This document shows positions 1-13,732 of a DNA stretch of 13,732 nucleotides, piece after piece. Location: the NCBI GenBank assembly GCA_016196885.1, contig JACPWU010000030.1:1-13732 (forward strand). Reading direction: 5' to 3'. The translations under genes were made by a program, and so were the position numbers. Under the pieces are notes generated by a model. The model saw nothing but the letters and a program-made list of their open reading frames with translations. It had not been told where the DNA came from and did not search any database. Each line of letters starts with the position of its first letter. Positions within the stretch are counted from its first letter, which is position 1. The stretch comes from Chlamydiota bacterium. Lineage in GTDB: Bacteria > Auribacterota > JACPWU01.

Positions 1-10
1 AATCACCCTT

Positions 11-83
11 GTAGTCGCCCCATTTATGGGGCGGTCTATGACATTGGGGCATTGGGCATTGCCCGATAAATCGGGCGACTACA
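11..83 (-). repeat. Composite palindromic repeat, copy 1. It is inverted relative to the other copies: H2 hairpin, then H1 hairpin.
   Basis: GTAGTCGCCCCATTTATGGGGCG (11-33) and GCCCGATAAATCGGGCGACTACA (61-83) are the reverse complements of the H2 and H1 modules seen in the other six loci. The outer ends GTAGTCGCC / GGCGACTAC are mutually inverted. A degenerate terminal-IR-like AGTCATCATGAGTCAT follows at 84-99. Confidence 0.8.
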
Positions 84-141
84 AGTCATCATGAGTCATT
101 GTATAAGAAAGAGTAAAGACTATTTTCAGATGAAATGCGGG

Positions 142-1425
142 TTAAGGCAAGAGTTTGACAAGCAAATTGAAGGTTTTCTCAAGGGCCCCTTGATGCCAGG
201 ATAAAATTTCTTTGGCTTTGGCACCCAGGCGTTCCCGTTCTGAAGGAGAATTCAGTAGAGCATGAAGGGTTTCTTTTAGGAGAGCTGCATCTGTGACTTG
301 AATGGCCCCGCCCCATTCCGTAAAGGTGCTGGCCATGTCTTCAAAATTTTCCATGTGAGGGCCAAAAACAATGGGCTTTCCGAAACGCGCCGGCTCCAGA
401 AAATTTTGCCCCCCTTTGCGGGTCAGGCTTTTCCCGATAAAAACGACATCTGCAATGGAATAAATTTTTTCCAACTCTCCAACGGTGTCTACCACCAAAA
501 CATGATGAGAAGTTTGTAATTGAATCTTGGTTCTAAATTGAAAAGACAATCCTTTTTCTAAGAGCAGCTGGGCGACCTCATGGGAACGTTCAGGGTGCCG
601 AGGCACAAGAATCAAATAGAGTTGAGGAAAAACTTTTGCCAAATCTTGATAAATCTCTACGAGAATTTCTTCTTCCCCTGAATGCGTGCTGCCCGCCAAC
701 AAAATCAGAACACCTTGTGAAAATCCCAATTCTTCACGAAGAACATTTTTTTCAGACTCTTCCAGTGGCTCAAAATCATCTTTCTCATATTTTAAATTGC
801 CGACGACATGAACCCTGTTAGATTCAGCTCCCAGAAGCATCATTTTATTGGCCTCTTTGGCCGTAGGCCCCGTCATCAAAGAAAGCCCTTCGATAAAAGG
901 GGTGACAAAAAAACGGGCCTTTTGAAATTTTCGAAAGGAACGCAAGGACATTCGAACATTGATCAAAGCCACAGGAATTCTCTTGCGATAAACTTGCGAT
1001 AAAAAATTGGCCCATAACTCGCTCTCGGCCAAAACCACAAGACTCGGGTGAATCACATGAATGGCCCATGCGACCGAAAAATAGAAATCGAGGGGAAAAT
1101 AAAGAAGGGTGATGGAGTCCGCTAAATTTTCTTTTGCGATACGATTTCCAGTTCTCGTCACCGTGGTTAAAACAAGGTGATATTGAGGCTTTTCCTCCTG
1201 AAATTTCCTCAGCAAGGGAAGAATCGCCTTTACTTCGCCAACAGAGGCCGCATGAAACCAAATGGTTTTTCGCTTTTCTAGTTCTCTCACAATCGAAAAA
1301 GGGTAAAACCCCAACCTCATGGGAAGCCCTTCCCGCCATTTATCAGAAGAGATTAATTTGTACAAAAAATAAGGACTGGCGATGAGAAAAGAGATACAAA
1401 AGAGAATGTTGTACAGGATAAGCAT
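142..1425 (-). CDS. waaA: 3-deoxy-D-manno-octulosonic acid (Kdo) transferase, WaaA/KdtA
   Basis: Hallmark N-terminal motif IWFHAASVGEVKAILPLL, an LVLTTVTRTGNRIA segment, and C-terminal GGQNFLEPARFGKPIVFGPHMENFEDM. The track start at 1479 is a TTG. ATG at 1425 gives 427 aa starting MLILYNILF..., the hydrophobic N-terminus and length typical of WaaA. Confidence 0.9.
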   Translation of the reverse strand: MLILYNILFCISFLIASPYFLYKLISSDKWREGLPMRLGFYPFSIVRELEKRKTIWFHAASVGEVKAILPLLRKFQEEKPQYHLVLTTVTRTGNRIAKENLADSITLLYFPLDFYFSVAWAIHVIHPSLVVLAESELWANFLSQVYRKRIPVALINVRMSLRSFRKFQKARFFVTPFIEGLSLMTGPTAKEANKMMLLGAESNRVHVVGNLKYEKDDFEPLEESEKNVLREELGFSQGVLILLAGSTHSGEEEILVEIYQDLAKVFPQLYLILVPRHPERSHEVAQLLLEKGLSFQFRTKIQLQTSHHVLVVDTVGELEKIYSIADVVFIGKSLTRKGGQNFLEPARFGKPIVFGPHMENFEDMASTFTEWGGAIQVTDAALLKETLHALLNSPSERERLGAKAKEILSWHQGALEKTFNLLVKLLP

Positions 1426-1494
1426 AGTCTTATCGTCGTTCGTTGTTTGTCGTTTGTTTTTACGAAATACGAATGACAAACGACGAACGACTCA

Positions 1495-1704
1495 TTAAGC
1501 CCTAGGATGTGTTCCAATAAAATCTCTCATAAGGCCATATTCCCACATGGTCTCGACGCTGGCGACAGCGGCCCGCAATTCTACCGCAATCAATGGAATG
1601 CCTGCCAGAGAAATAATGATATCGGCGTTAATCACCAGTCCTTTGTCCAAAACCCGATCCAATAAATCTACGAGCGTCGCTCGACCTTGACGTGTGGGTT
1701 CCAT
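1495..1704 (-). CDS. GvpA-family gas vesicle protein (GvpJ/M/S-like minor paralogue)
   Basis: Core TLVDLLDRVLDKGLVINADIIISLAGIPLIAVELRAAVASVET matches the GvpA/J/M fold signature. ATG at 1704 is preceded by GGAGCGGAG-CAACAG. The upstream in-frame ATG at 1722 (75 aa) has no SD and lies in an AT-rich spacer, so the start is 1704 or 1722. Confidence 0.85.
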   Translation of the reverse strand: MEPTRQGRATLVDLLDRVLDKGLVINADIIISLAGIPLIAVELRAAVASVETMWEYGLMRDFIGTHPRA

Positions 1705-1776
1705 CTGTTGCTCCGCTCCCATTTATAATTAAAAATTAAGGAAAAGTTTATTTATTTTTAATTGATTCATTTGCCC

Positions 1777-2547
1777 TCAGGCAAATGAATAGGGTGGCCA
1801 AGGCCCTGTGAAACGAACGTCAAAACCTTGGATTTTCCCGATCTTTTCCAGTTCTCTCCCGAGAAGCACCACTTCGTCTTTCTCTTGCAGGCAGGAGAGA
1901 TTCATGATCATTTGTTTGGGTGGATTCTCTCGTCTGACTTTTTCGACATGGATTTCTTCAACACAATTGCGGATGCGCTGATAAAAATCCTTAAAATAGA
2001 CATTGGCCGCTTCTTCCAGTCGCTTTTTAATGATTTCAGCAAGTTTTCGTTCCAAAAGATAAGCGACCCCTTTGGGTTTGGACTGGATTTCCTTCTCCAG
2101 ATCCTGAATTTCTTTGTCATTGTGTCTAATTTTGGGAAGAACGATCGTAGGATCCCATATCACCTGTACACCATATTCCGCTTTACTTTTTAAACGCATC
2201 AATTTTCCACGAAGCTCTTCAGATTCTCTTTCCATCCAACCTTTAAGATTTTCACCCGCGGTCTTTCCGTCCATTGGCCGAATCACCATTCCAAAACTAA
2301 ATGGAAGAACAGTCTCATAACGCTCCCAGGCAATATCCACCACACTTTGATGAATCAAGAGCCCATCTGCAAGGACCTTTTGATCTTCAGATTGAATGGA
2401 CTTGGCCTCGCATTCCTCAACAACTGCAATCAGGCCTCGATGCAAAAGGGCCATGACAGGTTGTCCCCCAAGACCCCGAAGTTCCAGAGGTTCTTCCTGA
2501 TTCCCTTGGGCGAGACAATAGATATAAAGACCTTTATCGGTCATCAT
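1777..2547 (-). CDS. GvpF/GvpL family gas vesicle protein (paralogue 4)
   Basis: N-terminus GLYIYCLAQG..., LPFSFGMV, and C-terminal FDVRFTGPWPPYSFA are typical of GvpF/L. The track start at 2559 is a TTG that lies inside the RBS. ATG at 2547 follows GGAGGGAAAA. Confidence 0.85.
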   Translation of the reverse strand: MMTDKGLYIYCLAQGNQEEPLELRGLGGQPVMALLHRGLIAVVEECEAKSIQSEDQKVLADGLLIHQSVVDIAWERYETVLPFSFGMVIRPMDGKTAGENLKGWMERESEELRGKLMRLKSKAEYGVQVIWDPTIVLPKIRHNDKEIQDLEKEIQSKPKGVAYLLERKLAEIIKKRLEEAANVYFKDFYQRIRNCVEEIHVEKVRRENPPKQMIMNLSCLQEKDEVVLLGRELEKIGKIQGFDVRFTGPWPPYSFA

Positions 2548-2565
2548 TTTTCCCTCCAAATCAGA

Positions 2566-2635
2566 TCACTGTGCACGGCCCCATGAATGGGCGGCTACAT
2601 AATGGACGACACCTTTGAGTCAAGTGCATATGCCT
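2566..2635 (+). repeat. Composite palindromic repeat, copy 2. Right half only: H2 hairpin plus right terminal IR.
   Basis: GCCCCATGAATGGGCGGCTACA (2578-2599), then AATGGACGACACCTTTG, then AGTCAAGTGCATATGCCT (2618-2635). It fills the gvpK / gvpF-L gap and overlaps the last codons of gvpK. Confidence 0.8.
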
Positions 2636-2958
2636 TTTTCCTTATTCGTTTGGCGAGATGGAGCAATGCCATAAGGATCCGTTAAGCCTTGAACCATTGA
2701 ATCCACCCAATCATCTAATCCTTCCCGAACAGAACGAACAGCCTCCGTGACCCCCTGCTCTTCTTTCAAATGCTCAATCGCCTTATCCAACTCCATGAGG
2801 GTCACTCCAAGCCGATTGATTTCGTCTTCCGTAAGACTTCCCCCTTCCATTCTTTTAAGGGCTTGAATCCTCAAGGTGTCTCGAATCACCTCCACAATGG
2901 CCAAAACCAGGCCGAAGAGACCCTGTTTTAAATCTTTATCGTTCATTTCAAGTTTCAT
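2620..2958 (-). CDS. gvpK: Gas vesicle protein GvpK
   Basis: GLFGLVLAIVEVIRDTLRIQALKRMEGGSLTEDEINRLGVTLMELDKAIEHLKEE matches the conserved GvpK core. ATG start at 2958. The last four codons and the TGA stop lie inside repeat copy 2. Confidence 0.85.
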   Translation of the reverse strand: MKLEMNDKDLKQGLFGLVLAIVEVIRDTLRIQALKRMEGGSLTEDEINRLGVTLMELDKAIEHLKEEQGVTEAVRSVREGLDDWVDSMVQGLTDPYGIAPSRQTNKEKGICT

Positions 2959-2970
2959 GATGAGGTTGAC

Positions 2971-3153
2971 TTACCTCCCTTTCTTTCCAAACCTTCGATT
3001 CATTTCCTCTCGAATTTTTTTTATTCGACCCCCAAATATTTTGCTATTCTGGGCTTTTTGAAAGAAGGAACCAAAACCCGGAATCACCTTGCCAACCTTC
3101 TTCAAAATTTCATCCGCGACATCTTCTTTGTCTTTCTTATTCTCTTCAGACAT
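2971..3153 (-). CDS. Hypothetical small basic protein (60 aa) in the gvp operon
   Basis: ATG at 3153 is preceded by GGAGG with a 5-nt spacer. The track start at 3225 is a TTG whose extension would read through the left arm of repeat copy 3. The product MSEENKKDKEDV...PGFGSFFQK...GKKGR is charged with a Gly/Phe patch. I recognise no family. Confidence 0.5.
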   Translation of the reverse strand: MSEENKKDKEDVADEILKKVGKVIPGFGSFFQKAQNSKIFGGRIKKIREEMNRRFGKKGR

Positions 3154-3187
3154 GAATACCTCCTTTTTCAGCCTATGTGTTCCTATA

Positions 3188-3334
3188 AGGCTATGCAGTT
3201 GACTCAAGTACCTTTGGTCCGTCAAGTGTAGCCGCCCGATTTATCGGGCAAATCCATGCAAGGGGCAAGGCGCATTGCCCCATGAATGGGGCGACTACAA
3301 ATGAACGACATCTTTAAGTCAAGTGCATATGCCT
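3188..3334 (+). repeat. Composite palindromic repeat, copy 3 (full element, 147 bp)
   Basis: Left IR AGGCTATGCAGTTGACT (3188-3204). H1 TGTAGCCGCCCGATTTATCGGGC (3227-3249). Spacer AAATCCATGCAAGGGGCAAGGCGCATT. H2 GCCCCATGAATGGGGCGACTACA (3277-3299). Right IR AGTCAAGTGCATATGCCT (3317-3334). Confidence 0.85.
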
Positions 3335-3356
3335 ATATTCCTAACCTCCGACACTT

Positions 3357-3587
3357 CTATACTTTTTGTTCTGGAACCGGATGAGCTACCCTCATATCCG
3401 AGGGAAAGGCCAAACCCCATTTTGCCGCTGTTTCAAACGAGGCCAAGGCGGCCCGAATCTTAATGGAAAGAAGTTCCACATCGCAAAGTAAAATCACAAT
3501 ATCCGCGTTGATCACAAGCCCCTTATCGAGGATGCGCTCCACCACATCAGCCAATGAGTCTCCCTTTGTCGCGTGAGTGAATGGCAT
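3357..3587 (-). CDS. GvpA-family gas vesicle protein (GvpJ/M/S-like minor paralogue)
   Basis: SLADVVERILDKGLVINADIVILLCDVELLSIKIRAALASFET matches the GvpA-family core. ATG at 3587 immediately follows the TAA of the upstream gene (GAGGAGGCATAAATG), which suggests translational coupling. Confidence 0.85.
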   Translation of the reverse strand: MPFTHATKGDSLADVVERILDKGLVINADIVILLCDVELLSIKIRAALASFETAAKWGLAFPSDMRVAHPVPEQKV

Positions 3588-3839
3588 TTATGCCTCCTCA
3601 GGTCCAAAACCGGTGACATTAAACCCTTCATCCAGCGAAATCACATAACGGTTTTTATCAAAAATGGTCGGGTGACCCAATTTTTTCAGGTACTCGTTTT
3701 CTTCGGTCACTTCAATCGTTCCTTCCCATCCCATATCCGACTTCGCCAATTTCAAAACACGAATGGAGGCCGGATCCTTACCCAGCTCTTCCTGAACGAA
3801 TCCCGTGACCTTTACCTTCGCCTCATGAATATCAGACAT
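3588..3839 (-). CDS. gvpO: GvpO/GvpR-like gas vesicle protein
   Basis: Small acidic protein. MGWEGTIEVTEENEY...RYVISLDEGFNVTGF resembles the GvpO-family core (GW-x-V-x-VEV..., ...Y-x-V-x-LD). RBS AAGGAGGG lies 4 nt upstream of the ATG at 3839. Assigned from memory of the family signature. Confidence 0.6.
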   Translation of the reverse strand: MSDIHEAKVKVTGFVQEELGKDPASIRVLKLAKSDMGWEGTIEVTEENEYLKKLGHPTIFDKNRYVISLDEGFNVTGFGPEEA

Positions 3840-3854
3840 GAAACCCTCCTTCTC

Positions 3855-4112
3855 TTACAATTCTTCATCATTTGACTCTTCCCCCTCTTCTTCGACGGGT
3901 TCCTGACTCCTTTTGTCTATCTCATCCAGAATCCCCAAAATCTCCTTTTCCTTTAAATTATATTCTTCCTCCCCTATTTCACCCATATCCAATTTTGATT
4001 GGAGCAAAAGAAGACGCTCCATCACTTTCTCTCGGCTGCCGTATAATTCATCCTCGGCCATATCCTTAATCTTCTTGCCAAGCCAAATCGCCAAATCATC
4101 AAAGAAAAACAT
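3855..4112 (-). CDS. gvpG: Gas vesicle protein GvpG
   Basis: MFFFDDLAIWLGKKIKDMAEDELY...LLLLQSKLDMGEIGEEEYNLKEKEIL is the typical GvpG pattern (hydrophobic N-terminus, ELY, GEI-x-EEEY), followed by an acidic tail. Confidence 0.85.
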   Translation of the reverse strand: MFFFDDLAIWLGKKIKDMAEDELYGSREKVMERLLLLQSKLDMGEIGEEEYNLKEKEILGILDEIDKRSQEPVEEEGEESNDEEL

Positions 4113-4116
4113 GATT

Positions 4117-4926
4117 TTAAGACCTTTCGATCAGTTCCGCCTTCGACTGGAATTTTCCGCCTTCCTCCTCCAACTGAATGACAATCTCAACAAAGTTAAA
4201 GGGCGGAATAGGGCCCACATACTTAAACTGAATCTGGGAACCGTACCTGCCTTCTAGGTTGTTCACGACCTCATCAAAAGAGGCCTGTTTTTCATCCTCT
4301 ACAAGGAATGCAACATTCATAATATTGACATCCCCCAAAACATTTTGTTTTTTATGTTGAACAGCCCAAGGGGCAAGTTCATGGATCAGCGTTTCAGCCA
4401 TTTGAATGTTCTTCTCCTCCAAGGCCTCTTTCACCACATGCCCCACATCAATCAGAGCGGTGTGCCTTTCCTGTAAAGCCATTTTCATAATCTTCTCTTT
4501 AGCGGCAATCACCTTTTCGTTTTCCTGACTTAATTTTGAGAAAACCTCCTCCAGATTTTTCCACCTCGCCCTGAGGCCCAGCTCACTCTTACCTTGAATC
4601 TTTGCAAAGGTCTCCTGAAACTCCCTCACCTTCTCCTGACGCTTTAAAACCTGACGGACAATCTGATCCTTCGTCTCAGCCAGGGTGCAAAATTTCACGG
4701 GGAGCACCGGCTGAATTTGCATCACCTTTTCATTGACCAACTGATGAGCCATTAAAAAATCACGCGTCAGGTGATATTTCTTCATGGGCTCTTCTGAGAC
4801 CACAGCCGCAAAATCCCCATCGCTTACAACCTCAATCGCACTCGTGCCGTGAATCCCCTGAGCTTCAATCTTCAGAGGCGCTTTATTTTCAATCACGCAA
4901 TAGACCCAAAATCCCATCTTTTCCAT
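4117..4926 (-). CDS. GvpF/GvpL family gas vesicle protein (paralogue 3)
   Basis: MEKMGFWVYCVIEN..., LPVKFCTL, and C-terminal IQFKYVGPIPPFNFV. The track start at 4950 is a GTG. ATG at 4926 is preceded by AAGGAG with an 8-nt spacer. Confidence 0.85.
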   Translation of the reverse strand: MEKMGFWVYCVIENKAPLKIEAQGIHGTSAIEVVSDGDFAAVVSEEPMKKYHLTRDFLMAHQLVNEKVMQIQPVLPVKFCTLAETKDQIVRQVLKRQEKVREFQETFAKIQGKSELGLRARWKNLEEVFSKLSQENEKVIAAKEKIMKMALQERHTALIDVGHVVKEALEEKNIQMAETLIHELAPWAVQHKKQNVLGDVNIMNVAFLVEDEKQASFDEVVNNLEGRYGSQIQFKYVGPIPPFNFVEIVIQLEEEGGKFQSKAELIERS

Positions 4927-4950
4927 AACATCAGCTCCTTCATTAACCAC

Positions 4951-5058
4951 TGCCCCATAAATGAGGCGACTACATCACGATTCACTACCTGCCCCATGAA
5001 TGGGGCGACTACAATGGCCTGCTACTTGTAGTCGCCCGATTTATCGGGCAATCCATGC
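4951..5058 (+). repeat. Composite palindromic repeat, copy 4 (rearranged order H2, H2, H1)
   Basis: GCCCCATAAATGAGGCGACTACA (4952-4974), GCCCCATGAATGGGGCGACTACA (4991-5013), TGTAGTCGCCCGATTTATCGGGC (5027-5049), followed by AATCCATGC as in the other copies. There are no terminal IRs. Confidence 0.8.
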
Positions 5059-5065
5059 TACGCAG

Positions 5066-5812
5066 CTATTCATTCCAATGTAGTTGCAGGGTTACAAAAC
5101 TAAAGGGGGCCATGGGCCCCACCGATTTGACGTCCAGCCTGTCCCCAAATTTCTCAGCCAATTTTTCAGCGGATTGATCAAATTCCTTGAGCCAATCCTT
5201 ATCAATTAAAAAGGCTTCATGGATGACAACCTCATCGGCCCCAGACTCCATCGTTTTAGAGCCCTTTGCCAATTTTTTAAACGGCACGAGATAGCCTTCA
5301 CCCTCTGCCGCCTTTTTTTTCTCCAACGCAGCCGCTACCAGTTCCCCCGCGTGAATGAGGTCTCTTTGAGTTTGAGGGGGTTTAGCGGATTTCAAGTCTC
5401 GAATCTTTCGATTCTCCTGGGCAATTTCTTGATAAATTTTCTTCATGTCTTTCCAACGAACCTTGATGTCCATTTCAACTTTTCCATCCATATCTCTCAA
5501 AAGATCCGTCAACTCCTTCGAATTCCTTTCCAAAAATGAAATAATTTCGTCTGAGGTATCGGCCACCGTGCAGAAACGCATCGGAAGAATATTATATAAC
5601 TCCATCACCTTCTCGATCACCTTCATGTGGGCGGTCATATTTTCTCTGGAAAGGACGTAATGATCCATCGAGGCATTGCTCACCACGGCCGCTAGGCCCT
5701 CAGAACCAAGGGTCATCACCTCGTCCGATTGCCCCCCAATCCCAATGGGGCCAAAATTCTCAGCCCCATTGCTGGAAATAATCCCGTAAATATATTTTCC
5801 CACATGCTTCAT
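5066..5812 (-). CDS. GvpF/GvpL family gas vesicle protein (paralogue 2)
   Basis: MKHVGKYIYGIISSNGAENFGPIG..., LPMRFCTV, and C-terminal LDVKSVGPMAPFSFV. ATG at 5812. Confidence 0.85.
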   Translation of the reverse strand: MKHVGKYIYGIISSNGAENFGPIGIGGQSDEVMTLGSEGLAAVVSNASMDHYVLSRENMTAHMKVIEKVMELYNILPMRFCTVADTSDEIISFLERNSKELTDLLRDMDGKVEMDIKVRWKDMKKIYQEIAQENRKIRDLKSAKPPQTQRDLIHAGELVAAALEKKKAAEGEGYLVPFKKLAKGSKTMESGADEVVIHEAFLIDKDWLKEFDQSAEKLAEKFGDRLDVKSVGPMAPFSFVTLQLHWNE

Positions 5813-5815
5813 AAC

Positions 5816-6820
5816 CTAACCCTTTCCATTGATTTGAAACAAGTCCACCTTCCAGGGCTGACGACCTCCCTGACAGTAATCTAGCAGCAGGTCATACGCC
5901 TCGTGAATTTTTTGGAATTCCTGATCGTCCAATTCGGGATGAATGTCCGGATGGCATTTCCGTGATTTCTCTTTATAGGCGTGTTTCACCGTTTCCAAAT
6001 TTTGATCGCCTTCCAAACCTAACACCTCCTTCGCCCGGCGGATCTCTCGCTCCTCAAATTCCTTGACCAAAATCATAGAAAAACTATAAAGCGGCAGAGG
6101 TCCAATGCAACGAAAATTAAATTTTCCCCCACATATCCGATCCAGATGCTCGACGGTCTTAAAAAACGAATCCTCCTGGCCATTTTTGAGCAAAAAGGAG
6201 GCGTTTAAAACCATGTCGTCATTCATCGTGTCATGTAAGGCGCTCTCTTGACTCACTTTTTTTAAGGAAAACAGAATCTCGTCAGCCCATTGATTCGCAT
6301 AGTCCTTTAATTTTGCCGCTAGGCTCATCCCCAAGGCAATCTTTTCATCCTTTTCTCTCTCAGGCGAAAATGTTTGAATCGCTTTTATCCGACTTTCAAT
6401 TTCTGGATCGCCTTCAGCCATTCCTTTTAGAACCTCCCTGGAATCCCAAGTGACCACGACATCCGTCTCGAAACAATCCTTCATCTTTGAAATCCACTCC
6501 TCAAGACGCCTCTCGTTTTGTAAAAGGACCGCACGTACTTCTTCCTGATCCCTTAAGACAGTCCCAAATTTGCACGGGAGAATAAATTGGCTCTTCATAA
6601 TCATCTCCAGCGTCTCCTGATGCGTTAATAAGGTCTTGACCAATCTTTCTTTGCTCAAAAGTCCGAAATCTTCCTCAGGCGCGGGTCCAATCACGGCGGC
6701 AATATTTCGACTGGGCAGAGCTTCAACCTTTCCCCTTCCAAAGTCCGCTGTTTCAAAACCGATTGCGCCAAAGTCTTTTAACGCGTTCGATTCAACAATC
6801 CCGTAAAGATAAGAACGCAT
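5816..6820 (-). CDS. GvpF/GvpL-family domain fused to a C-terminal DnaJ-type J-domain
   Basis: Residues 1-250 look like GvpF/L (SYLYGIVESNALKDFGAIG, LPCKFGTV, FNFRCIGPLPLYSF). Residues ~258-316 read AKEVLGLEGDQNLETVKHAYKEKSRKCHPDIHPELDDQEFQKIHEAYDLLLDY, a J-domain with HPD encoded at 5945-5953 (CAT CCG GAC on the minus strand). Confidence 0.85.
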   Translation of the reverse strand: MRSYLYGIVESNALKDFGAIGFETADFGRGKVEALPSRNIAAVIGPAPEEDFGLLSKERLVKTLLTHQETLEMIMKSQFILPCKFGTVLRDQEEVRAVLLQNERRLEEWISKMKDCFETDVVVTWDSREVLKGMAEGDPEIESRIKAIQTFSPEREKDEKIALGMSLAAKLKDYANQWADEILFSLKKVSQESALHDTMNDDMVLNASFLLKNGQEDSFFKTVEHLDRICGGKFNFRCIGPLPLYSFSMILVKEFEEREIRRAKEVLGLEGDQNLETVKHAYKEKSRKCHPDIHPELDDQEFQKIHEAYDLLLDYCQGGRQPWKVDLFQINGKG

Positions 6821-6831
6821 ATCTTAACCTC

Positions 6832-9012
6832 TCACTTTTTAGCCTTCCGAGCGATTTGAATCGCCTCTTGGAAATGTTCTTTCCTCACAACAAATTTCTC
6901 CACCAATCCATTGGACTTATCTTGATGCTCTCCAATAAATTCCCTAATCGCCAAGGTCACCGCCTGCCTGCAAAGGGCTGCAATATCGGCCCCGCTGGCC
7001 CCTTCTGTTTCTCGAGCCAGCGCTTCTTTGTCCACCTTTTTTTCGACTGGGGTTCCCTTCAAATGAATCTGAAATATCCCCTCTCGTGCTTTAAGATCCG
7101 GAGGACCCAGCATAATAATATGATCAAATCGGCCCGGCCGGATCAGGGCCGGGTCAATCAAATCCACTCGATTGGTCGCACCCAAGATAATCACGCCTCG
7201 AAGCTCCTCCGTCCCATCTAACTCTGTTAAAAATTGACTAAGGGTCCGACCCATAACCCCGGAATCACCATCGCCTGAGCCCCTTCTCGGAGCCATGGAA
7301 TCCATCTCATCAAAAAATAGAACACAGGGAGCCGCGGACCTTGCCTTTTTAAAAATCTCCCGAACGCCTTTTTCAGTCTCCCCCACATATTTCGAAACCA
7401 ATTCAGGGCCTTTAATCGAAATGAAATTGACCTCGGACTCCGTTGCCAACGCCTTTGCGAGTAAAGTTTTCCCCATTCCTGGAGCACCTATCAGAAGAAC
7501 CCCTTTATTGGGTTTGAGATTTGCCTTCTCGAAAACCTTCGCATAGTGAAGGGGCCACTCTGCTCCCTCGATGAGCAATTTTTTCACAGCTTCAAGTCCC
7601 CCAATATCCGACCAGCGCACATGGGGAGTCTCTAGTGAGACCTCACGAATGGCGGAGGGCTCCACCTCATTCAATGCCTGTGTAAAATGTTCTTGTGTCA
7701 CTTCCAGGGACTCGATCACTTCAAGGGGAAGGTCTTCGATGCGCATTCCTCTTTTTTCCAAAACCTGTCTCAGGCAGCTCATCGCGGCCTCCCTGGCCAA
7801 TGCCTCAACATCAGCCCCCACATAGCCATGGGTGATATCCGCTATCCTCTCCAAACTCACATCTTCGGCCAGGGGCATTCCACGCGTATGGATTTCAAGT
7901 ATTTTAAGCCGTCCATTGCGATCCGGAATTCCAATCGTAATCTCGCGATCAAACCGGCCGGGCCGCCTCAAAGCAGGATCCAAAAGATCCGGCATATTGG
8001 TCGCCCCAATCACAATCAGCTCGCCCCGCGATTTTAATCCATCCAAAAGAGACAAAAGCGTGGCGACAATTCTTTTCTCTACCTCCCCCTGGACATTCGC
8101 CCTCTTGGGGGCCACTGAATCAATTTCATCAATGAAGATAATGGCTGGGGCATGGAGCCTCGCCTCTTCAAAAATGGATCGTAAATGACTTTCGGATTCG
8201 CCGTAAAATTTATGCACGATCTCAGGGCCATTGATCGTGTAGAAATTGGCCTCCGATTCATGAGCCACCGCGCGGGCAATCAAGGTCTTTCCTGTCCCTG
8301 GAGGTCCATAGAGAAGAACCCCCTTCGGGGGATCAATTCCCAATCGCTCAAACACCTCAGGATGTTTAAGGGGCAGTTCCACCATCTCCCGAATTCTCTG
8401 AATCTCCCTGGTCAAGCCACCAATGTCCTCGTAAGAAACACCGGGACGAGTCTTTTCTTCACCCTTTACAGCCTCCCCTTCAATTTTGATTTGCGTTGAA
8501 GATGTGATGAGAAGAGGACCCTCGGGCGAAGTATTCACCACTTCAAAATCTCGAGTCCTCGATCCAAAAAGAGTCGCGCGGACCCGATCCCCTTTAAGGA
8601 CAGGCAACCCCTCCAGGAGACGGCCCACATAAGGATCAGACGAAGGCAGGGCACCTTGTTTTGAGGAACTCAGCGTTGTTTTGAGCCACAAGGTTCTCGC
8701 GGGCTCAGCAGTTGTAGCAAAAACTAAAACCTTCCCATCTAAGCCAATTTTTGCATTTTCGCGAGTGACTCCATCAATCTGAATGTAATGCTTCCCTCGA
8801 TACTCCTCGTAGGTCGGAGCCAGCTTCGCCACCGTCTTATGCTTGCCTTCAATAAATATAATATCCCCGACATGGCAGCCCAATTTTTCCATATCGGACG
8901 GATCCAAGCGGGCAATCCCACGCCCTACATCCCTCACCAAAGCTTCTGCAACACGGAAAGTGAGGGAATCAGACTTAGAATCAGCTTGTTCCTTTTTTAC
9001 AGTACTGGCCAT
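6832..9012 (-). CDS. Cdc48/VAT/p97-type AAA+ ATPase (N domain plus D1 and D2 rings)
   Basis: N domain: RVAEALVRDVGRGIARLDPSDMEKLGCHVGDIIFIEGK. D1: Walker A GPPGTGKT (8284-8307), Walker B IIFIDEID, pore loop KFYGESE, PALRRPGRFDREI. D2: Walker A GAPGMGKT (7465-7488), Walker B VLFFDEMD, pore loop SKYVGETE, PALIRPGRFDHII. RBS GAGGTG lies 5 nt before the ATG at 9012. Confidence 0.92.
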   Translation of the reverse strand: MASTVKKEQADSKSDSLTFRVAEALVRDVGRGIARLDPSDMEKLGCHVGDIIFIEGKHKTVAKLAPTYEEYRGKHYIQIDGVTRENAKIGLDGKVLVFATTAEPARTLWLKTTLSSSKQGALPSSDPYVGRLLEGLPVLKGDRVRATLFGSRTRDFEVVNTSPEGPLLITSSTQIKIEGEAVKGEEKTRPGVSYEDIGGLTREIQRIREMVELPLKHPEVFERLGIDPPKGVLLYGPPGTGKTLIARAVAHESEANFYTINGPEIVHKFYGESESHLRSIFEEARLHAPAIIFIDEIDSVAPKRANVQGEVEKRIVATLLSLLDGLKSRGELIVIGATNMPDLLDPALRRPGRFDREITIGIPDRNGRLKILEIHTRGMPLAEDVSLERIADITHGYVGADVEALAREAAMSCLRQVLEKRGMRIEDLPLEVIESLEVTQEHFTQALNEVEPSAIREVSLETPHVRWSDIGGLEAVKKLLIEGAEWPLHYAKVFEKANLKPNKGVLLIGAPGMGKTLLAKALATESEVNFISIKGPELVSKYVGETEKGVREIFKKARSAAPCVLFFDEMDSMAPRRGSGDGDSGVMGRTLSQFLTELDGTEELRGVIILGATNRVDLIDPALIRPGRFDHIIMLGPPDLKAREGIFQIHLKGTPVEKKVDKEALARETEGASGADIAALCRQAVTLAIREFIGEHQDKSNGLVEKFVVRKEHFQEAIQIARKAKK

Positions 9013-9108
9013 CTTTCACCTCGTTTCCAAAGCCCAATCGTACGCTCGAAACCCCAACACCCAAGGGAACCGCGCAAAAGCCGGGGTTTGGAAAAGAATA
9101 TATTCATT

Positions 9109-9227
9109 AGCATATGTATTTGACTCTAAAGCGTAGCCGCCCGATTCATCGGGCAATCCCCCATGCACGGCCCCATGAATGGGGCGACTACAAATGGACG
9201 ACATTTTTAGGTCAAATACATGAGCCT
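9109..9227 (+). repeat. Composite palindromic repeat, copy 5 (full element, 119 bp)
   Basis: Left IR AGCATATGTATTTGACT (9109-9125). H1 GCGTAGCCGCCCGATTCATCGGGC (9131-9154). H2 GCCCCATGAATGGGGCGACTACA (9170-9192). Right IR AGGTCAAATACATGAGCCT (9209-9227). Confidence 0.85.
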
Positions 9228-9233
9228 GTAGAT

Positions 9234-9788
9234 CTATTTTTCTTTCTTCCTGAGCTTCAACTCCAACATCCCATTTTTATAACTGACTTGGGCACCCGCT
9301 TCCTCCACGGGTGTTTTAAGCAAAATCTCTTTGCTGTACTTACGCTTTCCCGTCGTGGATAAATTCACCACATCCCCATGAATCTCGTAATGAATCTCAC
9401 TCTCGCTTACCCCTGGCAGCTCGGAAACAATTTGCACTGTAGTACTATCCTCAAAAACATCCACAATGGGCTCTCGGGTCTCTTCCACGACCGGACCTTT
9501 GGGGGTTTTTTTAATATTGCCAAAGGCCTCAACGACAGGTTTTGTCTTTCCACCGGCCCCTGCCATGGTCCGAACGGTGAAGCCAAACACCCCTTTCATA
9601 TCCTTCTGGCCAGGCACTGTAAATTCACCCTCCTTTTGAATCACGCCTCCCTCTTCCTTAATCTTGTCAGCAAGTTCAATTAAATTCCCCAATCCTTGAA
9701 ACAACCCGCCAAAAAGGCCCCCCGTCTTAAACTCAAAGGGAAATTTAACCTCTTCACCCGACTCATCCTTTTTCTTTTCTTTTTTCAT
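9234..9788 (-). CDS. Hsp20/alpha-crystallin family small heat-shock protein
   Basis: Alpha-crystallin domain: VDVFEDSTTVQIVSELPGVSESEIHYEIHGDVVNLS...AQVSYKNGMLELKLRKK (the A-x-x-x-NG-x-L-x-x-x-L-x-K signature). N-terminal Lys/Glu-rich and Gly/Phe-rich extension (GGLFGGLFQGLG). The track start at 9797 is a GTG. ATG at 9788 follows GGAGGTGGAGGAT. Confidence 0.85.
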   Translation of the reverse strand: MKKEKKKDESGEEVKFPFEFKTGGLFGGLFQGLGNLIELADKIKEEGGVIQKEGEFTVPGQKDMKGVFGFTVRTMAGAGGKTKPVVEAFGNIKKTPKGPVVEETREPIVDVFEDSTTVQIVSELPGVSESEIHYEIHGDVVNLSTTGKRKYSKEILLKTPVEEAGAQVSYKNGMLELKLRKKEK

Positions 9789-9830
9789 ATCCTCCACCTC
9801 CAGTCTCTCTCTTTCAGTGAATTAAAATTT

Positions 9831-10132
9831 AGGCATACGTACTTGCCCCACGCATCCTCGTAGCGTAGCCGCCCGATTTATCCCCCCACCCAATCCAGCT
9901 GTTATCTTTAGCACGTTCGTAAGCTTATGACCCGTGCATTGATCGCTAAACAATCCCGCCACCTTCGATAGATTGGGTGGGGGGATGAATCGGGCAAATC
10001 CATGCAAGGGGCACGGCCCCATAAATGGGGCGACTACATCCGTCAAGCGTAGTCGCCCGATTTATCGGGCAACATCCATGCACGGCCCCATAAATGGGGC
10101 GACTACAAATGGACTCAGTGCGTAAGCCCATA
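9831..10132 (+). repeat. Composite palindromic repeat, copy 6. Two tandem H1-H2 units inside one pair of degenerate terminal IRs; the first H1 is expanded into a 25-bp-arm hairpin.
   Basis: Left IR AGGCATACGTACTTGCCC (9831-9848). Expanded H1 arms GCCCGATTTATCCCCCCACCCAATC (9871-9895) and GATTGGGTGGGGGGATGAATCGGGC (9971-9995). H2 (10015-10038). H1 GCGTAGTCGCCCGATTTATCGGGC (10047-10070). H2 (10085-10107). Degenerate right IR TCAGTGCGTAAGCC (~10115-10128). Confidence 0.8.
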
Positions 10133-10135
10133 AAA

Positions 10136-10468
10136 TTAATACGCCAGACTCATCTTCTTCACCCGACTGCCACTTTCTCGCAATTCTTTTTGCTCAGCTT
10201 TTTTGTGAGGCCGCCTGCCTGAAAGCTTTCGATACTGACTCTCAGTCCCCCGAATATCCGCTTCAATCCCTTTCATAATCTCCTTGGCTTCGTGCAACTG
10301 ATGCGTCAAGGTGTTGATTTTGCTGAGCAAACTCTGACGCCGGACCGTGAGAATATAAAGCCGATTGACCTGTTGAACCGTTCCGGTATTCTTAAGAGTA
10401 ACGGTCCGGATATCTGAAGAGCCTCGACTGGTTGAAGATCTCCTCAATAATTTCATTTGCACTGGCAC
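10136..10468 (-). CDS. Hypothetical coiled-coil protein directly downstream of gvpN (position of gvpV in Serratia/Anabaena-type clusters)
   Basis: Intact ORF 18 nt downstream of gvpN, with AAGGAGGG upstream. The start is ambiguous: GTG 10468, GTG 10462 or ATG 10456. It has a basic N-terminus and a helical segment LLSKINTLTHQLHEAKEIMKGIEADIRG. The GvpV assignment rests on synteny only, not on recognised sequence. Confidence 0.45.
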   Translation of the reverse strand: MPVQMKLLRRSSTSRGSSDIRTVTLKNTGTVQQVNRLYILTVRRQSLLSKINTLTHQLHEAKEIMKGIEADIRGTESQYRKLSGRRPHKKAEQKELRESGSRVKKMSLAY

Positions 10469-10486
10469 GGCCCTCCTTTTTTTCTT

Positions 10487-11440
10487 TTAAGGGTCTCTTT
10501 TCGGTTTCTTCCCATTCAAACCAAATTGATGAATGGCTCTCTCCACCACTTCCTTGACCTTGGCTGAAGTTGTCTTACTTCCGATTCTCGAAGTTTCTGA
10601 ACAAAGAACATCCAGACAAATCTGTTTAAAAAGAGAATGGTCCGCACCCAGACAAACCCCTTTTCCATAATCCTGAACGGTTTTGGCAATCATGATACAG
10701 CCCCGAATGGTGGGCGCAAATTCATACTGGCCATGCTCCCTCAAATAGCGAACGATCTTCACAATCTTTAAGGCGACTTCCCTGGAAAGTCCTGATCTTC
10801 TTGCAGTAATCGCGCATTCTGTCTCCTCATCAAAGGGCTCCAGATCCAGTGTCACCATCCGATCCCGAAGCGCATCTTGAGAGCGATGAACGCCGGCGTA
10901 TTCCTCCGGATTCGAAGTAAAAATAGCCCGAAAATTGGGATGAACCTTGATACAACTCTCTCCATCGTTTCTACCCCCTCCGGGAAGATCCAGAATTCCC
11001 TCCTGAAGAACCGAAAGAAGAATATTATTGGCCTCAGGCCTTGAACGGGTAAATTCGTCATAAATCAGCGTATAACCATTTTCCACAGCGACCGTCAAAC
11101 GGTTATCCACCCATCGCTTAGAAGAGTCTTCTTCAACCTTCAAAACAGAAGCAATAAAATTATCTCGAAGTTTGCTCACATGATAACCCGTCTGAGCCCC
11201 CACCAATTCGTCTGTGGTCAGTTGTTCATCTCCATGGATCATAATGACGGGCCTTTCTAAGAGCTCGGCAACACGCAGGGCCGATGTCGTTTTCCCTGTC
11301 CCCGAAATCCCTCTAAAATGGACAGGAAAACCCGCATTCAAATAATGGAGGGCCCTCCCTTGAATTCCTTTAACGAAGGGCGTCTCTACAAAATCCGCCC
11401 CCGCCTTCGGTTGTAAAATTGTAATCTCACTGGTTTCCAT
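10487..11440 (-). CDS. gvpN: Gas vesicle AAA+ ATPase GvpN
   Basis: FVETPFVKGIQGRALHYLNAGFPVHFRGISGTGKTT (Walker A encoded at 11288-11311), Walker B TLIYDEFTRS, and FRAIFTSNPEEYAGVHRSQDALRDR. Length (317 aa) and motifs are typical of GvpN. Confidence 0.9.
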   Translation of the reverse strand: METSEITILQPKAGADFVETPFVKGIQGRALHYLNAGFPVHFRGISGTGKTTSALRVAELLERPVIMIHGDEQLTTDELVGAQTGYHVSKLRDNFIASVLKVEEDSSKRWVDNRLTVAVENGYTLIYDEFTRSRPEANNILLSVLQEGILDLPGGGRNDGESCIKVHPNFRAIFTSNPEEYAGVHRSQDALRDRMVTLDLEPFDEETECAITARRSGLSREVALKIVKIVRYLREHGQYEFAPTIRGCIMIAKTVQDYGKGVCLGADHSLFKQICLDVLCSETSRIGSKTTSAKVKEVVERAIHQFGLNGKKPKRDP

Positions 11441-11515
11441 TTTAAACCTTTAGGGGAGATCAGGCCCTCCGACATCGCGTCTGGGGGCGTGATCTTCCGC
11501 GAAATTTTTTGATCC

Positions 11516-11917
11516 TTAATGCTTCTTGGCTGTCTTTGGCGTAGCCTTCTGGGCCATATTTCTCACACTCGTATCGAAGTGCCGCCTCTTCTCGGCCATC
11601 TCCTTTTCAACCTTCTGAAAGGCCTGATGACCCGCTTTGCATTCCTGATGAAACGCCTTGCTCTCCTTATGGAATCCCTGACACAACTTACCCACACTGT
11701 CGGTCAGGTTACCCACGAAAGTTCCTAAATCCGCATGCAACCCTCTTGCCATTGCCTTGCGATCTTTCCTCGTATGATCTAGAAACTTATGGGCATCATT
11801 CGTTATTCGATTAACCTCGGCGACATTATGCCCAAGGAAATTAATACGGTCATTGAACGAAGAGAGGATGCTTCCTCCCAGATTGGCCATACCTGTTGCA
11901 AATCCCGTGAATGCCAT
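11516..11917 (-). CDS. Hypothetical alpha-helical His/Lys-rich protein between the gvpC-position ORF and gvpN
   Basis: AAGGAG lies 9 nt upstream of the ATG at 11917; the ATG at 11926 abuts the SD with no spacer. It contains three consecutive heptads, GFHKESK / AFHQECK / AGHQAFQ. I recognise no family. Confidence 0.5.
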   Translation of the reverse strand: MAFTGFATGMANLGGSILSSFNDRINFLGHNVAEVNRITNDAHKFLDHTRKDRKAMARGLHADLGTFVGNLTDSVGKLCQGFHKESKAFHQECKAGHQAFQKVEKEMAEKRRHFDTSVRNMAQKATPKTAKKH

Positions 11918-11938
11918 GATATTCATCTCCTTTCCTAA

Positions 11939-12562
11939 TCAGGATAAACTTCGTATCCTGTCACCATCTCTTTCCCTGATGTCTTCTCGCCTTCCGCCGG
12001 TACAAGTCAAATATTCATCGGCCAAAGCGGCGGTCTCGAGCCTAAGCTTAGAACCTAAATCATCAAGGGTCTTTTTGAATTCCCTTAAAGTAAGCTCATC
12101 CTTTTTCTGTAAAAGATACTGCATCTTCTCCCCAATCAGGGCTTGTTCTTCTTGAAAACACCTTAAACTAACCCTCGTATCGGCAATGGAACCCTGAATC
12201 CCCTTCTCCAAAGAAGGGACATCTAAAAAGATCCCCTCCTCGACCCCTCTCTTCAACTGAGCCGCCAACTCTTTTTGCCTCTTTAGAAAAGAATGCAAAG
12301 TCAGCCTAATCTCTTTCTCTCTAGCCCGCTGATAAGCTAAAAGAGGCATCGTGAGCACATCAAAATCCTTTTTCCTAAACGACTCAACTTTGGACAATGT
12401 TTCCCTTAAATTTTCCTGAACCATTTGATTGGCAACACGACATTGGTCGAGCATTTCCATACTTTTTTCGATAATCTCCTGTACGGCACAAATGTTCTCA
12501 TCGTAACCCCTGATCGCGTCTGCTGTAATCCTCTTAATCTCCTCCAACTCTGGTGCTCTCAT
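11939..12562 (-). CDS. Hypothetical alpha-helical protein immediately downstream of gvpA (gvpC position)
   Basis: The track start at 12616 is a GTG. ATG at 12562 is preceded by GGAGGAG with a 5-nt spacer (207 aa). The protein is charged and helical, with a weak recurring motif: ESFRKKD (60-66), HSFLKRQ (90-96), REFKKTL (160-166). LTLHSF and LTLREF lie 70 residues apart. Confidence 0.5.
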   Translation of the reverse strand: MRAPELEEIKRITADAIRGYDENICAVQEIIEKSMEMLDQCRVANQMVQENLRETLSKVESFRKKDFDVLTMPLLAYQRAREKEIRLTLHSFLKRQKELAAQLKRGVEEGIFLDVPSLEKGIQGSIADTRVSLRCFQEEQALIGEKMQYLLQKKDELTLREFKKTLDDLGSKLRLETAALADEYLTCTGGRREDIRERDGDRIRSLS

Positions 12563-12665
12563 GAAAACTCCTCCACTTTTCTTTGGAAAAGCTTGGTTTG
12601 GCAAAGTCAAGCTCACCTGAAATCATCCGCTAAACTCGTGTCTGAGGTCGGCTCGACAAACCATT

Positions 12666-12684
12666 TCCCTCGTCTCCCGAGGGA
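12666..12684 (-). terminator. Putative stem-loop attenuator just downstream of gvpA
   Basis: On the sense strand, TCCCTCG-GGAGA-CGAGGGA (7-bp GC-rich stem, 5-nt loop) begins 10 nt after the gvpA stop. It is followed by AAATGGTTTG, so there is no clean U-tract. A partial terminator after gvpA is a common arrangement, but this one is weak. Confidence 0.3.
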
Positions 12685-12694
12685 TTCCTTTTCC

Positions 12695-12910
12695 CTACGC
12701 AGGCTGAGCCGCCGTCTGTGTAAGACCGATCGCTTCAGCATACTTAAGATAGGTCTCGACACCCGCGCATACGACACGGGCTTCCACGCTCAGGAACTCA
12801 ATTCCCACCAACGAGACCCTGGCCCATGCATCGATCACGATTCCCTTATCCAGAATCCGATCGACAACCTCTGCTAATGAAGAACTCGCCATTGATTTTT
12901 GAACTGCCAT
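12695..12910 (-). CDS. gvpA: Major gas vesicle structural protein GvpA
   Basis: [71 protein letters not shown] is nearly canonical GvpA over its whole 71-aa length. ATG at 12910 is preceded by AAGGAAGGTG. The track start at 12958 is a TTG extension that would overlap the predicted transcription start. Confidence 0.95.
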
Positions 12911-12961
12911 TTGACACCTTCCTTTCTTCTTTTGACCTCTTCCAAGCGTCGGAAGCAATAA

Positions 12962-12977
12962 AGCAATATGCGTACCA
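12962..12977 (-). promoter_or_regulatory. Sigma-54 (RpoN) -24/-12 promoter upstream of gvpA
   Basis: The minus strand reads TGGTACG-CATA-TTGCT against the consensus TGGCACG-N4-TTGCW, matching 11 of 12 specified positions with exact GG/GC spacing. The GC of the -12 element is 53 nt upstream of the gvpA ATG, which implies a leader of about 40 nt. Confidence 0.6.
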
Positions 12978-13043
12978 AAAATTTAGATGTCATCGCAAAG
13001 GCACTAAGCACGTGATGATCTCACTATGGCAATAGTAAACAAC

Positions 13044-13162
13044 AGGCATATGCACTTGACTTTTTGTAGTCGCCCGATTTATCGGGCTATCAACGGATTG
13101 CCCCATGAATGGGGCGACTACACTTCACGGATCAAGGTACTTAAAGTCAAGTGCATGTGCCT
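13044..13162 (+). repeat. Composite palindromic repeat, copy 7 (full element, 119 bp; the cleanest copy)
   Basis: Left IR AGGCATATGCACTTGACT (13044-13061). H1 TGTAGTCGCCCGATTTATCGGGC (13065-13087). Spacer TATCAACGGATT. H2 GCCCCATGAATGGGGCGACTACA (13100-13122). Right IR AGTCAAGTGCATGTGCCT (13145-13162). Confidence 0.9.
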
Positions 13163-13300
13163 TATAAGCAAAACAGGGTTTTCAGAGATTTTAGAACTGG
13201 AAAAATCGGCAAAGGATTCCCTCATTCAGGAATTAAATCCTGATTTCTGGGTATAAAAGCGTAGGGGTATTTTGTGGGTTTAGTTCACGCGGGATTTAGA

Positions 13301-13732
13301 TTATTGTTGACCCTCCCACATGACTTTAAGCAGAAAGATCGTATCTTTTCTCAAATTGGCTTTAGCCCACACCTTCTGTTTTTCATCCAGCAGTTCACCC
13401 ATGCCGGAGAGGATGTGCCTGTCCCCCATTTTTTCCAAAAGGTCGATACATTTCTGCAAAAAATTCTTGAATGACATGCCAACTCTGGTTTCGACAATCC
13501 CTTTGTTGATGGGCCAATTTTTCTCCAAAAAATGCCAAGTGTCATAAATGTCGCGATTCGTTTTACCCATTCGTTCAACCATCGCCACCAGCTTGTGCGC
13601 CACCATGTCCTCCCGTGTCATAACCTTCATGGAAATACCCAGATAGGCCTTCACTTCATACCTTGATCCGAATTCCCTTCGGTTGATTTCCACCTTGATA
13701 TTCTGAGCACCCAGGACTTTATTATCATAGGA
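13301..13732 (-). CDS. AbiEii/AbiGii-family nucleotidyltransferase toxin, C-terminal part (5' end lies beyond the window)
   Basis: The frame stays open to the window edge: ...SYDNKVLGAQNIKVEINRREFGS.... EDMVAHKLVAMVERMGKTNRDIYDTWHFL resembles the conserved AbiEii (type IV TA nucleotidyltransferase) region. The M at 13693 in the track is an internal GTG (Val). Confidence 0.55.
   Translation of the reverse strand, partial: SYDNKVLGAQNIKVEINRREFGSRYEVKAYLGISMKVMTREDMVAHKLVAMVERMGKTNRDIYDTWHFLEKNWPINKGIVETRVGMSFKNFLQKCIDLLEKMGDRHILSGMGELLDEKQKVWAKANLRKDTIFLLKVMWEGQQ

Follow-up and report, generated by a model that had tools for sequence, protein, structure and literature searches.

The seven repeat loci found in a gvp gene cluster are probably insertions of nested non-autonomous mobile DNA, namely REP pairs that in five of the loci lie inside IS1595 MITE shells. 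The cluster lies on the minus strand of a 13,732-nt contig (the window, the one contig of the source genome that the analysis covered) from a MAG labelled Chlamydiae by NCBI, and seven gaps carry hairpins. On the sequence evidence, the repeats between the gvp genes appear to be selfish DNA that landed recently rather than an inherited device that divides the operon. Pfam matches back the gene calls of waaA, gvpA/J, F, K and G, an N-like AAA_5, Cdc48 and AbiEii, and the Hsp20 call has a weak Pfam match. Positions 3651-13732 were recovered in an independent NCBI contig with 99.99% identity. For comparison, we used a sister locus (L175) from a Chlamydiae-labelled MAG genome, which has 89% protein identity and a colinear gvp cluster, and two distant colinear gvp clusters (L186 and L187).

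An earlier note on this DNA had listed seven repeat loci, and all of them (A to G) are present at the coordinates given below. When searched with the pattern GTAGYCGCCCSATTYATSGGGC, one mismatch being allowed, the 13.7-kb contig yields 14 hairpin units in seven gaps, against a mean of 0 units in 200 dinucleotide-preserving shuffles. Each unit of 22 nt consists of a GTAG tag, 2 nt, and a perfect 7-bp stem with a 2-nt tip, equivalently described as a 6-bp stem with a TT(T/C)A loop. The two units, H1 (GTAGYCGCCCGATTYATCGGGC) and H2 (GTAGTCGCCCCATTYATGGGGC on its own strand), differ by a compensated swap from G-C to C-G within each small stem. In the core, two units stand head to head, their GTAG ends pointing outward; the central stem pair is G-C in one and C-G in the other. 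This core is a REPIN-like heterodimer, and the REP/BIME-type structure that the earlier note had recognized holds true for this GTAG-tagged hairpin pair.

GTAG starts all 14 window units and does not vary among 48 distinct related units; the pattern used to pick these related units had GTAG fixed. Over the 7 pairs of these 48 units, 95.8% of stem cells are paired, and just 26-42% of cells pair in slid controls. Double-sided stem changes number 65, compared with 16 ± 3 in shuffles, and none of 500 shuffles reached as high. The REP stems are maintained by compensatory change, with the GTAG tag and the TT(T/C)A loop fixed. This 22-nt hairpin class occurs in MAGs with about 13 phylum-level labels (Chlamydiae, Stahlbacteria, WOR-3, Zixibacteria, Poribacteria and others), and the sister locus contains 3 REP units in 21 kb. 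An Rfam search gave zero matches.

The shell is present at five of the seven loci, as loci A (11-83) and D (4951-5058) are without outer terminal inverted repeats (TIRs). The outer repeat AGGCATATGCACTTGACT is exact at 2618-2635 (-), 3317-3334 (-) and 13044-13061 (+), has one mismatch at 13145-13162 (-), and has four mismatches at 3187, 9108 and 9831. The right arm of locus 9831-10132 is likewise degenerate (TCAGTGCGTAAGCC). The shell is the TIR, 18-24 bp long, of a widespread ~1-kb insertion sequence of the IS1595 family. A 17-mer, GGCAYATGCACTTGACT, matches at least 120 metagenome stretches, many of them paired in inverted orientation at a distance of about 1 kb, and these pairs enclose a 308-aa ORF that matches DDE_Tnp_IS1595 (Pfam, 1e-30), Zn_ribbon_IS1595 and NCBIfam NF033547 (2.5e-58). 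The TIR variant GGGCTATGCAGTTGACT, found at window position 3187, flanks a RefSeq-annotated IS1595 transposase on a Legionella antarctica plasmid. Judged by their sequences, the TIRs at the window loci derive from the IS1595 family. Since these TIRs also bound full-length ~1-kb copies that encode a DDE_Tnp_IS1595 transposase, the outer inverted repeats are the ends of an IS1595-family MITE, in agreement with an earlier suggestion that they point to a non-autonomous mobile element. No autonomous IS1595 copy is visible on the 13,732-nt contig.

Duplications of 8 bp surround full IS copies and one REP-free MITE. Target-site duplications, which the earlier note had proposed to look for, were also found around three shelled copies in the window, all imperfect, with 7/8 matching at C, 7/8 at F and 6/8 at G, whereas that of locus E (5/8) is unconvincing.

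The two loci without a shell are simple in structure. Locus A (10-84) is a naked head-to-head REP dimer, C-type at 11-32 (+) and G-type at 61-82 (-). It is missing from the sister locus and has an RNA fold of -39 kcal/mol (z -5.7). It lies downstream of waaA; the contig stops 10 nt away from it, which fits a break in the assembly at a repeat. Locus D (4951-5058), between two gvpF paralogues, consists of three naked REP units, of which those at 4952-4973 (-) and 4991-5012 (-) are C-type and that at 5028-5049 (+) is G-type. It is the sole locus common to the sister genome (L175 11756-11894), where 137 of 139 nt are identical, and such conservation is matched by just 4% of 139-nt windows in the cluster. 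This conservation could indicate constraint. The same gap in L186 and L187 is 30-37 bp long and element-free.

The shelled loci range from a decayed half to a double element. Locus B (2563-2636) is a decayed right half that retains a degenerate H2 (GCCCCATGAATGGGCGGCTAC, about 2579-2599), linker B and the right TIR (2618-2635), and its fold is insignificant (z +0.46). The insertion takes the place of 17 nt of the gvpK/gvpF overlap present in L175 and rewrote the last five codons and stop of gvpK, the right TIR now encoding the GvpK residues KGICT and the stop codon (2620-2622). A previous description of the repeats as all intergenic does not strictly apply at B. Locus C (3187-3335) is a full composite made of a left TIR at 3187-3204 (GGCTATGCAGTTGACT variant), a 23-nt linker A, a REP pair, linker B and a right TIR at 3317-3334. 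Its REP pair consists of a G-type unit at 3228-3249 (+), a spacer and a C-type unit at 3277-3298 (-). Its target-site duplication is TGTTCCTA (3178-3185) and TATTCCTA (3336-3343), and its RNA fold reaches -69.7 kcal/mol (z -8.0). Locus E (9108-9227) is another full composite (-58.3 kcal/mol, z -6.5), in which variant TIRs, AGCATATGTATTTGACT and GGTCAAATACATGAGCCT, enclose a G-type unit at 9133-9154 (+), a C-type unit at 9170-9191 (-) and linker B.

Locus F (9831-10129) has degenerate TIRs and two tandem REP dimers, with an interrupted H1 from 9865, a C-type unit at 10016-10037 (-), a G-type unit at 10049-10070 (+) and another C-type unit at 10085-10106 (-). The junction between the dimers, TCCGTCAAGC, repeats the end of linker A, and the target-site duplication is TTAAAATT (9822-9829) and ATAAAATT (10130-10137). 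The loop of its first H1 holds a foreign 95-bp insert (9883-9977) that has its own 13-bp inverted repeat (CCCCCACCCAATC and GATTGGGTGGGGG) and is flanked by GATTTATC and GATGAATC. The insert termini resemble those of a 121-bp palindromic element in the sister locus (L175 6547-6667), although internal similarity is weak.

Locus G (13044-13162) is a full composite (-61.9 kcal/mol, z -9.0) with a left TIR at 13044-13061, a G-type unit at 13066-13087 (+), a C-type unit at 13100-13121 (-), an inverted linker A and a right TIR at 13145-13162, duplicating GTAAACAA (13035-13042) and ATAAGCAA (13164-13171). In the linker frame, its G- and C-type units are swapped and the element is flipped relative to C. 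The swap is not simply explained by a single composite ancestor. Six of the seven loci had been thought to share one orientation, which is true of the H1-to-H2 order only; the bias is insignificant (binomial p about 0.12), and the linker frame sets G against C.

The colinear sister cluster lacks six of the seven loci, and L186 and L187, whose gaps are 30-66 bp, lack all seven. Only D is in the sister genome and the distant clusters are element-free; therefore, all seven loci are insertions. Relative to L175, this is directly seen for B, C and G. At C, the sister gap is 21 bp. For G, the two sequences differ by a clean insertion that maps to one position of the sister genome (L175 position 3841), an empty site of the kind that the earlier note had suggested looking for in orthologous clusters. 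The sister gap contains unrelated sequence at E and a different 118-bp palindrome at F.

Alternatively, selection could have kept the elements as RNA devices: acting as REP/BIME-like stabilisers or as processing sites, they would give segments of the gvp transcript different half-lives and so set the Gvp protein ratios. All seven loci sit between co-directional genes, and enterobacterial REPs are reported to act on mRNA (PMC8266576). As RNA, the intact copies fold at -39 to -70 kcal/mol (z -4.8 to -9), and the minimum-free-energy folds pair both REP units lengthwise, with mismatches at the G/C-type positions. D is in the top 4% of windows by conservation between the genomes, and the other palindromes in several of the same gaps of the sister genome could reflect convergent demand for hairpins. 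We nevertheless consider selected RNA devices unlikely. The distribution among clusters leaves the proposed operon partitioning and segmental mRNA tuning unsupported, the three target duplications and the clean empty site are marks of transposition, B is a half element without significant structure, and one insertion damaged the gvpK 3′ end. Nor are there U tracts or terminator-like sites at the elements. A scan of the window gave 23 terminator-like sites, none of them at a REP unit, and the hairpins are not followed by T runs; this number is not above shuffles (15.5 ± 4.3), and one weak match overlaps the degenerate left TIR of locus F (9831-9848). The elements are without intrinsic terminator features. 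An incidental effect on gvp mRNA is possible, because the intact copies, if transcribed, would form very stable hairpins.

We return to insertion of nested mobile DNA. B, C, E and F have an identical H2-linker-TIR junction at different targets, and in a second organism (L005, 55% GC), TIR, REP dimer and spacer recur, together with a duplication. From this common junction and the L005 copy, the composite appears to have moved as a unit. That REP dimers entered the centres of pre-existing IS1595 MITEs independently via RAYT, with palindromes as the preferred target and no single transposing unit, is very unlikely: GTAG dimers do occur within longer palindromes in Anabaena variabilis and Thermomicrobium roseum (PMC3733652), the L007 dimer lies inside an unrelated palindrome, the internal arrangement of G differs from that of C, E and F, and the further element in the REP loop at F means that hairpin tips get hit, but one identical junction at four loci is unexpected from independent insertions, no TIR-bounded element with a REP was found in 570 kb around 120 IS1595 TIR matches, and flanking inverted repeats of at least 9 nt occur in just 3 of 32 dimers examined.

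The REP core would be mobilised by a REP-associated tyrosine (HUH/Y1) transposase, an enzyme of a class that recognises hairpins of this kind as folded ssDNA and cuts at a flanking CA or CT. The shelled composite would behave as a MITE, moved whole by a DDE transposase in trans to AT-rich sites with 8-bp target duplication, and an IS1595 transposase of the source genome presumably supplied this activity. As a unit, the composite probably spread into the short gaps of a formerly compact gvp cluster. The REP-only cluster D is probably older, having arisen in a common ancestor of both Chlamydiae-labelled MAGs.

There is no RAYT gene within the 13,732-nt window. True RAYT genes (NF047646, 94 bits) are present in genomes with this hairpin class (L006, L177-L181, L184 and L185), flanked by GTAG hairpins; these hairpins share the TTYA loop, but their stem is shorter and the 2-nt spacer is missing. 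Among the RAYTs sampled, none bordered by exactly this REP class was found, and none among the best 120 of 3566 matches is Chlamydiae-labelled.

Two unrelated classes of miniature mobile DNA, one hairpin-based and HUH-moved and the other inverted-repeat-based and DDE-moved, would thus be fused here, with the fusion spreading as a unit. Such a REP-MITE fusion matters for the question of how REP populations start and persist. REPINs are usually regarded as strictly vertically inherited. A REP pair captured in a DDE-transposon MITE might multiply, and perhaps cross genomes, without its own tyrosine transposase, an idea that is speculative and rather doubtful. If true, MITE capture would give REPINs a horizontal vehicle and might help explain one 22-nt REP sequence common to MAGs with so many phylum-level labels. 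The GTAG REP class is extended to many uncultivated phyla, with conservation following the rules measured for group-3 RAYT substrates. For annotation, caution is advised: dense, strongly folding repeats in operon gaps look regulatory, yet here they prove, by comparison with the sister genome, to be recent insertions, and one has changed the end of a gene. For heterologous expression of the gvp cluster, the elements are dispensable candidates for removal.

Among known systems, GTAG REPs have been described as head-to-head heterodimers and as dimers inside longer palindromes (PMC3733652). The window units resemble the GTAG-tagged REP superfamily and REPINs (Di Nocera 2013, PMC3733652; Bertels & Rainey 2011, PMC3116915) in the 5′ GTAG tag beside a short perfect palindrome with a 2-4-nt loop, in outward-GTAG head-to-head dimers whose units differ in stem and which can fold as one long hairpin, in tandem dimers (here locus F), and in occasional enclosure in a longer palindrome. 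On the other hand, the hosts lie outside the Proteobacteria-centred described sets, the same 22-mer occurring in many phyla, and the enclosing palindrome is here identifiable as an IS1595 end with target duplications.

Determinants of REPMb, the TnpAREP substrate of the Group-3 REPtron Mb of Marinomonas sp. MWYL1, have been measured (Corneloup 2021, PMC8266576). In both REPMb and the window class, GTAG is followed by 2 spacer bases and then by a perfect stem with a T-T-N-A loop. REPMb leaves just the third loop base free, tolerates stem swaps and has a CA/CT dinucleotide next to the hairpin (PMC8266576); in the window class, the third loop base alone varies (T/C), and TGTAG...CTACA puts CA at both ends. 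The stem is 6-7 bp instead of 5 bp, and the likeness suggests similar recognition rules rather than a demonstrated common transposase.

E. coli y/z REPs are imperfect palindromes with an AA-GC bulge (PMC8266576). As in E. coli BIMEs, two REP types alternate in opposite orientation (cf. Y and Z), but the sequences are unrelated to the enterobacterial Y/Z REPs and to their linker motifs. An E. coli-type BIME was rejected for the window elements, the analogy being limited to unit alternation.

IS1595 insertion sequences and MITEs (NF033547; ISCsp2-like and Legionella plasmid copies) have the same TIRs, (TA)GGCATATGCACTTGACT or GGGCTATGCAGTTGACT, as well as 8-bp target duplication, AT-rich targets and short derivatives without transposase. 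The interior of the window copies, however, is a REP dimer and not a transposase-gene remnant. The 95-bp insert at 9883-9977 recalls REP-targeting IS (IS1397, ISPpu9/10; Tobes & Pareja 2006, PMC1525189) as a foreign element in a REP loop, whereas in the composites the nesting is reversed, with the REP pair inside an IS-derived element.

The element is a GTAG-tagged REP heterodimer inside an IS1595-type MITE (a miniature transposon without transposase), a variant on known kinds. The earlier note had offered REP/BIME-like or MITE-like as alternatives, and each guess was half right, REP describing the core and MITE the shell. The repeats themselves are real, as a degenerate 22-mer for both hairpin types gives 14 matches at one mismatch or fewer in the window and none in 200 dinucleotide-preserving shuffles of it. 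Each unit is built of GTAG, two bases and a perfect palindrome, GCCCGAT-TY-ATCGGGC in the G type and GCCCCAT-TY-ATGGGGC in the C type. One base pair is swapped between the types, so the small hairpin is kept intact and the inter-unit pairing gains a mismatch. The units form inverted pairs in which a G type is always matched with a C type and the GTAG ends face outward. At four places the outer repeat AGGCATATGCACTTGACT is perfect or almost so, and three further places have a degenerate version; loci A (10–84) and D (4951–5058) are without it, and B (2563–2636) is a right half only.

Locus F (9831–10129) has two tandem pairs and a foreign 95-bp insert within a hairpin loop (9883–9977), with CCCCCACCCAATC inverted ends and flanks GATTTATC/GATGAATC. 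In the sister genome, a different gvp gap (L175, 6547–6667) contains a palindromic element of 121 bp with ends resembling these, ACCCCCACACCAAACCC; the likeness is limited to the termini, and homology was not accepted. In element E (9108–9227), the two TIR arms (9108–9125 and 9210–9227) have a pair of changes in common, GCACTTG to GTATTTG, and so remain complementary. This could reflect a different IS1595 subfamily or concerted change inside the palindrome.

The source MAG is labeled ‘Chlamydiae bacterium’ by NCBI, and the minus strand carries nearly every gene. Pfam backs the gene list proposed earlier, with waaA, three Gas_vesicle (GvpA/J) genes, four GvpL_GvpF (one a DnaJ fusion), GvpK, GvpG, a Cdc48-type double AAA ATPase, a GvpN-like AAA_5 protein, a weak Hsp20 match and AbiEii. 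Chlamydiae-labeled (NCBI) MAG contigs hold a complete gas-vesicle cluster with Cdc48, GvpN-like protein and GvpF-DnaJ fusion (142–12958), colinear with that of an Eisenbacteria MAG. A full-text literature search returned no paper pairing gas vesicles and chlamydiae. Another NCBI contig, JACOUD010000011.1, equals window 3651–13732 with one mismatch. The window, which is one entire contig of 13,732 bp, begins 10 nt from REP dimer A (1–10), and the contig of the second assembly (L054) ends about 300 bp from element C (at window ~3651); both ends would fit an assembly that broke off at multi-copy repeats and are no more than a hint of this. Between waaA and the gvpA/J-like gene, a 57-nt near-perfect hairpin (1435–1491; 27-nt arms, 85% complementary) belongs to neither the REP nor the TIR family, is missing at the sister locus and has matches in Rfam only below threshold.

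The shell is the end of a known insertion sequence. In a metagenome scan, GGCAYATGCACTTGACT occurs in at least 120 stretches, many of which have a pair of inverted copies spaced by about 1 kb. In one stretch (L066), repeats at 953 and 1960 bound a 308-aa ORF matching DDE_Tnp_IS1595 (1e-30), the IS1595 zinc ribbon (2.7e-12) and NCBIfam NF033547 (2.5e-58), whose nearest annotated relatives are IS1595-family transposases on plasmids. A Legionella antarctica IS copy is delimited by GGGCTATGCAGTTGACT, the variant found at window 3187–3204. When the IS end is defined as two bases plus GGCATATG, perfect 8-bp target duplications are read at full IS copies (TTTTATTA in L105/L124 and TAGTGTTT in L160/L163) and around a REP-free MITE (TTTGTAAA in L100).

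REP-free short MITEs with IS1595-type ends are present in several metagenomes, and no REP lies within a TIR-bounded element in 570 kb around the metagenome TIR matches. As a rule, then, the shell family and the core family are independent of each other. Enclosure of REP dimers in palindromic shells does not hold generally, since in other genomes only 3 of 32 dimers have a flanking inverted repeat of at least 9 nt.

The window loci are insertions. The sister MAG has a colinear cluster (L175) with a GvpF-DnaJ protein 89% identical, and D is the sole element common to both. The check for empty sites in orthologous clusters, suggested in the earlier note, came out positively. Relative to L175, G (13044–13162) is a clean 125-bp insertion at one point, with flanks GTAAACAA/ATAAGCAA, and C (3187–3335) is an insertion with flanks TGTTCCTA/TATTCCTA. 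F is flanked by TTAAAATT/ATAAAATT, and the candidate target duplication of E (5/8) was not accepted. B replaced 17 nt of the gvpK/gvpF overlap; residues 1–107 of GvpK are 93% identical to the sister, and its last five residues, KGICT, and the stop codon are encoded by the TIR of B. No REP or TIR is present in two more distant colinear clusters (about 50% identity), L186 (the Eisenbacteria MAG) and L187, whose gaps are 30–66 bp vs 115–340 bp in the window. Because D is absent from these two and shared with L175, it too is an insertion and predates the split of both Chlamydiae-labeled genomes.

Several of the gaps filled in the window hold palindromic elements of another kind in the sister, which has a further one where the window gap is empty. 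Its repeats (L175 3430–3968, 7001–7118, 7674–7802 and 16548–16776) include inverted repeats of TAGGCTGTAGGCTGTTAG and of the AAATCAAAA type. They lie in gaps that have REP/MITE composites in the window, and each lineage was hit there independently.

The composite moved as one unit: a single H2-linker-TIR junction (repeat family D2) recurs in B, C, E and F, whose left linkers are related too, although the four occupy different targets and each has a duplication of its own, E's being the one not accepted. At locus L005, an unrelated organism (GC 55% vs 46%) repeats the whole arrangement of IS1595-type TIR, the same G/C REP pair and the same CATGCATGG spacer, with a TGATGA duplication. Repeated insertion of REP dimers into resident MITEs is less likely. 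In element G the two unit types are swapped relative to the linker frame. A CRISPR-like reading is out, because the units form inverted pairs rather than regularly spaced direct repeats with unique spacers.

The earlier note also took the elements to partition the operon, for which we found no support. As coding-strand RNA, intact elements form long hairpins (−39 to −70 kcal/mol, z −4.8 to −9.0), and B has no significant fold (z +0.5). A terminator scan found no U tract after the hairpins at the elements, and a promoter scan found no promoter-like site there, the TTGACT of the TIR having no acceptable −10 partner. Rfam in E-value mode over the whole window gave only sub-threshold miRNA-type matches to generic hairpins. 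The conservation pattern of the elements speaks for passengers that permissive gaps tolerate rather than for a designed partition. D may be an exception, with 137 of 139 positions identical between window and sister against a cluster average of 88.8%. Identity along the cluster runs from 76% to 98% and 4% of windows are as conserved as D, so its stronger conservation is suggestive of function only and was not taken as proof.

A RAYT (REP-associated tyrosine transposase) was also sought, as the earlier note proposed. Using an E. coli RAYT probe, tblastn over 389 kb of REP-bearing loci gave one true RAYT (L006), bordered by another REP class. A RAYT profile search returned no Chlamydiae label in the best 120 of 3566 relatives. 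True RAYTs (NF047646, 94 bits) are present in genomes carrying the window hairpin class, and the GTAG hairpins that flank them have an identical TTYA loop on shorter stems; none among the RAYTs sampled is flanked by the exact window class, nor is any of four sampled REPtrons (a RAYT with its REPs) bordered by it. ORFs between distant inverted REP pairs at five loci, considered as transposase candidates, are ordinary genes.

RAYT genes (NCBIfam REP_Tyr_transpos) in Stahlbacteria-like genomes (L006 1400–2120, L177-L181, L184 and L185) keep a conserved chromosomal position adjoining an ABC transporter. Arrays of GGAGTAG-stem-TTYA-stem hairpins border them and form another REP class, which coexists with that of the window.

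Of most interest is how widely the hairpin class is distributed phylogenetically. In an exact scan with one genome per species, the 22-mer occurs in at least 53 stretches, where about one chance match is expected in 596 Gb for a pattern of this information content. Among the matches listed, MAG labels include Stahlbacteria, WOR-3, Zixibacteria, Nitrospirae, Nitrospinota, Poribacteria, Planctomycetota, Elusimicrobiota, Doudnabacteria, Actinomycetota, and Gamma- and Deltaproteobacteria. Viral contigs gave no exact match to the REP 22-mer. The loci matched in the scan again show GTAG-hairpin ... hairpin-CTAC, with the partner stem differing. The arrangement is not one of inverted pairs in an unclassified MAG (L040 5850–6000), where five or more REP units follow one another head to tail every 34 nt, each time with the same 12-nt spacer, AGGTTTCTCTCT; this array is immediately upstream of a 357-aa ORF (L040 4743–5816).

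Covariation was read in a set picked only by the pattern GTAG-N2-N5-ATTYAT-N5. All five stem positions are complementary in 46 of the 63 units not matching the search seed, and 95.8% of stem cells are paired (48 distinct units), vs only 26–42% in slid controls. Double-sided stem changes number 65, compared with 16 ± 3 in shuffles (0/500 reaching 65). The constant parts are the tag, which the selection pattern fixes, and the hairpin tip T-T-(T/C)-A. The window units read TGTAG...CTACA, giving CA at both ends.

The GTAG superfamily is described as having a GTAG tag, stems of 6–9 bp, loops often ‘TY’, head-to-head dimers and heterodimers with different stems (PMC3733652), and the window core fits it in tag, stem, loop, dimers and heterodimers. 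The group-3 enzyme TnpAMb recognizes GTAG, two spacer bases, a perfect stem and a T12-T13-N14-A15 loop in which the third base alone is free; it tolerates stem swaps and cuts at CT or CA beside the hairpin (PMC8266576). By analogy, a RAYT would act on the window units, whose hairpins fit the recognition rules measured for TnpAMb.

What the first reader, a model, noticed from the sequence alone, without database searches (positions are those of the whole stretch)
5816..6820. GvpF/L paralogue fused to a DnaJ J-domain with an intact HPD motif
The first ~250 residues carry the GvpF/L signatures: YLYGIV start, LPCKFGTV, and GPLPLYSF near the domain end. The last ~75 residues read as a canonical J-domain: helix II AYKEKSRKC, HPD at residues 290-292 (nt 5945-5953), and helix III QEFQKIHEAYDLLLDY. 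J-domains recruit Hsp70/DnaK and stimulate its ATPase. GvpF/L proteins are thought to bind GvpA and nucleate or assist shell assembly. The fusion would therefore tether DnaK directly to the gas vesicle assembly machinery. I am not aware of a described link of this kind, and the three other GvpF/L paralogues in the cluster lack the domain.
Basis: partly seen in the sequence, partly recalled or inferred. Interest (0 to 1): 0.78.

Follow-up and report, generated by a model that had tools for sequence, protein, structure and literature searches.

The report
Gas vesicle GvpF fused to J-domain
One of the four GvpF/L gas-vesicle assembly proteins in this cluster carries a real, strongly conserved Hsp70-recruiting J-domain; the fusion is widespread across bacterial phyla yet apparently undescribed, and it suggests that the Hsp70 chaperone system is wired directly into gas vesicle building.

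Summary
ORF 5816-6820(-) encodes 334 aa with GvpL_GvpF at residues 4-248 (E 4e-48) and a DnaJ J-domain at 265-314 (39.9 bits; gathering score 27.8), with HPD at 290-292.

It is not an artefact. 80 of 80 orthologues from species-representative genomes labelled with more than 25 phyla carry both domains. HPD is invariant in all 80, although mean column identity is only 31%. The J-domain is as conserved as the GvpF domain, and dN/dS is 0.13.

The AlphaFold model (pLDDT 91) matches GvpF crystal structures. It superposes on J-domains at 1.2-1.9 Å, including the one solved on DnaK. Helix IV is replaced by a terminal β-strand.

The gene follows a Cdc48-type double-ring AAA+ ATPase gene by 11 nt, and an Hsp20-like gene lies upstream of that. 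Cdc48 abuts the fusion in 39 of 57 informative loci. At least 9 of 80 related clusters encode their own Hsp70; in one it ends 4 nt before the fusion gene.

Best reading: a class-C J-protein whose GvpF domain holds a GvpA-family shell subunit and hands it to Hsp70. No paper describing this was found.

Verdict: real; a new variant of known kinds; moderately high interest; function untested.

The parts
5816..6820 (-). gvpF-J gene: a 334-aa GvpF/L paralogue with a C-terminal J-domain. A GAGAGG Shine-Dalgarno-like sequence lies upstream. The gap to the Cdc48 stop is 11 nt and the gap to the next gvpF start is 3 nt.
   Evidence: Identical protein P0001 is in NCBI as 'GvpL/GvpF family gas vesicle protein [Chlamydiae bacterium]'.
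6077..6811 (-). GvpL_GvpF domain (residues 4-248)
   Evidence: Pfam PF06386, E 3.7e-48. The model matches GvpF crystal structures 6L5D and 4QSG at E 1e-13, TM-score (target-normalised) 0.70-0.77.
5870..6052 (-). J-domain helices I-III (residues 257-317). There is no helix IV.
   Evidence: Pfam PF00226, 39.9 bits, profile positions 4-55 of 63. DSSP on the model gives H257-267, H275-289 and H299-317. Rmsd to solved J-domains is 1.2-1.9 Å.
5945..5953 (-). HPD tripeptide (His290-Pro291-Asp292), the motif that activates the Hsp70 ATPase
   Evidence: Read directly from the sequence. Invariant in 80 of 80 orthologues and kept in 20 of 22 metagenomic relatives.
5837..5854 (-). C-terminal β-strand (residues 323-328) that takes the place of J-domain helix IV. 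It probably docks back on the GvpF domain.
   Evidence: The model has E323-328 after E249-254, with pTM 0.82. A hydrophobic terminal strand recurs in the orthologue tails.
6832..9012 (-). Cdc48/VAT-type double-ring AAA+ ATPase (726 aa) directly upstream. It has N-domains, two Walker A/B sets and aromatic pore loops (KFYG, KYVG).
   Evidence: TIGR01243 CDC48, 901.5 bits against a cutoff of 802.65. Pfam CDC48_N, CDC48_2 and two AAA domains. It abuts the fusion in 39 of 57 loci with enough upstream DNA.
9234..9797 (-). Hsp20-like small heat-shock protein (187 aa)
   Evidence: NF041800 Hsp20, E 4.8e-35, 120.6 bits, below the cutoff of 140. Weak Pfam HSP20 match. A homologue is present in 41 of 46 loci with at least 5 kb upstream.
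10487..11440 (-). gvpN (AAA+ ATPase)
   Evidence: TIGR02640, 318.8 bits against a cutoff of 266.8
12695..12910 (-). gvpA, the major shell protein. The likely true start is the internal ATG, giving 71 aa.
   Evidence: Pfam Gas_vesicle, E 2.7e-15. The L001 orthologue is 71 aa.
5066..5812 (-). gvpF/L paralogue 2 (248 aa, no J-domain)
4117..4950 (-). gvpF/L paralogue 3 (277 aa, no J-domain)
1777..2559 (-). gvpF/L paralogue 4 (260 aa, no J-domain)
1495..4112 (-). The rest of the cluster, holding likely clients and partners: gvpG (3855-4112), a GvpA/J-family gene (3357-3587), gvpK (2620-2958), a GvpA/S-family gene (1495-1722), and small unassigned ORFs (3588-3839 and 2971-3225).

Best explanation
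The gene encodes a specialised class-C (type III) J-domain co-chaperone for gas vesicle biogenesis. Its N-terminal GvpF/L domain is the client-binding module. In studied systems GvpF binds monomeric GvpA and GvpL binds GvpJ/M. Its C-terminal J-domain, mounted on the GvpF body by a terminal β-strand, docks Hsp70(DnaK)-ATP through helix II, HPD and helix III and triggers ATP hydrolysis. Hsp70 then clamps onto the very hydrophobic, aggregation-prone GvpA-family subunit presented by GvpF. This keeps shell subunits soluble and assembly-competent, or releases them from GvpF at the growing vesicle. The gene works within a conserved block of an Hsp20-like holdase, a Cdc48-type unfoldase and GvpF-J. 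This block resembles the sHSP / Hsp70-J / Hsp100 disaggregation triad but is dedicated to one organelle. In this window the partner must be the housekeeping DnaK; some related clusters bring their own Hsp70. Shown here: domain identity, fold, selection on HPD, gene neighbourhood and distribution. Inferred: Hsp70 recruitment, the client identity, and the direction of action (assembly or recycling).
For: Both domains are significant. The AF2 model has pLDDT 91.3 and pTM 0.82. Foldseek matches GvpF structures 6L5D and 4QSG at E 1e-13, and J-domains at rmsd 1.2-1.9 Å, including 5NRO_B, the DnaJ J-domain bound to DnaK. 80 of 80 orthologues have both Pfam domains. H290, P291 and D292 are 3 of only 16 invariant columns at 31% mean column identity. 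Positions matching DnaJ R22, Y25, K26, F47, A53, Y54 and L57 are kept in roughly 72-98% of sequences when similar residues are counted. Mean pairwise identity is 0.403 for the J-domain and 0.405 for the GvpF domain. dN/dS is 0.13 for J and 0.18 for GvpF. Hsp70 genes lie inside related gvp clusters. In L018 an Hsp70 (768 bits; passes the DnaK equivalog cutoff) ends 4 nt before the fusion gene. In L011, L021, L025, L052, L053, L062, L073 and L082 an Hsp70 follows the last gvp gene on the same strand. The Cdc48-type AAA+ gene abuts the fusion in 39 of 57 informative loci, and the sHSP is present in 41 of 46. From the literature: GvpF binds monomeric GvpA and is proposed to act as its chaperone, and GvpA/J/M aggregate without chaperones (PMC9501494). 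[quoted passage not shown]
Against: There is no biochemical evidence of any kind. J-domain helix IV is absent: the Pfam match stops at profile position 55 of 63, and the model has a β-strand there. The window's own cluster has no Hsp70, and only 13.7 kb of the genome is visible, so the presence of DnaK in this organism is assumed. Some relatives have lost the motif or the domain: P0020 has QPD, P0022 has HSA, the K. racemifer isolate has a broken J-domain, and L085 has sHSP-Cdc48-GvpF without J. The J-domain is therefore dispensable in some lineages. Which Gvp protein this particular paralogue binds is extrapolated from haloarchaeal and cyanobacterial GvpF/L. It scores below the NCBIfam GvpF and GvpL equivalog cutoffs. 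The tight coupling to Cdc48 could mean the key partner is that ATPase and not Hsp70.
Confidence: 0.7

Rival explanations
1. GvpF-J is mainly a substrate adaptor for the neighbouring Cdc48-type unfoldase. The sHSP-Cdc48-GvpF-J block would extract GvpA from off-pathway aggregates or collapsed vesicles for recycling or quality control. It would not serve de novo assembly, and Hsp70 would be an auxiliary partner, as in sHSP/Hsp70/ClpB disaggregation.
For: Cdc48 ends 11 nt before the fusion gene here and abuts it in 39 of 57 loci. The adjacency persists with a J-less GvpF in L085. Both Cdc48 rings have Walker motifs and aromatic pore loops (translation). [quoted passage not shown]
Against: 9 of the 57 informative loci have no Cdc48 in the fetched DNA but keep an intact HPD, for example L018 and L082, which have an Hsp70 instead. 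No J-domain is known to bind a Cdc48-type ATPase. Cdc48 lacks the ClpB M-domain through which Hsp70 couples to Hsp100 (established knowledge). This rival overlaps the best explanation and does not exclude it.
Confidence: 0.2
2. The J-domain is a structural or J-like appendage that no longer activates Hsp70. It might serve, for example, as an oligomerisation or docking module within the nucleation complex.
For: Helix IV is missing and the domain is pinned to GvpF by a β-strand. A few relatives carry QPD or HSA in place of HPD.
Against: HPD is invariant in 80 of 80 orthologues at about 31% overall identity, and the helix II basic face and the core residues are kept. J-like proteins characteristically lose HPD. 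Hsp70 genes co-localise with the fusion in at least 9 clusters.
Confidence: 0.06
3. The fusion is an assembly or frameshift artefact that joins a gvpF gene and a separate dnaJ-like gene.
For: None found. The source is a MAG contig, which is the only reason to ask.
Against: The same architecture occurs in one continuous ORF in 83 independent loci from many assemblies and in more than 150 protein-cluster representatives. An 89%-identical copy lies on a 50-kb contig of another MAG, with dN/dS well below 1.
Confidence: 0.01

Closest known systems
GvpF (Microcystis aeruginosa 4QSG; Anabaena PCC 7120 6L5D) and haloarchaeal GvpF/GvpL
   Same: The N-terminal 250 residues have the same fold and Pfam family. 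The gene lies in a gvp cluster beside gvpG, gvpK and GvpA-family genes. The literature assigns GvpF/L to binding GvpA or GvpJ/M and to nucleating assembly.
   Different: All characterised GvpF/L proteins end at the GPLPxYSF region. None has a J-domain, and the model clusters listed in the review (Halobacterium, Anabaena, Microcystis, B. megaterium, Serratia, Streptomyces) are not listed with a Cdc48-type ATPase or an Hsp70 (Table 1 of PMC9501494). This protein scores below the NCBIfam GvpF and GvpL equivalog cutoffs.
Class C (type III) J-domain proteins with a dedicated client module, e.g. HscB (Fe-S scaffold IscU with HscA), auxilin/GAK (clathrin lattice with Hsc70) and Mycoplasma TopJ (terminal organelle)
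   Same: The logic is the same: a J-domain with HPD is joined to a module that binds one specific client or structure, so that Hsp70 acts at that site. There is no G/F region, zinc finger or DnaJ C-terminal domains. TopJ appears among the weak NCBIfam J-domain matches.
   Different: The client module (GvpF/L) is new for a J-protein. The J-domain is C-terminal, lacks helix IV and is tied back by a β-strand. No sequence relationship exists outside the J-domain. The comparison with HscB and auxilin rests on established knowledge and was not tested here.
Bacterial DnaJ / CbpA / DjlA J-domains
   Same: Helices I-III, HPD, the basic helix II face and the hydrophobic core are shared. Identity to DnaJ J-domains is 33-37% at rmsd 1.2-1.5 Å.
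   Different: It fails every full-length DnaJ, CbpA and DjlA NCBIfam model by hundreds of bits. Only the J-domain is shared.
sHSP (IbpA/B) - DnaK/DnaJ - ClpB disaggregation triad
   Same: Three adjacent genes supply an Hsp20-like protein, a double-ring AAA+ unfoldase and a J-domain protein. This is the same division of labour.
   Different: The AAA+ is of Cdc48/VAT type (N-domain, no M-domain), not Hsp100. The J-protein is client-specific. Cooperation among the three is inferred from gene order only.
ArsA/Get3-type ATPase and Hsp20 genes in gvp operons (Castillo & Saier 2010, PMC2963123)
   Same: This is a prior report that accessory ATPase and chaperone genes travel with gvp clusters. The same ArsA-type gene is in 38 of 80 related loci.
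   Different: That paper does not mention DnaJ, Hsp70 or DnaK at all. The window's cluster has no ArsA homologue.

Membership tests
J-domain proteins (Hsp40/DnaJ family, PF00226) | Significant match to the J-domain profile above the curated threshold | tested here: met
   39.9 bits against a gathering score of 27.8; 43.1 bits for the isolated tail. 80 of 80 orthologues match.
J-domain proteins (Hsp40/DnaJ family, PF00226) | His-Pro-Asp tripeptide in the loop between helices II and III | tested here: met
   Residues 290-292. Invariant in 80 of 80.
J-domain proteins (Hsp40/DnaJ family, PF00226) | Helix II/III antiparallel hairpin fold with a basic helix II face | tested here: met
   Model helices 275-289 and 299-317. 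Rmsd is 1.2-1.9 Å to solved J-domains, including the DnaK-bound 5NRO_B. K/R at position 279 in 95% of sequences; R or K at 283.
J-domain proteins (Hsp40/DnaJ family, PF00226) | Fourth helix completing the canonical four-helix J-domain | tested here: not met
   The Pfam match ends at profile position 55 of 63. The model has β-strand 323-328 there instead. By established knowledge (the 5NRO complex), the Hsp70 interface uses helix II, HPD and helix III, so this does not argue against function.
J-domain proteins (Hsp40/DnaJ family, PF00226) | HPD-dependent stimulation of Hsp70 ATPase | not testable with these tools
   Needs biochemistry. The indirect support is Hsp70 genes inside related clusters.
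Class A/B DnaJ (DnaJ, CbpA) | G/F-rich region, zinc-finger region (class A) and C-terminal substrate-binding domains | tested here: not met
   Only positions 4-59 of the DnaJ and CbpA models match, at scores of 15-35 bits against cutoffs of 338-619. The protein is therefore class C.
GvpF/GvpL family (PF06386) | Full-length match to the GvpL_GvpF profile | tested here: met
   Residues 4-248 match profile positions 3-244 of 245, E 3.7e-48.
GvpF/GvpL family (PF06386) | GvpF two-domain α/β fold | tested here: met
   Foldseek hits 6L5D_B and 4QSG at E 1.2e-13, probability 1.00, TM-score (target-normalised) 0.77 and 0.70.
GvpF/GvpL family (PF06386) | Encoded in a gvp cluster with gvpA, gvpN, gvpG, gvpK and GvpJ/S-type genes | tested here: met
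   The synteny is conserved in L001 and L003.
GvpF/GvpL family (PF06386) | Orthology to cyanobacterial GvpF or to GvpL (NCBIfam equivalogs) | tested here: not met
   NF052351 scores 79.8 against a cutoff of 350. NF045778 scores 39.9 against a cutoff of 200. It is a distinct paralogue group that sits first in the run of gvpF genes.
GvpF/GvpL family (PF06386) | Binds GvpA-family shell proteins | not testable with these tools
   Known for the haloarchaeal GvpF-GvpA and GvpL-GvpJ/M pairs (PMC9501494). Not tested for this paralogue.
Hsp70 / J-protein / Hsp100 bi-chaperone disaggregase | ClpB/Hsp104-type AAA+ with an M-domain that docks Hsp70 | tested here: not met
   The adjacent AAA+ is of the CDC48 family (TIGR01243, 901.5 bits). 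ClpA-type models score about 32 bits. The system may work like this triad, but it is not a member.

The most novel reading that the evidence does not exclude
The conserved block sHSP - Cdc48-type AAA+ - GvpF-J, with a cluster-encoded Hsp70 and/or a Get3/ArsA-type ATPase in some lineages, is a self-contained proteostasis machine dedicated to one client. The sHSP holds GvpA-family subunits, GvpF-J targets Hsp70 to them, and the bacterial Cdc48 homologue unfolds or extracts them. This would feed monomers into the growing shell or dismantle collapsed shells. It would be the first case of a bacterial Cdc48-type ATPase cooperating with Hsp70 through a client-specific J-adaptor. It would also be a host-chaperone requirement that could explain why many gas vesicle clusters fail to assemble in heterologous hosts.
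Probability: 0.3. Interest if true: 0.82.

Novelty: new variant of a known kind. Interest (0 to 1): 0.66.

Why it matters
How cells keep the extremely hydrophobic, amyloid-like GvpA soluble and insert it into a growing gas-filled shell is a long-standing open question. The roles of the GvpF/L proteins are still described only as 'nucleation' or 'chaperone-like'. A GvpF paralogue that carries an invariant Hsp70-activating motif gives that question a concrete, testable handle. It predicts that GvpF acts as a client adaptor and that Hsp70 takes part in gas vesicle biogenesis or turnover. It also predicts that HPD point mutants should separate the two activities.

It matters in practice too. Gas vesicle clusters are being engineered as acoustic reporter genes, heterologous expression causes proteotoxic stress (PMC12848028), and that paper notes that a number of screened clusters do not assemble in E. 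coli. Clusters of this type bring chaperone-recruiting parts that could be transplanted, or whose host dependence would need to be matched. The family is large and spans many uncultured phyla. The model clusters listed in the field's review do not include a Cdc48-type ATPase or an Hsp70 gene, which probably explains why the fusion has gone unremarked.

Tried and rejected
- **Artefact hypothesis:** rejected on comparative grounds.
- **AFDB fold search (afdb50):** intended to find named UniProt examples, but the library was unavailable.
- **Model coordinates:** not exposed to scripts. I therefore could not measure how exposed the HPD loop is or identify the pairing partner of the terminal strand. 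The statement that the strand docks on the GvpF domain rests only on the secondary-structure string and on pTM.
- **Second word-indexed protein search (using the 80-sequence profile):** scored only 8000 candidates and returned few named organisms, so it did not yield the hoped-for list of cultured hosts. Cultured examples come from the genome scan instead: Oscillochloris sp. ZM17-4 is intact, while the Ktedonobacter racemifer isolate is broken.
- **Regex scan for Hsp70 signatures:** found only 3 loci. A tblastn with the L018 and L082 Hsp70 proteins found 9, which is still a lower bound because loci are cut at 10 kb.
- **Strict J-Cdc48 co-dependence:** considered and rejected. L085 has Cdc48-GvpF without J, and L018 and L082 have the J-domain without Cdc48.
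- **Assigning the paralogue to 'GvpF' or 'GvpL':** the NCBIfam scores are all far below cutoff, so I left it unassigned.
- **Literature:** nine full-text searches combining gas vesicle or gvp terms with J-domain, DnaJ, Hsp70, Cdc48, co-chaperone, ArsA and chlamydia found no description of the fusion. Subscription-only papers are not covered.
Full report
**1. The observation**

The window is a single minus-strand gas vesicle (gvp) cluster. It is flanked by an AbiEii toxin fragment (13301-13693) and by kdtA (142-1479). ORF 5816-6820(-) encodes 334 aa. It starts 11 nt after the stop of the upstream gene and ends 3 nt before the start of the next gvpF.

Pfam finds GvpL_GvpF at residues 4-248 (E 3.7e-48). 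It finds a DnaJ J-domain at 265-314 (39.9 bits; gathering score 27.8). The last 84 residues alone score 43.1 bits. The three other GvpF/L paralogues (248, 277 and 260 aa) match only PF06386.

**2. It is not an artefact, and it is not rare**

The identical protein is deposited as 'GvpL/GvpF family gas vesicle protein [Chlamydiae bacterium]'. About 20 further protein clusters, down to 31% identity, carry both Pfam domains.

A scan of one genome per species found 189 genomes with a relative. The best 80 all align through the J-domain. All 83 extracted ORFs have GPLPxYSF followed by a 78-125-residue tail containing HPD. A Pfam scan of the 80-member alignment A2 (the window protein plus 79 of those ORFs) gives 80 of 80 for GvpL_GvpF and 80 of 80 for DnaJ.

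An exhaustive profile search of 1.84 billion representatives gave 813 hits at E ≤ 1e-30. For nearly all of the top 150 representatives (50%-identity clusters) the best stretch runs to about profile position 320, so they include the J-domain.

The record titles span more than 25 phylum-level labels. They include Nitrospirota, Planctomycetota, Elusimicrobia, Chloroflexota, Omnitrophota, Acidobacteria, Zixibacteria, NC10, Verrucomicrobiota, Actinomycetota, Chlorobi and Proteobacteria. Most are MAGs. Oscillochloris sp. ZM17-4 is the only record in the list not flagged as a MAG or single-cell assembly, and appears to be an isolate; its fusion is intact (39.2 bits for DnaJ).

**3. Selection on the J-domain**

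In A2 the mean column identity is 31%. H290, P291 and D292 are three of only 16 invariant columns. Mean pairwise identity is 0.403 for the J-domain, 0.405 for the GvpF domain, and 0.465 for helix II plus HPD.

Positions were matched to E. coli DnaJ by my own alignment on HPD. The DnaJ residues are named from established knowledge of the DnaK-J complex.

| Position here | E. coli DnaJ | Residues kept |
|---|---|---|
| 279 | R22 | K/R, 95% |
| 282 | Y25 | Y/H, 98% |
| 283 | K26 | R 60%; other residues in the rest (K in the window) |
| 302 | F47 | F, 91% |
| 308 | A53 | A, 97% |
| 309 | Y54 | Y, 94% |
| 312 | L57 | L, 95% |

Between the window and its 89%-identical relative L001, dN/dS is 0.13 for the J-domain and 0.18 for the GvpF domain. 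There are exceptions. P0020 has QPD and P0022 has HSA. The K. racemifer isolate's protein breaks off after helix II.

**4. Structure**

AlphaFold2 on the 22-sequence alignment gave pLDDT 91.3 and pTM 0.82. Foldseek against the PDB puts GvpF from Anabaena (6L5D) and Microcystis (4QSG) first, at E 1e-13. Many J-domains follow at rmsd 1.2-1.9 Å over 52-57 residues. They include T. thermophilus DnaJ and the DnaJ J-domain solved on DnaK (5NRO_B).

The J-domain has helices I (257-267), II (275-289) and III (299-317). In place of helix IV there is a terminal β-strand (323-328) that follows strand 249-254. Together with the high pTM, this suggests the J-domain is an excursion between two strands and is held rigidly on the GvpF body. 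There is no G/F region, zinc finger or DnaJ C-terminal domain, and full-length DnaJ, CbpA and DjlA models fail by hundreds of bits. The protein is therefore a class-C J-protein.

**5. Neighbourhood**

- The upstream gene (6832-9012) is a CDC48-family AAA ATPase (TIGR01243, 901.5 bits against a cutoff of 802.65). It has both N-subdomains, two Walker A/B sets and aromatic pore loops.
- Upstream of that lies an Hsp20-like protein (NF041800, E 4.8e-35, below its cutoff).
- Further upstream lies GvpN.
- The whole order is syntenic in another 'Chlamydiae' MAG and in a Candidatus Eisenbacteria MAG.

Among 57 loci with at least 2.4 kb upstream, Cdc48 ends within 400 nt of the fusion start on the same strand in 39. 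It lies elsewhere in the locus in 9 and is absent in 9. In 12 of the 23 shorter loci a partial Cdc48 abuts the fusion. An sHSP homologue is present in 41 of 46 loci with at least 5 kb upstream. In L085 the same sHSP-Cdc48-GvpF block has a J-less GvpF. The Cdc48-GvpF pairing may therefore be the older link and the J-domain a later addition (inference).

**6. Hsp70 genes inside related clusters**

- In L018 (an Anaerolineales MAG with no Cdc48) a 599-aa Hsp70 ends 4 nt before the GvpF-J gene. It scores 768 bits on PF00012 and passes the DnaK equivalog cutoff.
- In L082 (Phycisphaerales, no Cdc48) an Hsp70 and two Hsp20 genes follow the last gvp gene.
- The same terminal position (…gvpK - gvpF - GvpA-family gene → Hsp70) recurs in L011, L021, L025, L052, L053, L062 and L073.

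Nine of 80 is a lower bound, because several loci are cut by the 10-kb flank inside that gene. By rough reasoning, a given gene should lie within 10 kb of dnaK in well under 1% of genomes. The window's own cluster has kdtA at that position, so here the partner would be the housekeeping DnaK (inferred; the rest of the genome is not visible).

**7. Mechanism**

From the literature, GvpF binds monomeric GvpA and is thought to keep it soluble. GvpL binds GvpJ/M and acts as a platform. GvpA, GvpJ and GvpM aggregate without chaperones (PMC9501494). Heterologous expression is proteotoxic unless the assembly factors are made first (PMC12848028). [quoted passage not shown]

Combining this with the anatomy gives the best-supported model. 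GvpF-J is a client-specific J-protein: the GvpF domain presents a GvpA-family subunit, and the J-domain fires Hsp70's ATPase so that Hsp70 captures it. The sHSP would act as a holdase and Cdc48 as an unfoldase in the same pathway.

It is open whether the pathway serves assembly, release of GvpF from the shell, or recycling of collapsed or misassembled shells. The main rival places the weight on Cdc48 and on recycling.

**8. Comparison with what is known, and novelty**

The two domains are ordinary members of their families. The protein passes the J-domain tests except for helix IV. It passes the GvpF/L tests except for orthology to the curated GvpF and GvpL equivalogs.

The combination is what is new. 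Nine full-text searches found no paper that links GvpF, or gas vesicles generally, to a J-domain, Hsp40 or Hsp70 partnership, or to a bacterial Cdc48. The 2010 paper that noted ArsA and Hsp20 genes in gvp operons never mentions DnaJ, Hsp70 or DnaK. Databases already hold the domain hits, but the product name is just 'GvpL/GvpF family'.

I rate it a new variant of known kinds: a class-C J-protein with a new client module, and equally a GvpF paralogue with a new effector domain. Functional analogues are HscB, auxilin and TopJ. The finding is robust and widespread, and it makes the GvpF 'chaperone' idea directly testable, but it has no experimental support yet.

**9. Limits**

- All functional statements are inferred from sequence, a predicted structure and gene context.
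- The loci are phylogenetically non-independent, so the counts are not event counts.
- Only the best 80 of the 189 genome hits were inspected.
- The library of papers omits most subscription journals.

Noticed in passing
window 8-86, 2573-2638, 3218-3337, 4937-5057, 9123-9230, 9855-10145, 13056-13163: A family of REP-like palindromic elements fills most of the larger intergenic gaps of the gvp cluster and both ends of the window. The core is TTGTAGTCGCCCCATTTATGGGGC or GCCCGATTTATCGGGC. Copies occur in both orientations and often as inverted pairs. They generate spurious ORFs with recurring 'CSRPIYGAV' peptides. None touches the gvpF-J gene.
   Followed up: partly
window 1-13732; L001: The depositors label the source MAG 'Chlamydiae bacterium'. 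The flanking core gene kdtA has its best named relatives in other 'Chlamydiae/Chlamydiota bacterium' MAGs (63%, 46% and 38% identity), and no cultured chlamydiae appear among the top 120 hits. A full gas vesicle cluster in a chlamydia-affiliated lineage would be unexpected for a group known as intracellular symbionts. The placement was not verified.
   Followed up: partly
window vs L001 (GCA_016196915.1): The gvp proteins are 77-99% identical between the two MAGs, but the adjacent kdtA product is only 63% identical, although the cluster sits at the same genomic position (AbiEii on one side, kdtA on the other). This could reflect stronger constraint on the cluster or recent exchange of it.
   Followed up: no
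L008, L011, L018, L023, L025, L034, L036, L040, L052-L054, L062, L072, L082 (two-domain form); many Planctomycetota, Elusimicrobia and Nitrospirota loci (single-domain form about 3 kb upstream of the fusion): A Get3/TRC40/ArsA-family ATPase gene sits inside 38 of 80 related gvp clusters. The double-domain form lies downstream of the gvpF genes. The single-domain form lies upstream of the fusion, roughly 3 kb from its start. The association with gvp operons was reported in 2010 (PMC2963123). Given Get3's role with hydrophobic tail-anchor segments, it may be another holder of GvpA-type proteins. It is absent from this window.
   Followed up: partly
P0212 (Ktedonobacter racemifer isolate, 318 aa): The orthologue in this cultured strain has GvpF plus J-domain helices I-II. 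It then continues with about 35 residues resembling the C-terminus of the Cdc48 ATPase (39% identity, E 3e-4 in a single comparison). HPD and helix III are missing. It looks like a deletion chimera between the two neighbouring genes, which suggests a decayed cluster.
   Followed up: partly
L085 (GCA_041643155.1) 278-3722: A gvp cluster with the same sHSP - Cdc48 - GvpF order, but the GvpF is 249 aa with no J-domain, and GvpO is present. It shows that the Cdc48-GvpF pairing exists independently of the fusion.
   Followed up: no
window 11939-12616, 11516-11926, 10136-10468, 3588-3839, 2971-3225: Five conserved cluster ORFs (225, 136, 110, 83 and 84 aa) have no significant Pfam or NCBIfam match, yet they have homologues at the same positions in L001, L003 and L004. 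By position, the 110-aa ORF after gvpN might be a GvpO analogue and the 225-aa ORF after gvpA a GvpC analogue; neither idea was tested.
   Followed up: no
window 13301-13693 (-): A 130-aa ORF matches only the C-terminal part of the AbiEii toxin nucleotidyltransferase (profile positions 118-175 of 238). L001 has a full 233-aa AbiEii gene at the equivalent place. The ORF list starts this ORF at an internal GTG, so the gene here may be truncated or its true start missed.
   Followed up: no

Follow-up and report, generated by a model that had tools for sequence, protein, structure and literature searches.

Our analysis showed that three adjacent genes, encoding a small heat-shock protein (sHsp), a CDC48/VAT-family AAA+ ATPase and a GvpL protein fused to a J domain (GvpL-J), are a conserved and widespread part of one type of bacterial gas vesicle (gvp) operon. 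We studied them in a stretch of 13,732 nucleotides from a Chlamydiota bacterium (the window), where they are neighbours on the minus strand of a single gvp cluster. The initial annotation had placed the block between a gvpA-N segment and a gvpF/L-G-O-J-K segment. Profile matches recovered each of the three genes at the positions it gave, and the gene order deduced from Pfam and NCBIfam matches agrees with this layout: the block lies between gvpA-x-x-gvpN-x and gvpF-gvpF-gvpG-x-gvpJ-x-gvpK-gvpF-gvpA-like (Table 1).

Table 1. Coordinates of the genes, coding segments and repeats in the window
Feature	Position	Strand	Basis or remark
Upstream part of the operon-like cluster: gvpA, orf225, orf136, gvpN, orf110	10136..12958	-	Pfam Gas_vesicle; TIGR02640
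gvpA	12695-12910/12958	-	Pfam Gas_vesicle
gvpN	10487-11440	-	TIGR02640 GvpN, 318.8 bits
sHsp-like gene, GvpH/archaeal-Hsp20 type	9234..9797	-	NF041800, 4rzk_A, homologues
CDC48/VAT-family AAA+ ATPase, N domain + D1 + D2	6832..9012	-	TIGR01243, Pfam
GvpL/GvpF paralogue (residues 1-~250) + C-terminal J domain	5816..6820	-	Pfam, AF2 model, Foldseek
J-domain coding segment, residues 256-317	5870..6055	-	Translation checked
HPD codons of the J domain	5945-5953	-	Translation
Downstream part: gvpF2, gvpF3, gvpG, orf83, gvpJ-like, orf84, gvpK, gvpF4, gvpA-like	1495..5812	-	Pfam matches, synteny
gvpF2	5066-5812	-	Between left repeat and block
REP-like repeat cluster, sHsp-orf110 spacer	9855..10145		338-nt gap
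REP-like palindromic repeat pair, cdc48-sHsp spacer	9123..9230		Accounts for 221-nt gap
REP-like repeats, gvpF3-gvpF2 spacer	4937..5057		One gene outside block; only site common to sister genome
Further REP-like sites	8-84, 3218-3337, 13056-13163
Related REP-like copy	2573-2638

The three proteins

The GvpL-J protein (334 aa) matches Pfam GvpL_GvpF (E 3.7e-48, 165 bits) and, in its C-terminal part, Pfam DnaJ (E 4.6e-10, 39.9 bits, cutoff 27.8); a short conserved terminal beta-strand (residues 323-328) follows the J domain. Its AF2 model (pLDDT 91.6, pTM 0.82) was matched by Foldseek to the GvpF structures 4qsg and 6l5d (E ~1e-13) and also to J domains, including 5nro_B at an rmsd of 1.5 A. Residues 1-250 thus share fold and Pfam family with GvpF/GvpL (PF06386; 4QSG from Microcystis, 6L5D from Anabaena), and, as for these proteins, the gene adjoins other gvpF paralogues. 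The solved GvpFs are 22-23% identical to GvpL-J, and the characterised GvpF/GvpL proteins lack its J domain and terminal beta-strand. Clustering at 50% identity divides the fusion family into at least 150 groups. The HPD motif is kept in 141 of 150 family representatives and is at least 90% conserved in an alignment of 21 sequences whose members are 27-89% identical to the window's protein, which indicates that the J domain of this family is under selection.

Several class C (type III) J proteins, as in the HscB-HscA-IscU and auxilin-Hsc70-clathrin systems and DjlA, combine an HPD J domain with a dedicated client-binding module. GvpL-J is built likewise, and like them it has neither a G/F region nor the client-binding domains of DnaJ; some of its relatives are also paired with a cluster-encoded Hsp70, as HscB is with HscA. 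It differs in that its putative targeting module is a gas vesicle protein.

The Cdc48 protein (726 aa) scores 901.5 bits against TIGR01243 (CDC48; cutoff 802.65) and contains the Pfam domains CDC48_N and CDC48_2, with two copies each of AAA and AAA_lid_3. Motif inspection found both Walker A/B pairs intact, and the pore loops (KFYGESE in D1, KYVGETE in D2) are aromatic in both rings, as in VAT. It has the full N-D1-D2 architecture of archaeal Cdc48/VAT, actinobacterial Cpa and Msm0858, and is 51-57% identical to its archaeal homologues. Unlike these enzymes, it belongs to a bacterial group with the signature HKFYGESE that lacks the HbYX proteasome-docking motif: the motif is absent from its C-terminus (...ARKAKK) and from the C-termini of all the proteins with this signature (0/60).

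The sHsp (184-187 aa) starts at a GTG (9797) or, probably, at the ATG at 9788, to which the start call in the sister genome corresponds. Residues 102-185 match PDB 4rzk_A ('Small heat shock protein hsp20 family', E 5e-13), and a conserved N-terminal region of ~100 aa precedes the alpha-crystallin domain (~102-186). The match to Pfam HSP20 is sub-threshold (E 0.007) and that to the NCBIfam archaeal Hsp20 model NF041800, the closest one, is under its cutoff of 140 (E 4.8e-35, 120.6 bits). The protein stops at the last strand of the alpha-crystallin domain and has no C-terminal IXI tail. As neither HSP20 model's curated cutoff is reached and the tail is missing, it may behave differently from a classical oligomeric sHsp. 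Homologues include a protein annotated gvpH on plasmid pMSC49b of Methylosinus sp. C49 and an Hsp20 within the gvp cluster of Octadecabacter arcticus. Haloarchaeal GvpH and the Hsp20 proteins of bacterial gvp clusters are likewise sHsp-like proteins encoded inside such clusters (PMC2963123, PMC6107691). The window's sHsp falls under the Pfam GvpH threshold, its counterpart in L089 has a weak match to that model, and it differs from GvpH by its consistent pairing with Cdc48.

Gene order in other gvp clusters

Comparative genomics, proposed with the initial annotation as a check of co-occurrence, recovered the three genes, identically ordered, from gvp clusters carrying the labels of at least seven different lineages (the names being labels of clusters or MAGs). 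The recurrent order is gvpN, orf, sHsp, Cdc48, GvpL-J, GvpF, GvpF, GvpG. It occurs in MAGs labelled Chlamydiae (L001), Eisenbacteria (L003), Deltaproteobacteria (L084, L087), Gammaproteobacteria (L085/L086), Pseudomonadota (L088), Chlorobiaceae (L005) and Flavobacteriaceae (L004), in L092, which encodes a Polaribacter irgensii 23-P protein, and in L093. Several of the loci pack adjacent genes end to end or with overlaps of a few bases. The upstream order from gvpA to orf110 is also kept in L001, L003, L084, L085 and L087, and sHsp orthologues 42-93% identical to that of the window hold the same position in L001, L003 and L005. The fusion gene always lies downstream of the Cdc48 gene in the contexts examined, and the sHsp-Cdc48 pair without the J domain is still found in gvp clusters in L089, L013 and the Methylosinus plasmid L091. 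The arrangement had been thought to go beyond the usual one; this is so by comparison with the model clusters that have been studied, yet among environmental bacteria it is common and not exceptional.

Repeats and the question of insertion

The block had also been described as bounded by repeats. Repeats do occur near the coordinates given, and all belong to one dispersed palindromic REP-like element, GTAGYCGCCCSATKNATSGGGC, with 14 copies in the window (two mismatches allowed) against 0 expected by chance; but they occupy seven intergenic gaps across the window and do not mark the ends of the block. In the sister locus, L001, three exact copies occur, all in the spacer matching window positions 4951-5058, and the spacers corresponding to 9123-9230 and 9855-10145 have none; the sister genome is without most of the window's copies. 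Since the sister copies are confined to that spacer, and since gvpF2 separates the left repeat from the block, the repeats do not specifically bound it.

The repeats near the block (9855-10145 and 4937-5057), and the G+C content of the Cdc48 gene (0.50), slightly above that of its neighbours, might suggest a recent foreign insertion or a mobile cassette delimited by flanking repeats. We regard this as highly improbable. Apart from the dispersion of the repeats over the window, the block is present in the sister genome without adjacent exact copies of the motif, and its gene order is kept across lineages. Signs of insertion such as deviant codon usage or a promoter and terminator of its own did not appear. 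The block lies at a codon-usage distance of 0.080 from the other gvp genes (random partitions, 0.082 +/- 0.014), GC3 is 0.50 against 0.487, and no significant block-specific signal emerged from promoter and terminator scans. Compared with the sister locus, the block is 88.7-89.4% identical at the nucleotide level and the neighbouring gvp genes 85-94%. Codon usage, GC3 and divergence being like those of its neighbours, the block did not arrive by a recent insertion.

Putative roles in gas vesicle proteostasis

On balance, we think that the block is probably an integral, long-conserved module of the gvp operon giving client-specific proteostasis for the extremely hydrophobic shell proteins of the GvpA family. 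A gvp-dedicated chaperone set had been proposed from the window; this idea passes every computational test proposed with it, the role itself, in folding, delivery or disassembly, being putative. A dedicated chaperone role is strongly supported by the conserved order, the spread of the fusion, the conservation of HPD, and the genes added in relatives. The latter include genes for DnaJ-type zinc-finger proteins (L003, L088, L092), a Get3/ArsA ATPase in some clusters, and a DnaK-family gene inside the L092 cluster or directly after the last gvp-related gene (L087, L088). The DnaK genes strengthen the link to Hsp70 that the J domain had suggested, but the score of the L087 DnaK (1031.7 bits) is that of a canonical housekeeping protein, and its gene could lie beside the gvp cluster by chance. 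Since no Hsp70 gene lies in the window, use of the host DnaK is an assumption.

The module is not universally required, because the best-studied clusters, those of Halobacterium, Anabaena, Bacillus megaterium and Serratia, support vesicle formation and are not known to include Cdc48 or a J domain. To our knowledge, no direct link of Cdc48 to Hsp70 or to an sHsp is established in bacteria. Clients of the block, order of action and effect on vesicles are given here as putative. GvpF has been proposed to act as a chaperone of GvpA via its hydrophobic part, with a similar action of GvpL on GvpA, GvpJ and GvpS (PMC11445434). The GvpF/L domain of the fusion would similarly bind GvpA, GvpJ, related subunits or the nascent vesicle, and its J domain would recruit Hsp70/DnaK (the host's or, in some relatives, that of the cluster) via the HPD loop and trigger its ATPase. 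Hsp70 would then capture the subunit, or let it go, in a state competent for insertion. In E. coli, aggregation of GvpA gives rise to proteotoxic stress (PMC12848028), and haloarchaeal GvpH is reported to prevent aggregation of GvpM (PMC6107691); the GvpH-like sHsp may keep surplus or unassembled subunits recoverable. Finally, the Cdc48 hexamer might thread and unfold mis-assembled or aggregated subunits, and possibly the collapsed shell as well, for reuse. Clients bound by sHsps are recovered through Hsp70 and Hsp100 (PMC6834283), and the block has the same logical parts as the sHsp-Hsp70(DnaK/DnaJ)-Hsp100(ClpB) network: a holdase, a J protein targeting Hsp70 and a ring-shaped threading ATPase. 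It differs from that network by its client-specific J protein and its Cdc48 motor, which would take ClpB's place, if the parts cooperate as we infer.

The module might instead serve disassembly and recycling rather than assembly, with Cdc48, sHsp and Hsp70 extracting GvpA from collapsed or unwanted vesicles to reset buoyancy and reclaim protein. Cdc48/VAT enzymes act as segregases, extracting subunits from stable assemblies, the aromatic pore loops of both rings fit full threading, and the lack of an HbYX tail suggests that the product would be released, not degraded. A J domain on a lattice-binding protein also recalls the uncoating of clathrin by auxilin and Hsc70. Yet the genes occupy a central place in a biogenesis operon, with gvpN on one side and the gvpF paralogues on the other, and no separate promoter was found, so that co-expression with the assembly genes is expected. 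We see this purpose as possible but rather unlikely; the results fit assembly and recycling alike, and the two roles are not mutually exclusive.

A general stress-chaperone cassette, co-located or co-regulated with gvp genes and serving the whole proteome under, for example, cold or starvation, is improbable. It would be an archaeal-type pair: at least eight archaeal loci (L006-L010, L019, L025, L032) have adjacent, co-oriented homologues of the sHsp and Cdc48, linked neither to gvp genes nor to a J domain. A common origin of the archaeal and bacterial pairs is plausible. An AAA+ ATPase belongs to the same Phr regulon as Pyrococcus hsp20. The control of this hsp20 by the heat-shock regulator Phr also speaks for a general role (PMC9133787). 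However, the bacterial J domain forms a single polypeptide with a Gvp protein, and this fusion always follows Cdc48 in the contexts examined. The position in the operon, with abutting or overlapping genes, is kept across distant lineages, and all Cdc48 genes of the HKFYGESE subclade with readable context (8/8) lie in gvp clusters.

Our literature search found no paper describing this three-gene chaperone module or its mechanism. Gas vesicle proteostasis by such a client-specific module remains the reading we favour, and the block stands as a widespread yet unstudied component of gvp operons.

The three protein-handling genes and their cluster

The window is the whole contig of a MAG labelled 'Chlamydiae bacterium' at NCBI, and it carries a single gas-vesicle (gvp) cluster in which every real gene lies on the minus strand (see table). 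The initial annotation had recognised in this cluster a small heat-shock protein (sHsp), a Cdc48-like unfoldase and a GvpF/L protein fused to a J domain, and comparisons with Pfam, TIGR01243/NCBIfam, PDB and Foldseek bore out all three identities. We read the window as a gas-vesicle gene cluster equipped with an enlarged set of probably dedicated chaperones.

The fusion protein (GvpL-J, 334 aa) matches Pfam GvpL_GvpF PF06386 (E 3.7e-48, 165.1 bits against a cutoff of 23.6) and, at residues 265-314, Pfam DnaJ PF00226 (39.9 bits against 27.8). Its HPD tripeptide, H290-P291-D292, sits in the loop between helices II and III; it is at least 90% conserved in alignment A1, and is kept in 141 of the 150 fusion-family representatives among the matches listed. 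At least 150 full-length fusion proteins were found by an exhaustive profile search of 1.84 billion representatives. An AlphaFold (AF2) model from 18 family members (pLDDT 91.6, pTM 0.82) places the J-domain helices at residues 257-266, 275-289 and 299-317. Foldseek superposed residues 1-250 on the GvpF crystal structures 4qsg and 6l5d (E ~1e-13, target-normalised TM 0.64-0.74) and the C-terminal region on 5nro_B, the DnaK-bound J domain of DnaJ (rmsd 1.5 Å over 55 columns), with many further J domains matching this region at probability 1.00. HscB and auxilin are client-specific Hsp70 targeting factors, and by analogy we infer that a J domain on a GvpF/L paralogue would be one as well. The model also predicts a short beta-strand after helix III (residues 323-328), whose consensus V-S-L-F-x-V-N-G is conserved in the closer members of the family and which may pin the J domain back against the GvpF/L sheet or control how exposed it is.

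The 726-aa protein belongs in full to the CDC48 family: it exceeds the TIGR01243 cutoff (901.5 bits against 802.65), matches Pfam CDC48_N (80.4 bits), CDC48_2 (44.9 bits), two AAA and two AAA_lid_3 domains, and has intact Walker A/B pairs in D1 and D2 (two G..G.GK[TS]; IIFIDEID and VLFFDEMD). Each ring has an aromatic pore loop (KFYGESE in D1, KYVGETE in D2). The protein ends in ...ARKAKK, lacking the C-terminal HbYX motif for docking to the 20S proteasome. The pore-loop signature HKFYGESE occurs in 60 of the 120 best Cdc48 matches; HbYX was found in none of these 60 and in six of the other 60, which are mostly archaeal by source label. All eight genes with this signature and a readable context reside in gvp clusters. 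A contig scan with the Cdc48 protein, swamped by generic AAA peptides such as IIFIDEID, returned among the matches listed mostly archaeal or unrelated AAA loci, with gvp genes only in L004, L005, L013 and L045.

The remaining protein of the block (184-187 aa) scores below the cutoff of Pfam HSP20 PF00011 (16.9 bits against 20.8), a model that we judged insufficient on its own and complemented with NCBIfam, PDB and synteny. Its best-scoring model is the archaeal Hsp20 NF041800 of NCBIfam (E 4.8e-35; 120.6 bits, below the cutoff of 140), and residues 102-185, the putative alpha-crystallin domain, align to PDB 4rzk_A, 'Small heat shock protein hsp20 family' (E 5e-13). Homologues include the annotated gvpH of a Methylosinus plasmid (tblastn E 4e-6) and the Hsp20 of the gvp cluster of Octadecabacter arcticus. 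By these comparisons the protein is a small heat-shock protein homologue, of a divergent kind. It ends in GMLELKLRKKEK right after the domain's last strand, without the C-terminal I-X-I/V motif of oligomer assembly. Pfam GvpH PF05455 did not match it at E <= 0.01; the equivalent protein of the related locus L089 has a weak match to that model.

Five further genes (orf225, orf136, orf110, orf83 and orf84) gave no significant match in Pfam or NCBIfam. They probably encode Gvp proteins not yet characterised, perhaps similar to GvpC, GvpO or GvpR. Their sequence and position are kept in L001, the sister locus, and in L003, and similar-sized unannotated genes occupy matching positions in L084, L085 and L087. 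Upstream of gvpA there is a sigma-54-type -24/-12 motif, TGGTAC-N5-TTGC, identical in L001; TGGCAC/TGGCAT-N5-TTGC motifs were seen by eye upstream of gvpA in L087, L089 and L003. Such motifs are not enriched across the window (7 against 5.6 by chance). A sigma-54 activator is encoded upstream in L003, L087, L088, L089 and L092, with a PAS histidine kinase in most of these. At the other end, the stop codon of the final gvpA-like gene is followed directly by a 27-nt inverted repeat (85% complementary, 3-nt loop), which overlaps the start of waaA and may act as terminator or attenuator where the gvp operon ends. The cluster adjoins LPS genes: waaA in the window, and in L001 lpxK and a lipid A acyltransferase gene besides waaA. 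Complete gvp clusters occur in two MAGs that their source labels Chlamydiae, and we found no report of gas vesicles in chlamydiae in the full-text publications searched.

Positions of genes and other features in the window and in related loci
Feature	Position	Strand	Transcription order	Remark
gvpA	12695-12910/12958	minus	1
orf225	11939-12616	minus	2
orf136	11516-11926	minus	3
gvpN	10487-11440	minus	4	TIGR02640, 318.8 bits
orf110	10136-10468	minus	5
sHsp-like	9234-9788/9797	minus	6
Cdc48	6832-9012	minus	7
GvpL/F-J	5816-6820	minus	8
gvpF2	5066-5812	minus	9
gvpF3	4117-4950	minus	10
gvpG	3855-4112	minus	11
orf83	3588-3839	minus	12
gvpJ-like	3357-3587	minus	13
orf84	2971-3225	minus	14
gvpK	2620-2958	minus	15
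gvpF4	1777-2559	minus	16
gvpA-like	1495-1722	minus	17
waaA (Kdo transferase)	142-1479	minus	last
HPD codons of GvpL/F-J	5945-5953
Terminal strand of GvpL/F-J (predicted)	5837-5854
REP-like element	8-84, 2573-2638, 3218-3337, 4937-5057, 9123-9230, 9855-10145, 13056-13163			intergenic
Sigma-54-type motif	12962-12977	minus
Inverted repeat	1435-1491
AbiEii ORF, truncated	13301-13693			130 aa
WaaA, compared segments	142-1479; L001 15249-16526
AbiEii flank, compared segments	13304-13732; L001 3001-3429
Extra protein-handling genes, L092	4384-4695, 6853-7788, 15222-17201
Extra protein-handling genes, L088	7648-8013, 16150-18135, 20465-end
Extra protein-handling genes, L003	5481-5849
Extra protein-handling genes, L005	4313-5278

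Conservation of the block in other gvp clusters

If the three genes belong together, they should co-occur in gvp clusters, and comparative genomics found them in the same order in differently labelled lineages. The window's arrangement (gvpA, two orfs, gvpN, an orf, sHsp, Cdc48, GvpL-J, two gvpF, gvpG and so on) recurs in a second Chlamydiae-labelled MAG (L001, on a 50-kb contig), a Candidatus Eisenbacteria MAG (L003), two Deltaproteobacteria MAGs (L084, L087), a Gammaproteobacteria MAG (L085/L086) and a Pseudomonadota MAG (L088, whose GvpL retains HPD, with no DnaJ Pfam match on record). In several of these loci neighbouring genes abut or overlap by a few bases, as co-translated operon genes typically do. 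The version in L005 (from a Chlorobiaceae MAG), L004 (from a Flavobacteriaceae MAG), L093 (from an abundant metagenomic lineage) and L092 is more distant: the fusion is about 27% identical to the window's, and the genes run sHsp, Get3/ArsA-like ATPase, Cdc48, GvpL-J. One protein encoded in L092 is identical to PI23P_02387 from Polaribacter irgensii 23-P, a cultured organism. Versions without the J domain also exist: the gvp clusters L089 and L013 hold the sHsp-Cdc48 pair followed by a GvpF without J domain, and the plasmid gvp cluster of Methylosinus sp. C49 contains gvpH, a hypothetical gene and a 'CDC48 family AAA ATPase'. Every GvpL-J gene with a readable upstream neighbour is preceded by a Cdc48 gene. 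Position and orientation of the block within gvp clusters are thus kept across distant lineages, and we consider it unlikely that the three genes are a general stress cassette hitch-hiking in the cluster.

An Hsp70 gene lies in or next to some of these clusters, which indirectly supports the prediction that the J domain stimulates Hsp70 ATPase. L092 has a DnaK-family gene within its gvp cluster, flanked by a gvpF and gvpK (659 aa; 889.6 and 872.7 bits, exceeding the cutoffs of both DnaK models), and in L087 and L088 one comes after the final gvp-related gene, in the same orientation. The L088 protein is divergent, falling under the TIGR02350 cutoff and being 45-47% identical to the L087 and L092 copies; that of L087 has the score of a canonical DnaK and may therefore be a neighbour by chance. 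A small protein corresponding to the CXXCXGXG zinc-finger region of DnaJ is encoded in L003, L088 and L092. The window carries neither a DnaK gene nor a DnaJ zinc-finger gene, and we assume that its J domain would have to rely on the DnaK of the host, as nearly all bacteria have one. Taken across related gvp clusters, the additional protein-handling genes, all absent from the window, are a DnaJ-type zinc-finger protein, a single- or double-domain ATPase of the Get3/TRC40/ArsA family and a DnaK paralogue.

Origin of the block and of the repeats

A recent insertion of the block would leave it with foreign codon usage or its own promoter and terminator, signs that the initial annotation had named and that we did not see. 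Synonymous-codon usage differs between the block and the other gvp genes by 0.080 (RMS), as in random partitions (0.082 +/- 0.014), GC3 is 0.50 against 0.487, and the nucleotides of the block are 88.7-89.4% identical to L001, those of the adjacent gvp genes 85-94%. Scans for consensus sigma-70 promoters and intrinsic terminators gave counts near shuffled expectation, with nothing convincing at the block edges; we used them solely as absence of evidence for separate regulation. Recent insertion is therefore effectively excluded. The slightly higher G+C of cdc48 was rejected as a foreign mark: codon positions 1 and 2 account for the excess, GC3 does not, and so it reflects amino-acid composition. 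Divergence from L001 is uneven: the AbiEii flank is 98% identical in DNA, the gvp genes 85-94%, and WaaA 63% in protein, which could reflect different constraints or recombination. The AbiEii ORF itself (type IV toxin-antitoxin nucleotidyltransferase), upstream of the cluster, is truncated in the window; L001 has a 233-aa version at this place.

The repeats that had been described as bounding the block do exist, but they do not delimit it. All are one palindromic REP-like unit, GTAGYCGCCCSATKNATSGGGC, usually arranged as inverted pairs, with 14 copies in the window at two mismatches or fewer against 0 expected. They lie in seven intergenic gaps, nearly every longer spacer of the window, and the left one is past gvpF2, away from the block edge. 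The sister locus has the block and only 3 exact copies of the motif in 21 kb, all in the gvpF2-gvpF3 spacer. Hence, the element behaves like a REP-type repeat that spread through the spacers once the block was already in place, and, given the 85-94% identity of the gvp genes, this spread seems recent in the window's genome. The element fills, and so explains, the long gaps of 221 and 338 nt, and might influence how stable the mRNA is or how strongly the operon's genes are expressed relative to one another.

An older history is suggested for two of the genes. In at least eight archaeal loci devoid of gvp genes (L006, L007, L008, L009, L010, L019, L025 and L032, labelled Methanomethylophilaceae, Methanoperedens, Methanomassiliicoccales, Methanoculleus, Bathyarchaeia, Thaumarchaeota and Nitrosopumilaceae), Cdc48 shares its strand and neighbourhood with a homologue of the window's sHsp, which is its immediate neighbour in most of these loci and lies about 2 kb upstream in L007. 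This adjacency, and the best score of the sHsp on an archaeal Hsp20 model, suggest from sequence comparison that an old hsp20-cdc48 pair may have been recruited into gvp clusters. In a neighbour-joining tree of 37 Cdc48 sequences most gvp-linked proteins fall in a bacterial clade apart from archaea (bootstrap 18-35%), with two non-gvp Synergistaceae proteins inside the gvp-rich clade and those of Methylosinus and Peptococcaceae outside. Given this topology and the weak bootstrap, we make no claim of a single origin or archaeal descent of the gvp Cdc48.

A proposed chaperone system for gas-vesicle proteins

Our results suggest that the block is, with high probability, functionally dedicated to gas vesicles. 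The initial reading of a chaperone system dedicated to GvpA-family proteins is largely supported by comparative genomics; its mechanism we infer. According to published proposals, GvpF chaperones GvpA by binding its hydrophobic face before passing it on, and GvpL does likewise for GvpA, GvpJ and GvpS (PMC11445434). Aggregation of GvpA becomes toxic when assembly factors run short (PMC12848028), and haloarchaeal GvpH prevents the aggregation of GvpM (PMC6107691). The J domain fused to a GvpF/L paralogue would target Hsp70 to a specific client, the sHsp would hold surplus subunits, and Cdc48 would unfold and release mis-assembled or aggregated subunits, possibly also collapsed shell, for re-use. 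The window's set has Cdc48 where the sHsp-Hsp70-Hsp100 scheme (PMC6834283) has ClpB, whose place Cdc48 would take; such unfolding and release fits its two aromatic pore loops and the lack of a proteasome-docking tail. We moderately favour this combination of GvpL-J/Hsp70 targeting, sHsp holding and Cdc48 unfolding of Gvp subunits. The strongest competing reading has the block acting chiefly in disassembly and recycling.

Parts of this set are familiar. Genes for sHsp/GvpH and the AAA+ protein GvpN are known from gvp clusters, and a 2010 survey noted ArsA homologues and Hsp20 in the clusters of P. irgensii, Pelodictyon luteolum and Geobacter uraniireducens, without mention of Cdc48, J domains or Hsp70 (PMC2963123). 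This survey is the nearest literature: in full-text publications, subscription journals being outside our scope, we found no description of Cdc48, a J domain or Hsp70 as part of gvp clusters. The single parts already bear names in public annotation ('CDC48 family AAA ATPase', 'GvpL/GvpF family', 'J domain-containing protein'), so that the sequences count as known, and the system appears unstudied.

The main open question in gas-vesicle assembly is how the extremely hydrophobic GvpA stays soluble, is delivered and is inserted, and thinking on it is so far based on GvpF, GvpG and GvpN from four model clusters (PMC11445434). Clusters with a GvpF/L-J fusion (predicted to recruit Hsp70), Cdc48 and an sHsp form a large natural class and offer direct handles on this question, and the clients among Gvp proteins and the energy-spending step could become identifiable through the block. 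P. irgensii 23-P is a cultured organism with a richer version, including its own Hsp70. The engineering of gas vesicles as acoustic reporters may benefit, GvpA aggregation being toxic to Escherichia coli (PMC12848028). Tentatively, and with considerable doubt, many environmental bacteria might carry an organelle-specific proteostasis machine that delivers GvpA to the growing shell and extracts it from aggregates or collapsed vesicles; its parts would be a client-dedicated J-protein/Hsp70 pair, a GvpH-like sHsp and a proteasome-independent, ClpB-like Cdc48, plus a Get3-like ATPase and a DnaJ zinc-finger protein in some lineages. If true, the proposed system would give a route to shell-protein recycling and a defined role for a bacterial Cdc48 without a proteasome partner, the first cellular role assigned to Cdc48 in bacteria labelled outside Actinobacteria.

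Follow-up and report, generated by a model that had tools for sequence, protein, structure and literature searches.

A double-ring Cdc48-type AAA+ ATPase as a co-inherited accessory of bacterial gas-vesicle gene clusters

Among the gas-vesicle (gvp) genes of the window, by which we mean the whole 13,732-nt stretch of DNA that was analysed, lies a gene whose product, judged by its domains and family scores, is a CDC48-family AAA+ ATPase. It is not an isolated oddity: gas-vesicle gene clusters of a widespread class contain cdc48 as an integral, co-inherited accessory, and the arrangement has the appearance of a chaperone module that is dedicated to aggregation-prone shell proteins and has been largely overlooked. 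No description of Cdc48-gvp linkage was found in the searchable literature.

The cdc48 gene and its product

The open reading frame is intact and encodes 726 aa. Its ATG start codon lies at 9010-9012, with a Shine-Dalgarno-like GAGGTGA just 5' of it, and its TGA stop codon at 6832-6834. The gene and the parts of its product are as follows:

6832-9012, minus strand: cdc48, CDC48/VAT-family double-ring AAA+ ATPase gene (ORF, Pfam, TIGR01243, VAT match)
8464-8958, minus strand: N domain, aa 19-183, double-psi barrel CDC48_N plus beta-clam CDC48_2 (Pfam)
7633-8439, minus strand: D1 ATPase ring module, aa 192-460 (Pfam, VAT alignment, motifs)
6835-7632, minus strand: D2 ATPase ring module and C-terminal tail, aa 461-726 (Pfam, VAT alignment, motifs)

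Pfam recognises CDC48_N (PF02359) at aa 19-97 (E 1.2e-22; 80.4 bits against a cut-off of 35.1) and CDC48_2 (PF02933) at aa 126-183 (E 9e-12; 44.9 bits, cut-off 22.4), together with two AAA modules (PF00004; E 3.9e-91) and two AAA_lid_3 domains. The NCBIfam model TIGR01243, "CDC48 family AAA ATPase", which stands for type II AAA+ proteins like VAT and p97, spans aa 18-719 with 901.5 bits, above its cut-off of 802.65, and the best solved relative is VAT of Thermoplasma (5g4f; E 2.4e-210), residues 15-692 of the query aligning with VAT 5-690. Pfam, TIGR01243 and the VAT alignment thus confirm the Cdc48-type N domain and the two complete AAA+ modules of the original prediction, and a reading of the motifs bears out its Walker A/B motifs, arginine-finger regions and aromatic pore loops in both rings. 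D1 carries Walker A GPPGTGKT (aa 236-243), the pore loop VHKFYGESE (266-274), Walker B IIFIDEID (291-298) and the arginine-finger region ALRRPGRFDR (347-356), the last being invariant among the 57 gvp-linked bacterial Cdc48 proteins compared. The D2 counterparts are GAPGMGKT (509-516), VSKYVGETE (539-547), VLFFDEMD (564-571) and ALIRPGRFDH (622-631). By sequence and alignment, the Walker A/B motifs, the sensor-1 Asn and the arginine-finger regions are conserved in both rings, and the gene is under purifying selection, with a dN/dS of 0.106 over 725 codons against a 91%-identical orthologue in a sister MAG.

The likeness to VAT of Thermoplasma acidophilum, and to archaeal Cdc48 in general, comprises the N-D1-D2 layout, a nearly end-to-end alignment and the catalytic motifs of both rings. 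The pore loops, KYYGQSE and KWVGESE in VAT and KFYGESE and KYVGETE here, differ in detail but are all aromatic. What sets the window gene apart is its bacterial host and its place within a gvp operon. Homology to VAT structures suggests that the protein would form hexamer-type rings and unfold its substrates at the expense of ATP.

With regard to proteasome docking, the HbYX ending is absent from the C-terminus, ...QEAIQIARKAKK (tail ...IQIARKAKK), as had been read from its closing ...ARKAKK. Such a tail occurs in none of the 57 gvp-linked bacterial proteins, compared with 5 of 18 ordinary archaeal Cdc48 proteins, which strengthens the earlier idea of a stand-alone, non-proteasomal unfoldase. 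The gvp-linked proteins also bear residues of their own: position 78 of the N domain is Q where ordinary archaeal Cdc48 has R, and D1 reads ATN[IML] in place of the archaeal ATNR. Two gvp-linked archaeal proteins share with the bacterial ones the signatures at Q78 and at position 634.

Gene neighbourhood and recurrence

All the genes surrounding cdc48 in the cluster lie on the same strand:

12695-12910, minus strand: gvpA, major shell protein, 71 aa from ATG, as also called in the contig record (Pfam Gas_vesicle, E 2.7e-15), the presumed ultimate client of Cdc48
10136-12616, minus strand: conserved cluster ORFs flanking gvpN, namely orf225 (11939-12616), orf136 (11516-11926) and orf110 (10136-10468)
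10487-11440, minus strand: gvpN, canonical MoxR-type gas-vesicle AAA+ ATPase (TIGR02640, 318.8 bits against 266.8)
9234-9797, minus strand: Hsp20/alpha-crystallin-like (GvpH-like) sHsp gene, directly upstream of cdc48 (NCBIfam; positional orthologue)
9123-9230, no strand assigned: REP-like repeated palindromic element in the hsp20-cdc48 spacer (repeat families D1-D3, inverted pairs I1, I3 and I7)
5816-6820, minus strand: GvpF/L with a C-terminal J domain, starting 11 nt past the cdc48 stop (Pfam)
1495-5812, minus strand: remaining downstream gvp block (Pfam), made up of the next nine entries
5066-5812, minus strand: gvpF (Pfam)
4117-4950, minus strand: gvpF (Pfam)
3855-4112, minus strand: gvpG (Pfam)
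3588-3839, minus strand: orf83
3357-3587, minus strand: gvpJ-like (Pfam)
2971-3225, minus strand: orf84
2620-2958, minus strand: gvpK (Pfam)
1777-2559, minus strand: gvpL/F (Pfam)
1495-1722, minus strand: gvpA-family (Pfam)

The best match of the sHsp-like product, to the NCBIfam archaeal Hsp20 model NF041800 (E 4.8e-35; 120.6 bits), lies under the equivalog cut-off of 140, and the match to Pfam HSP20 is weak (E 0.007; 16.9 bits, under the cut-off of 20.8). The positional orthologue in Methylobacter psychrophilus (L055) passes Pfam HSP20 (31.6), GvpH (31.6; cut-off 22) and ArsA_HSP20 (26.8; cut-off 22.5). On the other side of cdc48, the GvpF/L protein matches GvpL_GvpF (E 3.7e-48) and, at aa 265-314, DnaJ (PF00226; 39.9 bits against 27.8), and the J domain contains the HPD tripeptide (...KCHPDIHPE...). 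The three ORFs flanking gvpN have no Pfam or NCBIfam family, but phmmer places counterparts of them at matching positions in many Cdc48-type clusters; the downstream gvp gene order is likewise repeated in four other loci (L001, L002, L006 and L085). No ArsA homologue was found in the window with Pfam and NCBIfam profiles. Outside the gvp genes, a fragment of an AbiEii toxin gene occupies 13301-13693, with six genes between it and cdc48.

The original prediction described cdc48 as tightly packed between its neighbours. This is so downstream, where the gap is 11 nt; upstream, hsp20 and cdc48 are 221 nt apart, a gap partly filled by the repeated palindromic element, which has no Rfam match. This repeat-bearing spacer counts against the captured-module explanation given below, and co-transcription in this window is putative. 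In relatives, unlike here, the hsp20, cdc48 and gvpFL-J genes touch or overlap, and matching gene orders of this kind occur in MAGs of Deltaproteobacteria, Eisenbacteria and Gammaproteobacteria.

How general is the arrangement? Species-representative genomes were surveyed with patterns drawn from the clade of the query itself, and of 598 confirmed candidate stretches the best 80 were kept, those of the closest homologues. Of the 63 bacterial loci among them, which come from many phyla, 54 have two or more kinds of core gvp gene no further than 10 kb from Cdc48; given the seeding and the selection, this 86% linkage is a figure for the nearest relatives and not for bacterial Cdc48 at large. The linkage is also seen in annotated genomes of cultured bacteria, and the outcome that the original prediction had named as refuting it, that the linkage would not recur in other genomes, is clearly contradicted. 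Within the same best 80 of 598, the gene immediately upstream of Cdc48 is Hsp20/GvpH-like in 44 of the 63 bacterial loci, while among the 56 gvp-linked loci sampled GvpF/L carries a J domain in 24 and GvpN is present in 42. Seven bacterial loci have no gvp genes in the sampled stretch, which is shorter than 6 kb in three of them and shorter than 10 kb in four. A Cdc48 from Sinorhizobium, 47.5% identical, is not gvp-linked.

In cultured Methylocella tundrae and Methylosinus the linkage is found on annotated plasmids, and it is also present in cultured Methylobacter psychrophilus Z-0021, which we take to be the psychrophilic tundra methanotroph in which, according to a review, gas vesicles have been reported. 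Many of the linked hosts, among them Chlorobiaceae, Thiodictyon, Thiocapsa and methanotrophs, are plankton of stratified waters. That an unfoldase should stand in a gvp cluster had been called unexpected; this holds with respect to the literature and the model gas-vesicle systems, which have been reviewed without Cdc48 (PMC9501494), but not with respect to genomes, in which the Cdc48-bearing gvp cluster is a common, conserved type shared by dozens of bacterial species of many different phyla. Cdc48 is missing from the gvp plasmid clusters of Octadecabacter arcticus, which retains Hsp20, and of Spartinivicinus ruber. Since some gvp clusters do without it, Cdc48 is an accessory, and since it is not universal in them it cannot be a core assembly factor.

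Within the clusters that have it, cdc48 is inherited together with gvpN. Pairwise distances of Cdc48 and GvpN co-vary (Mantel r 0.78, a value reached in 0 of 2000 permutations), and the genes therefore travel as a unit; phyla are intermixed in the Cdc48 tree, a neighbour-joining tree without support values. The unfoldase is present in addition to GvpN, as first proposed, and because GvpN is retained it is not a replacement for it. The two have in common that they are ATPases encoded in gvp clusters. GvpN, however, has 317 aa and a single ring of the AAA_5/MoxR type, with neither a Cdc48 N domain nor a PF00004 match. Nearly every gvp cluster has it, and vesicle enlargement requires it (PMC9501494; PMC11445434), whereas Cdc48 is an extra found in a subset of clusters.

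A possible mechanism and competing explanations

GvpF/L proteins are known to bind GvpA as chaperones or nucleators. Without chaperones, GvpA-family proteins aggregate, and GvpF binds GvpA (PMC9501494; PMC11445434); proteotoxic aggregation of GvpA2 has been described in E. coli (PMC12848028). In archaea, Hsp20 and Cdc48 are targets of the heat-shock regulators Phr and HSR1 (PMC5852551), and at 10 of 20 archaeal loci sampled Hsp20 adjoins Cdc48 with no gvp genes nearby. Because the archaeal genes are both adjacent and part of the heat-shock regulon, the best explanation, to which we give a probability of roughly 0.5, is that a captured holdase-unfoldase module keeps GvpA-family proteins competent for assembly, its clients being deduced from the gene neighbourhood alone.

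Such a module might work as follows. The Hsp20/GvpH-like protein encoded just upstream would hold non-native or aggregated subunits of the very hydrophobic, aggregation-prone shell proteins (GvpA, GvpJ and GvpM/S-like). Cdc48, working on its own as a double-ring motor and not with a proteasome, would engage these clients through its N domain, pull them out and unfold them, the aromatic pore loops of D1 and D2 threading the polypeptide as ATP is hydrolysed. GvpF/L, encoded just downstream, would then receive the unfolded subunits for productive insertion, with its J domain, in this subclade, recruiting DnaK/Hsp70, and meanwhile GvpN would drive vesicle growth. The net result would be a private holdase-unfoldase-Hsp70-recruiter line, made out of the Hsp20-Cdc48 heat-shock pair of archaea after its capture by the gvp cluster. 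The hand-off to Hsp70 cannot be general, because the J-domain fusion occurs in fewer than half of the linked loci. A broader proposal, which we hold tentatively and at slightly less than even odds, is that the GvpH-like sHsp, Cdc48 and GvpF/L (with or without the J domain) constitute a dedicated, horizontally mobile, ATP-driven machine for shell proteins, in which Cdc48 would thread subunits from sHsp-held aggregates, and possibly from collapsed amyloid-like shells, back to assembly.

Does Cdc48 instead act on finished vesicles? It could extract GvpA from assembled or collapsed vesicles for clearance, reuse of subunits or lower buoyancy. A threading unfoldase with no protease-docking tail suits this role, the tight cdc48-gvp linkage fits it equally, and a maintenance function fits an accessory rather than a core protein. 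Pressure collapse and buoyancy adjustment matter in stratified-water habitats, and many of the hosts live there as plankton. The sequence data do not separate recycling from quality control at the time of assembly, but the partners do not favour it: a holdase-type sHsp and a GvpA-binding GvpF/L-J are classic for non-native monomers and aggregates, not for an ordered lattice, and cdc48 sits amid assembly genes that it often overlaps, which implies expression during assembly. We regard recycling as a live but rather unlikely alternative. The sHsp/GvpH-like and J-domain GvpF/L partners and the archaeal Hsp20-Cdc48 pairing point to quality control, during assembly, of GvpA-family subunits that are unassembled or have misassembled, at least as strongly as to lattice extraction.

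Two further explanations appear improbable. In the first, Cdc48 would act not on shell proteins but on a Gvp regulator or accessory protein, controlling how much of it is present or its stoichiometry. The haloarchaeal NTPase GvpD, a nucleotide-dependent negative regulator within the gvp cluster that causes loss of the activator GvpE, is a precedent (PMC9501494); balanced Gvp stoichiometry is known to be important (PMC9501494; PMC12848028), and in three loci (L002, L055 and L087) the Cdc48-type cluster has sigma-54 activators and PAS histidine kinases on its flanks. Regulators are, however, not conserved beside Cdc48 and none occurs in this window; the invariant partner is the sHsp, and Cdc48 comes with neither a partner protease nor a docking motif.

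In the second, to which we assign a similarly small chance, the Hsp20-Cdc48 cassette would simply have moved with the gvp island and serve the whole proteome, with no gvp-specific role. The archaeal pairs that are heat-shock regulated and stand apart from gvp genes fit this, as do the bacterial Cdc48 genes that are not gvp-linked and the seven loci, in partly short stretches, that lack gvp genes. After transfer, a generic cassette would nevertheless be likely to disappear or to end up elsewhere, whereas the position of cdc48 between hsp20 and gvpF/L is kept across many phyla, often with overlapping stop and start codons; Cdc48 divergence tracks that of GvpN; and the signature residues, archaeal gvp-linked proteins included, are common to the linked set. 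Finally, identity with an anti-phage defence ATPase of the IetA/IteA type beside the AbiEii fragment is effectively refuted: PADLOC IetA models do match each AAA ring (E 2e-77), but this is generic per-ring similarity to a single-ring protein, the 232.1 bits to NCBIfam IteA (NF042959) fall far under the cut-off of 510 while the full-length match to CDC48 exceeds its own, Pfam finds no IetS-type partner or protease neighbour in the window, and AbiEii lies outside the gvp genes at six genes' distance.

Related systems and significance

The captured-module explanation can be set beside several known systems. One is the archaeal Hsp20-Cdc48 pair of the Phr/HSR1 regulon, in which an sHsp gene also lies beside a Cdc48 gene, and it is to the archaeal Hsp20 model of NCBIfam that the window sHsp is most similar. 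Here, however, the pair is inserted among bacterial gas-vesicle assembly genes, no Phr/HSR1-type regulator was identified in the window, and the presumed client is the shell protein set of one organelle rather than a heat-damaged proteome.

A precedent for a second, non-GvpN ATPase accompanying hsp20 is provided by the gvp clusters of Chlorobi, Bacteroidetes, Geobacter and cyanobacteria that contain an ArsA homologue (ArsA/Get3-like ATPase) together with hsp20 (Castillo and Saier 2010, PMC2963123), and the Methylobacter sHsp matches ArsA_HSP20. The two ATPases are unrelated in fold and mechanism, ArsA being a dimeric P-loop protein and Cdc48 a predicted hexameric threading AAA+. The system of sHsp, DnaK-DnaJ and ClpB (Hsp104) is a bi-chaperone disaggregase, and the proposed likeness (an sHsp holdase, an Hsp70-recruiting J domain and a double-ring threading AAA+) would be a functional analogy only: the motor here is of the Cdc48 type with no M domain for Hsp70 docking, and the J domain sits on the client-specific GvpF/L. 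For Cpa, a double-ring Cdc48 relative of actinobacteria, an interaction with the actinobacterial 20S proteasome has been reported, and Cpa is not known outside Actinobacteria. The gvp-linked clade is set apart from Cpa, as the latter is described, by its occurrence in many phyla, its lack of HbYX and its linkage to gvp genes.

Current models of gas-vesicle formation treat GvpN as the sole energy source and GvpF/G as passive chaperones (PMC9501494; PMC11445434). A large and phylogenetically broad class of clusters with an unfoldase and an sHsp, and often a J domain, would add an ATP-driven quality-control arm to these models. We know of no role for bacterial Cdc48 homologues outside Actinobacteria, and the conserved context offers such proteins an obvious candidate client in an amyloid-like shell protein; if the sHsp-Cdc48-GvpF/L machine is real, this would be the first defined physiological client of a bacterial Cdc48 outside that phylum. 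Gas vesicles also serve as acoustic reporter genes. In cluster screens that deliberately left out "non-gvp genes", 10 of the 15 clusters failed in E. coli (PMC10344784). If the proposal is correct, the failure or toxicity of many gvp clusters in heterologous hosts may be due in part to a missing accessory module.

The Cdc48 protein and its gas-vesicle cluster

The window is taken up by a single minus-strand gas-vesicle (gvp) cluster, except for waaA and a partial AbiEii toxin gene at its ends. The first block of the cluster comprises gvpA, orf225, orf136, gvpN and orf110; the middle block consists of an Hsp20-like gene, the cdc48 gene and a gene for a GvpF/L protein with a J domain; and the last block holds gvpF, gvpF, gvpG, orf83, a gvpJ-like gene, orf84, gvpK, gvpL/F and a third gvpA-family gene.

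Features of the window
142-1479: waaA, at one end, outside the gvp cluster
2971-3225 (-): orf84, 84 aa, no family
3588-3839 (-): orf83, 83 aa, no family
6832-9012 (-): cdc48, 726 aa
10136-10468 (-): orf110, 110 aa, no family
11516-11926 (-): orf136, 136 aa, no family
11939-12616 (-): orf225, 225 aa, no family
13301-13693: truncated AbiEii (type IV toxin-antitoxin nucleotidyltransferase) gene, at the other end, outside the cluster and just upstream of gvpA
8-85, 2573-2638, 3218-3337, 4937-5057, 9123-9230, 9855-10145 and 13056-13163: REP-like palindromic repeat

The cdc48 gene has a GAGGTGA ribosome-binding site ahead of its ATG, and its product is a typical representative of a known family. A Cdc48-type N domain with two complete AAA+ modules had been predicted, and Pfam finds all of these parts (CDC48_N, CDC48_2, two AAA and two AAA_lid_3 domains), while the NCBIfam model of the CDC48 family, TIGR01243, scores 901.5 bits against a cut-off of 802.65 and covers aa 18-719. 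The closest solved structure is Thermoplasma VAT (5g4f; E 2.4e-210, almost full-length), followed by plant and human Cdc48/p97, and as judged by sequence the homology to the solved VAT and p97 structures is unambiguous. Sequence and alignment also bear out intact Walker A, Walker B, sensor-1 and arginine-finger motifs in both rings, as well as aromatic pore loops in D1 and D2, HKFYGESE and SKYVGETE (KYYGQSE and KWVGESE in VAT). The protein ends in ...IQIARKAKK and lacks the HbYX proteasome-docking tail, as the original prediction stated; an HbYX ending occurs in none of 57 gvp-linked bacterial Cdc48 proteins, versus 5 of 18 ordinary archaeal ones. The gene is under purifying selection, its dN/dS being 0.106 in comparison with the orthologue (91% identity) from a sister metagenome-assembled genome (MAG). 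The description of the gene as tightly packed holds on one side only: 11 nt separate it from the downstream gvpF/L-J gene, but 221 nt, with a repeated palindromic element inside, lie between it and hsp20.

Pfam and NCBIfam searches returned no family for the five ORFs of 225, 136, 110, 83 and 84 aa. They have same-position counterparts in many Cdc48-type gvp clusters and are probably Gvp proteins specific to this cluster type, with, for instance, GvpC- or GvpO-like roles. The palindromic repeat (core approximately TTGTAGTCGCCCCATTTATGGGGC, reverse form GCCCGATAAATCGGGCGACTACAA) occurs as pairs in opposite orientation in almost all gaps between the cluster's genes, and produces spurious ORFs whose peptides include 'SRPIYGA' and 'GPINGATT'. 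An Rfam search over the whole window, these repeats included, gave zero family matches. The repeat may act on the processing or stability of mRNA; alternatively, it may be a miniature repeat spread across the genome in this lineage. Promoter-like sites (17 versus 15.6 expected) and terminator-like sites (23 versus 15.5) are at background level and define no transcription units.

Recurrence, transfer and origin

Is the association of Cdc48 with gas-vesicle genes a peculiarity of this contig? The whole gene order is repeated on three long contigs, from a deltaproteobacterium (69% identity), an Eisenbacteria member (68%) and a gammaproteobacterium (65%), where the hsp20, cdc48 and gvpF/L-J genes touch or overlap. 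For a broader survey, 18 aligned bacterial Cdc48 proteins were used to scan one genome per species (GTDB); of 598 confirmed relatives, the best 80, those nearest to the query, were retained, and six-frame ORFs in flanks of 10 kb or less were searched with the Gvp proteins of the window. The expected linkage recurred: among these best 80 of 598, two or more kinds of core gvp genes lie near Cdc48 in 54 of the 63 bacterial loci and one or more in 56, and in 44 the gene immediately upstream, in the same orientation, is Hsp20-like. The seven bacterial loci devoid of gvp genes include three on contigs shorter than 6 kb and four on contigs below 10 kb. As the scan was seeded from the query's own clade, the 86% figure (54/63) is valid for the closest relatives.

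The hosts comprise Chlorobiaceae, Thiodictyon, Thiocapsa, Crenothrix, Desulfobacterota, Planctomycetota, Bacteroidota, Chloroflexota, Actinomycetota, Patescibacteria, Saganbacteria, Zixibacteria and Atribacterota. Cultured isolates within the set are Desulfosporosinus sp. SRJS8 and Methylobacter psychrophilus Z-0021, the latter presumably the psychrophilic tundra methanotroph that a review has in mind. That review records gas vesicles in such an organism. Plasmid p1 of Methylocella tundrae T4, which is complete and PGAP-annotated, has a 'CDC48 family AAA ATPase' gene at the end of its gvp cluster, preceded by genes annotated as 'Hsp20/alpha crystallin family protein' and as hypothetical, and Methylosinus sp. 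C49 has a similar arrangement. The gvp cluster on an Octadecabacter arcticus plasmid has Hsp20 and no Cdc48, that of Spartinivicinus ruber has neither annotated, and a Sinorhizobium replicon encodes a 47.5%-identical Cdc48 outside any gvp linkage. In this small independent sample of plasmid-borne clusters, Cdc48 is present in two of the four bacterial genera inspected (Nostoc left out), and it is absent from the gas-vesicle model systems (PMC9501494). Cdc48 is thus a frequent accessory of gvp clusters and not a core Gvp protein. On haloarchaeal megaplasmids of Halobacterium salinarum and Natrinema (NC_002608.1, NZ_CP038632.1, CP031304.1), a cdc48 paralogue resides about 27-30 kb from gvpN, on the same replicon and non-adjacent, which is probably a coincidence.

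Cdc48 is an addition to GvpN, as had been anticipated, and not its replacement: gvpN is retained in the window and found in 42 of 56 linked loci, many of the remainder being truncated. Across 45 loci, the pairwise distances of Cdc48 and GvpN correlate strongly (Mantel r 0.78; 0 of 2000 permutations), and the Cdc48 tree interleaves members of different phyla, from which it follows that the genes travel as a set, mostly by horizontal transfer of the cluster. A recent event is suggested by the sister MAG (contig L085, 5238-18724), whose proteins share 77-99% identity with those of the gvp island plus AbiEii gene (window 1495-13693; AbiEii 96%, Cdc48 91%), but only 63% with the flanking WaaA (window 142-1479). 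The abrupt fall in identity where the island meets waaA points to a recent exchange of the island, or a recombination, between related lineages. The sister MAG has its AbiEii gene at the equivalent position.

Chlamydiota are known mainly as obligate intracellular bacteria, and a gas-vesicle cluster is unusual among them. A full one is nevertheless present in MAGs labelled Chlamydiae or Chlamydiota, namely the window and the sister contig (L085 1-5627 and 17447-22178), where it adjoins lipopolysaccharide genes (waaA, lpxK), cheR and a PAS histidine kinase gene. Binning is the basis of this label. Among named WaaA matches, the best are likewise to 'Chlamydiae/Chlamydiota' MAGs, at 63%, 46% and 38%, then to mixed phyla at about 40%.

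The pairing with Hsp20 extends beyond gas vesicles. Only 2 of 20 archaeal Cdc48 loci are gvp-linked, but an Hsp20 gene adjoins Cdc48 in ten others that have no gvp genes, five times upstream and five times downstream (survey loci L028, L052, L056, L060, L064, L068, L070, L076, L079 and L083). This adjacency fits the regulon of the archaeal heat-shock regulators Phr and HSR1, which control Hsp20 and Cdc48 genes (PMC5852551), and suggests an ancestral two-gene module. The putative sHsp of the window most resembles the archaeal Hsp20 model. Its positional orthologue, the sHsp upstream of Cdc48 in Methylobacter psychrophilus (locus L055, 9472-9990), scores above the Pfam cut-offs of HSP20, GvpH and ArsA_HSP20, which ties the module to haloarchaeal GvpH and to the gvp clusters with ArsA plus hsp20 described in 2010 (PMC2963123). 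At the level of sequence, a common sHsp-like element joins haloarchaeal GvpH, ArsA-type gvp ATPases and Cdc48-type clusters.

The gvp-linked Cdc48 proteins share signature residues, Q78 (in place of R) and position 634, and both gvp-linked archaeal proteins have Q78 and E634, as in the bacterial clade. These common residues hint that gvp-linked Cdc48 arose once, possibly in archaea. In the two archaeal loci (Methanoperedens, L040 737-12215; Methanolobus, L050 2559-12091), the Cdc48 gene sits at the edge of the gvp cluster, with at least one Hsp20 gene inside.

Several Cdc48-type clusters are flanked by genes for sigma-54-dependent response regulators and PAS histidine kinases (L055 8060-9475 and 13596-15044; survey loci L002 4618-6045 and L087 1284-2681 and 3546-5427), which resemble GvrA/B/C-like regulators. 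In Methylobacter the activator gene overlaps the start of hsp20; the window contains neither a sigma-54 regulator nor a PAS histidine kinase gene.

Possible roles of Cdc48

What could such an ATPase do here? What the analysis shows is an intact, predicted VAT-like motor that is conserved within gvp clusters, is inherited together with them and has a GvpH-like sHsp as its neighbour. In 24 of 56 linked loci, the window included, Cdc48 also adjoins a GvpF/L protein whose fused J domain has the HPD motif. In the absence of chaperones, proteins of the GvpA family aggregate, GvpA is a binding partner of GvpF (PMC9501494, PMC11445434), and GvpA aggregation is proteotoxic in E. coli (PMC12848028). The most likely mechanism, we infer, is a handling of shell subunits from sHsp through Cdc48 to GvpF/L. 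The sHsp would hold non-native subunits, Cdc48 would extract and unfold them, and GvpF/L would return them to assembly, recruiting Hsp70 where a J domain is present, while GvpN would power vesicle growth.

The recycling of GvpA from the finished lattice, as originally proposed, is a plausible alternative that relies on the same parts as handling during assembly. A regulatory role for Cdc48, or a stress cassette of Hsp20 and Cdc48 that merely hitch-hikes with the cluster, is less likely: Cdc48 keeps its place in the cluster, neighbouring start and stop codons overlap, its divergence follows that of GvpN and the clade has signatures of its own. An anti-phage defence function is ruled out by the family scores.

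Genome papers on Desulfosporosinus, Thiodictyon and Chloroflexota, some of them on organisms that carry Cdc48-type clusters, name Gvp proteins and leave Cdc48 unmentioned; the adjacency is plainly visible in the RefSeq annotation of Methylocella tundrae p1. A reporter-gene screen minimised 'non-gvp genes', and 10 of its 15 clusters failed (PMC10344784). A full-text literature search, subscription journals not covered, returned no description of the Cdc48-gvp linkage, and an earlier mention is possible. In broader full-text searches on AAA proteins, unfoldases, Hsp20, DnaJ and comparative genomics, the ArsA/hsp20 report (PMC2963123) was the only relevant one, and a full-text search on GvpH and sHsps gave nothing useful. 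What seems new is the context of this ATPase: a module of sHsp and Cdc48, apparently dedicated to gas vesicles and widespread in bacteria.

Follow-up and report, generated by a model that had tools for sequence, protein, structure and literature searches.

Sigma-54 control over gas-vesicle formation is described for Serratia sp. ATCC 39006, in which 5'-RACE placed the transcription start of gvpA1 downstream of a consensus sigma-54 site and in which transcription of gvpA1 depends on the NtrC-like protein GvrA (PMC4982088). A transposon mutant of the same strain in rpoN forms no gas vesicles and shows reduced transcription of gvpA1-gvpY (PMC11778176). The Serratia precedent of GvrA and RpoN, invoked in a sequence-only reading that preceded this analysis, is therefore real (PMC4982088; PMC11778176).

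Like gvpA1 of Serratia, the gas-vesicle cluster described here carries a -24/-12 site directly upstream of its first gvpA, at the head of a long gvp operon. The cluster lies in a window of 13,732 nt, the whole stretch of DNA analysed, and its source genome (hereafter G000) comprises 2.23 Mb in an assembly that is 94% complete. As the sequence-only reading proposed, this motif is very probably a sigma-54-dependent promoter of gvpA, a view supported by its rank within the genome, by its recurrence before gvpA in relatives and other phyla, and by activator genes linked to gvpA in relatives.

A predicted sigma-54 promoter ahead of the gas-vesicle cluster

The gvp genes in the window are all intact. 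The first part of the cluster consists of gvpA, two unassigned open reading frames (ORFs), gvpN, small ORFs, an sHsp-like gene and a Cdc48-like AAA+ gene; the remainder encodes GvpF-DnaJ, three GvpF/L proteins, GvpG, a GvpJ/M-like protein, GvpK and a further GvpA-family protein. The co-directional run, previously put at roughly 11.5 kb, extends from 12910 to 1495 entirely on the minus strand. The features of the cluster and of the region preceding gvpA are as follows.

1495..12910, minus strand: co-directional gvp cluster, an 11.4-kb run
12695..12910, minus strand: gvpA, encoding the major gas-vesicle shell protein of 71 aa (Pfam Gas_vesicle, E = 1.6e-15)
12922-12915, minus strand: Shine-Dalgarno sequence GGAAGGTG, 4 nt before the gvpA ATG
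12911..12951, minus strand: predicted 5' UTR of ~41 nt, holding the Shine-Dalgarno sequence and a direct repeat
12950..12952, minus strand: predicted transcription start, near 12951, from general sigma-54 geometry
12953..12960, minus strand: second tandem copy of the -12 box (TATTGCTT TATTGCTT, the pair spanning 12953-12968)
12962..12977, minus strand: predicted sigma-54 promoter core TGGTACG-CATA-TTGCT (TGGTACGCATATTGCT), from pattern match and genome matrix

Re-reading of the coordinates confirmed the motif at 12977..12962 of the minus strand, with one mismatch and exact spacing, and also its distance of 53 nt from the gvpA ATG (12910), counted from the -12 C; the gap between motif and ATG is 51 nt. 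The GG of the -24 element (12976-12975) and the GC of the -12 element (12964-12963) are exactly 10 nt apart, and the minus-strand context of the motif reads ...ctaaattttTGGTACGCATATTGCTttattgcttccgacgcttggaagaggtcaaaagaagaaaggaaggtgtcaaATG. Relative to TGGCACG-N4-TTGCW the single mismatch is a T for C beside the GG, which counts against a sigma-54 reading; 11 of the 12 specified positions of the sigma-54 consensus TGGCAC-N5-TTGCW are matched. The site is intergenic and points at gvpA, its start lying at a typical distance of 67 nt before the ATG.

Sigma-54 promoters generally initiate transcription some 11-13 nt past the -12 C, and from this geometry a start near 12951 is predicted. The second copy of the -12 box is probably non-functional, because it is degenerate in a sister genome (TATTACTT). 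Within the predicted gvpA 5' UTR we observed a direct repeat (GGAAGAGGTCAAA / GGAAGGTGTCAAA). The gvpA leader showed no significant fold (z = -1.35), and an Rfam search of the leader region returned no credible match; a mir-458 match, which falls on a repeat hairpin farther upstream and far below threshold, was rejected. On the other side of gvpA, 11 nt past its stop codon, a GC-rich 7-bp stem-loop without a T tail occupies positions 12666-12684 of the window, and may set the ratio of gvpA to downstream-gene expression, either as an attenuator or by stabilising the RNA.

Rarity and placement of the site

For matches with at most one mismatch to the sigma-54 pattern, the expectation is 0.07 per window, and two such matches never occurred together in 200 shuffles. 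Allowing up to two mismatches gave 2 matches against 1.46 expected per window, which is chance level. The sequence-only reading had found no comparable match before another gene of the window; it missed a second one-mismatch match, yet this match lies inside a gene, scores low and is not conserved.

11736..11751, minus strand: second one-mismatch match TGGCAAGAGGGTTGCA, inside a 136-aa ORF

We rejected TGGCAAGAGGGTTGCA as an internal promoter, given its intragenic position, its score of 10.7 bits versus 18.5 for the gvpA site, and the change of its GC to GT (...GTTGTA) in G001, a genome from the same family as G000 and a different genus; the match is judged to be due to chance. No other site in the window reaches 11 bits on the genome matrix.

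Across G000, 10 sites have at most one mismatch with both GG and GC intact, close to the ~9 estimated by chance from base composition, so that their total is unremarkable; their placement is not. By crude gene calls, 4 of the 10 lie ahead of a gene that runs in the same direction, and two more, scored by these calls as intragenic, directly precede a ribosome-binding site and ATG. Six upstream and co-oriented sites thus compare with ~0.5 expected, an estimate from ~9 chance sites and the 5.7% of positions that qualify.

Scoring with a sigma-54 matrix, the check suggested at the outset, sharpened this picture. A matrix trained on 10 other G000 sites, with the gvpA site left out and neutral spacer columns, gives the gvpA site 18.5 bits, which places it 8th among the 4.46 million positions of the genome. 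Other top-ranking sites precede, judging by the sequences alone, a PII/GlnB gene, a type IV pilin-like gene, dnaK and genes for small secreted peptides, and the pilin-like gene adjoins an activator gene, directly downstream. PII/glnB and pilin genes are classic sigma-54 targets, and the top sites therefore point to a working sigma-54 regulon with the consensus TGGCAY-N5-TTGCT. The TGGTAC variant of the gvpA site occurs at two other strong sites of the genome.

Two groups of these genes deserve a separate description. At C63:29777, C8:2471, C42:45713 and C1:24688 the G000 contigs encode four small secreted peptides (65-111 aa) with a high content of Tyr, His and Gly; each gene is preceded by a strong -24/-12 site, at a distance of 31-37 nt from its start codon, and the peptides look like a family under sigma-54 control. 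The dnaK gene is preceded by TGGCATATATATTGCT (C44:21368-21383, 64 nt before the ATG), which suggests that this Hsp70 gene is under sigma-54 control in G000; the gvp cluster for its part carries a J-domain GvpF.

Recurrence before gvpA within and beyond the phylum

Our sample of the phylum comprised 79 genomes, of which 11 carry gvpA. G001 has the identical 16-mer at the same distance from gvpA; the 16-mer is also unchanged in GCA_016196915.1, and substitutions occur in its flanks. Between G000 and G001 the 33-nt block containing the motif has 0 substitutions, compared with 5 in the preceding 30 nt and 2 in the following 9 nt; as the intergenic region is ~95% identical between the two, this conservation lends only mild support. 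A -24/-12-like site was found within 1.5 kb upstream of gvpA in 10/10 of the other gvpA-bearing genomes, and beyond G001 the upstream sequences of these relatives are otherwise unrelated to that of G000. The sites, with their positions relative to gvpA, include the following.

-100, G004: TGGCATTCTTGTTGCT
-177, G068: TGGCACCTTTATTGCT
-314, G022: TGGCATGATTATTGCT
-637, G045: TGGCACGGTTATTGCT
Upstream of gvpA, G059, G048 and the genomes of family f3: weaker -24/-12 sites
Also, at -49 and about -96, in the two cluster types that proved closest in a protein search: TGGAACATAAATTGCA and CGGCACGCAACCTGCT, respectively

Three loci of family f3 (L006, L008 and L010) share a conserved TGGCAYGAAWYTCGS element about 101-102 nt before gvpA; its -24 half is perfect, its -12 half reads TCGG or TCGC where TTGC is expected, and a conserved leader follows it. 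This may be an atypical sigma-54 promoter or an element of another kind.

The same signature recurs outside the phylum, in a comparison set of 80 gvpA loci scored with a cut-off of at least 12 bits within 250 nt upstream. Sense-strand sites precede gvpA at 17 of 61 non-cyanobacterial loci, compared with 0.27 expected from the same-locus background, and at this cut-off the antisense strand of these loci yielded none. All 18 cyanobacterial gvpA loci lack such a site, and cyanobacteria are not known to have sigma-54. The sites in other phyla mostly lie 59-131 nt before the ATG, a range into which the 67 nt of the G000 site falls. Among loci that have a linked activator and no strong matrix match, 7/8 show GG-N10-GC 65-102 nt upstream.

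These data bear on whether the motif is a chance match, in which case gvpA would owe its transcription either to a promoter of the sigma-70 type, such as ATGACA-17-CATATT (12993..12965), or to read-through from the AbiEii toxin gene upstream; we consider this alternative quite unlikely. The sigma-70-like sequence matches at 9 of 12 positions and overlaps the sigma-54 site, but the sigma-70 scan returned 2 sites against 1.0 expected, no better than chance. AbiEii is on the same strand as gvpA, but a repeat hairpin lies between the two. A chance origin is further disfavoured by the rarity of the sigma-54 match and by the recurrence of such sites in unrelated sequence before gvpA in many lineages and never in cyanobacteria.

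A further point in favour of that alternative, counted against the sigma-54 reading, is that rpoN was not found in the 94%-complete G000 assembly, not even as fragments (PF04552, PF04963 and TIGR02395; tblastn with the G001 protein). The gene is present in 30/30 relatives searched. In G001 the sequence corresponding to the final kilobase of G000 contig C4 (47289-48229) stops just short of rpoN, and the next syntenic block after the gene (G001:C21) starts at the beginning of G000 contig C63. Most likely, rpoN falls in an assembly gap between the end of C4 and the start of C63, since all 30 relatives have the gene and the seven sigma-54 activators of G000, described below, would be useless without it.

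A probable gvp-linked activator and its putative sensor kinase

The window contains no sigma-54 activator gene, which bears out the earlier observation that no enhancer-binding ATPase is encoded there; the sole Sigma54_activat matches, in the Cdc48-like protein, are weak P-loop matches and were discarded. The genome-wide search proposed for rpoN and activator genes succeeded for the latter only: seven G000 proteins exceed the curated cut-off for PF00158. One of them is encoded next to a histidine kinase.

C28:1738-3021 (G000): REC-AAA+ NtrC-type activator, GAFTGA present, Sigma54_activat 226.7 bits
C28:3167-4330 (G000): PAS-HisKA-HATPase histidine kinase, adjoining the C28 activator

In 7/10 gvpA-bearing relatives, gvpA is preceded by a co-oriented activator gene (Sigma54_activat) at a distance of 1-7 kb, and many loci of other phyla have the same upstream, co-oriented arrangement. 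In a maximum-likelihood tree, computed without Serratia GvrA, all gvp-linked activators fall into one clade with 99/98 support, whose members come from Pseudomonadota, Thermodesulfobacteriota, Myxococcota, Lentisphaerota, Acidobacteriota and the phylum of G000. This clade takes in the C28 activator and its G001 orthologue, and leaves out the six other activators of G000. No orthologue of the C28-type activator was detected in G002 and G003, genomes of the same family that have no gvp genes. The activator near the start of contig C39, considered as a neighbour of the window, groups with that of C43 outside the gvp-linked clade and was rejected.

The position of the C28 pair can be approached through synteny. 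The sister strain GCA_016196915.1 encodes, on a longer contig, an orthologue of the C28 kinase (87% identity) 3.6-4.7 kb upstream of gvpA. The gene order there is kinase, 246-aa gene, REC gene, AbiEi, AbiEii, gvpA, and the window ends inside the same AbiEii gene; beyond AbiEii, the sister strain has AbiEi and then a divergent operon of the REC, 246-aa and PAS-kinase genes. The G000 assembly has none of the genes expected to bridge C28 and the window, as would be the case if they had fallen in a gap. The C28 kinase and activator probably lie ~5 kb upstream of gvpA, beyond the end of the window. Counted against this placement is that the adjacency derives from another strain, whose own activator is elsewhere, on a different contig from gvp. 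The sequence-only reading had called for a distal regulator of the NtrC family: the family stands, with an activator in the gvp-linked clade, while the distance probably shrinks to ~5 kb.

Identity between the two genera provides an independent view of this linkage. The gvp cluster (window 2637-13732 versus G001:C62) is 85-98% identical at the nucleotide level and the activator/kinase region (G000 C28 versus G001:C21) 87-91%, against 66-76% for ordinary genes of the same two genomes. Both stretches seem to belong to a single island shared not long ago, and the pattern suggests that a gas-vesicle island was recently exchanged horizontally between the two genera. The contigs of G000 and G001 break at an identical point inside AbiEii.

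Instead of the C28 pair, a truly distal regulator, one of the six remaining G000 activators, could act on the promoter. That G000 encodes seven activators, that the assembly does not physically link C28 to the window, and that activator and gvp occupy different contigs in the sister strain all speak for this possibility, which we nevertheless regard as unlikely: only the C28 type among the G000 activators belongs to the gvp-linked clade, it is missing from gvp-less family members, its partner kinase is near gvp in the sister strain, and its region shares with the gvp cluster an identity between the genera well above background.

The region upstream of the promoter

Between the promoter and the contig end, the window holds a truncated toxin gene, a repeat and two candidate activator binding sites.

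13044..13162, no strand assigned: hairpin/MITE-like repeat of 119 nt, 67 nt upstream of the -24 element
about 13190-13210: GATTTT-N9-AAAATC, putative activator binding site together with TCAGGATTTAATTCCTGA
13226..13243, no strand assigned: palindrome TCAGGATTTAATTCCTGA, putative activator binding site
13301..13732, minus strand: AbiEii toxin gene, 3' part, cut by the contig end

The 119-nt repeat is absent from the same spot in G001 and GCA_016196915.1 and is therefore a recent insertion; it displaces the upstream intergenic DNA ~126 bp farther from the promoter, and its terminal sequence (..CAAGTGCATATGCC) recurs on many G000 contigs. The candidate activator sites consequently lie at -140 and -104 relative to the promoter in G001 and at -266 and -230 in G000. 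The two genomes are too similar here for footprinting of these palindromes, and a search for a common enhancer motif among the relatives found none. A protein search for close relatives gave four usable contigs, and two metagenome scans for more close relatives to use in footprinting returned none. Three other lineages, at loci L023 (G022), L024 (G059) and L020 (G048), have three to four TGTCC(C/T) direct repeats ~130-170 nt upstream of their predicted promoters; these repeats are absent from G000 and represent candidate sites for the gvp-linked activators of those lineages.

The C28 activator as assembled has no HTH_8 DNA-binding domain and ends in an 18-nt poly-G run, which we count against our reading. 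This poly-G/C run (C28:1745-1762) replaces ~140 nt that encode HTH_8 in G001, and is followed by an AbiE cassette. It may reflect a fault of assembly or sequencing, or the gene may truly be truncated.

A truncated activator would fit a promoter that is a true sigma-54 site by descent and has fallen silent in G000, its activator having lost the DNA-binding domain that the G001 orthologue retains, and the repeat, inserted only in G000, separating it from its enhancer. We hold this to be very unlikely. The poly-G run, the longest homopolymer in the G000 assembly, looks artefactual; an extra distance of ~120 bp is tolerated by DNA looping; and no gvp gene has decayed. Activators that lack a DNA-binding domain can, moreover, work from solution, as FlgR and CtcC do.

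A proposed switch for buoyancy

An active sigma-54 promoter, our preferred reading, would drive gvpA and, at a minimum, the genes that head the gas-vesicle cluster. Sigma-54 RNA polymerase would bind the GG at -24 and the GC at -12 as a closed complex, and transcription would begin near 12951 only upon ATP hydrolysis by an NtrC-type activator, most likely the REC-AAA+ protein of C28 (1738-3021). This activator would receive its phosphoryl group from the PAS histidine kinase encoded next to it, and buoyancy would be switched by whatever that kinase senses. Sigma-54 promoters are silent until an activator fires, and a sigma-54 promoter at gvpA would make buoyancy an all-or-none response to a sensed signal, probably received through the PAS kinase.

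Such a tight switch was known from one enterobacterium, and our survey suggests that gas-vesicle clusters of many phyla generally share it. We give an even chance to the broader proposition that sigma-54, together with one monophyletic family of NtrC-type activators, is the commonest form of regulation of gas-vesicle operons outside cyanobacteria, present in at least seven phyla and moving horizontally with gvp; a sensor kinase often accompanies the activator in this proposed design. The breadth across phyla, in both -24/-12 sites and a single activator clade, appears to be new, as the literature searched describes the design only for Serratia. For the transfer of gvp clusters as acoustic reporters, this would mean that a cluster may stay silent without its own activator and the sigma-54 of the host.

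Comparison with known systems

The Serratia promoter is backed by a mapped start and by genetics, with an NtrC-family protein established as activator of the gvp locus, whereas that of G000 is predicted from sequence. The two loci also differ in layout. In Serratia, gvrA heads a second operon inside the cluster; the G000 activator is outside the window, probably divergent and accompanied by a PAS kinase, and, unlike in Serratia, an AbiE toxin-antitoxin cassette would separate it from gvpA.

Set beside canonical sigma-54 promoters such as those of glnA, nifH and pilin genes, the G000 site shares the invariant GG and GC, 10 nt apart, and T-rich sequence upstream, and is likewise intergenic, about 50 nt before the start codon. 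It departs from the canonical TGGCACG-N4-TTGCW in the T after GG, a TGGTAC variant that is also carried by the Klebsiella nifH promoter.

The G000 activator resembles the gvp-linked activators of other phyla in its architecture of REC, Sigma54_activat and lid, to which HTH_8 may be added. In those phyla the activator gene lies within 1-8 kb of gvpA, with a -24/-12 site before gvpA, and at most of the other loci it is co-oriented 5-7.5 kb upstream of gvpA. The lineage of G000 is set apart from these loci by rearrangement around toxin-antitoxin cassettes and repeats.
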